64,000 nt of DNA from Gammaproteobacteria bacterium (GTDB lineage: Bacteria; Pseudomonadota; Gammaproteobacteria; Arenicellales; Poriferihabitantaceae). The notes beneath the pieces are model-generated. The model was not told the origin of the DNA and ran no database searches. It saw nothing but the letters and a program-made list of their open reading frames with translations. Made by a program: the position numbers and the translations under genes. Positions within the stretch are counted from its first letter, which is position 1. The number at the start of each line of letters is the position of its first letter. The stretch spans positions 7,691-71,690 of the forward strand of contig VYFG01000003.1 in the NCBI GenBank assembly GCA_009842505.1, in the 5' to 3' direction. This document shows, one piece after another, positions 1-64,000 of the stretch.

Positions 1-185
1 TCGAGCAGTGGCAGGCCGAGGGCTCCGTCGCCACCACCGAACGTGCCCTTCGCCATGCCCGGGAACTGCTCGCCGGCTACGAGGAGCCCGGGCTGGACGA
101 CGGCGTGGACGAGGCACTGAGGGACTTCATCGCCAGGCGGGAACGAGAAGTTCCCGCGGCCGATGCCCTGAACCAGACCCATTGA
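1..185 (+). CDS. 3' end of an MttB-superfamily (trimethylamine/quaternary-amine methyltransferase-like) gene; the start lies outside the window
   Basis: Frame 3 is open from the window edge to TGA at 183-185. It reads EQWQAEGSVATTERALRHARELLAGYEEPGLDDGVDEALRDFIARREREVP, which resembles the C-terminal tail I associate with non-pyrrolysine MttB-family proteins. Only 61 aa are visible. Confidence 0.45.
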   Translation, partial: EQWQAEGSVATTERALRHARELLAGYEEPGLDDGVDEALRDFIARREREVPAADALNQTH

Positions 186-189
186 AGCC

Positions 190-1539
190 ATGGTCCGCAT
201 GGCCGGTATCAATGTAAGGCGCCTGCCCAGGGACCCGGGACCCGCCGGGTGGAACCGCCTGCTGCCGGAACCGGAACCGGCCACGCCGCTGGAAGGCGCA
301 CAGACTACCGACTGGCTGGTGATCGGCGCCGGCTTCGCCGGGCTCGCGGCAGCCCAGCGACTCTCCCAGGTTTGTCCTGGCGAGCGTATCACCGTGCTCG
401 ACGCGACGCGGGTGGCCGATGGCCCGGCGGGGCGAAACTCCGGCTTCATGATCGACCTGCCCCACGACCTGGCATCCGGCGATTACGGTGGGTCCCTCGA
501 TTCGGATATCGCACAAACCGGGGATAACCGCATCGCCATCGACTTCGCGCGCGAAATGGCGGAGGAGTTCAGCCTGCCCGACGAGGCTTTTACGGTTTCC
601 GGCAAGATCAACGCCTCGGCCACGGAAAAGGGTGACCGGCTTAACCGGGACTATGCCGCACACCTGGCACCCATGGGGGAGAGCTACGAAATGCTCGATG
701 CCGCCCAGATGCGGGAACTCACCGGCATCGACTACTACCGGGGCGGCCTCCGCACCCCGGGAACGGCCATGATCCAGCCTGCCCGATTCGTTCGGGGCAT
801 TGCCAGGGGCCTGTGTTCCAAAGGGGTCGGACTCCACGAACAAAGCCCGGTGACACGCCTGGAGCGCCGGGGAGACTGGGTGGCCACGACCCCAGCAGGC
901 AGGCTGACGGCACCGCGCGTGATTCTTGCCGTGAACGGCCACCTCAACAGCTTCGGTTTTGCCGTCGGCAGGCTCATGCACATCTTTACCTATGCCTCCA
1001 TGACCCGCGCCCTTGCACCGGACGAAGTGCGCCGGCTTGGCGGCCAGGCCGCCTGGGGTGTCACGCCGGCAGATCCGATGGGCACGACGGTCCGGCGGAT
1101 ATCGGGAACCGGGGGGGATCGCATCGTAGTGCGCAACCGGTTCACCTTCGACCCGTCCATGGAGGTGGACAAAGCGCGCATTGCGCGGGTTGCCAGGGAC
1201 CATGACCGGGCATTCCGGGCACGCTTCCCGATGCTGGACGGGGTTCAGATGGAGTATCGATGGGGGGGACGCCTCTGTCTCAGCCGCAACAACGTCCAGG
1301 TCGTTCGTGAGTTGGATCGGGGTCTCTTCTCGGCATGCTGCCAGAACGGGCTTGGCACCACAAAGGGAACCCTTGCCGGAATGCTTGCCGCCGACCTGGC
1401 AACGGGCCATCCGTCGCCGGCCCTTGATCGGATGCTCGCCTCGAATGCCCCCCGGCGCCTGCCCCCGGAGCCGTTGGCACGGATCGGGGCCAACCTGCGC
1501 CTGAGATGGGCCGAAACCCGGGCGGGGGAAGAGCTGTAG
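190..1539 (+). CDS. FAD-dependent oxidoreductase (DAO/PuuB-like)
   Basis: 449-aa ORF with the N-terminal dinucleotide-binding motif DWLVIGAGFAGLAAA. It starts 5 nt after the preceding stop, so it is probably co-transcribed. Confidence 0.75.
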   Translation: MVRMAGINVRRLPRDPGPAGWNRLLPEPEPATPLEGAQTTDWLVIGAGFAGLAAAQRLSQVCPGERITVLDATRVADGPAGRNSGFMIDLPHDLASGDYGGSLDSDIAQTGDNRIAIDFAREMAEEFSLPDEAFTVSGKINASATEKGDRLNRDYAAHLAPMGESYEMLDAAQMRELTGIDYYRGGLRTPGTAMIQPARFVRGIARGLCSKGVGLHEQSPVTRLERRGDWVATTPAGRLTAPRVILAVNGHLNSFGFAVGRLMHIFTYASMTRALAPDEVRRLGGQAAWGVTPADPMGTTVRRISGTGGDRIVVRNRFTFDPSMEVDKARIARVARDHDRAFRARFPMLDGVQMEYRWGGRLCLSRNNVQVVRELDRGLFSACCQNGLGTTKGTLAGMLAADLATGHPSPALDRMLASNAPRRLPPEPLARIGANLRLRWAETRAGEEL

Positions 1540-1726
1540 CTGCACTGCCGCCCTCCGGCAAGGATTGGCAGGTCCGTATTCGGCATCCGGGTCCCGGTGT
1601 CCCGCCGCAATGTGGTACATCCATCGAAAGGGACCTTGCTGAACGAACCCGTCCTGCGCCCTTTTTTGAATCTGTGAGACAGCGTAACATCCGGTTATCT
1701 CGAAACGATCTGGAGTGGAGTTCTGC

Positions 1727-4201
1727 ATGAAAACCTTCCTGTCCTCCCTGGTATCGCTTTCCCTTATCGCCGGTTTGGGATGGCTTCCGGCTCAAGCCGG
1801 CCCGCTCGCACCGAAGCCGCGCGTCATCGCGGACCGGGACCGGGACTTTCTGGAGTGGTCCGGCGCCCAGACTCTCGAGGAGCTGCTGGACACCGGGATC
1901 GTCCGCTACTTTTTCACCGGGGGGCAACCGCTGCCGGTGCTGGTCAACGGCCGTCCCTATGCCTCGACCGCCCATGACCTGGACACCCTGCCGCTCTCGG
2001 CCATCGAACGTATCGAGCTGCTGAGCGGCGACAGCCTGGGTACGCTGGGAGGGGGGGCGGTACGCGGCGCAATCAATGTCGTCTTGCGGAAGGACCTGGA
2101 CGGCTTCGAGACGCGGGTGCTCACCCGATTGCCGAGCCGCGACGGCGGTGACGGCCGGCAGGGCAGCGCCTTCTGGGGCGGAGACGTCGGCCAGGGGCGC
2201 ATGACCATCGGAGTGGATGTCCTCGAGCGCGAGGAAATCCCCTCGCGGAGCCGGGAGTTCAGCCGCTCTGCCTGGCGGCCGGGCGGCGCATTCAACGAGA
2301 CGAAGAATGTCAGCATCAGCGGCAACACCGCTTGGGTGGTCCAGCGGGACGAGGACGATGAGGTAACGGGCGAAAGATCGGTCGCGCTGGGCGAGTGCGA
2401 CCCGGCGAAGGGCTATACCGGCCCGCTCACGAATCCGCCCGGCATCCGCAATGGCGATGAGGGCTGCGGCTTCCGCTACGGCGATATCATGTGGAACACC
2501 GACCGCCTTGAGCAGCGGACCGCGATCCTGAACCTGGACCATCCGCTCGGCGAAGGGGCGGAACTCCACATCGACGCGAACCTCGGGCAGGGTGAGACGG
2601 CCTTCCGCTACGCACCATCGGTCGACGTATTCAGCTTCACCCCCAGCCCGGAAGTGATAAGCGCGATCAACGAGGCGGCCGGCTCCATGATCGCGGACGC
2701 CAACGACCTCTTCGCCATCGGACACCGCTTTGTCGGCCATGGGAACCGCGACTGGCTGACGGAGTACGATGAATACGATGTTTCCGTAGGGGTCGTGGGG
2801 CAACTGGAGGAGGGTCTCGGCTACGATGCCCGCATCGACGTCTACCGGCTCGACGGTTCCCTGTCCGGCGACACCTTCGTGCATGCCGGCAGGATACGGG
2901 AGGAAATTGCGGCGGGCCATTACGACCTGGTGGACCCGTTTTCGACCGCCCCGGAGCATCTTCAGGCCATAAGAAACACCAGCCTGCGGGAGGAGATCGA
3001 TTTCGGCGACGACTCCCTGGGAGCCCGTCTGGCGCTGGAGGGGAACGCTTTCACAATCGGCGGCCGCGATGCGGCATGGACCGCGGGCCTCGACGCAGGA
3101 AGAGCGAAATCGCATTTGCTCCTGCGCTTTCGTGACCAGGACGGCATGACCCATCCTGTGACGCAGGTGCTCGGCGCCGGCGGGGTCAGCTATGCCGGCG
3201 AGAGAGAGACCGTGGGGGCGTTCGCGGAGCTGGCGCTCCCGCTGAACGAAACCCTGGATATCCGGCTCGCGGGCCGCGGCGACGAGTACGACGACGTGGG
3301 CGGGCTGGGCGCCTGGAGCCTGGCGACCGAGTACCGGCCGTCCGACTCCGTCACGCTGCGGAGTTCCTGGAGCACGGGGCAGAGGCCTCCTTCCATGTCG
3401 AGCCTGCACAGCACCGAAGACCAGGACCATCCCTACATCGAGTGCGATCCCGGCAGTCCGCCCCAACCCTGCACGGAACCCAATCCCCGACAGGTGACGC
3501 GCTACACCGCGGGCAACCCGGATCTCGATCCCTCGGACACCGATCGGTTCGCCGTCGGCGCTGAATTCCGCGATTCGTCCAGATACCTCAGTGTGGAATG
3601 GTATCGACTGTCGCGCTCCGGCCTGGTGGGGCAGAACACCGCCGACTGGGCCATGGAGAACTTCAGCGAGTGCGCGGACGGCGATACGGTTAACTGCATT
3701 GAGCGTACGGGTGGCGACATCACGATTTACGACAGCTATGCAAACATCGTTGAGGACGGGCTTTCGGGCATTACCACTCGCTTCGGCCGGGGCTTTGAGA
3801 CGGCCTGGGGCGATGCCAGCATAAGTGGCGCATGGCGGCATGTGACCGATACAGACCTGCGTATCGCCGACTACAGGGTACAATATCCCATCTCCAGGAA
3901 TATGGCCCGCGTCAGATTCGCGGCCCGGCGCGGCAACGTGCACGCCATCTGGACCGTGAACTACCGGGCCGGATTCAACAACCTGCGGGGCACGGGAGTG
4001 TTCGAATCCTGGACCGGCCACGACGTTGCGCTGGACTGGAAGAAACCCCTGGGGCTGGAAGGCGCGCGGGTTGCGATCGGCGTATTCAACCTCACCGATG
4101 CCAGTCTCACGGTGGACACCGCCAATCCCAACAGTACGGACGGTCCCACCGCGGCCGGCTGGGGCCGCACCTTCTTCCTGGCATTCAACATGCGGTTCTG
4201 A
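1727..4201 (+). CDS. TonB-dependent outer-membrane receptor
   Basis: ATG at 1727 is preceded by GGAG. The protein has a signal peptide (MKTFLSSLVSLSLIAGLGWLPAQA), a plug-like N-terminus (IERIELLSGDSLG), a long beta-barrel-like body and a C-terminal aromatic residue (FNMRF). Confidence 0.85.
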   Translation: MKTFLSSLVSLSLIAGLGWLPAQAGPLAPKPRVIADRDRDFLEWSGAQTLEELLDTGIVRYFFTGGQPLPVLVNGRPYASTAHDLDTLPLSAIERIELLSGDSLGTLGGGAVRGAINVVLRKDLDGFETRVLTRLPSRDGGDGRQGSAFWGGDVGQGRMTIGVDVLEREEIPSRSREFSRSAWRPGGAFNETKNVSISGNTAWVVQRDEDDEVTGERSVALGECDPAKGYTGPLTNPPGIRNGDEGCGFRYGDIMWNTDRLEQRTAILNLDHPLGEGAELHIDANLGQGETAFRYAPSVDVFSFTPSPEVISAINEAAGSMIADANDLFAIGHRFVGHGNRDWLTEYDEYDVSVGVVGQLEEGLGYDARIDVYRLDGSLSGDTFVHAGRIREEIAAGHYDLVDPFSTAPEHLQAIRNTSLREEIDFGDDSLGARLALEGNAFTIGGRDAAWTAGLDAGRAKSHLLLRFRDQDGMTHPVTQVLGAGGVSYAGERETVGAFAELALPLNETLDIRLAGRGDEYDDVGGLGAWSLATEYRPSDSVTLRSSWSTGQRPPSMSSLHSTEDQDHPYIECDPGSPPQPCTEPNPRQVTRYTAGNPDLDPSDTDRFAVGAEFRDSSRYLSVEWYRLSRSGLVGQNTADWAMENFSECADGDTVNCIERTGGDITIYDSYANIVEDGLSGITTRFGRGFETAWGDASISGAWRHVTDTDLRIADYRVQYPISRNMARVRFAARRGNVHAIWTVNYRAGFNNLRGTGVFESWTGHDVALDWKKPLGLEGARVAIGVFNLTDASLTVDTANPNSTDGPTAAGWGRTFFLAFNMRF

Positions 4202-4391
4202 GAGAGGACCGGTGTGGGTTCTTCACACTTGATGAAGTCCCGAATCGGTCTCCCCGACAGTATGCGATCCGGCACCACGGCGGCACGTCCGGCGAACGGC
4301 CGCCCTGCCCTGGCCGGATAGAGAGTTTCCGGATGCTTCCGTCTACAGCCCCGCTGAAGCCGGGGCATGAAGCTTCATCTCTCGGTCCAGG

Positions 4392-4775
4392 TCACAAGTG
4401 ATACCGCAGGGCAAGTATCCAGTCCTCGCTGGTGTTGTCCCTCTCCACGTTCTTCAAACTGAGGTTGATGCCCAGGTTTTCGGTGACCCGGCGTTCCAGC
4501 GTGATGAACAGCATGGATGAATCGAATTCGCCCACCGAGAATTTGGCCACGAAGCCGTCGAGTTTCCAACCGGGCCAGGGCAGGGTCCGTATGCCCACTT
4601 CAAGGTAATAGCCGTCATCCGCCACGACCGTGGGCGGGATGAGGTGGGGAAAGCCGGGAGCGGCGGTGCGGATCGTCGTTTCCGAGTTGATGTAGCCCGT
4701 GCGGTACTGCATCGTCTTGCCCTTGCCTTCCGGGCAGTGCGGCGCAGCTTCTCCAGTTCTTCGTCGGTGCGTTCT
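4392..4775 (-). pseudogene. C-terminal fragment of an outer-membrane beta-barrel protein gene, 5'-truncated
   Basis: The frame is open only from the fic stop codon downstream. Alternating amphipathic strands end in ...EDWILALRYHL. There is no signal peptide, N-terminal domain or credible start context. Confidence 0.3.
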
Positions 4776-5414
4776 CTATGGTTTTTTTGAGGGATCTTCC
4801 TTTTCGGAAGTCAGATTGTCCCGGATCAATTTGGCCAGATTGCCGCTGTCGCCATAGAATGACTCAATCGAGCCCCTGGTCTTATCCTCGCGGCTGATTC
4901 TACTCCACTCGATCTCATAACCAGCCTCACGGGCGACCTGGCCAATGAAGGCCCGCTGAGAACGGCCGTTTCCTTCCCGGAAAGGGTGCAAGGCGTTGAT
5001 CTCGCCAAGATAGTGACCGGCGCGTTCGCTGAATTTCTCTGCATTCATCCCCTTCAGGTGATTTTCATCGGCCAGCTGCCTGAACAGTTTGCCGGCTTCC
5101 TTCTCGATATGGACGTGATGGGCAAAGAGGTCATTGCCCCTGCCAATATCGATCTGGCGAATCTCGCCGGCCCAGGGATAAACATCACCAAACAGGTGCT
5201 TATGGATTTTCCGCAGGTGGTCCAGGTCGAAATTTCCTGGCAAGGGAGAGGTTTCGAGCTCCTGAGCCCGCAGGTAGGACAGGTTGGCTTCGGCCTTGTT
5301 AAGATCGGGTGTGTTTCTGATGCCAAGGATGTTTTTCAGAACACCATTGGGATCAATATAGGGATCAGATTCCGCATCATACGGCCCGGCGTCCGGATCA
5401 CGCTGATACGGCAT
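4776..5414 (-). CDS. Fic-domain toxin (class I Fic, FicT/VbhT-like adenylyltransferase)
   Basis: 212-aa ORF with the canonical Fic active-site motif HPFREGNGRSQR (HxFx[DE]GNGRxxR). Its start overlaps the upstream antitoxin ORF by 17 nt. Confidence 0.9.
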   Translation of the reverse strand: MPYQRDPDAGPYDAESDPYIDPNGVLKNILGIRNTPDLNKAEANLSYLRAQELETSPLPGNFDLDHLRKIHKHLFGDVYPWAGEIRQIDIGRGNDLFAHHVHIEKEAGKLFRQLADENHLKGMNAEKFSERAGHYLGEINALHPFREGNGRSQRAFIGQVAREAGYEIEWSRISREDKTRGSIESFYGDSGNLAKLIRDNLTSEKEDPSKKP

Positions 5415-5586
5415 AATTCCGTTTCATTGCCTCTACGGCGTCGGCACTGGTCATCTCGCCCTTGGCGACTTTAGCCGCAAGGTTCTTGGCATCCTGGCTG
5501 GGCTCCAGACCTTCCAGACGGACAGTAGCCAGTGCGGTACGCATGGCGTAATCACGGCGTTCTTGGCTGATTTTCTCTTTTTTCAT
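5398..5586 (-). CDS. VbhA/FicA-type antitoxin
   Basis: 62 aa counted from the MKKEK start at 5586. It contains the inhibitory [ST]xxxE[GN] motif (TVRLEG) and sits immediately upstream of, and overlapping, the fic gene. Confidence 0.75.
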   Translation of the reverse strand: MKKEKISQERRDYAMRTALATVRLEGLEPSQDAKNLAAKVAKGEMTSADAVEAMKRNYAVSA

Positions 5587-5590
5587 TGCT

Positions 5591-5615
5591 GTCACCAGTG
5601 ACAACGATTTTATCA
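5591..5615 (-). promoter_or_regulatory. Putative promoter/operator of the fic TA operon
   Basis: On the minus strand there is an extended -10 element, TGATAAAAT (5615-5607). It is followed by the inverted repeat GTCAC-CA-GTGAC (5591-5602), which sits 5-16 nt upstream of the antitoxin ATG. This layout is typical of an autoregulated TA operator. Confidence 0.35.
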
Positions 5616-5902
5616 CAAAACATCCTCTTAAGCCCCTGTTTTACTGTTCTTTTTGAGGCTCTAGCCGGTTCGAAAAATGGTCAAATCCCTTCACCCCGGC
5701 GATAAAATCACTATAGGCATATAGCTCATAGTCCATAGCAGCAATCTTACGGCCTTCCTTGACCGGTTCCGCCCTGAAACCGCCAACGCTGCAGCCGCCG
5801 CCCGGCGACTGCCGGAGTATTTTCAGCAAGTCGAAGAAATCTACTGATTTATTGGCCTGGGGCTTTGTGTCACACAAAGCAAAACCCGTTTTTCTTGCAT
5901 AG

Positions 5903-6123
5903 CCCACCAAGTCCGACCTGCGAGTGCGGCCAGTCTGTGTCTACACCAAGGATGATGTGCGCGGCCACCTGATCCTGTGCATGCTGACATATAACCGGGG
6001 TGGCACATGCGTCGGCGGTACGCACCGCTGCTGTTTGAGGAGGATGATCGTGAAGGGCCCGCAGGCGCCGGGACCACCACAGCGCTTCGCCCCACCAGAC
6101 CAGCCAGAAGTCGGGGTCGATGA
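5903..6123 (+). pseudogene. Remnant of the C-terminus of an IS4/IS1634-type DDE transposase (frameshifted)
   Basis: One frame reads PTKSDLRVRPVCVYTKDDVRGHLILCMLTY. After a frameshift near 5995 the sequence continues WHMRRRYAPLLFEEDDREGPA up to TGA at 6121-6123. Together these match the conserved C-terminal pattern of this transposase type (RP-x-Y/H...R-x-x-H-x-x-LCMLAY..WH). No catalytic region or inverted repeats were found. Confidence 0.3.
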
Positions 6124-6162
6124 CCTGCGCTTGCCGAAAGGCCTCGCCGGCATCCTCGAATT

Positions 6163-7617
6163 CTATGTGGCAAGCGCCGCCGACAGTCGTGGGTCGAGAT
6201 CGCCGGTTTCGCTCATGGCGTCGCGCAGTCCGGCCTGCAGACTCTCGAGCCGGACGCGATGCTCCGGGTCATCCGCGAGATTGCGCATCTCGTGCGGATC
6301 CGCATCCAGATCGTAGAGCTCGGTGAATCCGTCCTCCTGAACCACCAGCTTCCAGCCGTCCGCGTACCAACAGCGCTGCGGCGCCGGTTCGTGCAGCCCG
6401 TAGTGCTGGGCCATGAAACCCGTTCGCCACAGTGCCCGGGGCTCGCCCACCAGCTCTGCGAGGTTCCGCCCGTGCATGCGAACCCCTTCATCGATACCGC
6501 ACATCCGAAGGATGGTGGTCGGGAGGTCCAGGTTCGAGACCAGCCGATCGCAGGTCGTGCCGGGCGGGACTCCCGGGCCGCGCATCAGCAGCGGAATCCG
6601 CATGGTCTCCTCCACCATCATGCCTCCCTTGTTGCTTACGCCACCGTTCGAGCCCACTGCATCGCCGTGGTCGGCGGTGAACACGACCAGCGTGGAATCC
6701 GCCAGCCCGATGCGATCGACGGCTTCGACGACTCCGAGTAGAGCGGCCTCGACGAGCGCGACGTGCTCGAGCGCCCGTGCGACCATCCGTCGCCATTCCT
6801 GGGCATCGAGGCCCAGCGTGGTGCGCCAGTAGTCACGGTACCGGTGGTGGTGGGACGGTCGGCCTGCGAGGTCGAACAGGAGATTGTGCGACGGCTCGAC
6901 GGCGCTCGGTTCGAACATGCCGCGCCAAGGGGCCGCCAGCAGGTAGGGCGGGTGTGGCCCCCAAGGGTCGATCCTCACGAAAAAGGGATCCCGTCCAAGC
7001 GAGTCGAGCCAGCGTTCCACCAGGCGAGACAGGAAAAATGCCTCGTGCGCCTCGGCCGGACCGTCGAGGCGCGCGACGCCTGATTCGTAGTCGAACCATT
7101 CGTCCGCGTCCACGAGGTCGATCTGCGTCCCCACCGCGAGACCTGACTCTCCGGTCATCTCGATTTCCGCGACTGGCGGCGGTAGTCCCGCGTCCTCAAG
7201 GTAGCGCCGGTATTCAGGTGTCGCGTAGGGATAGCCGTAGCCCGGCAGCGAGAACCCCTCGAAGCCATAGTCGGAGGCGGATCGGTGATTGTCGACATGC
7301 CACTTCCCGAACCAGCCGCAGCGGTATCCGGCCTCACGCAACGGCTGGTGCACCAGCCGGTCGCCGGGATCCAGACCGGCCCGGCCACCGAATCGGCCGT
7401 CGTTCTCGGTGACACCGTGCGCATGAGGATACAGCCCGGTGAGCATGGAGGCACGCGCCGGACTGCACACGGGCAGAACCGTTCGGGCTCGCGTGAAGTT
7501 GCATCCCTCGCGCGCGAGCCGCCGCTTGAGGGCAGTGCGCCACACGGTTGGCCAATGATGGGCATGTGCCTGGTGATCGGCGACCATCCAAACGACGTTG
7601 AGCGGCCGATCAGTCAT
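6163..7617 (-). CDS. Cys-type (formylglycine-dependent) sulfatase, apparently cytoplasmic
   Basis: 484-aa ORF with the sulfatase signature CSPARASMLTG (C-x-P-x-R) after an N-terminal VVWMVADHQ metal-binding segment. No signal peptide is present. Confidence 0.85.
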   Translation of the reverse strand: MTDRPLNVVWMVADHQAHAHHWPTVWRTALKRRLAREGCNFTRARTVLPVCSPARASMLTGLYPHAHGVTENDGRFGGRAGLDPGDRLVHQPLREAGYRCGWFGKWHVDNHRSASDYGFEGFSLPGYGYPYATPEYRRYLEDAGLPPPVAEIEMTGESGLAVGTQIDLVDADEWFDYESGVARLDGPAEAHEAFFLSRLVERWLDSLGRDPFFVRIDPWGPHPPYLLAAPWRGMFEPSAVEPSHNLLFDLAGRPSHHHRYRDYWRTTLGLDAQEWRRMVARALEHVALVEAALLGVVEAVDRIGLADSTLVVFTADHGDAVGSNGGVSNKGGMMVEETMRIPLLMRGPGVPPGTTCDRLVSNLDLPTTILRMCGIDEGVRMHGRNLAELVGEPRALWRTGFMAQHYGLHEPAPQRCWYADGWKLVVQEDGFTELYDLDADPHEMRNLADDPEHRVRLESLQAGLRDAMSETGDLDPRLSAALAT

Positions 7618-7965
7618 GGTGCTCCGCTCCCGCCGAAACGGAACGCCTCATGGCCTGTGCCCTGTAGAAAGACGGAATTTGGAATGAAGCCAGATGAATG
7701 ATCCTGTTTACAAGGCTGGGCGATCAGGTTTCGGAACCCCCCGGATGGCATCACGGCCTGGCTGGGAAACAGACGGTCGTGGGATCTGAAGCCCATGCCC
7801 GGATTGGAAACCAAGGCCTGATCAGCTCAACCAAAGGAATTGATGTAGTTTGAGAAAGAGGAAATGGATCTCCGATAAGCCTCAATCGATCCGTTACCGG
7901 CTGCAGGGAAGTTCCTGTGGTATCAATCTTCCTTTGTCGACTGTCTGTCCCATTGGGCGTTTTCG

Positions 7966-8480
7966 CTATCTCTCCCAGTCGCACTTGCGAATCGTGATGC
8001 TGTGGTTGTTGGGCAGATACTTCGAGTCGTAGGTACAACTGCCACTGATGCCGACGTACTTGCCGGTGCCTCCGATGATCTCGGGGTGACCCGCACCCCC
8101 TCCGCCATCCTGTATGTCTCCGGCTTTCCGCCGCGACACCAAGAACAAACTGTCGCCGTCAGCGTTGGTGGTCGTGCAGGGCGCCTCGAGATCGATGCCA
8201 GCTTCCGTCTTGCAAGCATGGACAATGCAGGCCGCGGCCGAAACGGAACCCTCCACGAAAGGCGCACCGCTGCTTTGCAGCACGGTACTGGTGCCGTAAG
8301 CGCCCCCCGGTGACCTGGCCGCCGGCATGTTCGATGACGGTGTAGTCGCGCTCATAGCTATACAGGATGGTGAAGCTGCCGCCCTCTTCGGCGACAGCCG
8401 CCTGAATTGCCGCCAGAAACCAAGACACTACAACGACTGGCGTAAAAAAATATCAATCTCGCGAGGGACTTCGATTGCAT
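7966..8480 (-). pseudogene. Small secreted Cys-containing protein gene with two homopolymer frameshifts
   Basis: ATG at 8480 gives MQSKSLARLIFF. The frame breaks in the A7 run (8444-8450, T7 on the coding strand) and resumes as TPVVVVSWFLAAIQAAVA/EEGGSFTILYSYERDYTVIEHAGGQVTGG. It breaks again in the C6 run (8303-8308) and resumes as AYGTSTVL...GGTGKYVGISGSCTYDS...RKCDWER, with a stop at 7966-7968. Joining the three pieces gives a clean signal peptide plus a mature domain of about 145 aa. Confidence 0.55.
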
Positions 8481-8573
8481 GTTTCTTCCTCAAGCACAAG
8501 GGAACAGGCCCGAATACTACACACCGCCCGAATCACTGACCACCCTTCCGTAGAGCCAGAGTTCCGCCCGCTT

Positions 8574-9884
8574 TCAGAGAGCCGCAAGGCCGATACCGGA
8601 GTATTCGTCCCGTACCAAGACACCGAATCCGGGGACTCGGCCTTGCCGACGCCGACAGGAGCTGGAGGGACTGTGCAACATCATATACGTCGGGGTGATA
8701 ATCCCATCTAGGAGTCGATAGAACTCTCTGTATTTCGGGTTTTTGTGGTGCTGAAGGTCACCAACGGCATTAAGGATGCCCCACAGAAGGTTCCGGATCG
8801 TCCTGGCAGCCTGCTTGACCGGCTCCAGGCGGCAGTGCACCGCCCAGGACAACCACCGCTTCCAGCCCTTCTCGGCCCAGGTCCTGCTGGAGTAATGCCA
8901 CAGCGACATGGCCAGCTTCTTGATCGCCCAGGCCCGGGCCGTCTTGAGCGTGCTGTCACGCAGCGCCTGGAACCGTGACTTCCGTCGGCGGCTCATGTTG
9001 GCCGGGTTCGTCAGCCAGTCGTACTGGCTCCCCTTGAGGTCCTCGCAGCCCTCCCGCATCAGGGCCCGGTGCTCCTGGCGCCGGACCTTGTCCACCGCGT
9101 CCCCCAGGTGCTTCGCCAAATGGAGCTTGTCGAAGGCGACCTTCTCCTCCCCCTCGGGCACCTGCTCCAGGTTCGCGTGGATATAGGCCGGCCACATGTC
9201 CATGCTCACGCTCTCGAGGCCGGCGAGCTGCGCCGGCGTCAGGCTCCGGTACCACCCCTCCAGGGTCTCCTGCCTGCCTGCGGTCCTCTCCCACGTACAG
9301 CACCTGCCCTTCCCTCTGGTCCGACACCACCGTACGTAGTCGTGGTGCTTGCGGAACGAGGTCTCGTCCACGCCGATATGGGCGCACACCCGCTCCTGAC
9401 GGCGCGCCAGGCCCCGGGCCACCGCCGAGGTGCTCGCCTCCTTCAGCCACTCGATCACCACCGACTCGAACAACATCGTGAACCGCGGCAGGGGCTCCGC
9501 CCAGGGCACCGGCACCGTCACCATCCCATGCCCCGGGCACTCCACCCAGGGGACGTCCGCCGCCAGGATCGTCCGGTACTGGCAGGTATCCAGGTGACGC
9601 CACTCCCGCGGGCGGCGGTCATAGCCCCTGCAGGCCGCACCGCACTGCGGGCAGGTCAGTTCATGGCCGGGGTCGTGGGAGACATGGACCTTGACGGTCT
9701 GCTCCTCGTGGCGGATCTCCACGTCCGTGACCGCCCAGGGAAACTCGATGCCGAACAGGCGGTTGCATTGCTCCTTTTGATCATGGTGCTCGTCTTTCAG
9801 GTCGGTGGAATCCCCGGCACTGGCGCGCTGGCGCTTGCTGTCCGCGATGCCGCGCGACAAAGCAAGTTTGTCGCGCGGCATCAC
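8574..9884 (-). CDS. ISL3-family transposase, probably inactive (scrambled internal segment, divergent 3' end)
   Basis: The 436-aa ORF has an ISL3-like N-terminal zinc-finger region (CPQCG...RHLDTCQYRTIL...VECPGHG) and the MDMWPAYI and LKTARAW motifs. About 19 codons around 9290-9345 are out of frame: the expected VTVVSDQREGQVLYVGEDRRQ is readable in another frame, which indicates compensating -1/+1 shifts. Family similarity is lost after ...LWGILNAV (about 8765). Confidence 0.8.
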   Translation of the reverse strand: MMPRDKLALSRGIADSKRQRASAGDSTDLKDEHHDQKEQCNRLFGIEFPWAVTDVEIRHEEQTVKVHVSHDPGHELTCPQCGAACRGYDRRPREWRHLDTCQYRTILAADVPWVECPGHGMVTVPVPWAEPLPRFTMLFESVVIEWLKEASTSAVARGLARRQERVCAHIGVDETSFRKHHDYVRWCRTRGKGRCCTWERTAGRQETLEGWYRSLTPAQLAGLESVSMDMWPAYIHANLEQVPEGEEKVAFDKLHLAKHLGDAVDKVRRQEHRALMREGCEDLKGSQYDWLTNPANMSRRRKSRFQALRDSTLKTARAWAIKKLAMSLWHYSSRTWAEKGWKRWLSWAVHCRLEPVKQAARTIRNLLWGILNAVGDLQHHKNPKYREFYRLLDGIITPTYMMLHSPSSSCRRRQGRVPGFGVLVRDEYSGIGLAAL

Positions 9885-9978
9885 GGATCCAGGGTGAAAA
9901 GCGGGTCATGAATGACCGGTTCCAGGGGAAACCCTCTGTATAGCAGGAAATCCTACCCACTCAAACAGGGGAAGAGCC
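8740..9978 (-). mobile_element. Truncated ISL3-family insertion sequence; only one terminal inverted repeat is present
   Basis: One terminus reads GGCTCTTCCCCTGTTTGAGTGGGTAGG on the minus strand starting at 9978, which matches the ISL3-type GGCTCTT end. I found no matching inverted copy on the plus strand between 8400 and 8760, so the low-coordinate boundary is approximate. Confidence 0.6.
9945..9978 (-). repeat. Terminal inverted repeat (single copy) of the ISL3 element
   Basis: GGCTCTTCCCCTGTTTGAGTGGGTAGGATTTCCT, read from 9978 downward. It lies 23 nt from the 3' end of tRNA-Thr. Confidence 0.55.
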
Positions 9979-10001
9979 TTATTTATAAACAGAAATATAG
10001 A

Positions 10002-10077
<76 letters not shown>

Positions 10078-10100
10078 ATGGGGATACAGCGAGGAAACGG

Positions 10101-10129
10101 ATTATATGTATTGGACTTTGCAGGGTCCA
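10101..10129 (-). promoter_or_regulatory. Putative sigma70 promoter of tRNA-Thr
   Basis: The minus strand reads TGGACC (10129-10124), a 17-nt spacer, then TATAAT (10106-10101). The -10 element ends 24 nt upstream of the tRNA 5' end. Confidence 0.45.
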
Positions 10130-10258
10130 CCACCAACTGGAGAAAGCGAGCGCAATACCGGGACCCATGTCGGCAACCCGAACAGTCCGGAATAACCGGC
10201 GCATGGGAGCATGTAGAAGCAACCAGCGCAACAACGCTTCGACCGAAACGGATAGCCC

Positions 10259-11410
10259 CTAGCCTGGTTCCAGACGCCAGACGGCGGCGCCATTCTCGTC
10301 CAGAAGCAGGTAGATCAAGCCGTCGGGACCGGTGCGGACATCGCGAATCCGGTTACCGAAATCCGTCAGGAGACGCTCCTCATGAATCACCTGTTCCCCG
10401 TCAAGCTCCAGTCGGACAAGCAGTCGGGCGCGCAGCGCACCGACGAACAGGTTTCCGTTCCATCGGGGAAACATGTCGCCACGATAGACCGTCAGCCCCG
10501 AGGGGGCGATCGACGGCACCCAGTAGGTGGCGGGCTGTTCCATGCCGGCACGTGCGGTCTCGTCGGTGATGCTGGTGCCGCTATAGTTTCGGCCATAGGT
10601 GATCGTCGGCCATCCGTAGTTCCGCCCGCGCTCCACCAGGTTGACCTCGTCACCGCCCCGCGGCCCATGTTCCTGCGACCAAAGTCTGCCGGTCTTGGGA
10701 TCGAAGGCAAGGCCCTGCGGGTTGCGGTGGCCATAGGACCATATTTCGGGAAGCGCCCCCCCGCGATCGACGAAAGGATTGTCGGCCGGGGCCGTACCGT
10801 CAGGATTGAGCCTGAGGATTGCACCGGCGTGGGTGCCCAGATCCTGCGCATTGGGCCGGTGGCCGCGGTCTCCGATGGTGACGAATAGTTTCCCGTCCGC
10901 ATCAAAGCGCAGCCGCGAACCGAAATGCCGTCCCGAGCGGCTTCCCGCACGACCGACGAAGACAACCCGGAACCCGTGCAGCCGATCGTCTTCCAGCCGG
11001 GCCGTGCTGACCGCAGTCGTCTTGCCTCCCCCGGTGTCCCAGGTGTGGCTCAGATAGATCCGCCGGTTGGTTGTGAAATCCGGATCGATGGCGACATCCA
11101 TCAACCCGCCCTGCCCGAAGGACTCGATCCACGGCAGGCCGGGAAGCGGGTCCGACGGCTTCTCCCCGGGATGCAGGATTCGGAGATTGCCGTCCAGTTC
11201 GGTCACCAGGATTCGCCCGTCGGGGAGAAACGCCATGCCCCACGCCTGATCGAATGGTCCGCCGACCGGGACAAGACGGAATGAATGTTTCTCCGAGTGG
11301 TACTCACGCGGCTCGTAGGAGTCCGCAATACCGCCCGAATTCACGCAAAGCAGCAGGACAGCAACCGCCCAGGCCAGGATCGTGCCCCCGCGATGGCAAT
11401 CGTCAGTCAT
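10259..11410 (-). CDS. PQQ-dependent soluble sugar (aldose/sorbosone) dehydrogenase, YliI-like
   Basis: The start at MTDDCHRGG is followed by a hydrophobic signal or anchor segment. Family-typical segments include HRPNAQDLGTHAGAILRLNPDG, WSYGHRNPQGLAFD and RGGDEVNLVERGRNYGWP. Confidence 0.8.
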   Translation of the reverse strand: MTDDCHRGGTILAWAVAVLLLCVNSGGIADSYEPREYHSEKHSFRLVPVGGPFDQAWGMAFLPDGRILVTELDGNLRILHPGEKPSDPLPGLPWIESFGQGGLMDVAIDPDFTTNRRIYLSHTWDTGGGKTTAVSTARLEDDRLHGFRVVFVGRAGSRSGRHFGSRLRFDADGKLFVTIGDRGHRPNAQDLGTHAGAILRLNPDGTAPADNPFVDRGGALPEIWSYGHRNPQGLAFDPKTGRLWSQEHGPRGGDEVNLVERGRNYGWPTITYGRNYSGTSITDETARAGMEQPATYWVPSIAPSGLTVYRGDMFPRWNGNLFVGALRARLLVRLELDGEQVIHEERLLTDFGNRIRDVRTGPDGLIYLLLDENGAAVWRLEPG

Positions 11411-11711
11411 TGCATAACCTCGAAAATGCATCATCCTTCGTTGCCGGGAAGCTGTCACGCCCAATCCTTTCGCACGCCTCGGTCACCATGGCCCGCACGC
11501 TGGAAGCAAGCGCCTTCGAAAATATGGATTCCACTGATTGAGACTCCCTGGTCAGCCGGTTTTCGCACACCCATACCCGTCATCACATCCTGCCAATCGA
11601 GATACTCCATTGTAAACGCATTGAAATGCTACCCGGTGGGCCCGTCGTGCACGTATTGCCATCTTCCCGGGCGTGGCCGGGTGTCTAATTCCAGCCCCTT
11701 CCGGTGCGGGA

Positions 11712-12653
11712 TCAGTTCCCTTTCAGCTGCACCGGCAGCGAGAACGAAATATTTTCCCTTGGTCCTGCCAGTTCCTGTATCGACAGGTCGTCCCTGTGCA
11801 GCTTTTCCACCACCCTCTGCACCAGTGACTCGGGCGCCGAGGCGCCAGCAGTGACACCGACGCGCTGCACGCCCTGCAACCATTCGTCGCGGATTTCCTC
11901 AGGTCCATCAATGAGATAGGCCGGAACGTTCCGCACAGCGGCGATCTCCCGCAGCCGGTTCGAGTTGGAACTGTTCTGGGAACCCACGACGAACACCACG
12001 TCGCATTGACCCACCATCTGCTTGACGGCGTCCTGGCGATTCTGGGTGGCGTAGCAGATATCCGCCTTGCGCGGCCCCTTGATCCGCGGGAAACGGCTGC
12101 GCAGGGCATCGATGATCCGTGCCGTGTCATCCATGGAAAGCGTGGTCTGGGTGACGTAAGCCAGGCAGGTTGGATCGCGGACTTCCAGCCTTTCAACATC
12201 CTCGACGGTTTCCACCAGAAGAATATTCCCTTCGGCCTGTCCCATGGTGCCCTCCACCTCGGGGTGGCCTGCATGCCCGATGAGAATGACCTCATGCCCC
12301 CGCTTGATGTTCTGGGCCACCTCGACGTGCACCTTTGTGACGAGCGGACAGGTCGCGTCGAGCACACTGAGCCTGCGGTGCTTCGCTTCCTCCCTCACCC
12401 TCTGGGAGACACCGTGGGCACTGAATATGACGATGGAATCCTCCGGAACCTCCTCGAGTTCCTCCACGAACACCGCGCCCTTGTCGCGCAGATTGTCCAC
12501 CACAAAGCGGTTGTGGATCACCTCGTGACGAACGTAGATGGGGGCCCCGTACTTTTCCAGTGCCCGTTCGACGATCTCGATGGCACGGTCCACGCCGGCA
12601 CAGAAGCCGCGTGGGTTGGCAAGAATGACTTTCATAGCCGGAGTGTGACTCAT
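11712..12653 (-). CDS. ispH: 4-hydroxy-3-methylbut-2-enyl diphosphate reductase
   Basis: [26 protein letters not shown]... is colinear with IspH/LytB. The start at 12653 forms an ATGA overlap with the lspA stop. The homologous MKVIL start at 12635 is an alternative. Confidence 0.9.
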
Positions 12654-13129
12654 CTGCGGAAAAACGGCAAACTGTCCAGGATCAGCATGATAGCGCCTAT
12701 TGTAATGGCCACGTCGGCCACATTGAACGCGGGAAACATCCAATTTCCATAATGCAAAAGGAAAAAATCGATCACGTAGCCGTTCATGACGCGGTCGACC
12801 AGGTTGCCGATGGCTCCGCCCAGCACCAACGAAAGTCCGATGGCGAGCCACCGGTTCCTTTCCCGTTCCCGCCAGATCCAGACAAGCAGGACCAGTGAAA
12901 ACACCGATGCCAGCCCGACAAACAGGTAATGCTGCCAGCCCCCGGCATCATTGAGGAAGCCGAATGCGGCGCCCTTGTTGAAGACCAGCACCAGGCTGAA
13001 AACCGGCAGGATGTCCACCGACGGGCCTTCCAGCAGATTGTCGTAGGCCAGGGACTTGGTCACCTGGTCCAACGCCAGCACCAGTAGCGCCAGCAGGAGG
13101 AAAACCACGTAGCGGACGGTGGCGTTCAT
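12650..13129 (-). CDS. lspA: Lipoprotein signal peptidase II
   Basis: [27 protein letters not shown]...NKGAAFGFL...FNVADVAI has the typical LspA motifs. The start overlaps the ribF stop as ATGA (13126-13129). Confidence 0.9.
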
Positions 13130-14052
13130 GCAAGCCCCAGGATATCCCGTGCCCGGACACAGTCCTTCAGGATCTGTGCCTGCAGGGCTTCGAAGCCGTC
13201 GAATTTCCTTTCGGGACGGATCTTTTCCGCGAACTCCACGCATACCCGGCTGCTGTATACCTCGTCGTCAAAATCGAACAGGTGAACCTCCAGCAGTGTT
13301 CTCAGGCCCCCCACGGTGGGCCGGGTGCCCAGGTTCGCAACTCCGGGCAACGGGCCTTCGCCAAGACCGCGCACGCGCACCGCGAAAACCCCGGTCAATG
13401 CCGGCTTGTGGTTGATCGGGACATTCAGGGTCGGAAACCCCCACTGCCTGCCGAGCCGCTGACCCCGTATCACCCGGCCGGCCAGGGCGTAGGGCCGCCC
13501 CAGCAGTTCGGCGGCGGCACCAAGGTCACCGGCCTCCAGCAGTTTCCGGACCCTGGTGCTGCTGATGCGCTCCCCGTGCATGCTCAGCGTTTCCGTCCGC
13601 TCAAGATCATAGCCCATCTCGTCCGCCAGGGCGGACAGCAGGTCGAAATTCCCCTGGCGGTCACGTCCGAAACGAAAATCATCGCCAACCAGGAGGTACC
13701 GGACCGCCAGCGCATCCACCAGGATCTCCCTGACGAAAGCCGTAGCTTCCGTGGACGCAAGGCGGTCATCGAAACGCAGGCTCAGCATGATGTCAATTCC
13801 GCATTCGGCGAGGGCAAAGTAGCGCGTCGTCAGGTTCGTAAGCCGGGGGTATCTTTGCTCGCCGCGGAAATATTCCTGGGGATGGGGGTCGAACGTCATC
13901 ACCACGGCCGGCAACCCCAGGCGGTCCCCGTGCGAGCGCAGGTTCGCCAGGATCCTGCGATGACCGAGATGCACCGCATCGAAATTGCCGATAGTCAACA
14001 CGCAGCCCCGGCCGGCAAGGCCCGCAGCGGCGGTGCTACGGACAAGCCTCAT
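13126..14052 (-). CDS. ribF: Bifunctional riboflavin kinase / FMN adenylyltransferase
   Basis: MRLVRS...VLTIGNFDAVHLGHRRIL... is followed by a C-terminal riboflavin kinase region (GFPTLN...GVFAVRV...LEVHLFDFD). The start overlaps the murJ stop as ATGA (14049-14052). Confidence 0.9.
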   Translation of the reverse strand: MRLVRSTAAAGLAGRGCVLTIGNFDAVHLGHRRILANLRSHGDRLGLPAVVMTFDPHPQEYFRGEQRYPRLTNLTTRYFALAECGIDIMLSLRFDDRLASTEATAFVREILVDALAVRYLLVGDDFRFGRDRQGNFDLLSALADEMGYDLERTETLSMHGERISSTRVRKLLEAGDLGAAAELLGRPYALAGRVIRGQRLGRQWGFPTLNVPINHKPALTGVFAVRVRGLGEGPLPGVANLGTRPTVGGLRTLLEVHLFDFDDEVYSSRVCVEFAEKIRPERKFDGFEALQAQILKDCVRARDILGLA

Positions 14053-15614
14053 TCGGTTCCTCTCCCCGAAAGCAGGAACTTCAATGGTACGCCGGACACG
14101 ACAAGAACAATGAAATAGGTCACCAGTCCCGCCGGAACCAGCCATCCCAGGCGAGAGACGCGTTCCGGTACCGGACTGTCGAGCCACCAACCGGAATCTC
14201 CCATCCCCATATAGAGCAAAAGGCCCATCACGGCGCTGGCCCCGATGACCCGCACCAGAAGAGATGGCCATTCCGGCTCCAGGTGAAGCACCCCGGAACG
14301 GCGAAGACCGGAGTATAGCAAGCCCGCGTTCACCACGGCAGCGATTGAGGTCGCCGCGGCCAGGCCGACATGGTGGAACGTGGTAAAGAGGGCGAGGCTG
14401 GCGACGATGTTGACCGCCACGGCGATGATGCCGATGCGGACCGGCGTCCTGGTATCCTTGCGAGCAAAGTATCCGGGCGCCAGCACCTTGACCAGGACGA
14501 TGGGCACCAGCCCGAAGCTGTACGCCACCAGGCTGAGCGCCGACATGCCGACCCCGTTGCGGGTGAAATCCCCGTGATAGAAGATCGTGCTGATCAGTGG
14601 CACTGCCAGGATTATCAGGGCGGCGGTGGCCGGCACGCAGATCAGGAACACCCAGCGCATGCCCCAGTCCAGGGTGCGGGAAAACCGTCCCGGGGACTCG
14701 GCGGCATGCTGGCGCGAAAGGCCGGGCAGGATCACTGTGCCGAGTGCGATGCCGAACACGCCCACGGGAAACTCCATCAGGCGGTCGGAATAGTAGAGCC
14801 AGGAAATGCTGCCCGTCACGAGGAAAGACGCCAGCAGGGTATTGATGAGCACGTTGAGCTGTGCGACGGAAACCCCGAAGATAGCCGGCAGCATGAGGCG
14901 GAACACCTGCCCCGCGCCGTCGGCTGCCACCCGGTCACCGGGGGTCCTTCGGAGCCTCGGCTTCACGAGCAGCGCCTCCCGTCGCAGGAACGGGACCTGG
15001 AACAGGAGCTGGACCACGCCGGCGACCAGCACGCCCACCGCCAGGGCCAGCGGGCCGCTGTCCATCACATCCACCAGCTGCCATGCCGCCAGGATGAGAC
15101 AGACATTGAGCAGGATGGGCGTGGCGGCGGGGCCGGCGAACCGGCCGCAGGAATTGAGCATGGCCCCCGCCATTGCCACCAGGGAGATGAAGAACAGGTA
15201 GGGGAACGTGATGCGCGTGGCCTCCACGGTCAACGCGAACTTCGCGGGATTTTCCGAGAATCCCCAGGCGATGGCCTTGACCAGCCACGGTGCGGCGGCA
15301 ACCCCGGCCAGGGAGAAGAGTGCCAGCACGAGACCGAACCGTCCCAAGGTGAGCTCCAGGAACCGTTTTCCCTGGTCCCTGTCATGGTTCTCGCGAAAAT
15401 CCGTGAACACCGGGACGAACGCTGCCGCAAACGCGCCTTCCGCAGTCATCCGGCGAAAGAAGTTGGGAATCCGGAAAGCGACGAAGAAAACATCCGCCGC
15501 CGCCCGGTCGCCGAGGATATTGGCCAACACCACGTCCCGTATCAGGCCACTGATCCGTGACAGCAGAGTCATGGACCCGACCACGGAGGTAGACTTGATG
15601 AGTTTGCCGGACAT
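14049..15614 (-). CDS. murJ: Lipid II flippase MurJ (MviN)
   Basis: 521-aa polytopic membrane protein with the N-terminus SVVGSMTLLSRISGLIRDVVLANILG...FFVAFRIPNFFRRMTAEGAF, which is diagnostic of MurJ. Confidence 0.9.
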   Translation of the reverse strand: MSGKLIKSTSVVGSMTLLSRISGLIRDVVLANILGDRAAADVFFVAFRIPNFFRRMTAEGAFAAAFVPVFTDFRENHDRDQGKRFLELTLGRFGLVLALFSLAGVAAAPWLVKAIAWGFSENPAKFALTVEATRITFPYLFFISLVAMAGAMLNSCGRFAGPAATPILLNVCLILAAWQLVDVMDSGPLALAVGVLVAGVVQLLFQVPFLRREALLVKPRLRRTPGDRVAADGAGQVFRLMLPAIFGVSVAQLNVLINTLLASFLVTGSISWLYYSDRLMEFPVGVFGIALGTVILPGLSRQHAAESPGRFSRTLDWGMRWVFLICVPATAALIILAVPLISTIFYHGDFTRNGVGMSALSLVAYSFGLVPIVLVKVLAPGYFARKDTRTPVRIGIIAVAVNIVASLALFTTFHHVGLAAATSIAAVVNAGLLYSGLRRSGVLHLEPEWPSLLVRVIGASAVMGLLLYMGMGDSGWWLDSPVPERVSRLGWLVPAGLVTYFIVLVVSGVPLKFLLSGRGTE

Positions 15615-15909
15615 ACAGGTTATCTCTGGTATCTCGGGAACCGAAAGCGCCCGCCGTTCAGCGCAGTCTTGACTTCAGGCACGAAATTGACGATATTCCG
15701 GCGTCCCCTGCAGCCCCCGTGCCCCTGTTTCTGGTCCGGGGACCATCCAGGGCCCGGCAGGACGGGAAGCACCGGACGCGGTGGATACAGGGCGGCGCAT
15801 TATAGTCCCGTTACAGCAGTCCGGGAATCCCCGCGTACCTGACTGTCCGGTCCGGAACCGGACCGGCGGCACCGCAGGACATGCGAACCAATTTTTCAGG
15901 AACCCGATC

Positions 15910-16179
15910 TTGGCAAATTCATCACAAGCACGAAAGCGCGCCCGCCAGAACGTCAGACGGCGCAACCACAACATGAGCCAGCGCTCGGCGCTGCGCACGT
16001 CGATCAAGAAGCTGCTCAAGCTGATCGACGCCAACAATGTCGACCAGGCCAGGGCCACCTACCGCGAAACCTCGGCCCATATCGACCGGGCCGCATCCAA
16101 GGGACTGCACCATCCCAACCGGGCCGCGCGCCTGAAGCGCCGCCTGAACAACCGCCTGCGGGCCATCACCACCCAGTAA
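15910..16179 (+). CDS. rpsT: 30S ribosomal protein S20
   Basis: A TTG start at 15910 (AGGAA 7 nt upstream) gives (M)ANSSQARKRARQNVRRRNHNMSQRSALRTSIKK..., 89 aa, divergent from murJ. The longer tracked ORF from 15781 is an upstream extension. Confidence 0.9.
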   Translation: MANSSQARKRARQNVRRRNHNMSQRSALRTSIKKLLKLIDANNVDQARATYRETSAHIDRAASKGLHHPNRAARLKRRLNNRLRAITTQ

Positions 16180-16198
16180 CCTTCTGCCCGGTCCACGT

Positions 16199-16221
16199 AC
16201 CGGTCAGGCCCCCGGTTTTTT
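16199..16221 (+). terminator. Possible intrinsic terminator of rpsT
   Basis: A 5-bp stem ACCGG/CCGGT (16199-16203 pairing with 16212-16216) with an 8-nt loop is followed by a T-run (16216-16221). The hairpin is weak and overlaps the rluB 3' end. Confidence 0.3.
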
Positions 16222-17124
16222 CCGCTCCCGGTCCCCGCGAACCAGGGCGCGCCCGGCAGTCCCGTCACCTGACGGCGGCACGGACTGCGCGATCCTGACG
16301 ATCCCGCTGACCTCGGCCGCACCAAGCTCGGCCCAGCCCCCCGCCGGCACCCCGCGGGGCAACCTGACCGGTCCGTAGCGCACCCGGACAAGCCGGCTGA
16401 CGCGGCAGCCGACGGCTTCCCACAGCCTGCGGACCTCCCGGTACCGTCCCTCGGTGACCACGACACGGAACCAGGTATTGCGGCCCTCCCCCCGCTGCCT
16501 CGCGATACTGCGAAACCCGATCCGCTCTCCGTCCAGCTCCACCCCCCTTCTGAGGGTGTCCATGGCGGTGGCGTCCACGTCCCCGAACACCCGGCACAGG
16601 TACTCCCGCTCAAGGCCCGTGTCGGGATGCATCAGTCGATTCGCCAGGTCGCCGTCCGTGGTGAAAAGGAGCAGTCCCCGGGTATTGATATCCAGCCTGC
16701 CCACGGCCACCCATCGGGCCTTGCGGATTCTCGGCAAGTTGCGGAACACCGTGGGACGCCCTGCCGGATCATCGCGGCTGCAGATCTCCCCTTCGGGCTT
16801 GTTGTAAGCAATCACCCTGGTGCCCCTGGCGGCGGGCGGGCGACGTGAAACCGGCTTGCCGTCCAGCAGGATGCGCGAGCGGTCGCTGACTTTCTGGCCG
16901 AGTTCCGCCGCCCGGCCATCCACTCTGATCCGGCCTTTTTCGATCCATGACTCCACCTGCCTGCGGGACCCGAGCCCCAGATCGGACAGGTATTTCTGCA
17001 GGCGTATTCCGCCGGGGCCTTCGGTCACCCGGCCAGCAGCCGCCCCGGAAGGAGCCTTGGATGCATGAAAAGAAGTGCCGGGCCCTGTCCTGCCGCGGCT
17101 GTTCCGCCTGCCCGGTCGCGTCAT
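16204..17124 (-). CDS. rluB: 23S rRNA pseudouridine synthase RluB
   Basis: It has an S4 domain (IRLQKYLSDLGLGSRRQVESWIEKGRIRVDG), the RsuA/RluB catalytic motif (VAVGRLDINTRGLLLFTTDGDLANRLMHP) and a basic C-terminal tail. Confidence 0.85.
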   Translation of the reverse strand: MTRPGRRNSRGRTGPGTSFHASKAPSGAAAGRVTEGPGGIRLQKYLSDLGLGSRRQVESWIEKGRIRVDGRAAELGQKVSDRSRILLDGKPVSRRPPAARGTRVIAYNKPEGEICSRDDPAGRPTVFRNLPRIRKARWVAVGRLDINTRGLLLFTTDGDLANRLMHPDTGLEREYLCRVFGDVDATAMDTLRRGVELDGERIGFRSIARQRGEGRNTWFRVVVTEGRYREVRRLWEAVGCRVSRLVRVRYGPVRLPRGVPAGGWAELGAAEVSGIVRIAQSVPPSGDGTAGRALVRGDRERKKPGA

Positions 17125-17885
17125 CCGCCGGGGGCACTGGACACGACTGCGCCATCCTCCAGTCCCCCGTCACCGGTTCCCGCCGGGGAGATTCCCGTCT
17201 CCGCTTGCGCCGGTGCGGCCGTCTCCCCGATTCCGTCCGGCCCGGCCCCGTCGGCGTCCTGCCCTGCTTCCGGCTCCCCCTGTCCGCCCGTATCCGCGGA
17301 CGTCTCGAGGGCCACCAGCACCTCCTGGGGCAGCGACACCTCCATTTCCCCCACGATCTCCATCAGGTCCCTTTGTTCCGCAAGATCGGGCAGGTCCTTC
17401 AGGGAACCGAGATTGAAATAAGACAGAAATTCCCGGGTGGTGCCGAAAAGCGCCGGATGCCCGGGGACGTCACGCACCCCGACCTGCTTGATCCAGCCCC
17501 GCTCGACGAGACGCTGGATGATGTCCGCGCTCACCGTCACGCCGCGCACCTCCTCGATATCGCCGCGGCTTGCCGGCTGCCGATAGGCAATGATGGCCAG
17601 CGTCTCCAGGAGCGCCCGGGACAACCTGGGCGGTCGCACCGCGTGCAGCCTTCGAAGGTAGTCGGCATACTTTTCCCGCGTGTGGTAGCGGTACCCGCTG
17701 CCGATCTTCTTCAATTCCACGCCGCGGTCCGCGCACTCTTGGCTGAGGGTTTCGATGGCTTCGTGAACCCGGGCAGCCTCGGGTCTCGCGGTTTCATCGA
17801 ACAAGCCCTGGATCCTGGCCACGCTCACCGGGCTGTCCGCCGCCAGCAGAACCGCCTCGACGATATTCTTCAGGTCGTCCGGCAT
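17121..17885 (-). CDS. scpB: Segregation and condensation protein B
   Basis: MPDDLKNIVEAVLLAADSPVSVARIQGLF...IIAYRQPASRGDIEEVRGV... is typical of ScpB, followed by an acidic/Pro-rich C-terminal tail. The stop overlaps the rluB start as ATGA. Confidence 0.85.
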   Translation of the reverse strand: MPDDLKNIVEAVLLAADSPVSVARIQGLFDETARPEAARVHEAIETLSQECADRGVELKKIGSGYRYHTREKYADYLRRLHAVRPPRLSRALLETLAIIAYRQPASRGDIEEVRGVTVSADIIQRLVERGWIKQVGVRDVPGHPALFGTTREFLSYFNLGSLKDLPDLAEQRDLMEIVGEMEVSLPQEVLVALETSADTGGQGEPEAGQDADGAGPDGIGETAAPAQAETGISPAGTGDGGLEDGAVVSSAPGG

Positions 17886-17888
17886 CGG

Positions 17889-18782
17889 TCAGGCCGCCCT
17901 GTCCGGCTCCGCCACGGATCCGGATTCCACCCGCTTGAGGTGAATGGGGGCGAACGGTTCGTTCTGCACCATCACCAGGACGTTGTCCCGGCACATTTCC
18001 AGGATCGCCATGAAACAGATCACCATACCGAGACGGCCCTCGTCCGGATCGAACAGGTCCTCGAATCTGAGGAAGCGGTCGTGCTGGAGCCTGTCCAGGA
18101 TCTGGGTCATCTTCTCCCGCACGGTGAGCTTCTCGTGCCCGACGCCGTAATGGCGGTTGTGCACCGAGCGTTCGATGACGTCGCGGAACGCCAGGACCAG
18201 GTCCGTCAGGGTCGCCCGGGGCTCCACCTTCACCGGCGCCGGGTCCTCGAAGTCCGCCGCAACGAGGTAGAGTTCCCGTTCCAGGCGCGGCCGTTCCTCG
18301 ATCTCCCTGGCGGCCTCGCTGAACCGTTCGTATTCCTGCAAGCGCCGGATCAGGGCCACCCGCGGGTCCTCTCCCTCGTCCTCCTCCTCGATGCCGGTTC
18401 TCGGCAACAGCATCCTCGACTTGACTTCCGCCAGTGTGGCCGCCATCACCAGATACTCCGCCGCCAGGTCCAGCCGGAATTGCCGCATGAGTTCCACGTA
18501 CTCCATGTACTGGCGGGTGATCAGGGACACCGGGATGTCGAGGATGTCCAGGTTCTGCTTGCGGATCAAGTACAGCAGGAGATCGAGCGGCCCCTGGAAG
18601 GTCTCGAGAAACACCTCCAGCGCTTCGGGCGGTATGAAAAGATCGTCCGGCAGTTCCTTGAGCGGACTGCCGTTGACCAGGATCGGGGGGGGAGTCTCCC
18701 CTGCCGCCGCGTTGTCCGCCGGTTCGATCACCAGCGATTCCGGGGCGGATGTCTCGTCGGAACCGGGTCCAGGATGATTCAT
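17889..18782 (-). CDS. scpA: Segregation and condensation protein A
   Basis: The ScpA/kleisin pattern FQGPLDLLLYLIRKQNLDILDIPVSLITRQYMEYV is present. The start at MNHPG (18782) is chosen to avoid overlap with trpS; the tracked ORF extends to 18893. Confidence 0.8.
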   Translation of the reverse strand: MNHPGPGSDETSAPESLVIEPADNAAAGETPPPILVNGSPLKELPDDLFIPPEALEVFLETFQGPLDLLLYLIRKQNLDILDIPVSLITRQYMEYVELMRQFRLDLAAEYLVMAATLAEVKSRMLLPRTGIEEEDEGEDPRVALIRRLQEYERFSEAAREIEERPRLERELYLVAADFEDPAPVKVEPRATLTDLVLAFRDVIERSVHNRHYGVGHEKLTVREKMTQILDRLQHDRFLRFEDLFDPDEGRLGMVICFMAILEMCRDNVLVMVQNEPFAPIHLKRVESGSVAEPDRAA

Positions 18783-18813
18783 GTATTCTGGGCTCGATAA
18801 ACGGGCGACGGCA

Positions 18814-20040
18814 TCAGCGGTAGACCGTACCCACCGATTTTCGCACAATTTCCATGGTTTCGCAGGCCTCTGCCCGGGCCCGGCGGTCGCCATCGGCGAT
18901 CACCTCCCGCACGAGGTCGGGATTTTTCTCGTAGGGAAGCGCCCGTTCACGGATGGCCGACTGCTCCTCAAGGACACTTCCGATCAGCGGTTTCTTGCAC
19001 TCAAGGCAGCCGAATGCCGCCTTGCGGCAGCCGTCCTCCACCCAGTCCCTGGTGTCTCGGCTGCTGTAGACCTTGTGGAATTCCCACACGGGGCACTTCT
19101 CCGGCTCCCCCGGGTCCGTGAGCCGCACCCGGGCCGGATCCGTGGGCATCACACGGATGGCCTGTTCCACCCGGGCCGGGTCGTCCCGGAGATAGATGGC
19201 GTTGTCATAGGACTTGGACATCTTCTGCCCGTCCAGGCCCAGCATCTTCGCCGACTCGGTCAGCAGCGCCGCCGGCTCCGGCAGCAGGGTCACGCCCCGG
19301 CCCTCGAGGTAACCCAGCAGGCCATCCTTCCGGGACCGGTCGAGGTTCTGCTGCGCCTCCACCAGGGCCCTTGCCTGCTCCAGGGCTTCCCGGTCGCCCT
19401 GCTCGGTAAAGGCCTGGCGCAGGAGCCGGTAGGTCTTCGCGGCCTTTTTGCCCATCTGCCGGATCGCCGCGGCCATTTCCTCCTCGAATTCGGGACTGCG
19501 GCCGAAGAAATGGTTGAATCGGCGGGCGATTTCCCGGGTCAGTTCCACGTGGGGCACCTGGTCCTCCCCCACGGGGACATGGGCGGCGCGGTACATCAGG
19601 ATATCGGCGGACTGCAGCAGCGGATAGCCGAGGAACCCGTAAGTGGCGAGATCCTTCTCCCGCAGGCGTTCCTGCTGGTCCTTGAAGCTGGGCACACGCT
19701 CCAGCCATCCGAGGGGCGTCACCATGGAAAGCAGGAGGTGCAGTTCCGCGTGTTCGGGCACGTGGGACTGTATGAACAGCGTCGCCTTTTGCGGATCCAC
19801 GCCCGCGGCCAGCCAGTCGATCACCATGTCCCAGACATGGCGGTCCATGGTCTCGGGGTCATCGTAATGGGTGGTCAGGGCGTGCCAGTCGGCGACGAAA
19901 TAGAAACAGCTGTAGTCCTCCTGCATCCGCACCCAGTTGCGCAGGACGCCATGGTAGTGGCCCAGGTGCAGCTTCCCGGTGGGACGCATGCCGGAGAGCA
20001 CGCGCCGGTTGCCCCTGGGGTCCTGTGAATCTGCACTCAT
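18814..20040 (-). CDS. trpS: Tryptophan--tRNA ligase
   Basis: Class I signatures are present: the HIGH-like GKLHLGHYHG and KMSKS. The N-terminal context (VLSGMRPTG) is that of TrpRS. Confidence 0.9.
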   Translation of the reverse strand: MSADSQDPRGNRRVLSGMRPTGKLHLGHYHGVLRNWVRMQEDYSCFYFVADWHALTTHYDDPETMDRHVWDMVIDWLAAGVDPQKATLFIQSHVPEHAELHLLLSMVTPLGWLERVPSFKDQQERLREKDLATYGFLGYPLLQSADILMYRAAHVPVGEDQVPHVELTREIARRFNHFFGRSPEFEEEMAAAIRQMGKKAAKTYRLLRQAFTEQGDREALEQARALVEAQQNLDRSRKDGLLGYLEGRGVTLLPEPAALLTESAKMLGLDGQKMSKSYDNAIYLRDDPARVEQAIRVMPTDPARVRLTDPGEPEKCPVWEFHKVYSSRDTRDWVEDGCRKAAFGCLECKKPLIGSVLEEQSAIRERALPYEKNPDLVREVIADGDRRARAEACETMEIVRKSVGTVYR

Positions 20041-20104
20041 GTCACCGGCTGACGGTATGGGTTGCGGGTTCGGATACGGCAGCGTTTCTGGACGGCGCCT
20101 GCGG

Positions 20105-20734
20105 TCATGCCCGGCCTTCGAACGGGGCGGGGTCGCCCTTGCCGCGGCGAAGCACCTCCGGCAGGCCGCCGGTCAGGTCGACCACCGTGGTGGGCTCGAG
20201 GTCACAGGGCCCTCCATCGATGATCATGTCGATGGCGTGTTCGAGCGTCTCCCTGATCTCCTGCGCGTCGTTCATCGGCAGTTCCGCGCCCGGCAGGATC
20301 AGGGTGGAACTCATCAGCGGTTCATCAAGTTTCGCCAAAAGCTCCGTCACGATTGGAAAGTCCGGGATCCTGAGGCCGATTGTACGACGCCTGGGATGCT
20401 GCAGGCGACGGGGCACTCCCCGGGTGGCCGGGAGGATAAAGGTATAGGGCCCGGGAGTAAAGCGCTTGAGCAGCCGGTAGATCTCGTTGTCGACCCTGGT
20501 GTACAGCGACACCTCGGAAAGATCCCGGCAGACCAGGGTGAAATTGTGGTCGTCCTCCACCCGGCGGATGGAGCGGATCCGGTCCATGGCGTCCTTGTTG
20601 CCGATGGCGCATCCGAGTGCGTAGCTTGAATCGGTGGGATAGGCGATGATGCCCCCCTGGCGCAGGATCGTGACGGACTGGCGGATCAGGCGCCCCTGGG
20701 GGTTCTGGGGGTGGACCTGGAAGAACTGGGCCAT
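20105..20734 (-). CDS. yciO: YciO-type L-threonylcarbamoyladenylate synthase-family protein
   Basis: MAQFFQVHPQNPQGRLIRQSVTILRQGGIIAYPTDSSYALGC...HNFTLVCRDLSE... is colinear with E. coli YciO as I remember it. The start overlaps the pcnB stop (TGATG). Confidence 0.8.
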   Translation of the reverse strand: MAQFFQVHPQNPQGRLIRQSVTILRQGGIIAYPTDSSYALGCAIGNKDAMDRIRSIRRVEDDHNFTLVCRDLSEVSLYTRVDNEIYRLLKRFTPGPYTFILPATRGVPRRLQHPRRRTIGLRIPDFPIVTELLAKLDEPLMSSTLILPGAELPMNDAQEIRETLEHAIDMIIDGGPCDLEPTTVVDLTGGLPEVLRRGKGDPAPFEGRA

Positions 20735-22092
20735 CAGCCGGCCCCTTGGCCGGACACGCGCCGTGCCACGGATCTCCTGCGGGGACGCCGCCTGCGGCCC
20801 TTCCTGCCCGCACCCGGAGCGGTTGCGGGCAGTTGCTGGATCAGCCGTTGCCGGTCCCGGGGCCCCTGGTCCTGGATCCGGGTCCACCAGGCCACGACTT
20901 CCTCGGGGACCTCGCCGATGGCGGCCCGCAGCACCAGGAAATCATAGGCCGCGCGGAAACGCCGGTTTTCCAGCATCGGCTCGATGCTGCGGGGGCGCCG
21001 AAGCTCCAGGTTGCCCTGCATCTGCCAGATCTCGATGGCCTGGCTGCTGACCCGGCGCGGGACCGACACCTGGCGGCACTGCTCGGCGAACACCCGGTCA
21101 CCGGCCCGCCAGATCCGTTCGTTTTGGCCGACCCGGCCCTCCGTCATGCCTTCCAGTTCGATCCGGAAGGGGCGCCACAGGAGGACCGCGTAGAGAAACG
21201 CGGGAATCACCGGCTTGTTCCGGCTGGTCCGCCGATCGGTGTTCTCCAGCGCCTTCAGCACCAGGGTCTCCCAGGTGTCCCCGCCGGGCGCATCGAGTGC
21301 CGCAACCGTCTGGGGAAACAGGATCCCGGCAAACCCGGCGGTGCGCAGCTCCTGCCAACTTGCCACGCCGTGGGAATGGTGGAACAGCTTCAGCACCTCG
21401 TCGAAGAGCCGCGCCGACGGCACGCCGGCAAGCAGCGAACGGTGCCTGACCACCGACTTCATCAGTCCCCGGTCCGGTTCCAGATCGAGTTTCGCCTTGA
21501 ACCGCAATACCCGGAGCATTCGCACCGGATCCTCGGCAAAGCGCTCCGCCGGCTTCCCGATCAGGGACAGGCGGCGCGCACCGATGTCCCCGACGCCCCC
21601 CAGGAAATCCACGATCCGCTCCTTGAGCGGATCGTAGTACAGCGCATTGACCGTGAAGTCCCGGCGCAGCGCATCATCCTCCATGCTGCCGTAGACGTTG
21701 TCGTCCAGGAGCCGGCCCTCCTCGGTGGTTCTCGGCGCGTCGCGGCGCCTGCCTTTCTTCCAGGGCAGCCATGTTTCCCGGGCGGCGGCCGGGTTCGCCC
21801 GGTAGGTGGCCACCTCGATCACTTCCCGTCCGAAGCGCACGTGCACCAACCGGAACCGCCGGCCGATGATCCGGGCACGGCGGAAGATTCCCCGGACCTC
21901 CTCCGGGGTGGCGTCCGTCGTGACGTCGAAGTCCTTCGGCTGCATGCCGAGCAGCAGGTCCCGGACACAGCCCCCCACGAGGTAGCCGTTGTATCCGGCG
22001 TCCTGCAGGCCCCGGACAACGTCCAGCGCGGCGCGGCTGATCCGGTGCCGGTCGAAACCGAAATCAGCGGCTGAATGGTAGGTGGGCTTCAA
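20734..22092 (-). CDS. pcnB: Poly(A) polymerase I
   Basis: The nucleotidyltransferase core is present (GYNGYLVGGCVRDLLLGMQPKDFDVTTDATPEEV...RLVHVRFG), with an Arg-rich C-terminus. Confidence 0.85.
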   Translation of the reverse strand: MKPTYHSAADFGFDRHRISRAALDVVRGLQDAGYNGYLVGGCVRDLLLGMQPKDFDVTTDATPEEVRGIFRRARIIGRRFRLVHVRFGREVIEVATYRANPAAARETWLPWKKGRRRDAPRTTEEGRLLDDNVYGSMEDDALRRDFTVNALYYDPLKERIVDFLGGVGDIGARRLSLIGKPAERFAEDPVRMLRVLRFKAKLDLEPDRGLMKSVVRHRSLLAGVPSARLFDEVLKLFHHSHGVASWQELRTAGFAGILFPQTVAALDAPGGDTWETLVLKALENTDRRTSRNKPVIPAFLYAVLLWRPFRIELEGMTEGRVGQNERIWRAGDRVFAEQCRQVSVPRRVSSQAIEIWQMQGNLELRRPRSIEPMLENRRFRAAYDFLVLRAAIGEVPEEVVAWWTRIQDQGPRDRQRLIQQLPATAPGAGRKGRRRRPRRRSVARRVSGQGAG

Positions 22093-22190
22093 GTATGATG
22101 ATGGAGGGAGATGGCCGTGGCCCGGCCGGGGGCGGGCGTATTATATACGCTTGATGCGCCGAGGGGTTCCGGTGGTTCCCCGGTGTGGAC

Positions 22191-22221
22191 GGGCCGGCGC
22201 CTCCGGGGAGTGCGCCGGCCC
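22191..22221 (-). terminator. Strong GC hairpin immediately downstream of acnB (putative terminator)
   Basis: A perfect 10-bp stem GGGCCGGCGC/GCGCCGGCCC (22191-22200 pairing with 22212-22221) with an 11-nt loop begins 5 nt after the acnB stop. There is no clear U-tract. Confidence 0.4.
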
Positions 22222-22225
22222 TTGA

Positions 22226-24811
22226 TCAGTGCGCGAACTGCTGGTCGGGTACCACCGAGTCCGCCGCGCGCTGGTAGTGGTCGATCTCGTTGAAATTCAG
22301 GTAGCGGTACACTTCCGCCGCCATGGTGTTGAGTTCGGCAGCCACCTCCATGTACTCGTCCACCGAGGGCAGCCGCCCGAGCACGCCCGCCACGGCGGAC
22401 AGTTCGGACGAGGCGAGGTACACGTTGGCATCCTTGCCGAGCCGGTTGGGGAAGTTCCGCGTGGAGGTGGACACGACGGTGGCGTTGTCCGCCACTCGGG
22501 CCTGGTTGCCCATGCACAGGGAGCAGCCGGGCGGCTCCACGCGCGCGCCCGCCCTGGCATAGACCGCGTACCAGCCCTCCTCCACGAGTTGTGCCTGGTC
22601 CATCTTGGTGGGCGGAACGATCCACATCCGGGTCGGAATCACCTGGCCCATCTTGTCCAGCAGCTTACCGGCGGCGCGGAAGTGGCCGATGTTGGTCATG
22701 CAGGAACCGATGAACACCTCGTCCACCTCATCCCCCGCTACCTCGGACAGCAGCCTGGCGTCGTCCGGGTCGTTGGGTGCGCACAGGATCGGCTCGGTGA
22801 TCTCGTCGAGGTTGATCTCGATCACCTCGACGTACTCCGCGTCGGGATCCGCCTCCAGCAGTTCCGGGTTGTCCAGCCACGCCTCCATGGCGGCGATCCG
22901 CCGCTCCATGGTGCGTCGGTCACCGTATCCCTCGCTGATCATCCAGCGCAGCATCACGATGTTGGAGGTGATGTACTCGATGATGGGTTCCCGGTTCAGC
23001 TTGATGGTGCAGCCGGACGCCGAGCGCTCCGCGGAGGCATCGGCGATCTCGAACGCCTGCTCGATTTTCAGGTCCGGCAGTCCCTCGATCTCCAGGACCC
23101 GCCCGGAAAAGATGTTCTTCTTGTCCTTTTTCTCCACCGTGAGGAGGCCCTTCTGGATCGCCGCGTAGGGGATGGCGTGCACGAGGTCCCTGAGGGTGAT
23201 GCCCGGCTGCATGGTGCCGGTGAACCGGACCAGTACCGACTCCGGCATGTCCAGCGGCATCACGCCGGTGGCCGCCGCGAAGGCAACCAGGCCCGAGCCC
23301 GCCGGGAAGGAGATGCCGATGGGGAACCGGGTATGGGAGTCGCCGCCGGTGCCCACGGTGTCCGGCATCAGCATCCGGTTCATCCAGGAATGGATGATGC
23401 CGTCCCCCGGCTTGAGCGAAACACCGCCCCGGTCCATCATGAAGTCGGGAAGGCTGTGATGGGTCTGGATGTCCACCGGCTTCGGGTAGGCCGAGGTATG
23501 GCAGAACGACTGCATCACCAGGTCCGCCTGGAAGCCCAGGCAGGCGAGGTCCTTGAGTTCGTCCCGGGTCATGGGTCCGGTGGTGTCCTGGGAGCCCACG
23601 GTGGTCATGCGGGGCTCGCAATACTGGCCGGGACGCACCCCCGGCAGGCCGCAGGCCTGGCCCACCATCTTCTGCGCCAGGGTGAATCCCCTGTCGGTGT
23701 CCCTGGGCGGCTCCGGCTTGCGGAAGACATCGCTTTCCGGCAGACCCAGGGCTTCCCGGGCCCGGGCGGTCAGTCCGCGTCCGATGATCAGGTTGATCCG
23801 TCCGCCCGCGCGGACCTCGTCCAGCAGGACGTCGGTCTTGAGACTGAAGGTGCTGATCTCCTCGTCGGTGCCGTGACGGCAGACCCTGCCCTCGTAGGGA
23901 TAGACATCGATCACGTCCCCCATCTCCATCCGTGACACGTCCATCTCGATGGGCAGGGCGCCGGAATCCTCCATGGTGTTGAAGAATATGGGCGCGATCT
24001 TGCCGCCGAAACAGTAGCCCCCGGAGCGCTTGTTGGGAATGCCCGGCACATCCTCCCCGGTGTACCACAGGACGGAATTGGTCGCCGACTTGCGCGATGA
24101 TCCCGTACCCACCACGTCACCCACGTAGGCCACGGGGTGGCCCCCTTCCTTCAGCTCCGCGAGCTTCTCCAGCGGCCTGTCGGTGAGCCCTTCGCGCGGG
24201 TTCTTCAGCATGGCCAGCGCGTGCAGGGGGATGTCGGGCCTCGACCAGGCGTCCGGCGCGGGAGACAGGTCGTCGGTGTTGGTCTCCCCGGGCACCTTGA
24301 AGACCGTGACGGTGATCTTCTCCGCCACCCCGGGGGCGTTCAGGAACCATTCCGCGTCGGCCCAGGATTGGATGACTTTCCCGGCGTGGGTGTTCCCCGC
24401 GTCGGCCTTTTCCTTGACGTCGTAGAAGGCGTCGAACATCAGCAGCGTGCGGGACAGGGCCGCCGCCGCCTCGTCGGCGGTCACCTCGTCGTCCAGCGCC
24501 TCGACCAGCGGGGCGATGTTGTAGCCGCCGTGCATCTCGCCGAGCATGTCCACCGCCAGTTCCCGATCCACCAGCGGCGATTCGGCCTCGCCCCTGAGGA
24601 CGGCGGCCAGGAAGGCCGCCTTGATGTAGGCCGCCTGGTCGACCCCCGCGGGAACCCGGTTGCGGATCAGGTCAAGAAGCATGTCCTCCCGTCCCGGGGG
24701 CGGCGCCTTCAGCAGCTCCACCAGCGCGGAGACCTGCTCCGGGTCCAGGGGTTTGGGAACGATGCCGAGTTCGGCGCGCTCGGCGACGTGTTTTTCGTAG
24801 GATTCCAGCAA
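22226..24811 (-). CDS. acnB: Aconitate hydratase B / 2-methylisocitrate dehydratase
   Basis: A TTG start at 24811 (AGAGG 6 nt upstream) gives (M)LESYEKHVAERAELGIVPKPLD..., matching the E. coli AcnB N-terminus MLEEYRKHVAERAAEGI. The protein is about 861 aa. The tracked ORF extends 54 codons further upstream. Confidence 0.9.
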   Translation of the reverse strand: MLESYEKHVAERAELGIVPKPLDPEQVSALVELLKAPPPGREDMLLDLIRNRVPAGVDQAAYIKAAFLAAVLRGEAESPLVDRELAVDMLGEMHGGYNIAPLVEALDDEVTADEAAAALSRTLLMFDAFYDVKEKADAGNTHAGKVIQSWADAEWFLNAPGVAEKITVTVFKVPGETNTDDLSPAPDAWSRPDIPLHALAMLKNPREGLTDRPLEKLAELKEGGHPVAYVGDVVGTGSSRKSATNSVLWYTGEDVPGIPNKRSGGYCFGGKIAPIFFNTMEDSGALPIEMDVSRMEMGDVIDVYPYEGRVCRHGTDEEISTFSLKTDVLLDEVRAGGRINLIIGRGLTARAREALGLPESDVFRKPEPPRDTDRGFTLAQKMVGQACGLPGVRPGQYCEPRMTTVGSQDTTGPMTRDELKDLACLGFQADLVMQSFCHTSAYPKPVDIQTHHSLPDFMMDRGGVSLKPGDGIIHSWMNRMLMPDTVGTGGDSHTRFPIGISFPAGSGLVAFAAATGVMPLDMPESVLVRFTGTMQPGITLRDLVHAIPYAAIQKGLLTVEKKDKKNIFSGRVLEIEGLPDLKIEQAFEIADASAERSASGCTIKLNREPIIEYITSNIVMLRWMISEGYGDRRTMERRIAAMEAWLDNPELLEADPDAEYVEVIEINLDEITEPILCAPNDPDDARLLSEVAGDEVDEVFIGSCMTNIGHFRAAGKLLDKMGQVIPTRMWIVPPTKMDQAQLVEEGWYAVYARAGARVEPPGCSLCMGNQARVADNATVVSTSTRNFPNRLGKDANVYLASSELSAVAGVLGRLPSVDEYMEVAAELNTMAAEVYRYLNFNEIDHYQRAADSVVPDQQFAH

Positions 24812-25082
24812 GATAGGCCTCTGGGAGTCTGATGGCCGGGTCGGGGTACGCCCTTTCCCCGGATTCCTGTCAATCTCGGATTCCGCCCGCCGTTGTCCGC
24901 CGGCGGAACCACCACTAATAGGGCAATATTCTACCCGAACGGCAGATGCGGGAGCATGGGCCATTGGGACCATGCCCTGCGCATGCAGGGGACGAACCGG
25001 TTACCTTGTTCATTCTGACTGCCGGAACCGGCAGGAGTTCACCGGGGAAGTAAGGGCGGATCCTGTTGCCGGCACCGGGGCC

Positions 25083-26369
25083 TTACCGGTCAGAGACCGT
25101 GGGCATGACATTGCGGGTGTCCTCGCCTCCCTGGGCAGTGCCGAGGGGGACCAGGCTGCCGGTGGGTTCCTTCCGGGCGTCCCCGTCCCCCGCCAGGACC
25201 TTGAAGCCCTGCCGGTAGGTGGCCAGGGCGGTTTCGGATTCACCCATCTGCTCGAGCAGGTCCCCGAGGGCGGCAACCGCCTCCGCGTCCCCGGTTTCGG
25301 ACACCACCTGCGTCAACAGGTCCCTGGACTGGTCCAGTTGGTTATCTCGCCAGTACAGCCTTGCCAGGGAAAGCATCAGGTCGGGGTCCTGCTCACGCCC
25401 CTTGCCCCAGAAATTCAGCAGGCTGATCTGGTCGGCGACGTTCCGGGTCTCCAGGGTACCGTAGAGCCTGATCAGATCACCGTTCCACCCGCGGTTCAGC
25501 GTCCTGCGCAATACCGTCTCGGCCCGGCCGTCCTCGCCGTCCCGGATCAGCTGGCGGGCATAACCGGCCACCGCCGCCGGGTCCTCGCGGCTCCTTTTCG
25601 GCAGCGCCTTGTAGGTTTCGTCCACCCGTGAGCCGTTGCCCTGGAGCAACGCCGGGGCCTCCAGGTGCCGGGAAAGCGCCTGTGCTTCGCGGCGCTCCAG
25701 TTCCTCCTCCGGAAAGACCTTCAGTTTCCTGAGGGTGGGCAGCAGCTTGACCAGGGACGGCCAGTCGCCTAGGTGGCGGTAGGTGTCCGCCAGAAGGCGC
25801 GCGGCGGCCGGGTTGCGCGGTGCGCCTAGGCGGACATGTTCCAGCTGGTCCCGGGCATTGCCCCACTCGCCCGACTGCATCTGCATCCGGGCCCGGGTCA
25901 GCTTGATGGCCAGTTCCTGCCTGGGATGGGCCTTCAGAGCGGCCTCGATGTGCCTGTTGCGGCGGTCGATGAGCCCCTGCTGCTGGGCGGCATACGCTGC
26001 ACCCAGGTAATTCATCAGCGAGGCCTTGTTGTGCTCCAGGCTGGACAGGAGATTCCCCTCCGCTTCCCGCCAGTCCCCCTCGATCAGGTTTGCGAATCCC
26101 TTCATGGTCACCTGCTGTGCCCCGATCTCCTTCTTGCCGGTGCGCCATTGCCGGATCCGTTTCGGTGCCCGCACCAGTCCCACGATGAAGTTGAGCAACA
26201 GGTACAGGAGCGCGAACAGGACCAGCAGCAGGAGTACCAGTAATGCCATCGGCATCCGCACCGTGTACGGCTCCCGGGAGAGGATCACGTACCCCGGGTC
26301 CTCCATGGCGTACATCCCGAGACCGATGGCGAGTCCAAGGGCAAGGATGATGGCGATGAGGAGTTTCAC
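25083..26369 (-). CDS. hemY: HemY-like heme-biosynthesis-associated TPR membrane protein
   Basis: Two N-terminal transmembrane segments are followed by TPR-like repeats. The gene occupies the last position of the hemCDXY cluster. Confidence 0.75.
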   Translation of the reverse strand: MKLLIAIILALGLAIGLGMYAMEDPGYVILSREPYTVRMPMALLVLLLLVLFALLYLLLNFIVGLVRAPKRIRQWRTGKKEIGAQQVTMKGFANLIEGDWREAEGNLLSSLEHNKASLMNYLGAAYAAQQQGLIDRRNRHIEAALKAHPRQELAIKLTRARMQMQSGEWGNARDQLEHVRLGAPRNPAAARLLADTYRHLGDWPSLVKLLPTLRKLKVFPEEELERREAQALSRHLEAPALLQGNGSRVDETYKALPKRSREDPAAVAGYARQLIRDGEDGRAETVLRRTLNRGWNGDLIRLYGTLETRNVADQISLLNFWGKGREQDPDLMLSLARLYWRDNQLDQSRDLLTQVVSETGDAEAVAALGDLLEQMGESETALATYRQGFKVLAGDGDARKEPTGSLVPLGTAQGGEDTRNVMPTVSDR

Positions 26370-26373
26370 GGTG

Positions 26374-27762
26374 TCAGGCCCCCGGGTTCATGAGGTCGCG
26401 CAGGATGCCGAGGGAGGTAGAAATGTCGGGAATGTCCGGTTTCGGATCGGCGGACTTGAGGCGGGACAGCTGCTCGAGCCAGTGCACTGTCCGGTCATGG
26501 CTGTCGTCGTATCTTTCGCGGATCCACTGTTCCGCCGCCTCCAGCCGGTCCAGGTAGATGCCGTGCTCCTGTCGCATCATCGCCACCTGGGCGCCTTCCA
26601 GGATGAGCTTGCCGCGCTCCACGATCATCTGGCGGATTTCCGGGGACAGCGGGGGGACCAGCGGCTCCCCGTCCTTTTCCACCTGCACCAGGTCGCCGAG
26701 ATCCGCAAGGAACGTCCTGCCGATGTCCAGGATCCGCTCGCCGGTCCCGGCCTCGGCGTTTTCCTGCACGTCACCGTCTGCGGCGGCGGACTGCATGCGC
26801 GCGGCGGGGCCGGCCTGGGACGTGATGCCGCGCATCGGCAGGTCCTCCAGGGTGCGCGAGAGCACGGACAGCGTATGGGTGACCCCGGCATAGTCAGGCG
26901 GCCGGACGCCCTCGAGCGCCGCGATCTCCGCGCTCAAGGCCTCCCGCACCGGCAGGAGCGACGGATCGGGGGACCGGCCCAGCTGCCGTTCGGCAAGCTC
27001 GAGCGCCGCACGGGCACCCTGGACGTCTTGCCCCAGCAGGACGCGCTGGTTTGCGACCACCAGCAGGTGCTCCGCCTGGCGAAGGCCCCAGCGCTCGGTG
27101 CTCATGCCGATTTCCGCCTGAAGTTCGCCGATGGAAGACACCAGGGCATCGAACTCCTGGCGGAATTCGTCGTTGCGCGCCGCAAGCTGGTCCCGGGATT
27201 CCATCAGGGTTGCCTCCATCCCCCTGCGCCCGGTTTCCGCCTCGGTGCGCAATGTCCGGATCTGCTCGATCAGCCGGTCTTCACTGGTGGCCTGCTGCTG
27301 CTTGATCTCGCTGATCTGCCCGAGGAGGGCGGACTCCGAGGTACCCGCCAACTGCCTCACCTGGCGGATCTGCTCCACCAGGCCGTCGACGCCCGCCTGG
27401 GTATCGGCGACTTTGTCGAGACGTTCCTCGACGACCCCGATCCGGCTGTCCTGCTCGCCGCCGGCCAGCCGGGCATTCACCGCGGTCTGGTACCAGGTGT
27501 ACCCGGCTGCAGCCAGCGCAATCACGCTGAGCGCCACCGCTCCCCAGGCAGGCCCGTTGCCCGGTCCGGTTCCCGCCGTCACCGCCGGCGTGCCCCGGGC
27601 TGAACCTGCCGTCCCGGTATTTCCCCCGTTGGGGTCCGGGGAGGTTGTGTTTGTCTCGGCGGGTTGACCGCCTTCCGCAGGTGCGGTGCTGCTCCCTGCC
27701 TCATTCTTACTGTCTGCCAATTGTCTGTCCTTTTGCAGGTTCCAGGTCGGTGTATCCGGCAA
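26374..27762 (-). CDS. hemX: HemX-like membrane protein (annotated in many genomes as uroporphyrinogen-III C-methyltransferase HemX)
   Basis: A low-complexity N-terminus is followed by one transmembrane segment and then a long coiled-coil-like region. The gene lies between hemD and hemY. Confidence 0.7.
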   Translation of the reverse strand: MPDTPTWNLQKDRQLADSKNEAGSSTAPAEGGQPAETNTTSPDPNGGNTGTAGSARGTPAVTAGTGPGNGPAWGAVALSVIALAAAGYTWYQTAVNARLAGGEQDSRIGVVEERLDKVADTQAGVDGLVEQIRQVRQLAGTSESALLGQISEIKQQQATSEDRLIEQIRTLRTEAETGRRGMEATLMESRDQLAARNDEFRQEFDALVSSIGELQAEIGMSTERWGLRQAEHLLVVANQRVLLGQDVQGARAALELAERQLGRSPDPSLLPVREALSAEIAALEGVRPPDYAGVTHTLSVLSRTLEDLPMRGITSQAGPAARMQSAAADGDVQENAEAGTGERILDIGRTFLADLGDLVQVEKDGEPLVPPLSPEIRQMIVERGKLILEGAQVAMMRQEHGIYLDRLEAAEQWIRERYDDSHDRTVHWLEQLSRLKSADPKPDIPDISTSLGILRDLMNPGA

Positions 27763-27846
27763 CTTCAGCCGGAATCTCTAGCCAACATTCGATTGTATTC
27801 ACTTTTCAGACCGGCCACCACCGGCCGGCAGGCCGCCCAGGGATAC

Positions 27847-28641
27847 TCAATCCCTGCCTTGATTTTCTGTGCCGTGGAGCGTCTCCAGTGCCGCCAGGAT
27901 CGCCTCGGAACCGGTGCCTTCGGCCGTCAGGACCGGCCCGCGAAACCCGGCCGCACGGCAGGCCGCCGCCACGCGTTCACTCAGGGTGACCACCGGTCGG
28001 CCGAACAATGCCTGGCCCTCCCTGGCGGGGACGTGGCCAAGCAGGGCATCGAGTATGGCAACGCTGGTCACCAGCAGGATGCCCCGGGGCCGGCCAAGCC
28101 ATTGCGACAGGCGTTCCAGCGGCGGAGACGGGTTGGGCCGGCGCCGGTAGCAGGCAAGCCGGTGCACCCTGGCACCCCGCTTCCGGAGGCCTTCTGCCAG
28201 TGCGTCCCGCCCGGCATCCCCGCTGTAGATCACCACGTCACGACCCGAGACGGGCAACGCGGCAAGCGCCCGAAGGAGCCCCTCGCTGTCATGGCTGTCC
28301 CGGGGCAGGTACTGGACGGCAATGCCCAGATTCTCCAGCGCCCCTTCGGTCGCCGGGCCGATTGCGGCAACCGCCACGTTCCGGGGGAACTGGCCGGAAT
28401 CGGACAGCGTGGCCGCCATTGCCCTCACCGAGTACACGCTGACGAATATCGCCAGGGCGAAGCGGTCGAGCGCCAGGCCGGCGGGACTCAGCATGGCGTC
28501 CGAAGGGAGCAGATCGATCTCAAGAACCGGAAAGCAGATCGCCTCGCCTCCCGCGCCGGCAATTTTTCGCGCCAGTTCGGTGCCCCGGCCCTCGGGCCGG
28601 GTGATCAGGACGCTTGCGCCTTCAAGCGGGCCCGCCGTCAT
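27847..28641 (-). CDS. hemD: Uroporphyrinogen-III synthase
   Basis: The start at [27 protein letters not shown] (28641) overlaps the hemC 3' end by 20 nt. The repeated flavodoxin-like halves typical of HemD are present. Confidence 0.8.
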
Positions 28642-29557
28642 AGACTTCGGCGAGAATCTCCCCCGCACCCTGTCCCAGCAACCCGTCGGCGACCTCGCGG
28701 CCAAGGGATTCCGCGTCGGCAGGTCTGCCCCTGGCCTCGGCCCGCAACAGCCGGGATCCGTCGGGCTGTCCCACCAGTCCGCGCAGGCGCATGGTGTCCC
28801 CGTCGATTTCCGCATAGGCCGCCACGGGTACGTGGCAGCCCCCGCCCAGGCCTTCGTTGACGGCGCGTTCGGCGCGGACCCTTAGCGTGGTGTCGACATC
28901 CCCCAACGGTTCGAGCAGGGCGCGAATTTCGGTGTCGTCCTCGCGGCACTCGATTCCCACGGCCCCCTGTCCCACTGCCGGTAACATCATGTCCGTTTCA
29001 ATGCAGGTACGGATCCGCTGCCGGAACCGGAGCCGGATCAGGCCCGCGGCCGCCAGGATCAGCGCGTCGTAATCGCCCCGATCCAGCCGGGCCAGCCGGG
29101 TGTTGACGTTGCCCCTGAGGTTGCGCACCTCGAGTTGCGGGAACGCCGCACGGAGCTGGCATCCCCGCCGGAGGCTGCAGGTGCCGACCACGGCACCCGG
29201 CGGGAGGGACTCCAGCGATTCGTGGCGGTTGGAAACCAGCGCATCCCGGGGATCCTCCCTGGGGCAGATAGCGGCGATTGCCAGCCCGTCAGGCAGGGTC
29301 ACGGTGACATCCTTCATCGAATGCACCGCGATGTCGCAGCTCCCGTCGAGGATGGCCTGTTCCAGTTCCTTCAGGAACAGTCCCTTGCCGCCCACCCTGG
29401 AAAGGGGAATGTCCAGGGTCCGGTCCCCCTCGGACACCAGTTCCACGATCTCCACTTCGAGCCCCTCGTGACAGGACAGGAGCCGATCCCTGACATGGTG
29501 TGCCTGCCAGAGGGCGAGCTGGCTTTTCCGGGTGGCGATCCGCAGGGTCCTTGACAT
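28622..29557 (-). CDS. hemC: Hydroxymethylbilane synthase (porphobilinogen deaminase)
   Basis: [22 protein letters not shown]...RGNVNTRL...[11 protein letters not shown] contains the HemC signature segments. Confidence 0.9.
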
Positions 29558-29573
29558 GCCGTCTGCGTGAGAA

Positions 29574-30368
29574 TCAGGCGTCCGGGGTTGGACGGGAAAC
29601 CTTGAGCCGTATGGCCTGGATGCCCTCCCCCTTGAGCCTCCTGTCCGCATCCTCCATGCGGGAATAGCTGGCATAGGGCCCGAGCCGGACCCGGTAGAAA
29701 TCCCCGCGGCCCTGGATCGTGACCTTCTGGATGCCTGCGCTCAGCCCGAGCAGGGCGATTCTGGCCTTTTGCCGGTCTGCCTCGGCGGGACGACTGAAGG
29801 AACCGGCCTGCAGCATGTAGGTGCTGACCGGCTCCGGCTTTGCCTCCCGGACGGGGGCCTGGGGCTTTTCCGGCGGGTCTGCCGGCTGGGCGGGTGCCGG
29901 ACTGGAGGATGCCAGTTGGGCAGGTTCGGTTTCGGCGGGCTCCGTTTCGGGGGATGCAGGGTCCGGAAGCGCGGGTTCGGTGGATGCCGGTTCGGCAGGC
30001 GCCTGCTCCGGGGATGCCGCCTCGGGTGGTGCGTCCTCGCCTTCGGATACCACCACCTCGATCTCGGGCAGGACGGTGAAGAAATCGTAGTTGGTTTGCT
30101 GGGGCTCCGGCTTGGGGGCGGGGGTGGTCTCGACGGGTCTGGCGCCGGTGGAACGCTCGCTGGAGTCCTCCATCATGCGCCGGATCCCGGAACCGACCTC
30201 GCTGTCCCCGCCCCGCCATCCGTGCCAGAGCGTGGTGCCGAGGGAGCCGATCACGATGCCCGCGAACAGCATGCCGGCACTGCCGGAAAACACTCCGGAC
30301 AGGCTGGCCTTGTCCCCTCTGGGTCTGGCCGAGGTCGCCCGGCTCCTTTTCTTTTTCGCCTGGGCCAT
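29574..30368 (-). CDS. SPOR-domain cell-division/peptidoglycan-binding protein
   Basis: A basic N-terminus and one transmembrane segment are followed by a Pro/Glu/Ala-rich linker and a C-terminal SPOR domain ([25 protein letters not shown]...[11 protein letters not shown]). It sits immediately downstream of argS. Confidence 0.75.
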
Positions 30369-30391
30369 TATCTCGTGCTGCTGCTGTCCAT

Positions 30392-32131
30392 CTACATCGA
30401 CTCCGGCGCGCTGACACCGAGGAGGTCAAGCCCGTTGGCGATGACCTGCCGGGTGGCGTCGATCAGGCCGAGCCTGGCCAGGCGCAGATCGTTCTCGCTT
30501 GCAAGGAACGGATGTGCATTGTAGTAGGTATGGAAATCGGTGGCGAGGTCCCGGAGGTAGTAGGCGACCTGGTGGGGTTCCAGCGAAGCGGCCGCGGAGG
30601 CCACCACCTCGGGGTATCGCGACAGGGTGCGCAGCAGTTCCAGCTCGCGGCTTTCCCCGAGAAGTCCGTAGTTGGGCGCGGCGGTCTCCAGGGTCTCCAT
30701 GCCGCGCTCCCGGAGCTGCCGGAACACGCTGCAGATCCTCGCATGGGCATACTGGATGTAATAGACCGGGTTGTCCGCGGACTGCGACTTCGCGAGATCC
30801 AGGTCGAAGTCCATGTGCTGCTCCGGACGCCTGAGCGCATAGAAGAATCGCGCTGCGTCGTTGCCCACCTCCCCGCGCAGTTCCCTGAGCGTCACGAACT
30901 CCCCTTCCCTGGTGGACATGGATACCTTCTCCCCGCCGCGATAGAGCACGGCGAACTGCACCAGCAGGATATCCAGCTTTTCCCTTGGATGCCCGAGTGC
31001 CTCGAAGGATGCTCTGATCCGGTCGACGTAGCCATGATGGTCCGCACCGAAGATGTCCAGAATGCGGTCGAAGCCCCGCTCGCCCTTGTCGAAATGGTAG
31101 GCGAGATCGGTGGCGAAATAGGTATGAGCGCCGTTGGCCCTGACCACCACGCGGTCCTTCTCGTCGCCGAAGTCCGTGGCGCGGAACCACTTGGCCCCGT
31201 CTTTCTCGTAGACATGGCCGTTGGCCTCGAGCACCCGGATGGCCTTTTCCATGGCCCCGCCGGTCACCAGGCTCCGCTCGGAGAACCAGCAGTCGAACGC
31301 AACGCCGAATTCGGCAAGGTCCTCGCGGATGTCCGCCACCATGACCCCGCAGGCGTGATCGAACACTGTCCTGAACCCGGCATCCCCCAGCAGGGAACGG
31401 CAGCGCGCCACCAGGGTGTCCATGGCCGGATCGGCCTCTTCCGGCAGGTCGTCGAACAGTGACGCTGCCGGGCGTACCAGCTCGTCGCCGTTTTCTCCCG
31501 CAAGGCTCCGCGCGATGTCCCGGACGTAGTCTCCCCGGTATCCGCCGGCGGGGAAACGGGTCTCCTCGCCCTGCAGTTCGAGGTAGCGCAGCCAGACGCT
31601 GAGGGCCAGGATATCCATCTGCCGCCCTGCATCGTTGATGTAGTACTCGCTCCTGGCGTCGTAGCCGGCGGCGCGCAGCACCCGCACCAGGGAATCTCCG
31701 TAGGCGGCCCCGCGGCCGTGGCCCACATGGAGCGGTCCCGTAGGGTTGGCGGAGACGAACTCCACCATGACCCGGCCTCCGGCGCCGGCCTCACTGTGGC
31801 CGTAGTGCCCGCCCAGGGAGCGCACCTGCCCGATCAGATCCAGCCACGCGTCCCGGGTGACGGTGAAATTGATGAAGCCGGGGCCCGCGATGTCCACTTT
31901 CTCCACCAGGGTGCAGTCCGGTAGTCCCTCGACCACGCGCTGCGCCAGATCCCGCGGCTTCATGCCTGCGGCCTTGGCCAGCACCAGGGCGATGTTGCTG
32001 GCATAGTCGCCGTGGGCGGGATCCCGGGTGCGGTCGACCTGGATGCGGTCCTTCGCCCCGTCCGGCAACGGAACCGTCCCCCTGAGTGCCTCTACGGACC
32101 GGGCGACCAGGGACGCGATGCGCTGTTTCAT
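30392..32131 (-). CDS. argS: Arginine--tRNA ligase
   Basis: 579-aa ORF with the class I HIGH-type motif (SANPTGPLHVGHGR) and an ArgRS anticodon-binding C-terminus ending in M. Confidence 0.9.
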   Translation of the reverse strand: MKQRIASLVARSVEALRGTVPLPDGAKDRIQVDRTRDPAHGDYASNIALVLAKAAGMKPRDLAQRVVEGLPDCTLVEKVDIAGPGFINFTVTRDAWLDLIGQVRSLGGHYGHSEAGAGGRVMVEFVSANPTGPLHVGHGRGAAYGDSLVRVLRAAGYDARSEYYINDAGRQMDILALSVWLRYLELQGEETRFPAGGYRGDYVRDIARSLAGENGDELVRPAASLFDDLPEEADPAMDTLVARCRSLLGDAGFRTVFDHACGVMVADIREDLAEFGVAFDCWFSERSLVTGGAMEKAIRVLEANGHVYEKDGAKWFRATDFGDEKDRVVVRANGAHTYFATDLAYHFDKGERGFDRILDIFGADHHGYVDRIRASFEALGHPREKLDILLVQFAVLYRGGEKVSMSTREGEFVTLRELRGEVGNDAARFFYALRRPEQHMDFDLDLAKSQSADNPVYYIQYAHARICSVFRQLRERGMETLETAAPNYGLLGESRELELLRTLSRYPEVVASAAASLEPHQVAYYLRDLATDFHTYYNAHPFLASENDLRLARLGLIDATRQVIANGLDLLGVSAPESM

Positions 32132-32329
32132 GAAGGGGACTGATCCTGACTGGGTTCCGGTAGGCCTGCGGATTCTACCGCTGCGCCGGGGATAACTGAA
32201 GGGTGCGGGGTTTCATGAAGGCGGCATTTTCGGTTCGGGGGCGGGTCCACGTTCGGCCAGGCCCGGCCGGCTGCGGGGCGGACTTGCCGGAGAGAACGCC
32301 CGAATCGGCCCTCCCGGCCCCCGGACCGG

Positions 32330-33571
32330 TCAGTCCAGGGCGCCGACCTTGGCGAAATAGGCCGCCTTCATCGCTTCCTCGAACGCCCCGTTGGACGCAT
32401 ATGCATGGCCGAACACCGGGTTCCACAGTTCCTCAGCCTCCATGCACAGATAGAAGAACACCCGGCCGTGCCAGGGTGAAAGGGCCCCGTATACGTGGCG
32501 GAACAGTTCGGTCTTGACCGCGAGCGGATAGGAATACTTGCCCGCGATCTCCTCCATGGGCATCTGCAGAATCTTGCTGGCCAGGGGGCGCCGGCGGATG
32601 GTTTTCATGACTGACCGGGTAAAGGTCAGGGTCCCCAGAGAAACCGTGGCGACCTGCCCCGGCGTGAACCTTGAGACGAGTTCCCGGCAGATGGCGCCAT
32701 AGTCCTCCCGCCAGCGGTCATAGTGGACGATGGGGTGGAAATGGAATCCCACCAACCTGCCTTTCGCGGCAATTTTCCCGGCGGCGTCCAGGCGCTGCGC
32801 CAGGGAGGCGGTCAGGTGCTCCTCGTGATCGATGATGGTCTGGGGATTGAGCGACCAGGTCGTCAGGATGTTCGGCGGATAATCGTTTTCCAGCAGCCAG
32901 CCGATGTTGCGGGATTTGGTCTTCAGTTCGAGCAGCACGTTGGGATTGTCCCTTGCGAACCGGGCCAGTGCCTCGAGCACCCGGTTGTGGTTGCCCCACA
33001 TCAGGGAGTCGGAAGACTGTCCGGTGCCGATGTGGTAGGTCCTGTCCGGGTCCAGGACGAGCGCCGCCAGTTTCTCCGGGAAGGTGCCGTCGAAGGTCAC
33101 GGCGTTGCCGTGGTAGAACGACTGGATGCTGCAGTAGGAACAGTCGAACCCGCACCGTTCCACCGCATCCAGGGTCATCAGGTTGCAGCAGCGGGTCCGC
33201 TCCGACGCCACCGGGCAACGGCCAAGGCCCAGATTTGGTTTCGACGCAACCCGGATCTCGGGCTTCACGGCCTTCGGCTTGTCGGCACTGGAAAACGCCG
33301 CATAGCTCTTCTCGCGGTCACGGACTTGTCCGTGGCGCCTGACGAGGGCCCGGATGAGGGCGCTCTTGTCGCCCTCGTCCGGCCAGTCCTCCCCGAGGGG
33401 TTGCTCCTTCCAGCGCGACCGGTCCAGCGCCATGTCGCTGACGAGCTGTAGTTCCTGCAGGGTAAAACGATAGCGGTTCGCCATGTCACCGACAAACGCC
33501 CGGGCATCCGCATCCAGCAGGCGAAAGCTGGTCTTTTCCGCGATTCGGGCGAATTTCGCCGGATAATCCAT
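32330..33571 (-). CDS. Radical SAM protein of the spore-photoproduct-lyase (SPL/SplB-like) family
   Basis: The CxxxCxxC cluster CGFDCSYCSIQSFY is present. The overall layout, with an N-terminal extension of about 140 aa followed by a TIM-barrel-like core, resembles non-sporulating SPL-family proteins. The start is at MDYPAKF (33571). Confidence 0.65.
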   Translation of the reverse strand: MDYPAKFARIAEKTSFRLLDADARAFVGDMANRYRFTLQELQLVSDMALDRSRWKEQPLGEDWPDEGDKSALIRALVRRHGQVRDREKSYAAFSSADKPKAVKPEIRVASKPNLGLGRCPVASERTRCCNLMTLDAVERCGFDCSYCSIQSFYHGNAVTFDGTFPEKLAALVLDPDRTYHIGTGQSSDSLMWGNHNRVLEALARFARDNPNVLLELKTKSRNIGWLLENDYPPNILTTWSLNPQTIIDHEEHLTASLAQRLDAAGKIAAKGRLVGFHFHPIVHYDRWREDYGAICRELVSRFTPGQVATVSLGTLTFTRSVMKTIRRRPLASKILQMPMEEIAGKYSYPLAVKTELFRHVYGALSPWHGRVFFYLCMEAEELWNPVFGHAYASNGAFEEAMKAAYFAKVGALD

Positions 33572-33863
33572 CGGGGCTCCCCGGGGCAGGCCAAGGCGCA
33601 GATTATAGGCAATATTCCCCGCAAGCCGAACCTGCCCCGGCGCGAATAATGACGGGCAGATCAATCCCCGGCCAGCGCCAGGCATTGCTCCTTGAATTTG
33701 GTAGCGTCGACTGTCTTCATTTACCCCCATGGGCCAGATGGGCGCATTATTTTGCTGGTAACAAAAAATCCCGCGTTTCTGAAGTCGGTGATGGCATTCC
33801 GCACTTTCCCTGCCCTCGAAAACAGCCCTGCTCCATGCCCGCTTGCAGGAAGACGGATTCCCG

Positions 33864-34610
33864 ATGCAAGGGAATGGCCTGAGTTTGCGGCCACCCGGAA
33901 TTCAGGCTAGCATCCCGCGCTGTCTGGCCTCCTGTTTACAAACGATTCCATTGCCCTCCCCAGATCCACACCGCATCGACCGGATCGACCAGCTGCTCCC
34001 GCAGACCCAGTGCACGCAGTGCGGGTACCCGCGCTGCCGGGAGTACGCCACCGCGATCGCGGCCGGTGAGGCGGACATCAACCAGTGTCCGCCGGGGGCC
34101 GACATCACCATCGGTGCGCTGGCCAAGTTCACAGGGAAGCCGCCCAAGCCGCTCAATCCCGAAAACGGGGTGGTGGAGCCGAAGGTCCTGGCGGTGATCG
34201 ACGAGCCGGCCTGCATCGGATGCAAGCTCTGCATCAAGGCGTGCCCGGTGGACTGCATCGTCGGCGCCGAAAAGCGCATGCACACGGTGATCGAAAGGGA
34301 ATGCACGGGCTGCAAGTTGTGTGTTCCGGTGTGTCCAACCGACTGCATCAGTCTGGTCCCGGCACCAGCGCCGGATTCCGCGGAACCGCCCAGCCGCTGG
34401 CCCGCATTCTCCCTGGACCAGACGCGGAAGGCCCGCCGCATGGTGGAACAGAAACTGGCGCGCGAGGCCGAGGAGGAAGACCGGAAGCAGGCGAAACGGA
34501 TCGATCATCGCCGCCGGATCATGAAGCGGGAGATCGAACTCGCCCTGGCGCGGAAGCGCTCGGAACGGAAGAAGAAACTGGATCAGCAAAAGACCGCCCG
34601 GAACCGATGA
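33864..34610 (+). CDS. RnfB-related Fe-S protein (no N-terminal membrane anchor)
   Basis: [38 protein letters not shown] is followed by two 4Fe-4S ferredoxin motifs ([12 protein letters not shown] and [12 protein letters not shown]). The start is uncertain: ATG at 33864 or TTG at 33951. The stop overlaps the nth start as ATGA. Confidence 0.75.
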
Positions 34611-35338
34611 GTCCCGCAGAAATCGAGGCGCTGTTCGCCAGGCTGAAGAAGGAACTGCCAAGGCCCACCACCGAACTGTCCTACGGGACCCCTTTCGAAC
34701 TCCTGGTGGCCGTGGTCCTGTCGGCCCAGGCCACCGACGTGTCCGTAAACCAGGCAACGAGGCGGCTCTTTCCCGTTGCCAACACGCCCGAGGCCATCCT
34801 CGCACTTGGCGTCGACGGCCTCAAGGAGTACATCCGCACCATCGGTCTTTACAACACCAAGGCGGAAAACATCATCAGGACCTGCCGGATCCTGCTGGAG
34901 CAGCACGGCGGCTGGGTCCCCGAGGACCGGGCCGCGCTGGAGGCGTTGCCCGGCGTAGGGCGGAAAACCGCGAATGTCATCCTCAACACCGCCTTCGGGC
35001 ATCCCACCATTGCCGTGGACACCCATATCTTCCGTGTTTCCAACCGCCTTGGCCTGGCACCCGGAAAAAACGTGCTGGAGGTCGAGATGGGCCTGCTCAA
35101 GAACGTGCCGGAAAAATACCGGATGGACGCACACCACTGGCTGATCCTGCACGGCCGCTACACCTGCGTGGCGCGAAAACCGAAATGCCATGCATGCGTT
35201 GTCAGCGACCTGTGTCCGTCGGCGTCTTCCGACCCCGGCGGTCCGGAAAAGGAAGACCCGGCTGCAACAGGGTCTCCACGGAAAAACGGCGGTCGGGAAA
35301 GATCAGGGAAAGGGACAAGGAAGAGCCTTCGCCACTGA
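34607..35338 (+). CDS. nth: Endonuclease III
   Basis: [19 protein letters not shown], the HhH-GPD segment [13 protein letters not shown] and the C-terminal cluster [17 protein letters not shown] are present. An extra basic, low-complexity tail of about 32 aa follows the last Cys. Confidence 0.9.
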
Positions 35339-35663
35339 CCTTGATGGAAGAGCACAGTTGATCGCGTGACCACCCCGGTCAATGCATAAAAGATATCCAA
35401 CACCATCTTTTACACCAATGGTTCAGCGCACAGCACAGGTATGTGATTGTTCTTATTGAACATATGGAAGGGAAGGCCAAGCATGCCCAATTGCACATGC
35501 GTCAGTATCTCGACAGAGTGTGCTGTACTTTTTTGTTCGCCCCCTACCGAAACACTTGAACTCAACTTGTGGCTCGGATCTCACGATGTCGTTATCCAAC
35601 TTCGTGGGTTCACTTCGGAATACATGGTAACTTTGCATAGATCACACACGGGTCATATTTCCG

Positions 35664-37256
35664 ATGAAAAAAAATACGCACCCCGGCAACATTCTTTTCA
35701 TCATGTGCGATCAGCTGCGCTTCGATTATCTGTCCTGCTATGGTCATCCAATCCTGCAGACACCGAATATCGACAAGCTCGCAAAGCGAGGGGTACGCTT
35801 CACGCACGCCTATTGTGCCGCCCCGATTTGCGCGCCTTCACGTGCCAGTTTTTACAGTGGCCGATATTCATCCAGTCATGGCGTGTTGGGAAACGACGAC
35901 AACGCCCGCCTGGACGAAAAGATGATTGCCGACTACCTGCAGCCACTGGGTTACCGCTCGGCCGTGGTGGGAAAAACACACGTCCATAAGGATTTGAAGG
36001 AAATATCCGCGCTCGGCCTCGATCCAGACTCACCCTGGTGCAGGGCTTCACAAACCGGCGGCTTCGAACCCTATGAATCCCATGAAGGCCTGTTTCCTGA
36101 TCCTGTACTGGCCATCAATCCCGGCCAGGGTTACGACACATACCTGAAGTCACTGGGCTATGACCCGGATAACCCCTGGGACAAAAATGCCAACAGCAGT
36201 GTCGACCCCGATGGCAATCTGCATTCGGGCTGGCTGCTGCGCAGTTCAAAATATCCCGCGGCGATCAACGAAGAGCATTCGGAAACCGCATTTACCACGC
36301 GGCGCGCAATGGATTTTATTCGAGGGTGTGGCAGCCAGCCTTGGTGCCTGCATCTAAGTTACATCAAACCACACTGGCCGGTCATCGCCCCGGCCCCCTA
36401 CCACGAAATGTACCAACAGCTCGAGATACCGAGTGCGGTTCGAAATGAAAGGGAGTATCAGAATCCCCACCCTGTCTACCAGGCATTCATGGAGCAGGAA
36501 TACAGCGTTTCCTATTCTCGCGACGAAGTCAGAGACACTGTCGTTCCGGCCTACATGGGCCTGATCAGGCAAATCGACGATCATCTCGGTCGGTTGTTCG
36601 ATTTCATGCGGGCACAAGGCCTGGATCAGAATACCCTGGTCGTATTCACCGCAGACCACGGCGATTATCTCGGTGATCATTGGCTCGGAGAAAAAGATCT
36701 GTTTCACGACGTCTCAGCCAAGGTGCCGCTGATTATTGCCGATCCGCGAGCGGATGCCGACACAACCCGGGGACAGACCTGCAGTAAACTGGTTGAAGCG
36801 GTCGATATTCTTCCCAGCTTCATCGAGTTTGCCGGTGGCTTACCCTGCCGGGAACGTCTTGAGGGTCAATCCCTGTTGCCCCTGATTCACGGCCAGGCAA
36901 ACGTGTTTCAACGTGAATATGCAGTCAGTGAAATCGATTACGCCGACCGTGGCCCACGTGCCCTGCTCAACCTTGAACCGTATCAGTGTCGCGCGACGAT
37001 GGTTAGTGATCATCACTGGAAATACATCCACCACCACACATTTGCGGCACAACTGTTTGACCTGGAGAACGATCCGGACGAACTGATAGACCTCGGGCAG
37101 GACACCCGATACGCCGGGATTTGTCAAGAAATGCAGGAATACCTGTTCGAATGGCGCGGAGATTTGAAACGCCGTTGCGGGTTGGACTACGGGTTCATGG
37201 CGGGACAAGGCCCTGAGCGTGACGAGGAGTGGGGAATCATAATCGGCCGATGGTAG
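35664..37256 (+). CDS. Alkaline-phosphatase-superfamily sulfatase, phosphonate-monoester-hydrolase (PMH)-like, cytoplasmic
   Basis: ILFIMCDQLRFDYL is followed by the C-x-P-x-R nucleophile motif (CAPSRASFYSGRY). PWCLHLSYIKPHWPVIAPAPYHEMY and LVVFTADHGDYLGDHWL are colinear with rhizobial PMH-type enzymes as I recall them. No signal peptide is present. Confidence 0.75.
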   Translation: MKKNTHPGNILFIMCDQLRFDYLSCYGHPILQTPNIDKLAKRGVRFTHAYCAAPICAPSRASFYSGRYSSSHGVLGNDDNARLDEKMIADYLQPLGYRSAVVGKTHVHKDLKEISALGLDPDSPWCRASQTGGFEPYESHEGLFPDPVLAINPGQGYDTYLKSLGYDPDNPWDKNANSSVDPDGNLHSGWLLRSSKYPAAINEEHSETAFTTRRAMDFIRGCGSQPWCLHLSYIKPHWPVIAPAPYHEMYQQLEIPSAVRNEREYQNPHPVYQAFMEQEYSVSYSRDEVRDTVVPAYMGLIRQIDDHLGRLFDFMRAQGLDQNTLVVFTADHGDYLGDHWLGEKDLFHDVSAKVPLIIADPRADADTTRGQTCSKLVEAVDILPSFIEFAGGLPCRERLEGQSLLPLIHGQANVFQREYAVSEIDYADRGPRALLNLEPYQCRATMVSDHHWKYIHHHTFAAQLFDLENDPDELIDLGQDTRYAGICQEMQEYLFEWRGDLKRRCGLDYGFMAGQGPERDEEWGIIIGRW

Positions 37257-37289
37257 CGCTCAGCCGCTCACTGCCGGCCGATCCGGAAA

Positions 37290-38792
37290 TCAATCCCGAT
37301 TCTCTCTTCGGTTTCCGGCGGTCTTGCCGGTCCTCCTGAAGTAGGTCCACAGGTGAATGCTGATAACCAGCACAATCGCTGTAAAGATTATTGCCGCGAT
37401 CGGTCTGTCGATAAAATCCAAGGGGCTTTTGACACGCGCCATCGACGATCGCAGTTTCACTTCCATGATTCCGCCCAGCACCATTCCGAGCACGATGGGG
37501 ACACTCGGCAAATCCAAACGTTTCAGTATCAACCCGAATACGCCGAACGCCGCGCCAATCGCGCAATCGGTCATCGAGTTCCGCAACGAATAAAGACCGA
37601 CAAAGGCTAACGTCAATATCATCACGCCCAGGAACCTGCTCGGAATGCGAATCACCCGGAGAATCTGGTTGGTCGAGAAGATGAGGAATATCAGGACAAA
37701 GATGTTTAGCAGAAATAGCCCGATGTAGAGTGCGACCACAAAAGGCATCTGGTTGGCAAAGAGTTGCGGCCCGGGGATCACGTTATGCACGTAAAAAACT
37801 GACAGCATCATCGCCGTCAGAGCCTCTCCGGGGATACCCAGCGCCAGCAGCGGGATCATCGCCGCACCAGGCACAGCATTGTTTGCCGACTCGGCGGCAA
37901 CCAACCCCTCCGGAGCTCCCTTACCGAAAAGTTCCGGTGTTTTCGAGGTCTTTTGTGCATAGGTGTAGGACATGAATTGCGAGGTGAATTCTCCGACACC
38001 CGGAATCATGCCCATGAGCACGCCGAAGGAAGACCCCACGGTTGCCACGCGTTTGTAGATCCAGAGTTCCTTCAGACCTTCGAACAACCCGCCTTCTACC
38101 CTCGTCGCTTCGGGATGGGTGTCCTTGTCAACCAGCAAGAGGAAAGCCTGGGAAAGCGCGAACAGCCCCAATACGACAACAATCAGGTCTATCCCCGAAG
38201 CGAGCCAGGTCTGATCGAATGTAAAGCGTCGTGTGTACTTGACCGGCTCCAGTCCCACCGTATTCAAGAAAATCCCGAAACATGCCAACATGCCGGCCAC
38301 GAATACCTTTCCACGATGGGCCAGCACTACCAGCACGACTCCAAGTAACGCGGCGAGAAAAATCTCACGGCTGCCGAAGTGCGGCGCAACCAAGGCCAGA
38401 ACCTGCGCCAGCAGTATCAAGCAGACGACCGAAAATATCCCCCCAAAGAAAGAAGCCGAGTAAGCCAGGGACAACGCCCGCTTCGGATTGCCATCACGAG
38501 CGATGGGATGGCCATCGTATGTGGTCAGGGCATTGACAGCGGTACCCGGTGTGTTGATCAGGATTGCGGGTATCGCGCCCCCGTACATCGATGACCCGTA
38601 AATTCCGAGCAGCAAGGTCAAACCGACAATGGGTTCCATCGCAAAGGTAGCCGGCAAGAGGATGGCGATGGCAACCGCCGCGCCCACACCCGGAACGGCA
38701 CCGATGATTACTCCGCCGACCGAGCCCACCAACAGCGCACCGAGCACTTCCCAGCGCAGAAGAATGGCAATGGCTGCAGCCAGGGTTTCCAT
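37290..38792 (-). CDS. tctA: Tripartite tricarboxylate transporter large permease
   Basis: 500-aa polytopic protein with a TctA-type N-terminus (GSVGGVIIGAVPGVGAAVAIAILLPATF). Confidence 0.85.
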   Translation of the reverse strand: METLAAAIAILLRWEVLGALLVGSVGGVIIGAVPGVGAAVAIAILLPATFAMEPIVGLTLLLGIYGSSMYGGAIPAILINTPGTAVNALTTYDGHPIARDGNPKRALSLAYSASFFGGIFSVVCLILLAQVLALVAPHFGSREIFLAALLGVVLVVLAHRGKVFVAGMLACFGIFLNTVGLEPVKYTRRFTFDQTWLASGIDLIVVVLGLFALSQAFLLLVDKDTHPEATRVEGGLFEGLKELWIYKRVATVGSSFGVLMGMIPGVGEFTSQFMSYTYAQKTSKTPELFGKGAPEGLVAAESANNAVPGAAMIPLLALGIPGEALTAMMLSVFYVHNVIPGPQLFANQMPFVVALYIGLFLLNIFVLIFLIFSTNQILRVIRIPSRFLGVMILTLAFVGLYSLRNSMTDCAIGAAFGVFGLILKRLDLPSVPIVLGMVLGGIMEVKLRSSMARVKSPLDFIDRPIAAIIFTAIVLVISIHLWTYFRRTGKTAGNRRENRD

Positions 38793-38801
38793 GCAATCGA
38801 C

Positions 38802-39341
38802 TCAGAGGTACAACAACATGAAATTACGGATGCCATCAGGCAGCAATTCGTAAACCTGTCCGGCCGGAATCTTTACCTGTAAGAACGCCTTGAAAATCAC
38901 CACAATGCCCACTCCCATTGCCGCAGCACCAAGATACATATCTTTTGTGCGGTACCCCACCCGGTAGGTCAAAGCCAAGGTGAACAACAGCGTAGCTCCC
39001 AGGTATCCGATCCTGGGAACGATCCAGACGTAGATCAGAAACCAGACCGAATACTCGAGGGAACGAATCCAGAAAATCACCTCGGGACCACGTCCAGGCG
39101 TTCGCGGTGAAGCCAGGGAGCCGATGCAATGCAGTACGGCGAAAAGCAACATACCGCTCAGGCTGATGGTCGGCCAGAAGGCGGGCTGAGCAAAAAACTT
39201 GGTTCGCTTGGCCCATATAGCCTGTTCGCCAAGTTGGCTGACCAGGAAAACAGACAAGAGTAAAAACGCCACGGCAAAGGCCAGATCGCCGGGATGGCGT
39301 TCGCGCTTAAAAAAACTCACGAACCCCGATTTCGCGGCCAT
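38802..39341 (-). CDS. tctB: Tripartite tricarboxylate transporter small membrane subunit
   Basis: 179 aa with four predicted transmembrane segments, positioned between tctC and tctA. Confidence 0.7.
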   Translation of the reverse strand: MAAKSGFVSFFKRERHPGDLAFAVAFLLLSVFLVSQLGEQAIWAKRTKFFAQPAFWPTISLSGMLLFAVLHCIGSLASPRTPGRGPEVIFWIRSLEYSVWFLIYVWIVPRIGYLGATLLFTLALTYRVGYRTKDMYLGAAAMGVGIVVIFKAFLQVKIPAGQVYELLPDGIRNFMLLYL

Positions 39342-39405
39342 TGACCTACCCCTCTACGTAAGCGAAAAGGCCTAACGCATGGCAACAATAAACTGAATTG
39401 CGGCT

Positions 39406-40338
39406 CTACTCGAGTATCTGGTTTATACGGCCAAAGGATACTATGTCGCGTTCGATCTGTTCGTGGGCCTGATCGACATCCTGCCAGTAGATCAAGGCGC
39501 CGGTTTCATTCGAAAGTTCCTTTGCCTGGTCTGACTGCATGACGCGCATAGCGACACTGCGGATTTTTTCCCGCGCATCCGCCGGGGTATCCTTATGGAC
39601 GAACAGTCCGTTCCACAGTGAGATATCGAGTTCGGGCGCAATTTCGGCAACTGTTGGGGCATCGGGTGTTTTCGAAATACGATCCCCGGTAATCGAGGCC
39701 AGAACCTTGACCTTGTCCAGGCATGGCAGCACCAACTGCAACGTGGTATTGATCACGTCGGCATCACCTGAAGCCAAGGTATTGCAATCGAGCGCATCGA
39801 AGGCTGCATCCGAGGCATATTCGAAATCCAGGTGCACCGCCAGCGCCAGAGTCACCTTGGTCGGAATCAGCGGAGTGCCGAAGTGGCCGAGCGTGACGTC
39901 ATTCTCTCTGGCGTATTCGGCAAGTCCCTGCATGTCGTCATAGGGCGCATCTCCATTTGCGACGATCACAAACGGGTAAGTCAGGAAGTTGCCTATGGGC
40001 TCGAATGGATTGGGACTCAGTTCGGGAATGCCGATATTCGGCCCAACTACCGGGATGGCGATAATGAACGAGCCGACAGTGTAGCCATCGGCCGGTGCGT
40101 TTGCTACTTCAACGGCTCCAGGGAACGGGCCCCCGCCCCCGCCAGGCTTGTTGACTACTGCCGCAGGTACGCCGTATTCGGCCTGAAATTCATCTGCAAT
40201 CATGCGGGTCAGCACGTCTTCCAGGTCACCAGGCGGCCAGGGCACGATAAAGGTGACCGGTTTTTCCGGATACTCGGCCTGTGCCGTAAAAACGACAAAT
40301 GACAAGCCCATGATCAGGGCCAAGGCTAACTTTTTCAT
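39406..40338 (-). CDS. tctC: Tripartite tricarboxylate transporter periplasmic substrate-binding protein (Bug family)
   Basis: A signal peptide is followed by YPEKPVTFIVPWPPGDLEDVLTRMIADEF...VVNKPGGGG, the TctC/Bug hallmark. Confidence 0.85.
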   Translation of the reverse strand: MKKLALALIMGLSFVVFTAQAEYPEKPVTFIVPWPPGDLEDVLTRMIADEFQAEYGVPAAVVNKPGGGGGPFPGAVEVANAPADGYTVGSFIIAIPVVGPNIGIPELSPNPFEPIGNFLTYPFVIVANGDAPYDDMQGLAEYARENDVTLGHFGTPLIPTKVTLALAVHLDFEYASDAAFDALDCNTLASGDADVINTTLQLVLPCLDKVKVLASITGDRISKTPDAPTVAEIAPELDISLWNGLFVHKDTPADAREKIRSVAMRVMQSDQAKELSNETGALIYWQDVDQAHEQIERDIVSFGRINQILE

Positions 40339-40406
40339 AACTCCTCCAGATTTTCAGATTGTAGTTAATCTATTACCAACACCCGCACACTGCCAGAAGC
40401 ACAATT

Positions 40407-41279
40407 TCAGTGCCAGCCGGTTTCGGGTTTATCAAACCAGACATGCACCTGCCCCGTGCCGGTCGCGTTTTCATAGTCACTGAACATCCGCCCTTTCGCA
40501 TTGCACTCATGCTCGCCCAGGGCGCCGATCATGATCAGGTAGTGTCCGAACATGCCTTCCGGCTTATGCGGACGGAACGCCTCCATCTCATCAATGACGC
40601 GCGCGTGATCGCCCTGCTGCCACCAATCGATACGTTCCTCGTCCGCAGCGCGTGCCTCCGGCGTACGGATATGAATCGGGTCGGACGCTTCGTGATCGGG
40701 GATTTCATCGAACGGCCAGAAGCGATGGCTCATGCCACCGCTGGCGATGATCACGACGCGCTGATCCGAGGCGGCAACCGCGTCGGCAATGCCGCGGCCG
40801 ACAGCGAGGAAATTGTGATCGCGTGCCGTCTGGCACAGTCCCATGGACAGCCAGGTCTCCCCGCGATTGAGATAGTGCGCGGTGTTGATGGTCGGGTAAT
40901 GGAGCGGCAAGTAGGGATCGTCACAGGGATAGCAGCGGGTACCCTTGAGATTGACCTTCTCCGCCAGCAGACGGGCGAATTCCGGGTTGCCTTTCAGATT
41001 GTAGGGTACCTGCACCATGCCGCGGGGCAGTTCCTCGGCGGTGAATTTCCCCTGCAGCCGTTCGTGTGAGGTGACGACGAACTCCCAAGTGGTAAACCAG
41101 TGTGAATCGAGGAGCAGTATGGTGTCCGGTTGCAGCTCGTCAAGCACTTCGCTGCGAATGCGCTCCAGCCCGGGCACCAGGCTGATCTCCTTCCCCTCAT
41201 TGAGCTCCAGTCTCAATTCGCGGGGAAACATGATGGTGGGGGCGTGTGACAGAAAACCAGCGCCGACTATTTCTCCCAT
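40407..41279 (-). CDS. hpaD: Class III (LigB-type) extradiol dioxygenase, homoprotocatechuate 2,3-dioxygenase-like
   Basis: 290 aa. The segments GFLSHAPTIM, LLLDSHWF, IIASGGMSHRF and the C-terminal ATGTGQVHVWF are colinear with E. coli HpaD/HpcB. The gene is clustered with hpaE/H/I. Confidence 0.7.
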   Translation of the reverse strand: MGEIVGAGFLSHAPTIMFPRELRLELNEGKEISLVPGLERIRSEVLDELQPDTILLLDSHWFTTWEFVVTSHERLQGKFTAEELPRGMVQVPYNLKGNPEFARLLAEKVNLKGTRCYPCDDPYLPLHYPTINTAHYLNRGETWLSMGLCQTARDHNFLAVGRGIADAVAASDQRVVIIASGGMSHRFWPFDEIPDHEASDPIHIRTPEARAADEERIDWWQQGDHARVIDEMEAFRPHKPEGMFGHYLIMIGALGEHECNAKGRMFSDYENATGTGQVHVWFDKPETGWH

Positions 41280-41335
41280 CCCGATTCTGCCAGTAATTTA
41301 CAACGATAAAGGCTAGCTTAGCATTCGGTGTTTTC

Positions 41336-41349
41336 GTTTGCAACCGAAC
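41336..41349. promoter_or_regulatory. Operator-like inverted repeat, copy d (GTTTG-CAAC-CGAAC)
   Basis: This site lies 57 nt upstream of the hpaD-like ATG. With its flanks (TCGTTTGCAACCGAACGATAT, 41334-41354) it matches copy b at 19 of 21 positions. Confidence 0.55.
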
Positions 41350-41801
41350 GATATCTCCTGAAGCTGGTGAACCGGGGCAATGTCTCCATGTGCGCAAGTT
41401 CTGTTAGAAACAGCCCCGGTGAATCCATGGACGAATGATCCACTACCAAGGTCCTGTGTCCTGCCTAGTCATGATCATCGCCGGGCATTGGACAATATTA
41501 CCTGTTGGGCGTGACCCGCCCGCATTGCGTGCCAGTTCCGAAAAGCGGCGACAACAGTGCGCGAGCAACAATTCATCCGAATGACGCGAGTGCAAAAGGG
41601 TACGGGATCCGGGCGGGTTGATTTGTTCCCGGTCTCCGGATGCAACTCATCCGCACCGTCCTGGTATCAAAGATGCTTCTGCCGCAGGTCTTCCCCCCGA
41701 AACCGAGCAGGGAAAATTCCCGAACGGCGATTGGATAGTGTTTCTTCGGGCCGCTTTCCGTGTTGAAAATACGTCCTGCAGCATCCAGCAGGAAATCGCA
41801 C

Positions 41802-41831
41802 TTGATTTCGTTAGCATGCTAACGATATTAT
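41802..41831 (+). promoter_or_regulatory. Putative sigma70 promoter of the P450 operon, with operator copy a filling the spacer
   Basis: TTGATT (41802-41807), an 18-nt spacer, then TATTAT (41826-41831). The spacer is exactly the perfect 18-bp palindrome TCGTTAGCATGCTAACGA (41808-41825; core GTTAG-CATG-CTAAC at 41810-41823). This is a classic repressor-occluded promoter layout. Confidence 0.55.
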
Positions 41832-42035
41832 GTAAAATGTTCAGCTCCCTAGACTGGAGCCTCTAGTCGATAGCTACCTCAACAGAGGCGTCGACTCGAC
41901 CGACCTGATGGCCATGAAATGCAAGATGCCGAATATTCTGAATCCAGCAAGATGGCAACATGGGAACAAGCCCTGCAGACCATTTGTTCCTGCGCCTGCC
42001 GAATCTCGTACACGGACAATCATGGAGATGCCTGA

Positions 42036-43304
42036 ATGACTAGCTGGAATCCTTCTGACAATGGACACGCAGTCCTTTCCGACCATGATTCATTCATCAA
42101 TGGTCCTCCGCACAACACATTTGCCCGAATGCGCCGGGAGGACCCATTGGCCCGCTGTGATGGCGGCGAGTTCGAGGATTACTGGTCACTCACGCGGTAC
42201 GAAGACATCATTACTTACAACAGGAATTTCGAACTCCTGAGTTCGAGCCGCGGCATTCGTCTTGAAGACCAGAGCTACGAAGAGTATCTCGCGCGGCGCA
42301 CCTTCCAGGAAACCGATCCACCCGAACACACGCACATGCGCATGCTTGTTGGCAAGGCCTTTTCCAGGAGGGTTATTACCGAGTACGAAAAAACTATTCG
42401 TGAGCTGTGTGACGAAATCCTGGACCAGTCACTGCCTCTCGGCGAATTTGATGCGGTCAAGGAGATTGCGCGACAACTGCCGATGCGCATGCTTGGGCAA
42501 ATCATCGGCGTACCGGATGACGATCTGGACTGGCTGGTAACCAAGGGAGATGAACTCATCGCTGCCTCTGACCCCGAATATGCAAGCCCTCTGGCCATGG
42601 ACGACGACAGCGACGAGTATCGCCTGTTGCCGTTTCGCTCCCCAGCCGGCGCCGAACTCTACGATTACGCAAAAAGGCTGATTAAAGACAAGGCCGGCCG
42701 AAACGAACAGAGTGGCGTATTGGAACTGATTACCCGGCCTAATGCACAGGGCGAAGTGATCAGCGATACCGAGTTTCGCAATTTCTTCTGCCTGGTTGTA
42801 GCGGCAGGAAACGATACCACGCGTTACGCGTTGTCGGCCTCTTTGCACGCATTGGCAAACAAACCGGAATTGCTGAAACAGTTGCAGCAGGCCGACGGAG
42901 ACCTGTGGGATACCGCTACCGAGGAAATGATCCGATGGGCTTCTCCGACGATGCACTTCCGCCGCACCGCGATGCGGGACTTCGAGTTGCATGGCAAGAA
43001 TGTACGCGAAGGCGACAAGGTATTGTTTTGGTTCGTGTCCGGCAACCGCGACGAAACGCAATTCGATAATCCGTTCGAGATTGACTTAACGCGCAAACCC
43101 AATCGGCACATGGCGTTTGGCCAGGGAGGACCACACGTTTGTCTCGGGATGTGGCTGGCGCGGCTCGAGGTTCGTTTGCTGTTGCAGGCACTGGTAGGCC
43201 GGGTGAAGTCGATCAGGCAAGCCGGAAAGCATGAGTTTCTACGCTCCAACTTTGTTGGCGGAATAAAAAGACTGCCGCTATTTGTCGAATTGAATTCAAG
43301 CTAG
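42036..43304 (+). CDS. Cytochrome P450 monooxygenase (class I, three-component)
   Basis: The heme-thiolate loop FGQGGPHVCLGMWLA, I-helix AAGNDTTR, ExxR (EEMIRW) and GGAGA 7 nt upstream of the ATG are present. By eye, the terminal RSNFVGGIKRLP and ETDPPEHT segments resemble the CYP124/125/142-like clade. Confidence 0.9.
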   Translation: MTSWNPSDNGHAVLSDHDSFINGPPHNTFARMRREDPLARCDGGEFEDYWSLTRYEDIITYNRNFELLSSSRGIRLEDQSYEEYLARRTFQETDPPEHTHMRMLVGKAFSRRVITEYEKTIRELCDEILDQSLPLGEFDAVKEIARQLPMRMLGQIIGVPDDDLDWLVTKGDELIAASDPEYASPLAMDDDSDEYRLLPFRSPAGAELYDYAKRLIKDKAGRNEQSGVLELITRPNAQGEVISDTEFRNFFCLVVAAGNDTTRYALSASLHALANKPELLKQLQQADGDLWDTATEEMIRWASPTMHFRRTAMRDFELHGKNVREGDKVLFWFVSGNRDETQFDNPFEIDLTRKPNRHMAFGQGGPHVCLGMWLARLEVRLLLQALVGRVKSIRQAGKHEFLRSNFVGGIKRLPLFVELNSS

Positions 43305-43328
43305 CAATGCAACGAGGATCGTAACGCC

Positions 43329-43649
43329 ATGGCCAAGATCACCTGGAAAATGCAAGACGGAACCGTGATCTCCGCAGAGGTTAAAGATGGCCTGAATCTG
43401 ATGGAGGCGGCCACCGCCAACAACGTTTCGCATATCATGGGCGAATGCGGCGGATGCCTGTCCTGCGCCACCTGCCACGTTTTCGTGGCCCACGAATGGC
43501 TGGCCAAGACCGGTGAAGTCGACGATATTGAGGATGCCATGCTGGAAATGACCGAAGTCGAGCGTGAAGAAAACAGCCGCCTGAGTTGCCAGATAATCGC
43601 ATCGCCCGAGCTCGATGGTCTGCTGCTGCACGTACCCGAACCGGAATAG
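43329..43649 (+). CDS. [2Fe-2S] ferredoxin (putidaredoxin/adrenodoxin type)
   Basis: 106 aa with the cluster ligand pattern GECGGCLSCATCHV ... LSCQI. Confidence 0.85.
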   Translation: MAKITWKMQDGTVISAEVKDGLNLMEAATANNVSHIMGECGGCLSCATCHVFVAHEWLAKTGEVDDIEDAMLEMTEVEREENSRLSCQIIASPELDGLLLHVPEPE

Positions 43650-43652
43650 TCC

Positions 43653-44873
43653 ATGGCCTCGCCGATCGTCATCATCGGGGCAGGACAGGCCGCAGCATCG
43701 TTTGTCTCGCGTCACACCGCGCTCGGCAGTACGCAACCGCTACTCTTGATCGGGGAAGAGTCTCATCCGCCTTATCAGCGCCCACCCTTATCGAAGAAAT
43801 ACCTCCTCGGTGAGCTTGAAAGGGACCGCCTGTTCATCCGTCCCCTGGACTGGTACGCGGAGCAGGGGGTCGAGACCAGATTCAACACGCGCGTCACCGA
43901 GATAAGGCCGGCAGCTAGACAAATCGCAGTCGCTGCAGGCGACATTATCGATTACGACCGGTTGATCATCTGTACCGGTTCCAGTGCACGCAACCTACCC
44001 GCCGAAATCGGCGGAGGCCTCGACGCCGTGTTTACGCTGCGCAGCATTGCTGACATTGATCGCTTGTCGCCCGAGTTCAGGACCGGGCGTCGGCTCCTGA
44101 TTGTCGGGGGCGGCTATATTGGCCTTGAAGCGGCCGCAGCCGGGCGTCAGCTCGGACTCGAGGTCACGGTCATAGAAATGGCGGAACGCATCATGCAACG
44201 GGTCGCCGCCCGCGAAACCTCGAACTACTTCCGGCATCTGCACAGCAGCCACGGCGTCGAGATCATGGAAGGGGCGGAAATGATCCGCCTGGTCGAGGCA
44301 GGTGGCCGGGCTTGCGGCGCCGAATTGACCTCGGGCGAGATCATTGATGCAGACCTGGTCCTGATCGGTATCGGCGGCAGCCCCAACATCGAGCTGGCAC
44401 AGGCTGCCAATCTCGAGTGCGACACAGGAATCCGCGTCGACGGAGCTTGCCGCAGTTCCGATCCGTATATTTACGCTGCCGGCGACTGCACGAGCTTTGA
44501 GCGCAATGGACAGCAAATTCGCCTTGAGTCTGTGCAAAATGCCGCCGACCAGGGAGATCTGGTGGCGCGCGTCATCGCCGGTGAGGACGTAAGCTATACG
44601 GCATTGCCGTGGTTCTGGTCTGATCAATACGACTGCAAGCTGCAGATTGCCGGACTCAATATCGGTTACGACCAATGCGTGGTACGGCCAGGCGACAAGG
44701 ATCAGACACAATCCATCTGGTACTACTCCGGCGACAGGCTCCTCGCGGTTGACGCTATAAACGATCCAAAGGCATATGTCTTTGGCCGCAAGATGATCGA
44801 ATCCGGCATGAATCCCCGTAAGGAAAGTGTTGCCAGTCCCGATTCCGACCTCAGGGCCATCGCGAAAGGCTGA
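43653..44873 (+). CDS. FAD-dependent ferredoxin--NAD(P)+ reductase (putidaredoxin-reductase-like)
   Basis: It has two Rossmann motifs (IVIIGAGQAAAS and LLIVGGGYIGLEAAA), YAAGDC and a C-terminal dimerisation domain. It starts 4 nt after the ferredoxin stop. Confidence 0.85.
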   Translation: MASPIVIIGAGQAAASFVSRHTALGSTQPLLLIGEESHPPYQRPPLSKKYLLGELERDRLFIRPLDWYAEQGVETRFNTRVTEIRPAARQIAVAAGDIIDYDRLIICTGSSARNLPAEIGGGLDAVFTLRSIADIDRLSPEFRTGRRLLIVGGGYIGLEAAAAGRQLGLEVTVIEMAERIMQRVAARETSNYFRHLHSSHGVEIMEGAEMIRLVEAGGRACGAELTSGEIIDADLVLIGIGGSPNIELAQAANLECDTGIRVDGACRSSDPYIYAAGDCTSFERNGQQIRLESVQNAADQGDLVARVIAGEDVSYTALPWFWSDQYDCKLQIAGLNIGYDQCVVRPGDKDQTQSIWYYSGDRLLAVDAINDPKAYVFGRKMIESGMNPRKESVASPDSDLRAIAKG

Positions 44874-44888
44874 CAAACTTTCCTGGAC

Positions 44889-45506
44889 ATGACTGACTGC
44901 ATTATCAGAGCACTGGCGGAGCCATTCCGGCAAGATATGTTACAGATGATTGCCCAGGCGTTTGTCAAAGACGATCCGTTGGCCCGTTCGCAGGGAATCA
45001 AGGAGTCCGAGTTTCACGATTTTATTGACCGTCTCTATGATGACTTTGAGGTCGGCGGATTGAGCCGCGTGGCGATAGACTCCAGCTCGAAGCGAATCGC
45101 CGCCGTCGTACTCGCGAAGGCACACCTATTCGAACCGAGTGAAGAGGGTAGCGATGCCATCGCCGCCATCATCACGGCGGCGCGGGATCTTTATTTTTCC
45201 GGCTATGCGCCACCCGCCGGGGAACTGATGCATATTCACTTTGTTGCATCCGCCGTGGACTATCGCCGTCGACGATGGGTATATCCGTTGATTGCAGACT
45301 GCCTCGCGGCGGGAAAGGGCCGGGGCTACCAGAAAGCTGTCGTCGAGACTTCCGGAATTCGTTCGAGAAACCTGTTCGAAAAGCATTTCGACTTTCGCGC
45401 AAGGGTAAACATTGACTACACGAGTTTCGAATGGCGGGGAAATTTTCCGTTCCGCTCCATCGCTGACCATGGCGGTCTGACACTGATGAGTCGGCGGCTG
45501 GATTAA
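44889..45506 (+). CDS. GNAT-like acetyltransferase, resembling arylalkylamine N-acetyltransferase-like proteins
   Basis: 205 aa and last gene of the P450 operon. The layout (N-terminal EPF...DDPL, central VAID...IAAVVL, then a putative acetyl-CoA-binding stretch VDYRRRRWVYPLIADCLAAGKGRGYQ) is GNAT-like. The assignment was made by eye only. Confidence 0.45.
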   Translation: MTDCIIRALAEPFRQDMLQMIAQAFVKDDPLARSQGIKESEFHDFIDRLYDDFEVGGLSRVAIDSSSKRIAAVVLAKAHLFEPSEEGSDAIAAIITAARDLYFSGYAPPAGELMHIHFVASAVDYRRRRWVYPLIADCLAAGKGRGYQKAVVETSGIRSRNLFEKHFDFRARVNIDYTSFEWRGNFPFRSIADHGGLTLMSRRLD

Positions 45507-45584
45507 TCACCTTGCCGGAAGATGGCATATGCGGCGTAGATCAGCTCCCAAAGCAGAGATACGGCGTTGGGTTAGAATATATCC

Positions 45585-45598
45585 GTTAGCTTCCTAAC
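45585..45598. promoter_or_regulatory. Operator-like inverted repeat, copy c (GTTAG-CTTC-CTAAC)
   Basis: A perfect 5+5 inverted repeat with a 4-nt spacer, located 125 nt upstream of the hpaE ATG. Confidence 0.5.
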
Positions 45599-45722
45599 AT
45601 TGGTAAGACATCCGCCTTGACGGATGAATGGCAGATGCAAGGCTGGGCCAATCTGGTTCAGAGTCCGGCCCGGTTGGTTGCCCCCGATGACTACAGGATT
45701 TCAAATTTTAGGAGACCGAATC

Positions 45723-47198
45723 ATGAGTGCAGAAGTCCAAGACAGGCGCGTAGACATAGAAGGTATCTCGATTTCCACCGATCACTTCATTGGCGGCAAG
45801 CGAGTCTCGTCACCGAATACATTCGAAGTCCGCTCTCCGCTCGACTGGGATTGGAAACTCGCCGATGTGGCCCGCGGCGACGCGGCCACCGCCGCTGCGG
45901 CAATCGAAGCTGCGCAGCAGGGATTCGACGTCTGGTCGCGGATGTCGCCTGCCGAACGCGGGCAGATCATGAATAACCTGGCTGACCGCATCGAGGCCAA
46001 CATCGAAAAAATCGCAACCATCGAATGCCTCGACATGGCGATGCTGCTGGAAAGCCTGAAGTTGCGCGTGATTCCGCGCGCAGCAGTGAATTTTCGCGCC
46101 TATGCAGACCTTGCTGCCGAATATCAGGAGCGTGTGTGGGATTCGAAAGGCACGCACAACACCGTGATTCGAATGCCCGCAGGCCCGGCGGTCATCATAA
46201 CTCCCTGGAACGCGCCGTTCATGCTGTCGACCTGGAAATGCGCACCGGCGCTTGCTGCCGGCAATTCGGTCATCCTCAAACCGGCCGAGTGGTCGCCGCT
46301 GTCGTTAAGCCTGCTCGCCGACTGGATCAATGGTGCCGGATTTCCACCGGGTGCATTCAATATTGTGCAGGGCATTGGTAGTGAACTGGGGCCGTGTCTG
46401 ACCGGCGACTCGAGGGTAAAGCGCGTGTCGTTTACCGGTTCACCGGCAACCGCACGCCACATCGGCCATGCGGCCGCAGAGAACATAGTGCCATTCACGG
46501 CGGAACTGGGGGGAAAGGGCGCGCTGGTGGTATTTGCCGACGCCGATATTGATGCCGCTGCGCAAAAGGCTTCCAACCAGTTCCACGATTCCGGTCAGGT
46601 TTGCCTTGCGGGCACGCGTATCCTCGTCGAGGAATCGATTCGCGATGAATTCTTGCACAAGTTGACGATGTACACCGAAAAGCAGATACAGGGCGACAGC
46701 CGGGACCCGGCAACCACGCTGTCCCCGGCGATACACCCGAATCATCTCAAAAATGTGGAGGCCTACGTCGACAATGCGCGCAACCGCGGCGATCGGATCG
46801 TGTTTGGCGGTCAACGGTGGAAGAAAGACGGGTTGTGGTATGAACCCACGTTGATTGAACCAAAATCGAACGATTCCGAAGTGGTGCAAAACGAGATCTT
46901 CGGCCCGGTACTGACCATTCAAACCTTTACCGACGAGGCCGAGGCAATCAGCATGGCCAACTCAACGGCCTACGGTCTTTCAGGAATAATCTATACCAGC
47001 GATGCGGAAAGAGCCGAACGCGTCGGTCGTGCAGTACGCGCCGGCACGGTCTGGGTCAATACTTTCCTGATTCGCGACCTGACCGCTCCTTTTGGCGGCA
47101 TCGGCATCAGCGGAATCGGCCGTGAAGGCGGTCACTATGCGCTGGAATTCCATTGCGATCTGAAAACACTGCAGATTCTGGAGGATAGCGTCCACTAG
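45723..47198 (+). CDS. hpaE: 5-carboxymethyl-2-hydroxymuconate semialdehyde dehydrogenase-like NAD+ aldehyde dehydrogenase
   Basis: ATG at 45723 is preceded by GGAGA. ALDH motifs are present (ITPWNAPF, ELGGKG, catalytic Cys in GQVCLAGTR), and the C-terminal RDLTAPFGGIGISGIGREGGHYALEF is colinear with HpaE. Confidence 0.75.
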   Translation: MSAEVQDRRVDIEGISISTDHFIGGKRVSSPNTFEVRSPLDWDWKLADVARGDAATAAAAIEAAQQGFDVWSRMSPAERGQIMNNLADRIEANIEKIATIECLDMAMLLESLKLRVIPRAAVNFRAYADLAAEYQERVWDSKGTHNTVIRMPAGPAVIITPWNAPFMLSTWKCAPALAAGNSVILKPAEWSPLSLSLLADWINGAGFPPGAFNIVQGIGSELGPCLTGDSRVKRVSFTGSPATARHIGHAAAENIVPFTAELGGKGALVVFADADIDAAAQKASNQFHDSGQVCLAGTRILVEESIRDEFLHKLTMYTEKQIQGDSRDPATTLSPAIHPNHLKNVEAYVDNARNRGDRIVFGGQRWKKDGLWYEPTLIEPKSNDSEVVQNEIFGPVLTIQTFTDEAEAISMANSTAYGLSGIIYTSDAERAERVGRAVRAGTVWVNTFLIRDLTAPFGGIGISGIGREGGHYALEFHCDLKTLQILEDSVH

Positions 47199-47281
47199 CC
47201 AGTGTCAGGATTTTCGCTTGATACCGGGCAAGTCAAACAGCCACCTGAACATCGAGTTCGGGTGGCATGATTCACACGGAA

Positions 47282-48166
47282 TTATTCTTCGTCGAGTATG
47301 CTTTTGTAATGCGCGGCGCCCTGCCCGCCGGCGGCCCGTTTTCCGCGAAACTCCCAGTCGCCGCCTTTCGCCGTCGAAATCACCTCTTCAGATTCGGTCG
47401 GTTGCGCACCGACATCATCACGAATCGGGGTCGGTCCCTGCACGATTTTGTTGGCCAGTTTACCGAGGCCCTCAACTTCCACCTCGACGATATCACCGGG
47501 ATAGACCGTACGACTCATCGCGGGCGTACCGGACAGCAACAGGTCTCCCGGCTCCAGGGTGATATTGCGCGCGATATCGGCAACCAGATAGTGCATATCC
47601 CATTCCATCTCGTCAGTATTTCCATCCTGCATCACCTTGCCATTGACGATCGTCTTGATCCGCTTACCGCGAAAATCCCAGTCGGTGACCAATCCGGGAC
47701 CTACGGGACATAGGGTGTCCGATCCCTTCACCCTCAACATCGAACCCGCATCGGTGTCACGGAAATCGTGCAGACCGTAATCATTGGCAATCGCATAACC
47801 GGCGATATAACCCCCTGCGTCAGCCTGGCTGATATTACGGCAATGTCTGCCGATGACAATCGCGATTTCTCCTTCATAGTTCAACCACTTGCAACGCTCG
47901 GGCCTGACGACATCGGCTTTGTGGCCACACAATGCGGTCAACGGTTTCTGAAAATATGTTGGCGCATCCGGGAGCACGGTCATGAACTCATCCACGCGGC
48001 TTCTGTAATTCAGATGGACACAGATAATCTTTCGCGGTTCGGTCGGCGGCAAGTGGACGGCTTCTTCAATCGGCATCTCACGACCGTCACTGGCAATCAG
48101 CATATCTCCATTTACTGCAACCGTGGTTGCGTAGCCATCGAGCAGTATTCTTCTGAATTCAGCCAT
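47282..48166 (-). CDS. Fumarylacetoacetate-hydrolase-family enzyme (single-domain HpaG/HpcE-like decarboxylase/isomerase)
   Basis: The FAH fold segments are present (KIICVHLNYRSR, WLNYEGEIAIVIG, LLSGTPAMS). The start at MAEFRR (48166) is preferred; ATG at 48202 is the alternative. Confidence 0.75.
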   Translation of the reverse strand: MAEFRRILLDGYATTVAVNGDMLIASDGREMPIEEAVHLPPTEPRKIICVHLNYRSRVDEFMTVLPDAPTYFQKPLTALCGHKADVVRPERCKWLNYEGEIAIVIGRHCRNISQADAGGYIAGYAIANDYGLHDFRDTDAGSMLRVKGSDTLCPVGPGLVTDWDFRGKRIKTIVNGKVMQDGNTDEMEWDMHYLVADIARNITLEPGDLLLSGTPAMSRTVYPGDIVEVEVEGLGKLANKIVQGPTPIRDDVGAQPTESEEVISTAKGGDWEFRGKRAAGGQGAAHYKSILDEE

Positions 48167-48180
48167 GATTGAAATATATT

Positions 48181-48194
48181 GTTTGGTTCCGAAC
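48181..48194. promoter_or_regulatory. Operator-like inverted repeat, copy e (GTTTG-GTTC-CGAAC)
   Basis: It lies between the divergent FAH-family gene and the MarR gene, 15 nt upstream of the preferred FAH start. Confidence 0.45.
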
Positions 48195-48376
48195 GTATTC
48201 ATGCTATCTTATATTCATGGGCGCTTCAAGCATGGAAACAGTGTACGAAACCATATCCGGCAGAAATCATGGACGAGACATGGCGGCGCGATAACGCTTG
48301 ACGAGCAGGCGGGTATGGATATGGGCCTCGATAAAGTACTATATCGTCGAGCACATTCACGGGAGATTTTGAAACC

Positions 48377-48871
48377 ATGATCAGAGATTCCACGCCTTCT
48401 CCGGCTGAAATTGACGCTAACAGTCAGTTAAGAAAGATGAATATCGATCATGACTCCATGGCAACGATGTCGAATATATTTCGTGTCGCAACCAAGTTCC
48501 GTTCGCATGTGGAACGGGAGGTATTGAACCAGCATAATCTGTCGTTCTCGACATTTACCATTCTCTGGATCACCTGGATCAGGGGGCCGAAGGAGTTCAA
48601 GGAGTTGGCCATGGATTGCGGCGTCAGCAAGGGAACCATGACCGGCTTGATCAAGGGACTGATCAAGATGGATCTGGTGTCGCGTGGCAAACACAAAACT
48701 GATGGCCGTCGGCTGATGATCAGTATCACGCCTGCAGGCCGCCGACTGATCAAGAAAATATTTCCACAGGTCAATCGACTGGAAACGCTGTTCAACAAGC
48801 AGTTAAAGGTAAAAGAGAAAAGGGAACTCGCAAATTTGCTGCGCATTATCCTTAATACTTCCCTGCCCTAG
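48377..48871 (+). CDS. MarR-family transcriptional regulator
   Basis: The winged-helix core (LSFSTFTILWI...PKEFKELAMDCGVSKGTMTGLIKGLIKMDLVSRGKHKTDGRRLMISITPAG) is typical of MarR. The start may be one of the internal Met codons. Confidence 0.8.
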   Translation: MIRDSTPSPAEIDANSQLRKMNIDHDSMATMSNIFRVATKFRSHVEREVLNQHNLSFSTFTILWITWIRGPKEFKELAMDCGVSKGTMTGLIKGLIKMDLVSRGKHKTDGRRLMISITPAGRRLIKKIFPQVNRLETLFNKQLKVKEKRELANLLRIILNTSLP

Positions 48872-48924
48872 ATGAACAGCAAGCCCATTGACCATGATTC
48901 GTTGATGATCACCCAAGAATCAAG

Positions 48925-49710
48925 ATGATTGCGGCCTACCCGGTAATCGGCATTCCAGTCGATGTAAAGTTTTACGAAGACGCGCCCTATCACATCGTCG
49001 GTGAGAAATACATCAACGCGATTGCCCACGGCGTCGAAAGTTACCCGTTGATTATTCCGGCAATGGGTGACGGTCACGATCTCAAAGCCTTCGACGGCAA
49101 GTTCTCATGGGCCGATATTGTCTCTTCGCTTGACGGTATTTTCCTGCCCGGGAGTCACTCCAATATCCACCCCCGTCGCTATGGAAAACCTGAACGTCAG
49201 CCAGTATTGCCAATCGACGAACAGCGCGACGAAATGACGCTGAACTTGATTCACGTTTGCATTGAAAACCGGGTTCCGCTGCTTGCCGTGTGCCGTGGTT
49301 ACCAGGAACTGAATGTCGCTTTCGGAGGCAGCATTCATGTCGAGATCCACGAAATGGGTACCTTTTCCGATCATCGGGAAAATTATGAACTTCAACGTGA
49401 CCAGCAGTACCAGCCCGCGCACCCAGTTGAATTTACTCCCGGCGGGCTGCTGCACAGCATCTACGGCGATACTGTCGCGATGGTGAATTCCCTGCATGGG
49501 CAGGGAATCGATTGCCTGGGTGACGGATTGCAGGTCGAGGCCGTTGCCCCCGACGGCTTGATCGAGGCGATCCGTGTAACCGACAGCCCCGGTTTCACAC
49601 TGGGAGTTCAATGGCATCCTGAATGGCGATTCTGGGAAGACACGCTGTCGCAGAAAATTTTTCATACGTTTCGCGATGCGGTACTCGAGCGTTTTAAAGC
49701 ACGTCAATGA
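48925..49710 (+). CDS. PuuD-like gamma-glutamyl-amide hydrolase (class I glutamine amidotransferase-like, peptidase C26)
   Basis: The nucleophile elbow LLAVCRGYQELNVAFGG and GVQWHPEW are present. The protein is 261 aa, similar in length to PuuD. Confidence 0.8.
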   Translation: MIAAYPVIGIPVDVKFYEDAPYHIVGEKYINAIAHGVESYPLIIPAMGDGHDLKAFDGKFSWADIVSSLDGIFLPGSHSNIHPRRYGKPERQPVLPIDEQRDEMTLNLIHVCIENRVPLLAVCRGYQELNVAFGGSIHVEIHEMGTFSDHRENYELQRDQQYQPAHPVEFTPGGLLHSIYGDTVAMVNSLHGQGIDCLGDGLQVEAVAPDGLIEAIRVTDSPGFTLGVQWHPEWRFWEDTLSQKIFHTFRDAVLERFKARQ

Positions 49711-49798
49711 CCTTTCGAACACACCACCCCGGAACGATTCATGTTCAATACTACTTGCCGTCTGGATTGATTTTGTGACGGCAGTAACGGAGAACCCG

Positions 49799-50599
49799 AT
49801 GCAAGATTCCGATATCAAGAGTGTTGCCCGGCGTTTGCATGAGGCAGAAGCAAACGTGGAGCGCATCAAGCAGACTTCTCTGGAGTATCCCAACATAACC
49901 ATTGCGGATGCCTATGCCATTCAAAGCGAATGGTGCAAGATCAAGATCTCCGCGGGCCAGGTAGTAAAGGGTCACAAAATCGGGTTGACGTCACGCGCGA
50001 TGCAAATGCAGGCCGAAATAGACGAGCCGGATTTCGGTACGCTGTTCGACAAGATGTTTTTCGACGATGGTTCCGAAATTGAAGCCAAGAAATTCCTGAC
50101 ACCGATGGTAGAGGTCGAACTGGCATTCATTCTCGGCAGCCGCCTCGAGGGCGACGCGGTTACTATTTTCGATGTAATCAATGCAACTGACTTCGTGACG
50201 CCTGCTCTCGAAATTATCGATTTTCGCAACAACGGCGTCGATCCGGGGCAGCAACAGACGCGTACCGTGATGGATACGATTGCCGACAATGCCGCCAACG
50301 CCGGAATCGTACTTGGCGGCCGTGCGATGCGGCCGAAGGATCTGGATTTACGTTGGATTCCTGCACTGTTGTACAAAAACGGCATCATTGAAGAAACCGG
50401 GGTCGCCGCCGGGGTGCTCAACAACCCGGCTAACGGCATCGTCTGGCTGGCAAAAAAATTGGCGCCATTCTGCATTGCGCTGGAGGCCGGCCAGGTGGTT
50501 CTTGCCGGCTCCTTTACGCGACCGGTGCCCGTTGCCCCCGGCGACACCATTCACGGGGACTTCTGCAATCTCGGATCAATCACCTGCAGGTTTCGCTAG
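49799..50599 (+). CDS. hpaH: 2-oxo-hept-4-ene-1,7-dioate hydratase
   Basis: 266 aa and colinear with E. coli HpaH (KGHKIGLTSRAMQ, VEVELAFIL, DTIADNAANAGIVLGG, GVAAGVLNNPANGIVWLAKKLAP, ...GSITCRF). Confidence 0.88.
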   Translation: MQDSDIKSVARRLHEAEANVERIKQTSLEYPNITIADAYAIQSEWCKIKISAGQVVKGHKIGLTSRAMQMQAEIDEPDFGTLFDKMFFDDGSEIEAKKFLTPMVEVELAFILGSRLEGDAVTIFDVINATDFVTPALEIIDFRNNGVDPGQQQTRTVMDTIADNAANAGIVLGGRAMRPKDLDLRWIPALLYKNGIIEETGVAAGVLNNPANGIVWLAKKLAPFCIALEAGQVVLAGSFTRPVPVAPGDTIHGDFCNLGSITCRFR

Positions 50600-50601
50600 A
50601 C

Positions 50602-51393
50602 ATGAAAACACTCAGCAATCCCTTTAAAGAAGCCCTTGCCGATAACAGGGTTCAGTACGGCTACTGGATGGCGTTGGCCAGTCCCTACACTGCCGAGATT
50701 TGTGCAACCGCCGGGTTCGACTGGCTGCTGATCGATGGCGAACATGGACCAAACGACATTCATTCGATACTGGCACAGCTGCAGGCAGTCGCTGCCTATC
50801 CGTCACAACCCGTGGTGCGGCCGGTAGAGGGAAGCGCAGCCAGTATCAAGCAATTGCTCGACATCGGGGCGCACAACCTCCTCATTCCGATGGTCGAAAC
50901 CGCCGAGCAGGCCAGACAGCTGGTCAACGCGACACGTTATCCGCCTGCCGGCTCCCGCGGCGTCGGGGCGGCAATCGCCCGATCATCGCGTTGGCTTGCG
51001 ATCGACAACTACGACCACAGAATCGAAAACCAAATTTGCCTGTTGCTGCAGATAGAATCCCGGGCCGGGCTGGAAAATCTCGATCAGATTCTTGAGGTTG
51101 AGGGCTACGATGGCATATTCATCGGCCCTTCGGACTTGGCCGCATCCCTGGATCAGATCGGTAACACCCGGCACCCCGACGTGCAATCCGCAATAGGCGC
51201 CGCAATCGCGAAGATCAGGCGGGCAAATAAAGCGGTCGGCATACTCAGCACCGAAGATGACATGATCCAGTCCTATCTGGAGATGGGGGCCGTCTTTATT
51301 GCCATCGGCGTCGACACCATCGCCCTGGCCGGTTCCACACGCGCACTGGCGAGCCAGTACCAGCATATGGATTCAGTGCGTGCACGAACCTGA
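50602..51393 (+). CDS. hpaI: 4-hydroxy-2-oxoheptanedioate (HpaI/HpcH) aldolase
   Basis: 263 aa and colinear with E. coli HpaI (GFDWLLIDGEHGPN, YPSQPVVRP, TRYPPAGSRGVG, DGIFIGPSDLAAS). Confidence 0.88.
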   Translation: MKTLSNPFKEALADNRVQYGYWMALASPYTAEICATAGFDWLLIDGEHGPNDIHSILAQLQAVAAYPSQPVVRPVEGSAASIKQLLDIGAHNLLIPMVETAEQARQLVNATRYPPAGSRGVGAAIARSSRWLAIDNYDHRIENQICLLLQIESRAGLENLDQILEVEGYDGIFIGPSDLAASLDQIGNTRHPDVQSAIGAAIAKIRRANKAVGILSTEDDMIQSYLEMGAVFIAIGVDTIALAGSTRALASQYQHMDSVRART

Positions 51394-51439
51394 TTTCAGG
51401 AATCATGTTAATTCCAGCCGGGGTGTGTTATGTTTTATC

Positions 51440-51453
51440 GTTAGCAACCTAAC
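51440..51453. promoter_or_regulatory. Operator-like inverted repeat, copy b (GTTAG-CAAC-CTAAC)
   Basis: The extended palindrome ATCGTTAG-CAAC-CTAACGAT (51437-51456) lies 125 nt upstream of the GS-like ATG. That is the same distance as copy c from hpaE. Confidence 0.55.
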
Positions 51454-51580
51454 GATATATCAATGGCACATGTGGGGTCATCGGTAAAGCGATTAGCTGT
51501 CAGCTTGGTAAGGCGGAATCAACAACAAACACTACCGGTTCCCCCAAAGCGCCATCAGTGTTGAAGAGAGAGGCTCAATC

Positions 51581-52870
51581 ATGTTAGACGACTTCAAACG
51601 CATCCGTGTGCTGTCCGCCGACCACCTGAATCTGGCGCGCGGCAAGTATGTTCCCGCCGGGTTGGCGAAGAAAGGTGAGATGAACGCCTGTATCGGCATC
51701 TATGCCGTCGATTACAAACGGGATCTCATCAATGCCCCTGGGGCCGGGATGGAAATGGGTTTGCCCGACCTGAAGGCAATCTACGATATCAAACAAGTCC
51801 GTCCCAGCTGGGAAAAGGATACCGGTGTCGTCGTGGCCGATCTATACAGCAATGACAAGCCTCTGCCTCTCTGTGGACGGAGCTTGCTGAAGATGACCCT
51901 TGCCGACTGGAAAGCGTTGGGCTGCACCGTCAACATTGGGATTGAACTGGAGGCTTACGTTTTTCAACGCGGCCATGATGGAAAATGGGAGCCTTACGAC
52001 ACGCCCGGAGCCTACGTGTACGGCACAGGTCCGAGTGTGGACCCCGAAGGATTGATGGATATCGTCTGGGAAGCCGCCGAGAAGCTGAATTTTCCGATAG
52101 AGGCGATAAATTCCGAATTCGACTGGCCGCAGTTTGAGTTCACTCTCGAATATGCCGATGCGCTCACCGCGCTGGACAATCTTTTCCTTTTTCGCCTAAT
52201 GGCCAAGGAACTTTTGATCAAGCAGGGCTACCTCTTCAGTTTCATGCCCAAGCCCTTGTCGGATCGAGGCGGCAGTGGGATGCACCTGAACATCAGCCTG
52301 TCAGACGAACACGGCAATAACCTGCTCAACGATCCGAGTAAAGATGACGGCCTCTCCGACATGGTCAAGCCAATGATTGCCGGCCTGATCAAGCATCATG
52401 TGTCGCTGGCTGCCCTGATGTGTCCCACGATCAATTCATACAAGCGACTTCGACCGTCAAACATTTGCGGACATGCGGGCAACTGGGGTTACGACCATCG
52501 CTGCGCTACGACGCGTATACCGCTCGACCGCGGCAAGGGAACCCGCATCGAGCATCGGTTGGCCGATTGTGCAGCGAATCCCTACATCGCGGCAGCAGCA
52601 GCGCTACAGGCCTGTCGGCTCGGCTTTACGAAACAGTACCCGGTTCCGGATCCCGAGCCGAGCGAAGGATTCACCGAACCCAAAACAGACAATGTCATAC
52701 CGGACACGATGGGCGAGGGGCTACGCGCTCTCAAGGCTGATACCGATCTGACCGAGGCAATCGGGCAACCCATGGTCGATCATTTTCTGGCGATCAAGGG
52801 CAAGGAGTGGAACGAGTATCTCGACCACACCACCGACTGGGAAATTGATACCTATCTGGAATTCATCTAG
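51581..52870 (+). CDS. Glutamine-synthetase-family ligase (gamma-glutamyl-amide synthetase candidate, PuuA/IpuC-like)
   Basis: 429 aa with a GS catalytic domain (IGIELEAYVF, MPKPLSDRGGSGMHLNISL, NSYKRL, RIEHRLADCAANPY) and a shortened N-terminal domain. GAGAGAGG precedes the ATG. Confidence 0.8.
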   Translation: MLDDFKRIRVLSADHLNLARGKYVPAGLAKKGEMNACIGIYAVDYKRDLINAPGAGMEMGLPDLKAIYDIKQVRPSWEKDTGVVVADLYSNDKPLPLCGRSLLKMTLADWKALGCTVNIGIELEAYVFQRGHDGKWEPYDTPGAYVYGTGPSVDPEGLMDIVWEAAEKLNFPIEAINSEFDWPQFEFTLEYADALTALDNLFLFRLMAKELLIKQGYLFSFMPKPLSDRGGSGMHLNISLSDEHGNNLLNDPSKDDGLSDMVKPMIAGLIKHHVSLAALMCPTINSYKRLRPSNICGHAGNWGYDHRCATTRIPLDRGKGTRIEHRLADCAANPYIAAAAALQACRLGFTKQYPVPDPEPSEGFTEPKTDNVIPDTMGEGLRALKADTDLTEAIGQPMVDHFLAIKGKEWNEYLDHTTDWEIDTYLEFI

Positions 52871-53451
52871 CTCCATACCCCACGAAGTTGGCATCAACCT
52901 GAGGCTTTTCATTGCGACCCTGAAGCAATCGCCGCGTAAGCGGGGTCGGGATTGATGTCGATTTAACGTTGTATCCTGTCATCCAGGTCCTTGAATCACG
53001 TATGGAAGCTATTTCAAAAACCATTTCCTATCAATGAAATAGGGGGCAGGATTCTCGCGTATGTCCCTACATTGATGCCAGGCGATACCTCTCCACGAAT
53101 GTGCCAGGTCCACGGCGGGGTAGGCATGGTTGTTACTGTCCATCCCTCACACAGAATCCGGATGCAGCCGCCAGGACATGCAACTCCTACCACGGATGAT
53201 TGACGGCAAATCGCAGATCCCGTCTTTCCTGAAAATTTCCATAATCCGATAAGCCCGGAGACTATGCGGAAAATTTGCCGCTATCCATCAAGGCAGTCCA
53301 TGACAATGCTGTTCCCACGACAAGAATTTATCTACAAATCCTGCGATTCACGAAAAATTCACCGGGTACTGCAGCAATCATTATCGAACCGAATCCCGGA
53401 TTGTCACTCTTGTCCCTGTATAATCCACCCCATTGCACATCCCCCTGCCCC

Positions 53452-54417
53452 ATGGACACCCGCGTTCGATACCTGTTCAACCAGACCCTGGCCGATCATG
53501 GCTGCTTTCCCCTGACCCGTGAGCGCCTGTCCGAGTTGCAGATCAACCTCGGCTACCTGTGCAACCAGGCTTGCGAGCACTGCCACGTGGAGGCAGGGCC
53601 GAAGCGCACCGAACTGATGGACCGGGAGACCATGGAGCGGATCGTGGCCTGGGCGGCCGAAAACGGGATCAGGGCCGCCGACCTGACCGGCGGCGCCCCG
53701 GAATTGAACCCACATTTCCGCTGGTTCGTGGATGCCCTGCTCTCACAGGGCATCGCCATCACCTCCCGATGCAACATCACCGTGCTGTTCGAGCCGGGCC
53801 AGGAAGACCTCGCCGAATGGTACGCGGCGCGGAATGTCCGCCTGGTGTGCTCCCTGCCCTGCTATTCCCGGGAAAACGTGGAGCGCCAGCGCGGCAAGGG
53901 GGTGTTCGGCAAGAGCATCGATGGCCTGAAAGCGCTCAACGACCTGGGATACGGCCGCGAGGCGGACAAGATCGTCGACCTCGTCTACAACCCGGTGGGC
54001 CCGGTTCTGCCGCCCCCGCAGGCCGGTCTCGAGGAAGACTACAGGACCCGCCTCAGGGAGGATTTCGGCATCGAGTTCAACCGCCTGCTGACCATTACCA
54101 ACCTGCCGATCAACCGGTTCGAACACTACCTGAAACGTACCGGACAGCTGGAGAGCTACATGCAGCTCCTGGTGGACAACTTCAACCCGGCAACCGTGTC
54201 ACCGCTCATGTGCCGCCACCTGCTGAGCGTGGACTGGCAGGGCTACGTGTTTGACTGCGACTTCAACCAGATGCTCGAACTGCCGCTGGGCGGCGGCAAA
54301 AGGCAGTTGTGGGAACTGGACCCGGGGTCCCTGCAGGGCAGCGTCGTGGCCGTGGGCAATCACTGCTATGGCTGCACCGCGGGCGCCGGCAGCAGCTGCG
54401 GGGGCGCACTGGCCTGA
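53452..54417 (+). CDS. ArsS-type radical SAM / Cys-rich-domain protein (TIGR04167-like)
   Basis: The CxxxCxxC cluster LCNQACEHCHV is followed by GGAPELNP. The characteristic C-terminal Cys-rich tail HCYGCTAGAGSSCGGALA is present. The start is at MDTRVRY (53452), with a TATAAT at 53419-53424 upstream. Confidence 0.7.
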   Translation: MDTRVRYLFNQTLADHGCFPLTRERLSELQINLGYLCNQACEHCHVEAGPKRTELMDRETMERIVAWAAENGIRAADLTGGAPELNPHFRWFVDALLSQGIAITSRCNITVLFEPGQEDLAEWYAARNVRLVCSLPCYSRENVERQRGKGVFGKSIDGLKALNDLGYGREADKIVDLVYNPVGPVLPPPQAGLEEDYRTRLREDFGIEFNRLLTITNLPINRFEHYLKRTGQLESYMQLLVDNFNPATVSPLMCRHLLSVDWQGYVFDCDFNQMLELPLGGGKRQLWELDPGSLQGSVVAVGNHCYGCTAGAGSSCGGALA

Positions 54418-54465
54418 GCCGAAGGGTCCGGGCGGCCGTCCGCACAGGCCGGGGCCCGCAGGGGA

Positions 54466-55284
54466 TCATCGCCTGAAGATGATCGGAAACCAGTCTTCAC
54501 GGAGCCGCTCGCCCGGCATCATTCCATGGCCGGGAAACGGCGGCGAAGTGCGGCCCGGGCGCTCGACGTACCGTGCATCGTCACCCACGAGACGCAGGGA
54601 GAACGCCCTTCTGCGCCGGTTCGACCGGTTGCCGCGCGCGCCATGGACGGTCCGGAAACTGAACGCCACCGCGTCACCGGGTTCCATTTCGTACTCGACC
54701 ACCTCCATTCCTTCCGCATCAGGGTCGGGAACGGGCAAATACGCATCCTCATCCGGGTAGAAATCCTCTTCCGACAGCCACCGGATCGGCAGCACCGGCT
54801 TCGGCCAGTGGTGGGAACCCCGGACGCATCGCAGGGACGCCTCCCGCACGGGATCCAGCGGCACCCAGAAAGTAACCGTCTGCGCGCAGTCGACGAAGTA
54901 GTAGGGTGCGTCCTGGTGCCAGGGCGTCTCCCTGGAAGTCCCGGGTTCCTTGACCAGCACATGGTCATGGAACATCTGCACCGTGTCGGATTCCATCAGG
55001 TCCGCCGCAACCTCGGCGGCCGCCGAAACGCGGACGACTTCCTCGAATTCCGGGATGCGGGTCCAGTTGCAGTAGTCGTCGAAGAATCTTCCCGCCTCCC
55101 CCTCGCGCAGGTTCTCGGAAGCGTATTCACCGGGATCGGTCATGTTCCGGTCCACTCCCTGCCTCAAGGTCTCCACGTGGTCCGCGAACAATCCCCTGAT
55201 AAGCACGACTCCATCTTCCCGGTAGGTCCTGATGTGGTCGCGTGAAATGAGGCGATGCGGCACGAAATTCCCCCGTGAAGACAA
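54466..55284 (-). CDS. Phytanoyl-CoA dioxygenase (PhyH)-family Fe(II)/2-oxoglutarate oxygenase
   Basis: 272 aa with the PhyH-type pattern (YREDGVVLIRGLF...WHQDAPYYFVD...VHGARGN). Confidence 0.7.
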   Translation of the reverse strand: MSSRGNFVPHRLISRDHIRTYREDGVVLIRGLFADHVETLRQGVDRNMTDPGEYASENLREGEAGRFFDDYCNWTRIPEFEEVVRVSAAAEVAADLMESDTVQMFHDHVLVKEPGTSRETPWHQDAPYYFVDCAQTVTFWVPLDPVREASLRCVRGSHHWPKPVLPIRWLSEEDFYPDEDAYLPVPDPDAEGMEVVEYEMEPGDAVAFSFRTVHGARGNRSNRRRRAFSLRLVGDDARYVERPGRTSPPFPGHGMMPGERLREDWFPIIFRR

Positions 55285-55346
55285 GTACGCTGCTCTTGCG
55301 GTTTGACGATTTCAATCATATTGCAATTGGCGTAAAACGGAAACCA

Positions 55347-56356
55347 TCAGCAACAGAACAACCCATGCATGAATCTGAGGCGCGTTGGGGTTTCTTGTGC
55401 GATCTTCCTGCCTAGCCCCACTTGGTAGACGCGGGGCCACGGAACGACACGCAATCCGTTCGTCACCCCGGCCAGCCGCCTAGCCGTGACCGTGGGGAAA
55501 GGGCGGAGGGTGAGCCGCCCGCCTTCGATCGGTTCCAGGCCGGCATTCCCAGCCATCCATTCGAGTCGGGCGCTCGTCGTTTCTTCGACATAGACCTCGC
55601 TGGACGTGACGGTTGTGAGATAGGGGGTAAGAAGCGATGCCGCTACGGAGCCTGTGGCCGCCCACGAAATGCCCGCACGGTCCCACTGCCGGCCAGTTTG
55701 CTTCAGGCCAGCAACCGGGTCACGCCAAACCCCTCCCACTGTGAGGCTGATGGTGGGTATCAGTTCCGCAGCCGCAGCCGCAGCCGCATATGCATCCAGG
55801 AACCTGTCTGGATCAGGAATTCGACGGGCGGCATTGCGCCCGCGACGCGCTTCAGCGTTCAAGAGCCCGAGATCGGTGAGGGTGCGCAGCGCACCTGTGG
55901 AGCTTCCTGCGGACAACGCCGTAGCTGCCTGCACGTTGTCGACTGTCGCCCGCGTGCCACAGAGCAAGGCTTCGGCAACGGCCAGAACCGAGGGTGTCCA
56001 GTAAGGCGGCTTGTTCGGTGACTTTAGAGGGCGTCCGCTTCTGGAAACGATTAACGACCCGCGTGATATCTCCCGGTTTCGTCAACCCAGCCGATCCCTG
56101 CGGCGGAAAGAGCGTCGCGGGCACCGGGAGACATACGGCGGGCAACCGCAACGTCCGGGCGGTCTTCCCGGCCGGCGATCAACTCCCGCGCCTGTCGCAG
56201 CCCTCCCTCGCCGAGCCAAGTGACCCGGACGGGTTCCCCGTTGAGTTCGAGGTTAACCGAATGGCCATCCTTGCGGCTGCGCCGAATCCGGACCGAAGGC
56301 GGGAGTACCGCCGCCACGGCGGTTTCGGAGCGATGGGCAATGTCGACTCTCGGCAT
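55347..56356 (-). pseudogene. Fragmented gene spread over three reading frames, possibly wHTH/AbiEi-like
   Basis: Three consecutive minus-strand ORFs (56356-56051, 56151-55852, 55967-55347) read as one protein only if at least two frameshifts are allowed. The pieces are ...LSAAGIGWVDETG / ITRVVNRFQKRTPSKVTEQAALLDTL / ...ATVDNVQAATALSAGSSTGALRTLTDLGLL...VVPWPRVYQ. The functional call is weak. Confidence 0.4.
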
Positions 56357-56450
56357 GTCGTCTATCGGAAGGCGTAATCCTCAACCAGAATAGATACCTC
56401 AAATTCACATTGATGTAGAGAATTTTTTTGAGGATTATGTTGGCAAGTCA

Positions 56451-58124
56451 CTAAGACGCCGTTTCGACACCACTGCCAAGCAGTGCAACCAGCCCACGGG
56501 TGGAGCCGTCTATTTCCGGTCCGGCGGCGTCCCCGGTGAACAGCCGGTCAACCGCGACCGCAAGCTCCTTGCCAAGCTCCACGCCCCACTGGTCGAAGGA
56601 GCACACCTGCCAGACGACACCCTGCACGAACACCTTGTGCTCGTAGAGCGCGATCAGGGCTCCCAGGGACTCGGGGGTCAGGCGCTCCAGGACAATCGTG
56701 CTGCTCGGCCGGTTGCCGGGGTAAGTGCGGTGCGGCGCCTGCCGGTCAATCTGATCGACTGTCAGTCCCGCGCCGGACAGGTGCTGGCGAACGATTTCCT
56801 CGTCCCGGCCTGCCATCAGCGCCGCCGATTGCGCCACGGCATTGGCCACCAGCTTTCGCTGTGTCCCGTCCTGCCCGTCCGCGCCTTCCTTCACGACGAT
56901 GAAGTCCACCGGAATCGTCTCCACGCCCTGGTGCAGATGCTGGAAGAAGGTGTGTTGTCCGTTCGTCCCCACGGCGCCCCAGATCACCGGGCAGGTCTCC
57001 CAAGCCACCTCCTCGCCTTTCCGTGTCACACGTTTGCCGTTGCTTTCCATCTCCATCTGCTGCAGGAACGCGGGCAACAGCTCGAGACCCTGCGTGTAGG
57101 GCACCACCGCCAGCGAGGAGGTTCCGAGGAAATTGCGGCACCAGATGCCCGTCATCGCCATCAGGACCGGGAGATTCCGCTCCAGCGGCGCGGCGAGGAA
57201 ATGTTCATCCATCGCGCGTGCTCCCCTGAGGAGCGCGCGGAACCCCTCCATCCCGATTCCGATCGCGATGGAAATGCCGATGGCGGACCAGAGCGAAAAC
57301 CGCCCTCCCACCCAATCCGGCAGGGGATAGATGTTTTCCGGCACGATGCCGAATGCCAGCGCCCGTTCATGGTGGCCGGTCACGGCGATAAAGTGGTTCT
57401 CCGCGCCCGGGTCACGGCCCGGGCGAAGTCCGAGCCACTGCCGGGCTGACTCCGCGTTGGCCAGGGTTTCCTGGGTGGAGAAGGTCTTCGACGCCAGGAC
57501 GAAGAGCGTGGCCTCCGGGTCCAGGTCCCGGGTGATCTCGTCGAAATGCCCGGAATCGACATTGGACAGGAACCGGATTTCCGGTCCGTCCCTGTCGTGG
57601 CGGGAAAGCGCCCTGCAGACCAGGGCTGGTCCGAGATGCGAGCCGCCGATGCCGATGTTCACCACGGTGCGGACGGGTTTCCCGGTATGGCCGCGCCACT
57701 GTCCCGACCGTATTGCCTCAGCCAGCGTCCCGATGCGGCCGAGCACCTCGGCCACCTCCTCGCGCACCGGTCCCGGTGCGTGGACCCTGCCGCCGTCCCC
57801 GTCGCTTCGAAGTGCGGTGTGCAGGGCGGCCCTGTCTTCGGCGACATTGATCCTCTTACCCCGGAACTGGCGCTCCCGCCAGCCCTCCACATCCGATGCC
57901 CGGGCCAGTGCCAGCAGAAGCTCCAGCGTTGCTGAATCGATGTTGTGCTTGGAATAGTCGAGAAAAATGCCGGCGGCTTCTCCGGAAAACCTGCCGAACC
58001 GGCCGGGGTCGTCACGGAACATCACCCCGATGCGCCGGTCCGCAACTGCCCGGGCGTGCGCATTCAGCGATTGCCACTCCGGCATGCGGTCGAGTCTGGT
58101 TGTCATCGGGAGGGCATCAGTCAT
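56451..58124 (-). CDS. pgi: Glucose-6-phosphate isomerase
   Basis: 557 aa with PGI signatures (IGIGGSHLGP, SKTFSTQET, GGRFSLWSAIG, VWQVCSFDQWGVELGK). Confidence 0.9.
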   Translation of the reverse strand: MTDALPMTTRLDRMPEWQSLNAHARAVADRRIGVMFRDDPGRFGRFSGEAAGIFLDYSKHNIDSATLELLLALARASDVEGWRERQFRGKRINVAEDRAALHTALRSDGDGGRVHAPGPVREEVAEVLGRIGTLAEAIRSGQWRGHTGKPVRTVVNIGIGGSHLGPALVCRALSRHDRDGPEIRFLSNVDSGHFDEITRDLDPEATLFVLASKTFSTQETLANAESARQWLGLRPGRDPGAENHFIAVTGHHERALAFGIVPENIYPLPDWVGGRFSLWSAIGISIAIGIGMEGFRALLRGARAMDEHFLAAPLERNLPVLMAMTGIWCRNFLGTSSLAVVPYTQGLELLPAFLQQMEMESNGKRVTRKGEEVAWETCPVIWGAVGTNGQHTFFQHLHQGVETIPVDFIVVKEGADGQDGTQRKLVANAVAQSAALMAGRDEEIVRQHLSGAGLTVDQIDRQAPHRTYPGNRPSSTIVLERLTPESLGALIALYEHKVFVQGVVWQVCSFDQWGVELGKELAVAVDRLFTGDAAGPEIDGSTRGLVALLGSGVETAS

Positions 58125-58250
58125 AGGTGACGGGTGCGGGCATGGGCCGGTGCACCACTCCCCGGCACCGGCCCGGAATACCGGGAATCGAGTATACCAA
58201 CATCATGCGCCGCCCTGCCCCCGAAAGCCGCCCCGGAGGGGCCGGACGCC

Positions 58251-59863
58251 TCAGTCGGCCGCCCCGCCGCCGAAATAGTCCTCGAATTTCGCCCGGCCCT
58301 GGTTCCCGAACAGCCGGTCGCACAGTTCCGCCATGCCCTCCATGGCCATCAGTTCCTCGTGCCGGTAGAGCAACGCCAACTTGGAGCGCCGGCGCAGGAG
58401 GTCGGCCAGGGTTACGATCATTTCCCGGTCCCGCAGGTGGTCGATCTCGCACCGGCGAAGACCCGTCCCGGCAATGGCCGGGGCCGCCAGCGCGGGATCC
58501 CTCACGACGGCCTCCAGCATCGCCCCTGCCTTCCGGCCGTAACGCCTCCACAGCCGTTCGGCCAGCGATTCCCCGGTGTCAGGGGCACGGTCGTCGGCAA
58601 AGCCGGCTTCCCTGGCCCGCTCAAGGAATGCCGCCCGCTCCCCCTTCCCCGGCTCAACGCACCAGTGGGACGGTCTGCGGGCCAGCGGAACGCCAAGCCC
58701 GGCGACCTGCCGGCAGACCTCTTCCCCGACATTGACGCAGTCCGTCAGCTTGCCCCCGAAAATGCTGATCTGCCGGCCCTCCCCGTCCGTCTCCACCACA
58801 TGCCTGCGCGAGAGCTGGAGAAAATCCATGGTCGCGTCGCCCCCCCTGGGCACCACCAGCGGACGGACGCCGCACCGTTCCGCGATGATGTCGGACCGCG
58901 ACAGCGGCCGCGGCAGGTTCAGCCTGGCGTTGATGTTGGACAGGATAAAATCCCGGTCCCGGTCGGTGACGGTGGTGTCGGGCGTGTCCACGCGGGTATC
59001 GGTGGTTCCGATGCAGGTCCGGTTGCCCATGGGTATGGCGAAGAACAGCCGGCCGTCATCGGCGAAGAAGGCCAGCACCTTGCCGCTGTCCCCGATCCGG
59101 GGAACCACCAGGTGGACGCCCTTGGACAGGACGTGCCGGTATCCCGAGTAGATGCCCGCGGCCGCGTTCAGGGAATCCACAAAGGCCCCGGCCGCGTTGA
59201 CCAGGACCCGGCAGCGGATCTCGAGAGGCCGCCCCGAGACGCCGTCCTTGGCCATGACTCGCCAGCCCTCCGCCGTACTTTGCATTTCCTCTGCTTCCAC
59301 GTAGTTGGCGGCCAGGCAGCCCTGCTCCAGCGCCGAACGGATGAATCCGAATACAAAGCGCGCATCGTTGTCGAACAGATAGGCATCGAGTACTCGAGGC
59401 CCCCGGTGCTGTGGTTCGTGTCGATGACGGGCTCCACGTTGCCGATGGTGCCGGCGCGCAGGTAGCGCGGCGGCCGGGTATGGCCCCGCCCGATTAGCCA
59501 GTACAGCCAGGACCCGGCCCACAGCTTTACCGGATGATGACGGAATCCGTGGGGGACCGTGGTCAGGAAACGGATTTCCCGGATGGCCGAGGGGAACCGC
59601 CGCATCAGTTCGTTGCGCGACCTGCAGAGCTCCGCCACGAGGCCGAACTGGTAGCTTTCCATGTACTTCACCCCGCCCCAGATCAGGTTGGATGAATGCT
59701 GGCTGGTGAACCCGGCGAAATCCCTGGCATCCACCAGGCCGACCTTCGCCCCCCGGGCCGACAGTGCCGCGGCGCTCACGGCCCCGTTGATGCCGCCACC
59801 GACAATCAGGACATCCAGGGAGTTTCCGGAAAGCGCCGCAACGCTTTGTTTACGTAAAATCAT
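58251..59863 (-). pseudogene. glpD: FAD-dependent glycerol-3-phosphate dehydrogenase with a single -1 frameshift
   Basis: The N-terminal ORF (59863-59168) has DVLIVGGGINGAVSAA...GGLEYS. The C-terminal ORF (59522-58251) continues DAYLFDNDARFVF..., so the conserved EYSD-x-x-x-DDAR block is split. One base is missing between 59388 and 59387 (TAC TC- GAT on the coding strand), and the site is not in a homopolymer. Confidence 0.75.
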
Positions 59864-60009
59864 CTCCCTGCCGCACCAATGATGGACCGTCGGTCAAACC
59901 CATCCGAACACGTACCAGAACCAGTCCATGAAAATGGCCTGGGCCGCCCGCGAATCCCAGCCGGGCGGGATGAGTGAGTCCCGTCACGAGCCACGGGATG
60001 CACAAGCGA

Positions 60010-60372
60010 TCACCGAAGGGCAGTGTGCTTGGGGAGATGGCAAGCAACCCGCCCGGTGGTGGTGCCGATATTGATGAACATGGAAGCGCCGTTCGGAATG
60101 ATTCACGCCGTCATTCTCCCGTTGCGGTCCTTGCCCTCCGTGTTGATGAGACGGCGCGTGGTGCAGTCCGGGTTCGCCGGTTCCCGCCCGCAGGGCGCAA
60201 TGTCGCCGGAGACCACGGCACCGCCTGGCACCCGTAGCGGAAGTTTCTTGTTGCACATGATGTTCAGGTCCCGCCGGATGGCCTGCGGCGTGACCTCGTA
60301 CTGGTTCGCCAGGGAACCCGTCCGGCCACTGCCGTGACTGCGGATTTGGGGAACCGCCGGCGTGTCGGTCAT
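60010..60372 (-). pseudogene. glpR: DeoR-family glycerol-3-phosphate regulon repressor remnant (in-frame TGA, then truncated)
   Basis: ...YEVTPQAIRRDLNIM...LRVPGGAV...KDRNGRMTA is followed by TGA at 60105-60103. The same frame then continues IIPNGASMFINIGTTTGRVACHLPKHTALR, matching GlpR ...[30 protein letters not shown], up to a second TGA at 60012-60010. Only about 170 of about 250 codons fit before glpD. Confidence 0.6.
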
Positions 60373-60537
60373 CTCGGTATCGTTGCTGAGGTGGCGTTAC
60401 CGGTATTGTGCCCGGTTTGAAGGCGCTGCGGGCTGCCCGGAGGCAACCGATTCCCGGGAGCGGTCCTGTCCTGTGGGTTGCGCGGCGGACCGGTAAGGTT
60501 CCACAATCCCCGGCCACACGCCGGTACGACCAGCAGC

Positions 60538-62013
60538 ATGAAACGAATCATCCTAGCCATCGACCAGGGCACCACCAGCTCCCGTGCCATCGTCTTCACC
60601 CCGGACGGCACGGCGCTGGCTTCGTCCCAGTACGAGTTTCCGCAGATCTATCCCGACGACGGCTGGGTGGAGCACGACCCCGCGGCCATCTGGAAAACCA
60701 CGCTTGATACCGCCCGGGATGTCCTCGACCGTGCCGGGAACGACGTGGCGGCCGTCGGCATCACCAACCAGCGGGAGACCACCCTCGTGTGGGACCGGAC
60801 CACCGGGGAGCCCGTACACAACGCCATCGTCTGGCAGGACCGGCGGACGGCACGGGAATGCGCCCGCATCGGGGAGGAAGGCCATGGGCGGGAGATCACC
60901 GCACGGACCGGGCTGCTCCTTGACGCCTATTTTTCCGCCACCAAGATCGCCTGGATCCTGGACAATGTCCCCGGGGCCAGGGCCCGGGCGGAACGGGGCG
61001 AACTGGCGTTCGGCACCGTGGACACCTTCCTGGTATGGAGGCTCACCGGCGGCCGGGTGCACGCCACCGACGCCACCAACGCCAGCCGCACGATGCTGTT
61101 CAACATCCACAACCAGTCCTGGGACGATCACCTGCTCGCGGTTTTCGGGGTCCCGCAGTCGCTGCTGCCCGACGTGCGTGACAGCGCCGGCGACTACGGC
61201 ATCACTGATTCCGCCGTACTGGGTGCGGCGCTGCCCATCGGCGGCGTGGTGGGGGACCAGCAGGGCGCCCTGTTCGGCCAGGCCTGCTTTCACCCGGGCA
61301 TGGTGAAGAGCACCTACGGCACGGGCTGCTTCATGGTCATGAATACCGGCCCGGACCCGGTGGCCTCAGGGAACCGCCTGCTCACCACCGTGGGCTACCG
61401 GCTCGACGGGGAAGTGACCTATGCCCTGGAGGGGTCGATCTTCAACGCGGGCACCGCGATCCAGTGGGTGCGGGACGGGCTCGGGCTGATCGGCCACGTC
61501 AGCGAGATCGACGCCCTGTTAGGCGCCACTGCCGGCAACGAGGGGGTGTACATGGTGCCGGCCTTTACCGGTCTCGGCGCCCCCCACTGGGATCCCCATG
61601 CCCGGGGCGCGGTACTGGGCATCACCCGGGACACCGGCATCCCTCAATTCGTCCGCGCCGCCCTGGAAGCCGTGTGCTACCAGTCCCGAGAACTGGTGGA
61701 GGCGATGGCCGCGGACAGCGGCCGTCCCCTGGAAAGGCTGCGGGTGGATGGCGGCATGGTTGCCAACGACTGGATGCTGCAGTTCCTCGCGGACATTCTC
61801 GACACCGTCGTGGAAAAGCCGGTGGTCATCGAAACCACCGCACTGGGTGCGGCCTACCTGGCCGGCCTCCAACACGGCATCTTCAGCTCCACCGACGAGA
61901 TCGCATCCCACTGGCGGGAGGCCCACCGGTTCGGCCCGGACATGGATCCCGACAGGCGCGATGCCCTGGTTGCCGGCTGGGACGACGCCATCGGCCGGGT
62001 CAAGGCGCGCTAG
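60538..62013 (+). CDS. glpK: Glycerol kinase
   Basis: [20 protein letters not shown]...[12 protein letters not shown]...[10 protein letters not shown] contains the FGGY kinase signatures. The protein is 491 aa and intact. Confidence 0.9.
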
Positions 62014-62218
62014 CGGCGGAACGTTCCGGTCCGGGGACGGCGGGCGCCGGCGCCGTTTCCGTCGCTACCTGCGTACCGGGCCGAACTGGCCTATCGAGAC
62101 GGCGGCTTCTGGTACTACACTGGCAGCCCGGAACCCAATACCTTCTTCTTCCTGCCGGCAAGCGCCCACAAGGCCCGTCCGGAAATCGTCTTATCTCTCA
62201 GTCACATTGAGGTCCAGA

Positions 62219-63337
<1,119 letters not shown>

Positions 63338-63435
63338 TCATCTTCGGCACAACCGTAATACTGCAACGATCCAGTCTGATCCTGAATTCAGGAGTCATAT
63401 CCACATTCAGCAATATACATACTCGAGGTAGCAAC

Positions 63436-64000
63436 ATGGCAAGAATGACACCCAGCGAGGCTTTTGTCGAAACCCTGGCGGCCAACGGGGTCACCGAAAT
63501 ATTTGGCATCATGGGATCCGCCTTCATGGACGCCATGGATATCTTCGCACCGGCCGGCATCCGGTTGATACCGGTGGTCCACGAACAGGGTGCGGCGCAC
63601 ATGGCGGACGGCTATTCAAGGGTGAGCGGCCGCCACGGGGTCTGCATCGGCCAGAACGGCCCCGGCATCAGCAACTGTGTCACCGCCATTGCCGCCGCCT
63701 ACTGGGCGCATTCCCCCGTGGTCATCGTCACCCCGGAGACGGGCACCATGGGGCAGGGCCTCGGCGGCTTCCAGGAAGCCAACCAGCTGCCCATGTTCGA
63801 GGAGTTCACCAAGTACCAAGGGCATGTGAACAACCCGAAGCGGATGGCGGAATTCACCGCGCGCTGTTTTGACCGCGCGATGTCCGAAATGGGTCCGACC
63901 CAGCTCAACATCCCGCGTGACTACTTTTACGGCGACATTGATGTCGAAATTCCCCAGCCGATGCGGGTTGACCTCGGCCCAGGCGGAGACCGTTCCCTGG
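63436..64000 (+). CDS. xsc: Sulfoacetaldehyde acetyltransferase, 5' part (continues past the window end)
   Basis: ATG at 63436 is preceded by GAGG 7 nt upstream. The frame is open to the window edge. The ThDP-enzyme N-domain MARMTPSEAFVETLAANGVTEIFGIMGSAFMDAMD...GQNGPGISN...GLGGFQEANQLPMFEEFTKYQGHV...QLNIPRDYF matches Xsc as I recall it. The ORF is absent from the supplied track because it has no stop within the window. Confidence 0.75.
   Translation, partial: MARMTPSEAFVETLAANGVTEIFGIMGSAFMDAMDIFAPAGIRLIPVVHEQGAAHMADGYSRVSGRHGVCIGQNGPGISNCVTAIAAAYWAHSPVVIVTPETGTMGQGLGGFQEANQLPMFEEFTKYQGHVNNPKRMAEFTARCFDRAMSEMGPTQLNIPRDYFYGDIDVEIPQPMRVDLGPGGDRSL

Follow-up and report, generated by a model that had tools for sequence, protein, structure and literature searches.

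A horizontally acquired catabolic island between nth and arsS in an uncultured gammaproteobacterium, with a predicted role in the breakdown of sulfated arylalkylamines

Homoprotocatechuate is degraded by meta-cleavage in Escherichia coli W and C through the hpa/hpc pathway, which comprises HpaD, HpaE, HpaF, HpaG, HpaH, HpaI, and the regulator HpaR, with HpaBC acting upstream. In the aniline dioxygenase systems (AtdA/TdnQ-T), an aromatic amine is processed by glutamine-synthetase-like (GS-like) and glutamine-amidotransferase-like proteins before its ring is oxidized. A related strategy is outlined for the Ipu isopropylamine pathway of Pseudomonas sp. KIE171 and Arthrobacter aurescens TC1 in PMC6776027 (citing de Azevedo Wasch et al. 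2002), where a GS-like ATP-dependent ligase makes the gamma-glutamyl amide, a P450 with ferredoxin and ferredoxin reductase oxidizes it, and an amidotransferase-type hydrolase frees the glutamate. Here, genes with counterparts, by sequence or by description, in all three systems were found together in one segment of the window, which is the whole 64,000-nucleotide stretch of DNA analyzed. A sponge-metagenome scaffold matches the window at 100% identity. The host, a gammaproteobacterium that has not been cultured, is represented by assemblies carrying sponge-study sample labels.

Composition, genes, and edges of the island

The island extends from 35339 to about 53385 between nth and an arsS-like gene, spanning about 18 kb and, by gene calls, 16 genes rather than the 17 counted in the original prediction. 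The predicted change in composition directly after the nth stop was confirmed, as GC, GC3, and tetranucleotide usage each separate the island clearly from its flanks. GC content was 0.548 for 35339-53385, compared with 0.644 for 1-35338 and 0.648 for 53386-64000, and the shift was sharp. GC3 was 0.651 +/- 0.037 in the 16 island genes and 0.767 +/- 0.080 in 38 crudely called flank ORFs (Mann-Whitney p = 1.4e-5), reaching 0.77-0.88 in well-defined flank genes. The tetranucleotide z-score correlation between island and flanks was 0.59, against 0.76-0.83 when five equal-size flank pieces were compared with the rest as a control. The atypical composition was common to all 16 genes and the intergenic DNA. 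The earlier spot estimates of GC were less exact: 46.8% was measured for 35339-35663 (about 42% estimated for the first intergenic stretch), 48-60% for the island genes (53-62% estimated), and 62-68% for the flank genes (68-72% estimated). The features, with their search evidence, are as follows.

34607-35338, plus strand: nth (endonuclease III), left native flank; NCBIfam TIGR01083, 277.7 bits, cut-off 211.7
35339-35574: left linker, non-coding, 236 bp, 47% GC; missing at the empty site and not common to the module copy in genome L098
35664-37256, plus strand: Cys-type sulfatase, CAPSR motif at residue 56; Pfam Sulfatase, 2.9e-47
37290-38792, minus strand: TctA, large permease of a tripartite tricarboxylate transporter (TTT); Pfam PF01970
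38802-39341, minus strand: TctB, small permease; PF07331
39406-40338, minus strand: TctC, periplasmic solute-binding protein; PF03401
40407-41279, minus strand: LigB-superfamily extradiol dioxygenase; Pfam LigB, 1.2e-22; PDB 8IQ8, E 8.9e-23
42036-43304, plus strand: cytochrome P450, haem-binding motif FGQGGPHVCLG; PDB 8VXI, E 1.9e-90
43329-43649, plus strand: 2Fe-2S ferredoxin; PF00111; TIGR02007, 1.4e-10
43653-44873, plus strand: FAD-dependent ferredoxin-NAD(+) reductase; NF042949, 1.4e-91, under cut-off; Pfam Pyr_redox_2 and Reductase_C
44937-45506, plus strand: GNAT of 189 aa with an insect-type arylalkylamine / dopamine N-acetyltransferase fold, from profile and predicted structure
45723-47198, plus strand: NAD-dependent aldehyde dehydrogenase, nearest HpaE; TIGR02299, 469.8 bits, under the 638 cut-off
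47282-48202, minus strand: FAH-family protein, like the HpaG C-terminal (decarboxylase/isomerase) domain; TIGR02303, 195.7 bits, under the 276 cut-off; Pfam FAA_hydrolase, 5e-56
48377-48871, plus strand: MarR-family regulator, HpaR-like; TIGR02337, 2.6e-15, under cut-off; Pfam MarR
48925-49710, plus strand: PuuD-like gamma-glutamyl hydrolase, class I glutamine-amidotransferase-like, peptidase C26; NF008471, 191 bits, under the 266 cut-off; PF07722
49799-50599, plus strand: HpaH, 2-oxo-hept-4-ene-1,7-dioate hydratase; TIGR02312, 410.4 bits, cut-off 351.5
50602-51393, plus strand: HpaI-type class II aldolase; TIGR02311, 360.4 bits, cut-off 368.8
51581-52870, plus strand: glutamine-synthetase (GS)-family ligase, predicted gamma-glutamyl-amine synthetase; TIGR03105, 250.7 bits, and NF045547, 196.9 bits, both under cut-offs; PDB matches
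52877-53385: right linker, non-coding, 509 bp, 49% GC; in L092, not in L098, L095, L093, or the empty sites
53144-53222, minus strand: group II intron relic, decayed 3' end (domain V region), about 80 nt; local alignment with the intron remnant of L098
53452-54417, plus strand: arsS-like radical SAM gene, right native flank; TIGR04167, 434 bits, cut-off 300

At the left edge, the K/R/G-rich C-terminal tail and stop of nth are homologous to an empty-site relative (L088), whose alignment continues through the TGA stop. At the right edge, native DNA resumes at about 53385. The stretch 52871-53451, previously assigned to the island as a whole, is indeed non-coding, with no credible ORF, but its last 65 bp or so before arsS are native and include the arsS -10 box TGTATAAT (53417-53424), which is conserved in the promoter alignment.

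Searches for mobility functions agreed with the predicted lack of an integrase, IS element, tRNA, and flanking direct repeat. Neither the island genes nor the three non-coding stretches, translated in six frames, contained an integrase or transposase domain, the sole tRNA of the window lies at 10002-10077, and the longest direct repeat common to both borders was 9 nt, within the range of shuffled sequence. The sole mobility trace, which adds to the original prediction, is the group II intron relic. Its alignment with the L098 remnant scored 59, compared with 19.9 +/- 2.1 and a maximum of 28 over 500 shuffles. The L098 element is RF02005 (132.6 bits, E 2.5e-39), and an Rfam search of the window gave no match at the relic or elsewhere in 52871-53451.

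Occurrence in other genomes and origin

In four relatives, nth adjoins arsS without the island, in the order rnfB-nth and then arsS directly (L088, L091, L001, and L039, with ArsS 86%, 80%, 73%, and 65% identical, respectively), so the block is not shared by all related genomes. In L088, SPL-rnfB-nth is followed by a 166 bp spacer and by arsS-PhyH...PGI-DAO, the flanks share 80-85% identity with those of the window, and the aligned positions pass directly from 35259 to 53414 of the window. The 97% relative L092 carries the island at the same site, with 93-97% identity per gene, flanks at 92-97%, and mismatches in island genes mostly at codon position 3. As the site is empty in L088 and occupied in L092, the entry of the island is placed between the split from the 86% lineage and that from the 97% lineage.

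Copies in other genomic contexts delimit a core module of about 17.3 kb (35574-52876). Its homology begins about 90 bp upstream of the sulfatase gene and ends at the GS-like stop codon in all copies. The L098 genome (3.56 Mb) matches the whole module in four blocks at 84-89% nucleotide identity, within unrelated high-GC flanks (GC3 0.73-0.80), and its copy has an IS630-like HTH fragment in place of fdx-fdr as well as the group II intron remnant. In L095, a 54%-GC contig, the module occurs at about 76% identity with another right flank and with neighbors equal to it in GC. The tetranucleotide correlation of the island is 0.59 with the L095 background and 0.59 with the host. In L093, a fragment comprising hpaI and the GS-like gene, at 90% identity, adjoins transposase genes and a TraG-type T4SS gene (coupling protein). 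The GC of about 55% is maintained in three other contexts, including a second high-GC host.

A sulfatase-tctABC(-LigB) / P450-GS-ALDH-FAH-MarR core recurs in L094, L096, and L097. Most of it is found in the metagenome loci L129 and L140, and part of it, lacking a GS-like or ALDH match, in L130. A Novosphingobium megaplasmid carries LigB-like, P450, GS, ALDH, and FAH genes with a MarR-annotated gene. Further genes of some cluster versions encode an aromatic-amino-acid transaminase, PLP decarboxylases, and a member of the DOPA-dioxygenase family. In two of the chromosomal contexts other than that of the window, genes or remnants of mobile elements lie next to the module or within it.

Taken jointly, these observations make it highly probable that the segment was gained by horizontal transfer as a catabolic genomic island and is no longer mobile, with a predicted function in the use of sulfated arylalkylamines; the acquired-island interpretation of the original prediction is supported. 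The module, together with co-transferred non-coding ends of 236 bp and about 510 bp, would have entered a nth-arsS spacer of roughly 170-220 bp in an ancestor that the window strain shares with a sister lineage (DNA identity about 95%), later than the split from the relative with the 86% identical ArsS. It appears to have held its own GC of about 55%, matching the 54%-GC background where the 76% copy shows no contrast. As att-like repeats, an integrase, a transposase, and a tRNA are missing at the insertion, we infer the route of entry: the module may have been carried within a larger mobile segment, conjugative or rich in IS elements, that also bore group II introns as passengers, and integrated without site-specific recombination, its mobility genes being lost or never present.

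A different route of entry is possible, though doubtful, in which a degraded integrative element (ICE, IME, or composite transposon) integrated itself and its integrase or IS and att repeats were later erased. The intron relic, the IS630-like fragment and intron of L098, and the transposases and coupling protein beside L093 could be read in this way, as could the unshared low-GC linkers at both ends as element remains. However, six-frame translation of the linkers gave no recognizable protein remnant, the non-module DNA remaining at the locus amounts to only about 750 bp, and the insertion site is neither a tRNA nor another typical att site. Terminal repeats were not found, and a 13 nt inverted match (35596/52879) is not kept in L098.

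It is very unlikely that the block was instead ancestral at nth-arsS and deleted independently in the relatives, with its composition reflecting gene-specific constraints rather than foreign origin. Every contig with the exact Nth or GS-like protein does carry the island, and the island is about as diverged between the window and L092 as its flanks are, which therefore points to vertical inheritance for some time. Yet the short nth-arsS spacer in four relatives at graded distances would require several precise deletions, the atypical composition extends to all genes and to intergenic DNA, and the same GC accompanies the module in the three other contexts. Finally, the junctions are not an assembly artefact: a metagenome assembly chimera of two organisms, which the short-read scaffold and a 99.6% strain whose two contigs both start within the island at 51346 might suggest, is extremely improbable, since the left junction is present not only in the source scaffold but also in L087, a Logan assembly made separately from run SRR9841441, and the right junction recurs in five further assemblies (L082, L083, L084, and L085 at 99.6-100%, and the divergent L092 at about 96%).

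Predicted pathway and regulation

Most island enzymes fell below curated equivalog cut-offs; HpaH alone passed, and HpaI was just short. The closest solved relatives of the sulfatase are PDB 4UPI (E 1.4e-167) and 4UPL (E 5.9e-155), both deposited as 'sulfatase family protein'. The usual cargo of TTT transporters is carboxylates. The dioxygenase matched TIGR02298 (HpaD_Fe) at 125.5 bits, under the 316 cut-off, and its nearest characterized enzyme is 3,4-dihydroxyphenylacetate 2,3-dioxygenase. The P450 groups with CYP125/124/153-like aliphatic omega-hydroxylases and not with known aromatic hydroxylases, and the aldehyde dehydrogenase also resembles StyD and PuuC. It is the only aldehyde dehydrogenase of the island, compared with possibly two aldehyde oxidations required. 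HpaF isomerase, HpaBC hydroxylase, and amine oxidase were not found among the island genes. These absences, the low enzyme scores, the P450 grouping, the usual TTT cargo, and the single aldehyde dehydrogenase weigh against the pathway predicted below.

The GNAT family profile matched PDB 4FD5 (E 4.3e-10) and 5GIF (E 1.7e-9), with insect and Ebony enzymes at E 4e-10 to 3e-7. The AlphaFold model (pLDDT 89) had as its best Foldseek matches the Ebony C-domain, Tribolium AANAT, and Drosophila Dat, with query-normalized TM-scores of 0.77-0.83. The family is small, with 13 cluster representatives at E <= 1e-30 and 380 at E <= 1e-10 among 1.84 billion. Given these profile and predicted-fold matches, the theme of the island can be narrowed to a putative arylalkylamine substrate.

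An operator-like palindrome occurs at three promoter regions.

41334-41351: copy 1, 3 mismatches, 55 bp upstream of the dioxygenase-tctCBA operon
41808-41825: perfect 18 bp palindrome TCGTTAGCATGCTAACGA, overlapping promoter-like hexamers upstream of the P450 operon
51438-51455: copy 3, 1 mismatch, 126 bp upstream of the GS-like gene

These three matches compare with 0.11 expected in the window. The palindrome recurs in intergenic regions of the L098, L095, L094, and L096 clusters and had no match in L097, L093, or the island-free loci L088, L091, L001, and L039. Together with the co-occurrence of the genes in other genomes, it bears out the original view of one functional theme with its own regulator.

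The island probably encodes an uncharacterized breakdown route for sulfated dopamine- or tyramine-like compounds. While the gene identities are shown by searches, we infer the substrate and the order of steps. The whole island may form one MarR-controlled regulon. Most likely, a sulfated aromatic compound would be imported by TctABC and then desulfated by the arylsulfatase. The arylalkylamine nitrogen would be capped as a gamma-glutamyl amide by the GS-like ligase, with the AANAT-like GNAT as an alternative capping enzyme, and the capped amine would be oxidized by the P450, with its ferredoxin and reductase, and by the aldehyde dehydrogenase. This would yield a homoprotocatechuate-type catechol, which the LigB/HpaD-like dioxygenase would open. 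HpaE/G/H/I-like enzymes would convert the product to pyruvate and a C4 fragment, and the PuuD-like hydrolase would recycle the glutamate. No description of this pathway was found in the papers searched, and the substrate is therefore a prediction.

The genes could alternatively form a plain 4-hydroxyphenylacetate/homoprotocatechuate (hpa) cluster beside unrelated puu-like polyamine and xenobiotic (P450, sulfatase) genes with no common substrate, which we regard as improbable. HpaH exceeds its equivalog cut-off, HpaI, HpaE, HpaG, HpaD, and HpaR are the best family matches, and the PuuD-like and GS-like genes resemble putrescine-pathway enzymes. However, the adjacent GS-like, P450, and ALDH genes are co-conserved with the dioxygenase, FAH, and MarR genes from sponge metagenomes to the Novosphingobium megaplasmid, and the dioxygenase-transporter operon, the P450 operon, and the GS-like gene all have the same palindrome upstream. 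A PuuB oxidase and the HpaBC hydroxylase are lacking, and the GNAT fold is of the arylalkylamine-acyltransferase type.

Comparison with known systems

By type, the segment is an ordinary horizontally acquired island. It resembles genomic or catabolic islands that have no mobility genes of their own (anchored islands or 'genomic islets') in its size (>10 kb), its atypical GC, GC3, and oligonucleotide usage, its restriction to one lineage with an empty site in relatives, and its accessory metabolic trait with its own regulator. It differs from them in lacking a tRNA neighbor, direct repeats, an integrase, and IS, in its position within the short spacer that separates two conserved housekeeping genes, and in retaining only the intron relic as a mobile-element trace.

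Among catabolic systems, the hpa/hpc clusters share the LigB-type extradiol dioxygenase, the HpaE-like, HpaG-like FAH-family, HpaH, and HpaI proteins, and the MarR-type HpaR-like regulator. In contrast, the island has no HpaF, HpaBC, or HpaX/HpaA, its HpaG-like protein has a single domain and is not bifunctional, HpaH is the only member to reach its curated cut-off, and P450, GS-like, GNAT, hydrolase, sulfatase, and TTT genes lie among the hpa-like genes. The aniline dioxygenase systems share the GS-like and glutamine-amidotransferase-like proteins, whereas the island has a P450 instead of Rieske components and a lower pathway of the homoprotocatechuate rather than the catechol type. The E. 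coli Puu putrescine pathway (PuuA, B, C, and D) is alike in amine gamma-glutamylation, an aldehyde dehydrogenase, and a peptidase C26 gamma-glutamyl hydrolase, but the PuuA, PuuC, and PuuD models were matched far under their cut-offs, and a P450 system takes the oxidative role in place of PuuB oxidase. The insect arylalkylamine / dopamine N-acetyltransferases and the amine-selecting Ebony C-domain are the best fold matches of the island GNAT, but the GNAT is a bacterial protein of a small family and is only 12-18% identical to them. Compared by description, the Ipu pathway shares the GS-like ligase, the three-component P450 system, and the amidotransferase-type hydrolase, while in the island this trio is joined to ring-cleavage genes, an arylsulfatase, and an AANAT-like GNAT, and the predicted substrate is aromatic.

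The occupied nth-arsS site and its empty counterparts

The interval between nth and arsS is a genuine feature and very probably represents a horizontally acquired catabolic island. Both the observation and the acquisition proposed in the original prediction were upheld by the base composition, the empty sites in relatives, an occupied sister lineage, and the presence of the cassette elsewhere. For an uncultured symbiont, the combination of an empty site, an occupied sister lineage, and a cassette in other genomes is unusually well documented.

The GC content was 0.644 over positions 1-35338, 0.548 over 35339-53385, and 0.648 over 53386-64000, and the shift at either end of the island was completed within approximately 100 bp. 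The GC3 was 0.651 ± 0.037 among the 16 island genes and 0.767 ± 0.080 among 38 crudely called ORFs of the flanks (Mann-Whitney p = 1.4e-5). The tetranucleotide z-score profile of the island correlated with that of the flanks at r = 0.59, compared to 0.76-0.83 for five flank pieces of equal size against the rest and 0.81 between the left and right flanks. Hence, the deviations expected of a genomic island were observed in GC, GC3, and tetranucleotide signature alike, and the predicted composition break was borne out. The pattern of the earlier GC spot values also held, with corrected figures of 47% rather than 42% for the first intergenic stretch and 62-68% rather than 68-72% for flanking genes. 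Gene calls yielded 16 island genes instead of the 17 first proposed.

Gene orientation and predicted transcription units in the island
Transcription unit 1, forward: sulfatase
Transcription unit 2, reverse: LigB-like dioxygenase, tctC, tctB, tctA
Transcription unit 3, forward: P450, fdx, fdr, GNAT, aldehyde dehydrogenase (ALDH)
Transcription unit 4, reverse: fumarylacetoacetate-hydrolase family (FAH) gene
Transcription unit 5, forward: marR, puuD-like, hpaH, hpaI, then the glutamine-synthetase-like (GS-like) ligase gene

No close relative was present in the species-representative genome collection, where the best Nth identity was 75%, and relatives were reached through a search for ArsS homologues and then through their contigs. 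The order rnfB-nth-arsS was found at two loci of this collection: L001, from an uncultured gammaproteobacterium, and L039, a Candidatus Poriferihabitaceae chromosome (order Arenicellales) from a sponge genome project. Alignment of the nth-to-arsS interval with relatives, as suggested along with the original prediction, placed the two genes next to each other in four of them. In L088 (ArsS 86% identical), the order SPL-rnfB-nth, a 166 bp spacer, and arsS-PhyH ... PGI-DAO-DUF2160-ABC is that of the window minus the island, and its DNA aligned to window positions 33883-35259 and then 53414-55353 at 82-84% identity. In L091 (ArsS 80%), a chromosome of 3.70 Mb, nth is followed by a 217 bp spacer and then arsS, and the distance between the two genes is about 110-130 bp in L001 (ArsS 73%) and L039 (ArsS 65%).

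The nth stop codon occupies a homologous position in the window and L088, and the right-hand homology with relatives restarts at approximately 53385, ahead of a -10 box (TGTATAAT, 53417-53424) which all relatives conserve. Therefore, the inserted DNA extends from 35339 to approximately 53385 and measures roughly 18.05 kb. The right limit of 53451 proposed earlier had included about 65 bp of the native arsS promoter.

The island was found at the same site in the sister lineage L092 (ArsS 97% identical) and in all near-identical contigs, such that both states of presence and absence were observed at one locus. Between the window and L092, identities were 93-97% for the island genes compared (fdx to the GS-like gene) and 92-97% for flanking genes, and third codon positions held most of the mismatches, with 32 of 37 differences for the GS-like gene and 34 of 44 for that of the dehydrogenase. 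Therefore, the island was already present in the common ancestor of the two lineages and is under purifying selection. Its entry postdates the split from the L088 lineage, the flanks of which are about 80-85% identical to the window.

A chimeric assembly was excluded, since both junctions recurred in separate assemblies. Scaffold_94 (83 kb) of the ENA assembly ERZ23491977 was 100% identical to the window. The nth-sulfatase junction was found again in the Logan assembly of run SRR9841441, and the GS-arsS junction was found again at 99.6-100% identity in four contigs (L082-L085: a second ENGE20 scaffold, the NCBI MAG contig JAPPIN010000091.1, a ROBB21 scaffold, and a Logan contig) and at about 96% identity in the NGUY21 scaffold L092. 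Judging from their names, the sample labels ENGE20, ROBB21, PANK22, and NGUY21 refer to sponge-microbiome studies. Two of the contigs, L083 and L084, come from different assemblies of a strain 99.6% identical to the window and share an exact start at 51346, inside the 3' end of hpaI, which may mark strain-level structural variation within the island.

Several further features of the locus were observed. The C-terminus of Nth is extended by about 35-40 K/R/G-rich residues past the endonuclease III domain (35230-35338); the extension also occurs in L088 and L001, so it is native and not a product of the insertion. The interval 55285-56450, between PhyH (54466-55284) and PGI (56451-58124), is a variable spot that holds an unannotated 206 aa ORF in the window, an AbiEii-type pair in L092, nothing in L091, and four metabolic genes (CoA ligase, ATP-grasp, MaoC, and 2OG oxygenase) in L088. 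A second, small low-GC patch (about 0.53-0.54) at 4392-6173 contains unannotated small ORFs and, on the minus strand, a gene of the Fic/DOC family (4776-5414; Pfam 5.4e-17); the patch could be a further acquired islet or a toxin-antitoxin module. A low-GC ORF (0.52) at 9912-10262 overlaps tRNA-Thr (10002-10077, minus strand) and is probably not a gene.

The module in other genomes and its route of entry

Through a rare island protein, the 189 aa GNAT (13 cluster representatives at E <= 1e-30 among 1.84 billion), a circular genome of 3.56 Mb (L098) was found that aligned to window positions 35574-52876 in four blocks at 84-89% identity. The module has different flanks in this genome, with an unannotated ORF to its left and a gene for a penicillin amidase to its right. 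With GC3 values of 0.73 and 0.80, these flanks are high in GC, so the module is a low-GC outlier there as well. In place of fdx-fdr, this copy has a small ORF and a fragment of an IS630-like HTH protein (8821-9932), which leaves the P450 without redox partners, and a 663 bp insertion (2410-3072) separates the sulfatase gene from tctA.

Parts of the module were found in two additional contexts. A 17 kb JGI contig (L095) carries part of hpaG followed by marR-puuD-hpaH-hpaI-GS at about 76% identity and then unrelated genes; its neighboring genes match the module in GC and GC3 (0.547/0.61 vs 0.543/0.64), so the module is compositionally at home in this contig. Of the module, another locus (L093) keeps no more than hpaI and a GS-like gene that is disrupted, both about 90% identical; they adjoin fragments of HTH_Tnp_1 and Transposase_mut type, a Fic gene, and a gene of the TraG/TrwB type. 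This locus also contains a duplicated HTH-cupin and cupin pair (1881-3276 and 15731-17123) that brackets about 12 kb, within which the transposase fragments, the island fragment, an OYE reductase, EamA, and an arginase-family gene are located.

The homology ended on the right no more than a few bases from the stop codon of the GS-like gene in all three contexts, and started on the left, in L098, some 90 bp ahead of the sulfatase start; these limits give a transferable unit of approximately 17.3 kb. The remaining end stretches, 35339-35574 (236 bp) and 52877-53385 (509 bp), are specific to the lineage of the window and are most simply read as donor-context DNA carried along with the module. The five genes from marR to the GS-like gene had a GC of 0.54-0.55 and a GC3 of 0.62-0.66 in all four hosts, and these two measures alone point to a donor background of about 54% GC. 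By tetranucleotide signature, the island was no closer to the background of L095 or L093 than to its own host. In a separate observation, the right linker (52871-53413) was 96.5% identical between the window and L092, as conserved as coding genes, with 91.7-94.7% for the other intergenic regions of the island; this is a single comparison and not significant, and the conservation could hint at a function.

No tRNA was located within 25 kb, the only tRNA of the window being the tRNA-Thr, and no tmRNA or other RNA gene was found at the borders; the tRNA- or tmRNA-adjacent insertion typical of genomic islands was therefore not observed here. The predicted lack of direct repeats at the edges agreed with a computed border search, in which the longest shared word was 9 nt (8-13 nt in shuffled sequences), and no border pair occurred among the listed repeat families of the window. 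Integrase, transposase, and relaxase or conjugation domains were missing from the 16 genes and from translations of the non-coding DNA, and no protein relics were detected in the three non-coding stretches. Likewise, the island contains neither the hallmarks of integrative and conjugative or mobilisable elements (integrase, relaxase/T4SS or oriT, and attL/attR), a TraG-type gene being seen only beside the fragment in L093, nor those of composite transposons (IS elements or terminal inverted repeats bounding both sides). An exact inverted match of 13 nt (35596-35608/52879-52891) was considered as a terminal inverted repeat and rejected as chance. It equals the longest match of 200 shuffles, a null that comprised direct matches only. 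Relative to the homology ends, one arm sits 22 bp inside and the other 3 bp outside, and L098 does not conserve the match.

The original prediction of no visible mobility genes thus stood, with an intron relic of about 80 nt as the sole trace. Part of the 663 bp insertion in L098 has a homologous counterpart at window positions 53144-53222 (local score of 59, against 19.9 ± 2.1 with a maximum of 28 in 500 shuffles). The L098 insertion matched Rfam RF02005 (132.6 bits, E 2.5e-39) and represents a degenerate group II intron in minus-strand orientation, with a domain-V-like match (E 0.023), and an ORF fragment within it looks to us like a maturase C-terminus. Given this homology and the lack of any Rfam match in the window itself, the stretch at 53144-53222 is a decayed relic of the 3' end of the intron. 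Group II introns are not vehicles for 18 kb of DNA, but their presence marks DNA that has resided in surroundings rich in mobile elements.

Carriage of the module by a plasmid was rejected: no PLSDB plasmid contained it (megablast matches of only 44-52 nt), and tblastn of the GS-like protein reached at most 51% identity on megaplasmids, among them that of Novosphingobium sp. EMRT-2 described below, which proved to hold core genes of the cluster. We favor delivery on a larger mobile DNA with integration by no site-specific system, or else entry on an element whose machinery has since been erased. The acquired island is now immobile and, as a kind of object, ordinary.

Gene assignments, a shared palindrome, and a recurrent cluster family

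Two of the enzymes were close to known families of homoprotocatechuate degradation. HpaH passed its NCBIfam equivalog cut-off (410.4 bits vs 351.5), and HpaI was 8 bits short (360.4 vs 368.8). The best family matches of the HpaD-like (125.5 vs 316), HpaE-like (469.8 vs 638), and single-domain HpaG-like (195.7 vs 276) proteins were below their cut-offs, as was that of the HpaR-like protein. The dioxygenase is of the LigB type, with a 3,4-dihydroxyphenylacetate 2,3-dioxygenase (8IQ8, E 9e-23) as its best solved relative. The P450 contains the haem-binding motif and groups with CYP125/124/153-type enzymes, the hydrolase is PuuD-like, and the GS-like protein resembles type III GS and the gamma-glutamylmethylamide and gamma-glutamylputrescine synthetases, well below the respective cut-offs. 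The sulfatase is of the Cys type (CAPSR; 4UPI, E 1.4e-167), and the two very similar solved chains, deposited as 'sulfatase family protein', are presumably Ruegeria pomeroyi arylsulfatases.

Sequence searches with the 189 aa ORF alone assigned no family and gave only a sub-threshold GNAT match. The Pfam GNAT domain was present in 19 of 21 homologues, and the family profile matched the mosquito arylalkylamine N-acetyltransferase 2 (E 4e-10) and the Drosophila dopamine N-acetyltransferase (E ~1e-9 to 1e-8). A confident structural model (pLDDT 89) best matched the Ebony amine-selecting domain, Tribolium AANAT, and Drosophila Dat, with TM-scores (normalised to the query) of 0.77-0.83, and the top matches were all arylalkylamine or polyamine N-acyltransferases. 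Both the GNAT fold and the profile similarity of AANAT-type proteins were thus found, and the protein is a predicted arylalkylamine N-acyltransferase.

An 18 bp palindrome, TCGTTAGCATGCTAACGA, occurred three times in the window, compared to 0.11 occurrences expected by chance, and all copies were in promoter regions of the island. The copy at 41334 precedes the dioxygenase-transporter operon, the copy at 41808 overlaps promoter-like hexamers in front of the P450 gene, and the copy at 51438 precedes the GS-like gene.

Variants were found in intergenic regions of L098, L095, and the distant clusters L094 and L096, and were not found in the distant cluster L097, in L093, or in the four cluster-free relatives. 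The MarR protein of the cluster is the obvious candidate for binding the palindrome, and the island is read as a probable single regulon.

More distant versions of the cluster, with GS-like proteins 50-71% identical, share a core of sulfatase-tctABC(-LigB) opposite P450-GS-ALDH, along with FAH and MarR genes. This core was found in L094, L096, and L097, three metagenome-assembled genomes or contigs that derive from long reads and have a GC of 43-55%. Most of it was present in two JGI marine contigs (L129 and L140) and part of it in a third (L130), which had no GS-like or ALDH match. In addition, the megaplasmid NZ_CP039697.1 of the cultured Novosphingobium sp. EMRT-2 (195387-220655; L099) carries core genes in the order LigB-like / P450-GS-ALDH ... 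ADC-FAH-ALDH-Fdx with a MarR gene. Its LigB-like protein is 63% identical to that of the island and is annotated as 'catechol 1,2-dioxygenase', which looks like a misnomer.

Some distant versions carry extra genes. L094 encodes a transaminase for aromatic amino acids (537 bits, cut-off 377), two PLP decarboxylases of group II, a member of the DOPA-dioxygenase family, and an HpaD-like dioxygenase of the VOC type, and L096 includes a PLP decarboxylase and an agmatinase-like gene. Together with the arylsulfatase and the AANAT-like GNAT, these neighbors point to arylalkylamines derived from tyrosine or DOPA, possibly as O-sulfates.

In four other JGI contigs (L104, L112, L114, and L122), a sulfatase homologue (58-61% identical) was located about 4 kb from ferredoxin and reductase genes. 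The ferredoxin (81-87%) and reductase (67-74%) of these contigs are far nearer to those of the island than the rest of the loci, and the similarity suggests that the fdx-fdr pair may have a separate history.

Predicted pathway and comparison with known systems

The cargo is apparently a coherent, regulated, and uncharacterised aromatic-amine pathway exchanged among sponge-associated bacteria. An arylalkylamine/homoprotocatechuate theme is somewhat favored, and any particular order of reactions is doubtful. In the proposed scheme, a sulfated aromatic would be imported by the tripartite tricarboxylate transporter (TTT) TctABC and then desulfated. The GS-like ligase would turn the amine into a gamma-glutamyl amide, with the GNAT possibly giving an alternative N-acylation, and oxidation by P450/Fdx/FdR and the aldehyde dehydrogenase would follow in one of two variants.

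In the first variant, the P450 would ring-hydroxylate a gamma-glutamyl-tyramine-type intermediate, and the N-protected catechol would be cleaved and degraded to pyruvate and gamma-glutamyl-4-aminobutanal. The latter would then be turned into GABA and glutamate by the dehydrogenase and the PuuD-like hydrolase, which would explain the PuuD-like gene in the island. The carbon bookkeeping of this variant is our own and follows the known Hpa pathway. In the second variant, the P450 would hydroxylate the carbon beside the amide nitrogen, and this oxidative N-dealkylation would release glutamine and an arylacetaldehyde, which the dehydrogenase would oxidise to homoprotocatechuate for the Hpa-type steps. 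This variant would explain the adjacency of P450-GS-ALDH in L094, L096, L097, and L099, in the examined stretches of which no dedicated hydrolase was found. Against both variants, the nearest relatives of the P450 are aliphatic omega-hydroxylases, HpaF is missing, only one ALDH is encoded, and TTT systems usually carry carboxylates.

More broadly, and only tentatively, the cluster family can be proposed as an undescribed bacterial route for host-derived sulfated compounds of the catecholamine or tyramine type. It would combine desulfation, N-gamma-glutamylation, P450 oxidation (ring hydroxylation or N-dealkylation), and meta-cleavage of the homoprotocatechuate type, with an animal-type AANAT-like GNAT recruited and the cassette exchanged among unrelated sponge symbionts. 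In the literature searched, no description was found of this gene combination, of gamma-glutamylation of tyramine or dopamine in bacteria, or of a bacterial AANAT in sponges. The content matters more than the island itself: it connects the sulfatases and TTT transporters that abound in sponge symbionts with a specific, regulated, and apparently uncharacterised aromatic-amine pathway, which symbionts of 43-65% GC share horizontally. If the substrate prediction is right, it also offers a testable mechanism for the use of host-derived sulfated phenolic amines by symbionts.

Four known systems resemble parts of the island. The hpa/hpc cluster shares HpaH, above the cut-off, and HpaI, marginally below it; HpaG is bifunctional there and single-domain in the island, and neither the HpaF isomerase nor the HpaBC 4-HPA 3-hydroxylase was found among the 16 island genes or small intergenic ORFs. 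The Puu putrescine pathway has no equivalogs in the island (gamma-glutamylputrescine synthetase 196.9 vs 650, PuuC 337.6 vs 850, and PuuD 191.3 vs 266), and no amine oxidase is encoded. In aniline dioxygenase (Atd/Tdn) systems, GS-like and GATase-like proteins stand beside large and small Rieske subunits with a reductase, whereas the island contains no Rieske protein.

The Ipu pathway (PMC6776027) comprises a GS-like ligase, a P450, a ferredoxin, a ferredoxin reductase, and an amidotransferase-type hydrolase, and genes of all five kinds occur in the island. Ipu is the closest precedent for the trio of GS-like ligase, P450, and hydrolase, and formation and hydroxylation of a gamma-glutamyl amide by the island enzymes are predicted. 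Should the predicted substrate be correct, the island would add a P450-based variant to the few known amine pathways that proceed through gamma-glutamylation, namely those of Puu, Ipu, and aniline.

Follow-up and report, generated by a model that had tools for sequence, protein, structure and literature searches.

What is the role of five short inverted repeats scattered through a predicted aromatic-amine/homoprotocatechuate degradation gene cluster? They lie within an AT-richer island (GC ~55% vs ~65% in the flanks) of the window, by which we mean the whole 64-kb stretch of DNA analysed. The predicted regulon (37290–52870) is composed of tctABC with a LigB-type dioxygenase gene (minus strand), P450-Fdx-FdR-GNAT-like (plus), an HpaE-like aldehyde dehydrogenase (ALDH) gene (plus), a FAH/HpaG-like gene (minus), MarR-C26 hydrolase-HpaH-HpaI (plus) and a GS-like gene (plus). 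We propose, with a probability of roughly 0.7, that the repeats are the operators of the island-encoded MarR-family regulator (48377–48871, plus strand, 164 aa), exerting ligand-released repression on these genes and on its own. Both the binding of MarR to these sites and its action as a repressor are what we infer, and so is the identity of the effector.

A scan of the whole window for GTTWG-N4-CKAAC (GTTWGNNNNCKAAC) returned only the five positions listed in the initial annotation, 41336, 41810, 45585, 48181 and 51440, and the letters read there agree with it. The looser pattern GTTNG-N4-CNAAC retrieves the same five sites only. They amount to 8 strand-hits, as three of the five copies match the pattern on both strands; dinucleotide-shuffled windows (n=100) contain 0.20 matches on average and 2 at most, none of them reaching 8. 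The chance expectation of about 0.5 given earlier was of the right order of magnitude. A 24-bp symmetric position weight matrix (PWM) assigns 15–35 bits to the five sites and 8.3 to the next best position in the 64 kb; by pattern and PWM alike, the motif is absent from the 45 kb outside the island. All copies are intergenic, given the conserved FAH start (48166, 294 aa); the longest FAH ORF (start 48202) would include copy e. The description of one copy in each inter-operon gap stands as to intergenic location but not as to number: there are five copies in four gaps, because copies d and a both lie in the divergent region between hpaD and P450.

Ten Arenicellales lineages, sponge symbionts among them, keep the motif in orthologous gaps; their MarR proteins are 63–90% identical, and the surrounding intergenic DNA diverges. 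There, 39 PWM hits reach 15 bits or more and all of them are intergenic, intergenic DNA making up 10% of the 176.5 kb. Loci with both cluster and MarR carry at least one exact copy in 39 of 40 cases (96 hits in 702 kb), and in the remaining locus, L096, the orthologous gaps hold two copies with one mismatch each. Cluster, MarR and motif occur together in Streptosporangiaceae and Acidimicrobiia (MarR 32–45% identical, 70% GC), in marine contigs of 36% GC and in further metagenomic contigs of 46–73% GC. Cluster-free control loci gave 3 hits in 520 kb. It is true that the degenerate letters W and K were chosen once the sites had been seen, and that the intergenic DNA of the island is AT-rich. However, sequences that played no part in the first reading reproduce the motif at orthologous positions, and both controls and shuffles are nearly empty. 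The claim that five matches are not due to chance is upheld, and chance matches to a pattern fitted afterwards, whose probability we put close to nil, are refuted by the comparative data.

The full site spans ~18–24 bp and reads tC-GTTnG-N4-CnAAC-Ga, the centres of its two halves being 9 bp apart. In the PWM, the outer and inner G/C are fixed and position 4 is free; only 9 of the 33 sites have Watson-Crick partners at arm positions 4 and 11. Such lack of covariation indicates that the arms are conserved as sequence, that is as two protein half-sites and not as a hairpin stem. This weighs against the idea that the repeats are nucleic-acid structures or generic elements (hairpin, terminator, RNA element, REP/MITE-like), to which one might be drawn since every copy is an intergenic inverted repeat and a terminator-like scan flags copy a, as a 7-bp stem with a T-rich tail behind it. 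Yet neither position 4/11 nor the inner positions covary, 15 of the 33 sites having a mismatch there, and the stems would be of 5 bp only. The copies are found upstream of genes beside promoter elements, not at 3' ends, and Rfam gives no match at E ≤ 1. The motif is also missing from the rest of the window, nearly so from cluster-free loci, and is conserved across phyla from 36 to 73% GC, unlike REP. We regard a structural or repetitive origin as highly improbable.

MarR is the only transcription-factor gene found in the island, in accordance with the initial annotation. The protein matches Pfam PF01047 with 41.6 bits (gathering score 24.6), and its AlphaFold model (pLDDT 81) has the winged-helix MarR fold; the top-ranking PDB structures are without exception MarR repressors, several in complex with DNA. 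From Gammaproteobacteria to Actinobacteria the recognition helix keeps the sequence [VI]SKGT[ML]TG[LI]I, matching the GTTnG half-site common to the loci; the wing DGR is conserved less strictly.

Two characterised regulators offer a comparison. In E. coli W, Yersinia pseudotuberculosis and Acinetobacter baumannii, the homoprotocatechuate (hpa-meta) operon is repressed by the MarR-family protein HpaR (PDB 7EL2/7EL3). HpaR operators are inverted repeats with arms of 4–5 bp placed 4 bp apart (TTAA-N4-TTAA, centred at -8 and repressing; TGGxT-N4-AxCCA), and each promoter region has two of them, the one that lies over the -10 being repressive (PMC7180172). The window MarR resembles it in being encoded beside homoprotocatechuate meta-cleavage genes, in the 5-N4-5 layout of its putative sites and in having 7EL3 among the top structural matches of its model. 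HpaR is also its best NCBIfam match (TIGR02337), but at 56 bits against a cut-off of 121, and the comparison with 7EL2 reaches E = 7e-4 only: it is thus not an HpaR equivalog. The half-sites differ as well, GTTnG with a C/G flank instead of TTAA, and the window regulon also has genes for a GS-like enzyme, a C26 hydrolase, a P450 system and the TctABC transporter; the 4-HPA hydroxylase genes hpaBC of the E. coli cluster were not found in its gene annotation. SlyA, of the SlyA/RovA type of MarR regulators, recognises TTAGCAAGCTAA, refined to TTA-N6-TAA, and has a site just upstream of its own gene (PMC5797941); the window MarR gene likewise has a copy of the motif just upstream. Half-sites are spaced alike in the window motif, (G)TTn-N6-nAA(C), and the core of copy a, TTAGCATGCTAA, agrees with TTAGCAAGCTAA at 11 of 12 positions. 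However, position 4, an A in SlyA sites, is free in the window motif; SlyA is a global countersilencer of H-NS, as opposed to a regulator of a local catabolic regulon; and the window MarR matches no SlyA-type NCBIfam model at E ≤ 0.001.

The co-occurrence of motif, cluster and MarR across phyla, the lack of the motif in MarR-less clusters and the 5-N4-5 geometry, as in HpaR and SlyA, all speak for MarR as the binder, as first suggested. The MarR gene has a copy beside it in each of the ten Arenicellales lineages and also in Microbispora L037, which suggests autoregulation. Three complete clusters without a MarR ORF (L065, L076, L081; all of ~70% GC, two with one gene order) have no hit in 53 kb, and their one-mismatch hits are devoid of the conserved A/T-rich tC…Ga flanks. 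The motif could instead be the operator of another factor encoded outside the island, with MarR recognising something else. Indeed, the motif is tied more strictly to the catabolic cluster than to MarR: about ten loci with a MarR homologue and no cluster (Streptosporangiaceae, Acidimicrobiia/Actinomycetes MAGs and one Polarisedimenticolia MAG) have no canonical site within 10 kb, only degenerate relics, e.g. L052 and L036. Six Streptosporangiaceae and three Acidimicrobiia/Actinomycetes MarRs of this kind have the same recognition helix as their cluster-linked relatives. Such a factor, however, would need to have kept its specificity from Gammaproteobacteria to Actinobacteria and low-GC marine lineages, and to have been lost exactly where the MarR gene was lost. 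MarR is moreover the only regulator family common to the called loci, and the sites have the geometry of MarR-family operators. To our knowledge, the central bases fit none of the GntR, TyrR, CRP or actinobacterial GlnR boxes. A non-island factor thus seems quite unlikely.

A simple promoter scan of the whole region gave 11 hits vs 8.0 ± 3.1 by chance, which is not above chance, so that the promoter assignments take conservation as their sole basis: each copy has conserved promoter-like elements at a fixed offset.

Copy a (41810–41823, GTTAGCATGCTAAC) has the best PWM score in the window, 35.4 bits. As initially described, it is the centre of a perfect 18-bp palindrome (41808–41825, TCGTTAGCATGCTAACGA) that fills the spacer of TTGATT (41802–41807)-N18-TATTAT (41826–41831), the predicted plus-strand promoter of the P450 operon; the promoter scan found it too (41802–41831). 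The elements cTTGATT and TAT(T/G)AT have identical spacing in L013, L014, L015, L018 and L022, the sequence up- and downstream diverging. The flanks of copies a, b and d are similar, as noted before (tttCGTT...AACGATAT). Copy d (41336–41349, GTTTGCAACCGAAC, extended ttttC...Gatat, 32.9 bits), the predicted operator of the hpaD(LigB-type)-tctCBA operon, lies upstream of the LigB start, by 56–59 bp in four lineages and by 106 bp in L014; between lineages position 4/11 varies, the spacer CAAC being constant. A putative extended -10 of hpaD (TGcTAAGCT, 41315–41323, minus strand) follows 12 nt downstream, placing copy d over the -35 region. It is found as TGnTAAGCT/TGCTATTCT at equal distance in L013, L018, L022 and L014; L011/L012 have a similar TGnTAAGCT/TGTTATTCT at equal distance, beside the P450/TctC site.

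Copy c (45585–45598, GTTAGCTTCCTAAC), with the weakest flanks of the five and 15.0 bits, is predicted to be an operator at ~+1 of the ALDH gene, whose putative -10 (TAGAAT, 45573–45578, plus strand) ends 6 nt upstream. The variants TAGAAT/TAAACT/TACACT stand at the same distance in L013, L014, L015 and L017, where copy c is kept; it is absent in L018, which has the gap, and in L022, which has none. Copy b (51440–51453, GTTAGCAACCTAAC, 33.2 bits) is likewise a predicted operator, at ~+1 of the glutamine-synthetase-like (gamma-glutamyl-amine synthetase-like) gene, 5 nt past a putative extended -10 (TGtTATGTT, 51426–51434, plus strand); TGnTAnnnT lies 5 nt upstream in L013, L014 and L016 and 8 nt in L020. 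This copy is kept in L013, L014, L016/17 and L020, and absent in L018 although the gap exists.

Copy e (48181–48194, GTTTGGTTCCGAAC), in the FAH/MarR divergent region, is a predicted shared operator and the candidate for autoregulation. A 10-lineage alignment, poorly conserved otherwise, places it inside a block that is nearly invariant, variation being limited to arm position 11. In every lineage the FAH start codon follows 12–15 bp downstream of it, and the copy begins 6 nt past the -10 of the putative minus-strand FAH promoter (48201–48229; TTGAAG, 48224–48229, -N17- TAGCAT, 48201–48206), at ~+1; TTGA(A/T)G-N17-TA(G/T)CAT is kept in eight lineages, the spacing differing in L011/L012. On the plus strand, a putative extended -10 of the MarR operon (TGcTATCTT, 48202–48210) begins 7 nt downstream of copy e, and 10/10 lineages have TG-n-TATCTT/TATTCT/TATCCT/TATCGT.

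In the proposed mechanism, a MarR dimer would place its two winged-helix recognition helices onto the half-sites tC-GTTnG and CnAAC-Ga. It would cover the promoter spacer at copy a, the transcription start at copies b, c and e (for FAH), and the -35 region at copy d and at copy e (for the MarR operon), whereby all six transcription units, the regulator's own included, would be held off. A pathway compound, possibly homoprotocatechuate, the amine substrate or a gamma-glutamyl intermediate, would bind MarR and release all six.

Alternatively, MarR may bind the same sites and activate, or act dually, at some promoters, through countersilencing or RNA-polymerase recruitment. SlyA can activate, and so can HpaR at the Yersinia T6SS4 promoter; copies d and e (marR) lie over the -35 region of putative promoters that have an extended -10 and no recognisable -35, a position from which some regulators activate; and the island, AT-richer than its flanks, is the type of DNA that is silenced and countersilenced. 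Still, the spacer position of copy a and the ~+1 positions of b, c and e (FAH) are those of classic occlusion, HpaR represses the hpa-meta operon with a site centre at -8, and MarR regulators of catabolic genes are mostly ligand-released repressors. We therefore find activation unlikely and retain repression by MarR as our reading.

The genes under this putative control have precedents. Aniline dioxygenase-type sets combine GS-like TdnQ/AtdA1 and GATase-like TdnT/AtdA2 with an oxygenase and a reductase, and the isopropylamine Ipu pathway combines GS-like IpuC, the P450 IpuD and the hydrolase IpuF. The window genes, a GS-like ligase, a C26/GATase-like hydrolase and an oxygenase with electron-transfer partners, are presumably alike, and we take the combination to follow the logic of gamma-glutamylation-dependent amine catabolism. 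Unlike in those sets, the module is fused here to homoprotocatechuate meta-cleavage genes; our literature search retrieved no publication describing this gene combination. In sister loci its fusion partners are genes for aromatic amino-acid decarboxylases. The oxygenase in most loci is a P450, not a Rieske enzyme. Altogether, the kind of control that we propose is ordinary, while this regulator-site pair is previously undescribed and recurs in several bacterial phyla.

Across the whole 64 kb window, the pattern GTTWGNNNNCKAAC matches at 41336, 41810, 45585, 48181 and 51440 and nowhere else, against a mean of 0.20 and a maximum of 2 matches in dinucleotide-preserving shuffles. When both degenerate positions are left free (GTTNG-N4-CNAAC), the scan still yields these five sites and no others: the observation holds and lies far outside chance expectation. 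The initial annotation had listed these copies (d, a, c, e and b in map order) and called for a scan of the whole window; with that scan run, both the five-copy pattern and the individual sequences stand as written. Copy a (41810-41823) is indeed the centre of a perfect palindrome, TCGTTAGCATGCTAACGA (41808-41825), whose 18 nt are exactly the spacer separating TTGATT from TATTAT. The further claim of one copy in every inter-operon gap holds in that every gap is occupied, but there are four gaps for five copies: d (41336-41349) and a lie together in the 756-bp hpaD/P450 divergent region.

We built a symmetric, 24-bp position weight matrix (PWM) of the extended site from 33 distinct sites, with the consensus a-w-w-t-C-GTTnG-S-W-W-S-CnAAC-G-a-w-w-t. 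In the window the five sites reach 15-35 bits, and no other position scores above 8.3. Other candidates were rejected: all 21 one-mismatch matches away from these sites score at most 8.3 bits, and most have no A/T flanks. Copy e (48181-48194) falls within the longest FAH open reading frame, yet lies 14 bp upstream of the gene as defined by the start codon that the lineages have in common, 48166 (294 aa). Some gene callers use the longest frame (306 aa, start 48202), with which copy e would become coding. No obvious Shine-Dalgarno sequence precedes 48166 in the window; the Arenicellales locus L011 has AAGGA.

The source is a sponge-associated Candidatus Poriferihabitaceae MAG (Arenicellales, Gammaproteobacteria). 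Its island encodes TctA/B/C and a LigB-type HpaD-like dioxygenase (37290-41279, minus strand) and, on the plus strand (42036-45506), a P450 operon that also specifies a 2Fe-2S ferredoxin, a ferredoxin reductase and a small protein whose GNAT likeness shows in its orthologues only. An HpaE-like aldehyde dehydrogenase (ALDH; about 45723-47198) and an HpaG-like FAH-family protein (47282-48166, minus strand) come next, then a plus-strand operon for the MarR-family regulator, a PuuD-like C26 gamma-glutamyl hydrolase, HpaH and HpaI (48377-51393), and finally a glutamine-synthetase-like (GS-like) ligase (51581-52870). HpaH scores 410 bits against a cut-off of 351; HpaI, at 360 bits, is just below its cut-off of 368.8. 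The small 205-aa frame (44889-45506) has no Pfam or NCBIfam match of its own; its orthologues in loci L014, L017, L018 and L019 give weak-to-clear matches to GNAT acetyltransferase (PF00583).

The flanking genes are unrelated (sulfatase, endonuclease III-like, ArsS-like radical SAM, PhyH). Directly downstream of the island stands the ArsS-type radical SAM gene of arsenosugar biosynthesis (53275-54417; TIGR04167 score 434 bits, cut-off 300), adjoined by the PhyH-family dioxygenase gene (54466-55284, minus strand). GC content is 62% in the window, about 55% in the island (about 35-54 kb) and about 65% in its flanks; the lower value over about 35000-54000 is consistent with horizontal acquisition.

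An inverted repeat can also be read as a hairpin, terminator or REP element. However, of the 33 distinct sites only 9 have Watson-Crick partners at arm positions 4 and 11 and 15 have a mismatch there, and the inner positions are likewise unpaired. Such low pairing means that two half-site sequences are conserved, as expected for a dimeric protein, and no stem. The copies sit upstream of genes, not at 3' ends, and a search of 40000-53500 against Rfam (E ≤ 1) returned no RNA family. With arms that do not covary and copies placed at promoters, we rejected the structural reading. Orthologous promoter-proximal positions are kept and their flanks diverge, as for an operator. The fixed parts of the motif are the outer G/C, TT/AA and the inner G/C, with position 4 free. 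A GntR box (GT-N-TA-N-AC), prompted by the marine variant GTTCGTATACGAAC, was rejected as well, the central bases not being conserved across lineages. The boxes of GlnR, TyrR and CRP do not fit the motif.

Putative promoter elements were found at fixed offsets by aligning each orthologous group. A generic sigma-70 scan gave 11 hits versus 8.0 in shuffles, with no enrichment, and served only to confirm TTGATT-N18-TATTAT; we therefore infer the promoters from the alignments. Copy a would occupy the -35/-10 spacer of the P450 operon, in the arrangement cTTGATT, copy within the 18-nt spacer, TAT(T/G)AT. Copy e would serve two units: for FAH (minus strand) it follows TTGA(A/T)G-N17-TAGCAT after 6 nt, at about +1, and for marR (plus strand) it precedes the extended -10 element TGcTATCTT by 7 nt, in the -35 region. 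Copy d probably lies in the -35 region of hpaD, 12 nt before TGcTAAGCT. Copies b (51440-51453) and c (45585-45598) would fall at about +1 of the GS-like gene (TGnTAnnnT, 5 nt, copy) and of the ALDH gene (TAGAAT/TAAACT, 6 nt, copy), respectively. All these placements appear to be occlusion positions. The predicted regulatory logic is a textbook one, in which a MarR repressor would act on palindromic operators over its promoters, and ligand-relieved repression of all six units, the regulator's own included, would be the most economical mechanism.

We compared loci with MarR homologues 63-90% identical to that of the window. GTTnG-N4-CnAAC is found at orthologous gaps in every one of them. Two Arenicellales loci, L011 and L012, keep it there despite a different gene order and extra genes for an aromatic amino-acid decarboxylase, an aminotransferase and a DOPA-dioxygenase; a single lineage, L018, is devoid of copies b and c. 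Aligned over ten lineages, the FAH/MarR intergenic region contains an almost invariant copy e block, in which only arm position 11 varies, amid poor mean identity. Among the outcomes that would refute it, the initial annotation had named a similar motif density inside coding regions and elsewhere in the genome; all 39 PWM hits of at least 15 bits in eleven loci (176.5 kb annotated, 10.1% intergenic) are intergenic.

Copies d and a are 474 bp apart in the window, 196 in L013, 122 in L022 and 78 in L014 (comparison loci with cluster genes), and the extra roughly 450 bp (41350-41800) are specific to the window's lineage. BLAST of this stretch and of the 204-nt P450 leader against the window and all loci matches near-identical relatives only; 41350-41800 is not a repeat and has no Rfam match, and the d-a distance ranges from 78 to 474 bp among lineages. 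In the close relative L013 (chromosome OZ243919.1; 5619-6444), the P450 gene is followed by a transposase-like HTH gene instead of those for ferredoxin and reductase, yet the operators are kept. L011 (498/519) and L012 (413/434) have a second, weaker copy 21 bp, or two helical turns, away from the principal copy; in L015 (9803/9934) the distance is 131 bp. These paired copies hint that several dimers may bind, or bind cooperatively, as HpaR is reported to do.

The only transcription-factor gene of the island is marR (48377-48871, plus strand, 164 aa), as the initial annotation had it; the protein is 99% identical to one encoded in chromosome OZ241969.1. Members of the MarR family bind as homodimers to (pseudo)palindromic operators, about 16-24 bp in length, which overlap the promoters of neighbouring genes and usually that of the regulator itself, and small-molecule ligands relieve this binding. 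Family membership is clear from Pfam (PF01047, 41.6 bits against 24.6; PF22381, 40.7 against 27). The AlphaFold2 model (pLDDT 81.3) has the a1-a2-a3-a4 recognition helix-beta wing-a5-a6 fold, with helical structure at 85-97 and strands spanning 101-105 and 113-117, and its top 50 PDB structural matches all belong to the MarR family, including DNA complexes of MftR, ST1710, HpaR and MarR. The site here is an 18-24 bp pseudopalindrome adjoining conserved promoter-like elements and the MarR gene. From the sponge symbiont to Microbispora the recognition helix is conserved as [VI]SKGT[ML]TG[LI]I, which fits a half-site common to the lineages; the wing DGR is less strictly kept.

The window MarR is encoded beside homoprotocatechuate meta-cleavage genes, as HpaR is, flanked by the HpaD-like, HpaE-like, HpaG-like, HpaH and HpaI genes that it presumably controls. 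Its best NCBIfam match is HpaR (TIGR02337), at 56.4 bits against an equivalog cut-off of 121.2, and it matches HpaR of A. baumannii (7EL2) at E = 7e-4 only. Since the scores are far below the equivalog cut-off, we call it HpaR-like in context, not HpaR. In Yersinia and E. coli W, HpaR operators read TTAA-N4-TTAA, with two sites per promoter, one of them a repressing site whose centre is at -8; another type reads TGGxT-N4-AxCCA (PMC7180172). The arm and spacer geometry is the same here, but the half-site is GTTnG/CnAAC, not TTAA. The SlyA consensus, TTAGCAAGCTAA, has been refined to TTA-N6-TAA (PMC5797941). The core of copy a, TTAGCATGCTAA, agrees with it at 11 of 12 positions, one base off; across the sites, A/T at positions 4/11 is not conserved, whereas some other positions are. 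No SlyA-type NCBIfam model matched the window MarR at E ≤ 0.001, which places its sequence outside the SlyA/RovA group. Half-site spacing is shared with SlyA and HpaR operators, and specificity differs. Control by a local MarR-type repressor with palindromic operators is of a known kind; this particular operator/regulator pair is predicted.

Beyond the order, with one genome per species, MarR homologues 32-45% identical were found in Streptosporangiaceae and Acidimicrobiia. Many of these 70% GC loci carry GTTTG-N4-CAAAC with the same tC...Ga flanks. In Microbispora rosea the neighbours are again this gene set, encoding P450, GS-like, C26 hydrolase, ALDH, LigB, FAH and ferredoxin reductase proteins, plus a permease and an ADC-like gene, and the sites lie in divergent gaps, one of them upstream of the MarR gene. 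In the presence/absence matrix, the motif occurs wherever catabolic genes accompany a MarR homologue and is missing from loci in which the homologue is on its own. In about ten loci that have a homologue and no cluster, a canonical site is lacking within 10 kb. Among these, six Streptosporangiaceae and three Acidimicrobiia/Actinomycetes loci have the same recognition helix as their relatives with the cluster, and such cluster-free homologues may have targets elsewhere in their genomes.

As a control, metagenomes were searched with the GS-like protein instead of MarR. This query returned lineages with cluster, MarR and motif (among them 36% GC marine contigs using GTTCGTATACGAAC), complete clusters lacking MarR, and many unrelated loci of GS-like paralogues. 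Among 40 loci with cluster and MarR (702 kb, 96 exact matches), 39 have at least one match; the exception, L096, has two one-mismatch copies at orthologous gaps. Complete clusters without MarR (three high-GC variants, L065, L076 and L081; 53 kb) yield 0 exact matches, and 49 loci without the cluster (520 kb) yield 3. One-mismatch hits in the MarR-less clusters are devoid of the conserved A/T-rich tC…Ga flanks. A profile search (E ≤ 10) found no MarR-like frame in these three loci, and an alternative regulator was rejected for L081 and L076, where ten frames were scanned and none was a regulator. Four loci with the motif and no MarR gene (L060, L087, L088 and L105) are uninformative, because their short contigs end where synteny puts MarR. 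Presence of the motif depends on presence of the predicted cognate regulator gene (39/40 versus 0/3, the negative set being small, at three clusters), and it follows the cluster more strictly than the MarR gene. The reading of the copies as candidate MarR operators, proposed in the initial annotation, is the best supported one.

Identity between the sponge symbiont (window 40407-48166) and actinomycetes is about 75% for FAH, about 58% for the LigB-type dioxygenase and only about 35% for MarR (loci L028-L053 for Streptosporangiaceae, L027 for Acidimicrobiia and L056/L057/L070 for the 36% GC marine contigs). It seems that cluster, regulator and operators moved between phyla together. In L081, a Rieske ring-hydroxylating oxygenase gene lies between the GS-like and P450 genes.

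The putatively regulated genes form three modules: the GS-like ligase with the C26 gamma-glutamyl hydrolase; P450, ferredoxin and reductase; and homoprotocatechuate meta-cleavage (window 42036-52870; L011 584-14708; L014 2180-14397; L015 111-11327). In sister loci, the first gene of the P450 operon encodes a PLP-dependent aromatic amino-acid decarboxylase, and L011 also has an aminotransferase and a DOPA-dioxygenase-like gene. Together they suggest a gamma-glutamylation route, so far undescribed, for amines that derive from tyrosine or DOPA. A literature search for the pathway gave nothing relevant and no paper describing this combination of modules; the sole paper mentioning the organism's family is a sponge genome note.

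We tentatively propose, with a probability of roughly 0.4, that the motif and MarR mark a self-contained regulon exchanged between phyla and encoding an undescribed route. In it, the GS-like enzyme would gamma-glutamylate an aromatic amine, of probable tyrosine or DOPA origin, which would be oxidized by the P450 system and deglutamylated, its product entering homoprotocatechuate meta-cleavage. Sponge symbionts (Ca. Poriferihabitaceae), low-GC marine bacteria and Streptosporangiaceae are among the carriers. An anonymous island of an uncultured sponge symbiont is thereby turned into a defined predicted regulon of six transcription units, one regulator and one 18-24 bp operator. The operator model tC-GTTnG-N4-CnAAC-Ga holds over 36-73% GC and is usable to annotate the regulon in genomes and metagenomes. 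What stands out is mainly the package of operator, regulator and cluster conserved across phyla, together with an apparently uncharacterised pathway combining gamma-glutamylation, P450 and meta-cleavage. As the same system occurs in culturable actinomycetes, the regulator, inducer and amine substrate are open to study there, with no need to grow the symbiont. If the proposal is true, the operator would offer a practical handle on the inducer and hence on the pathway substrate, with culturable Microbispora or Nonomuraea as one way to it.
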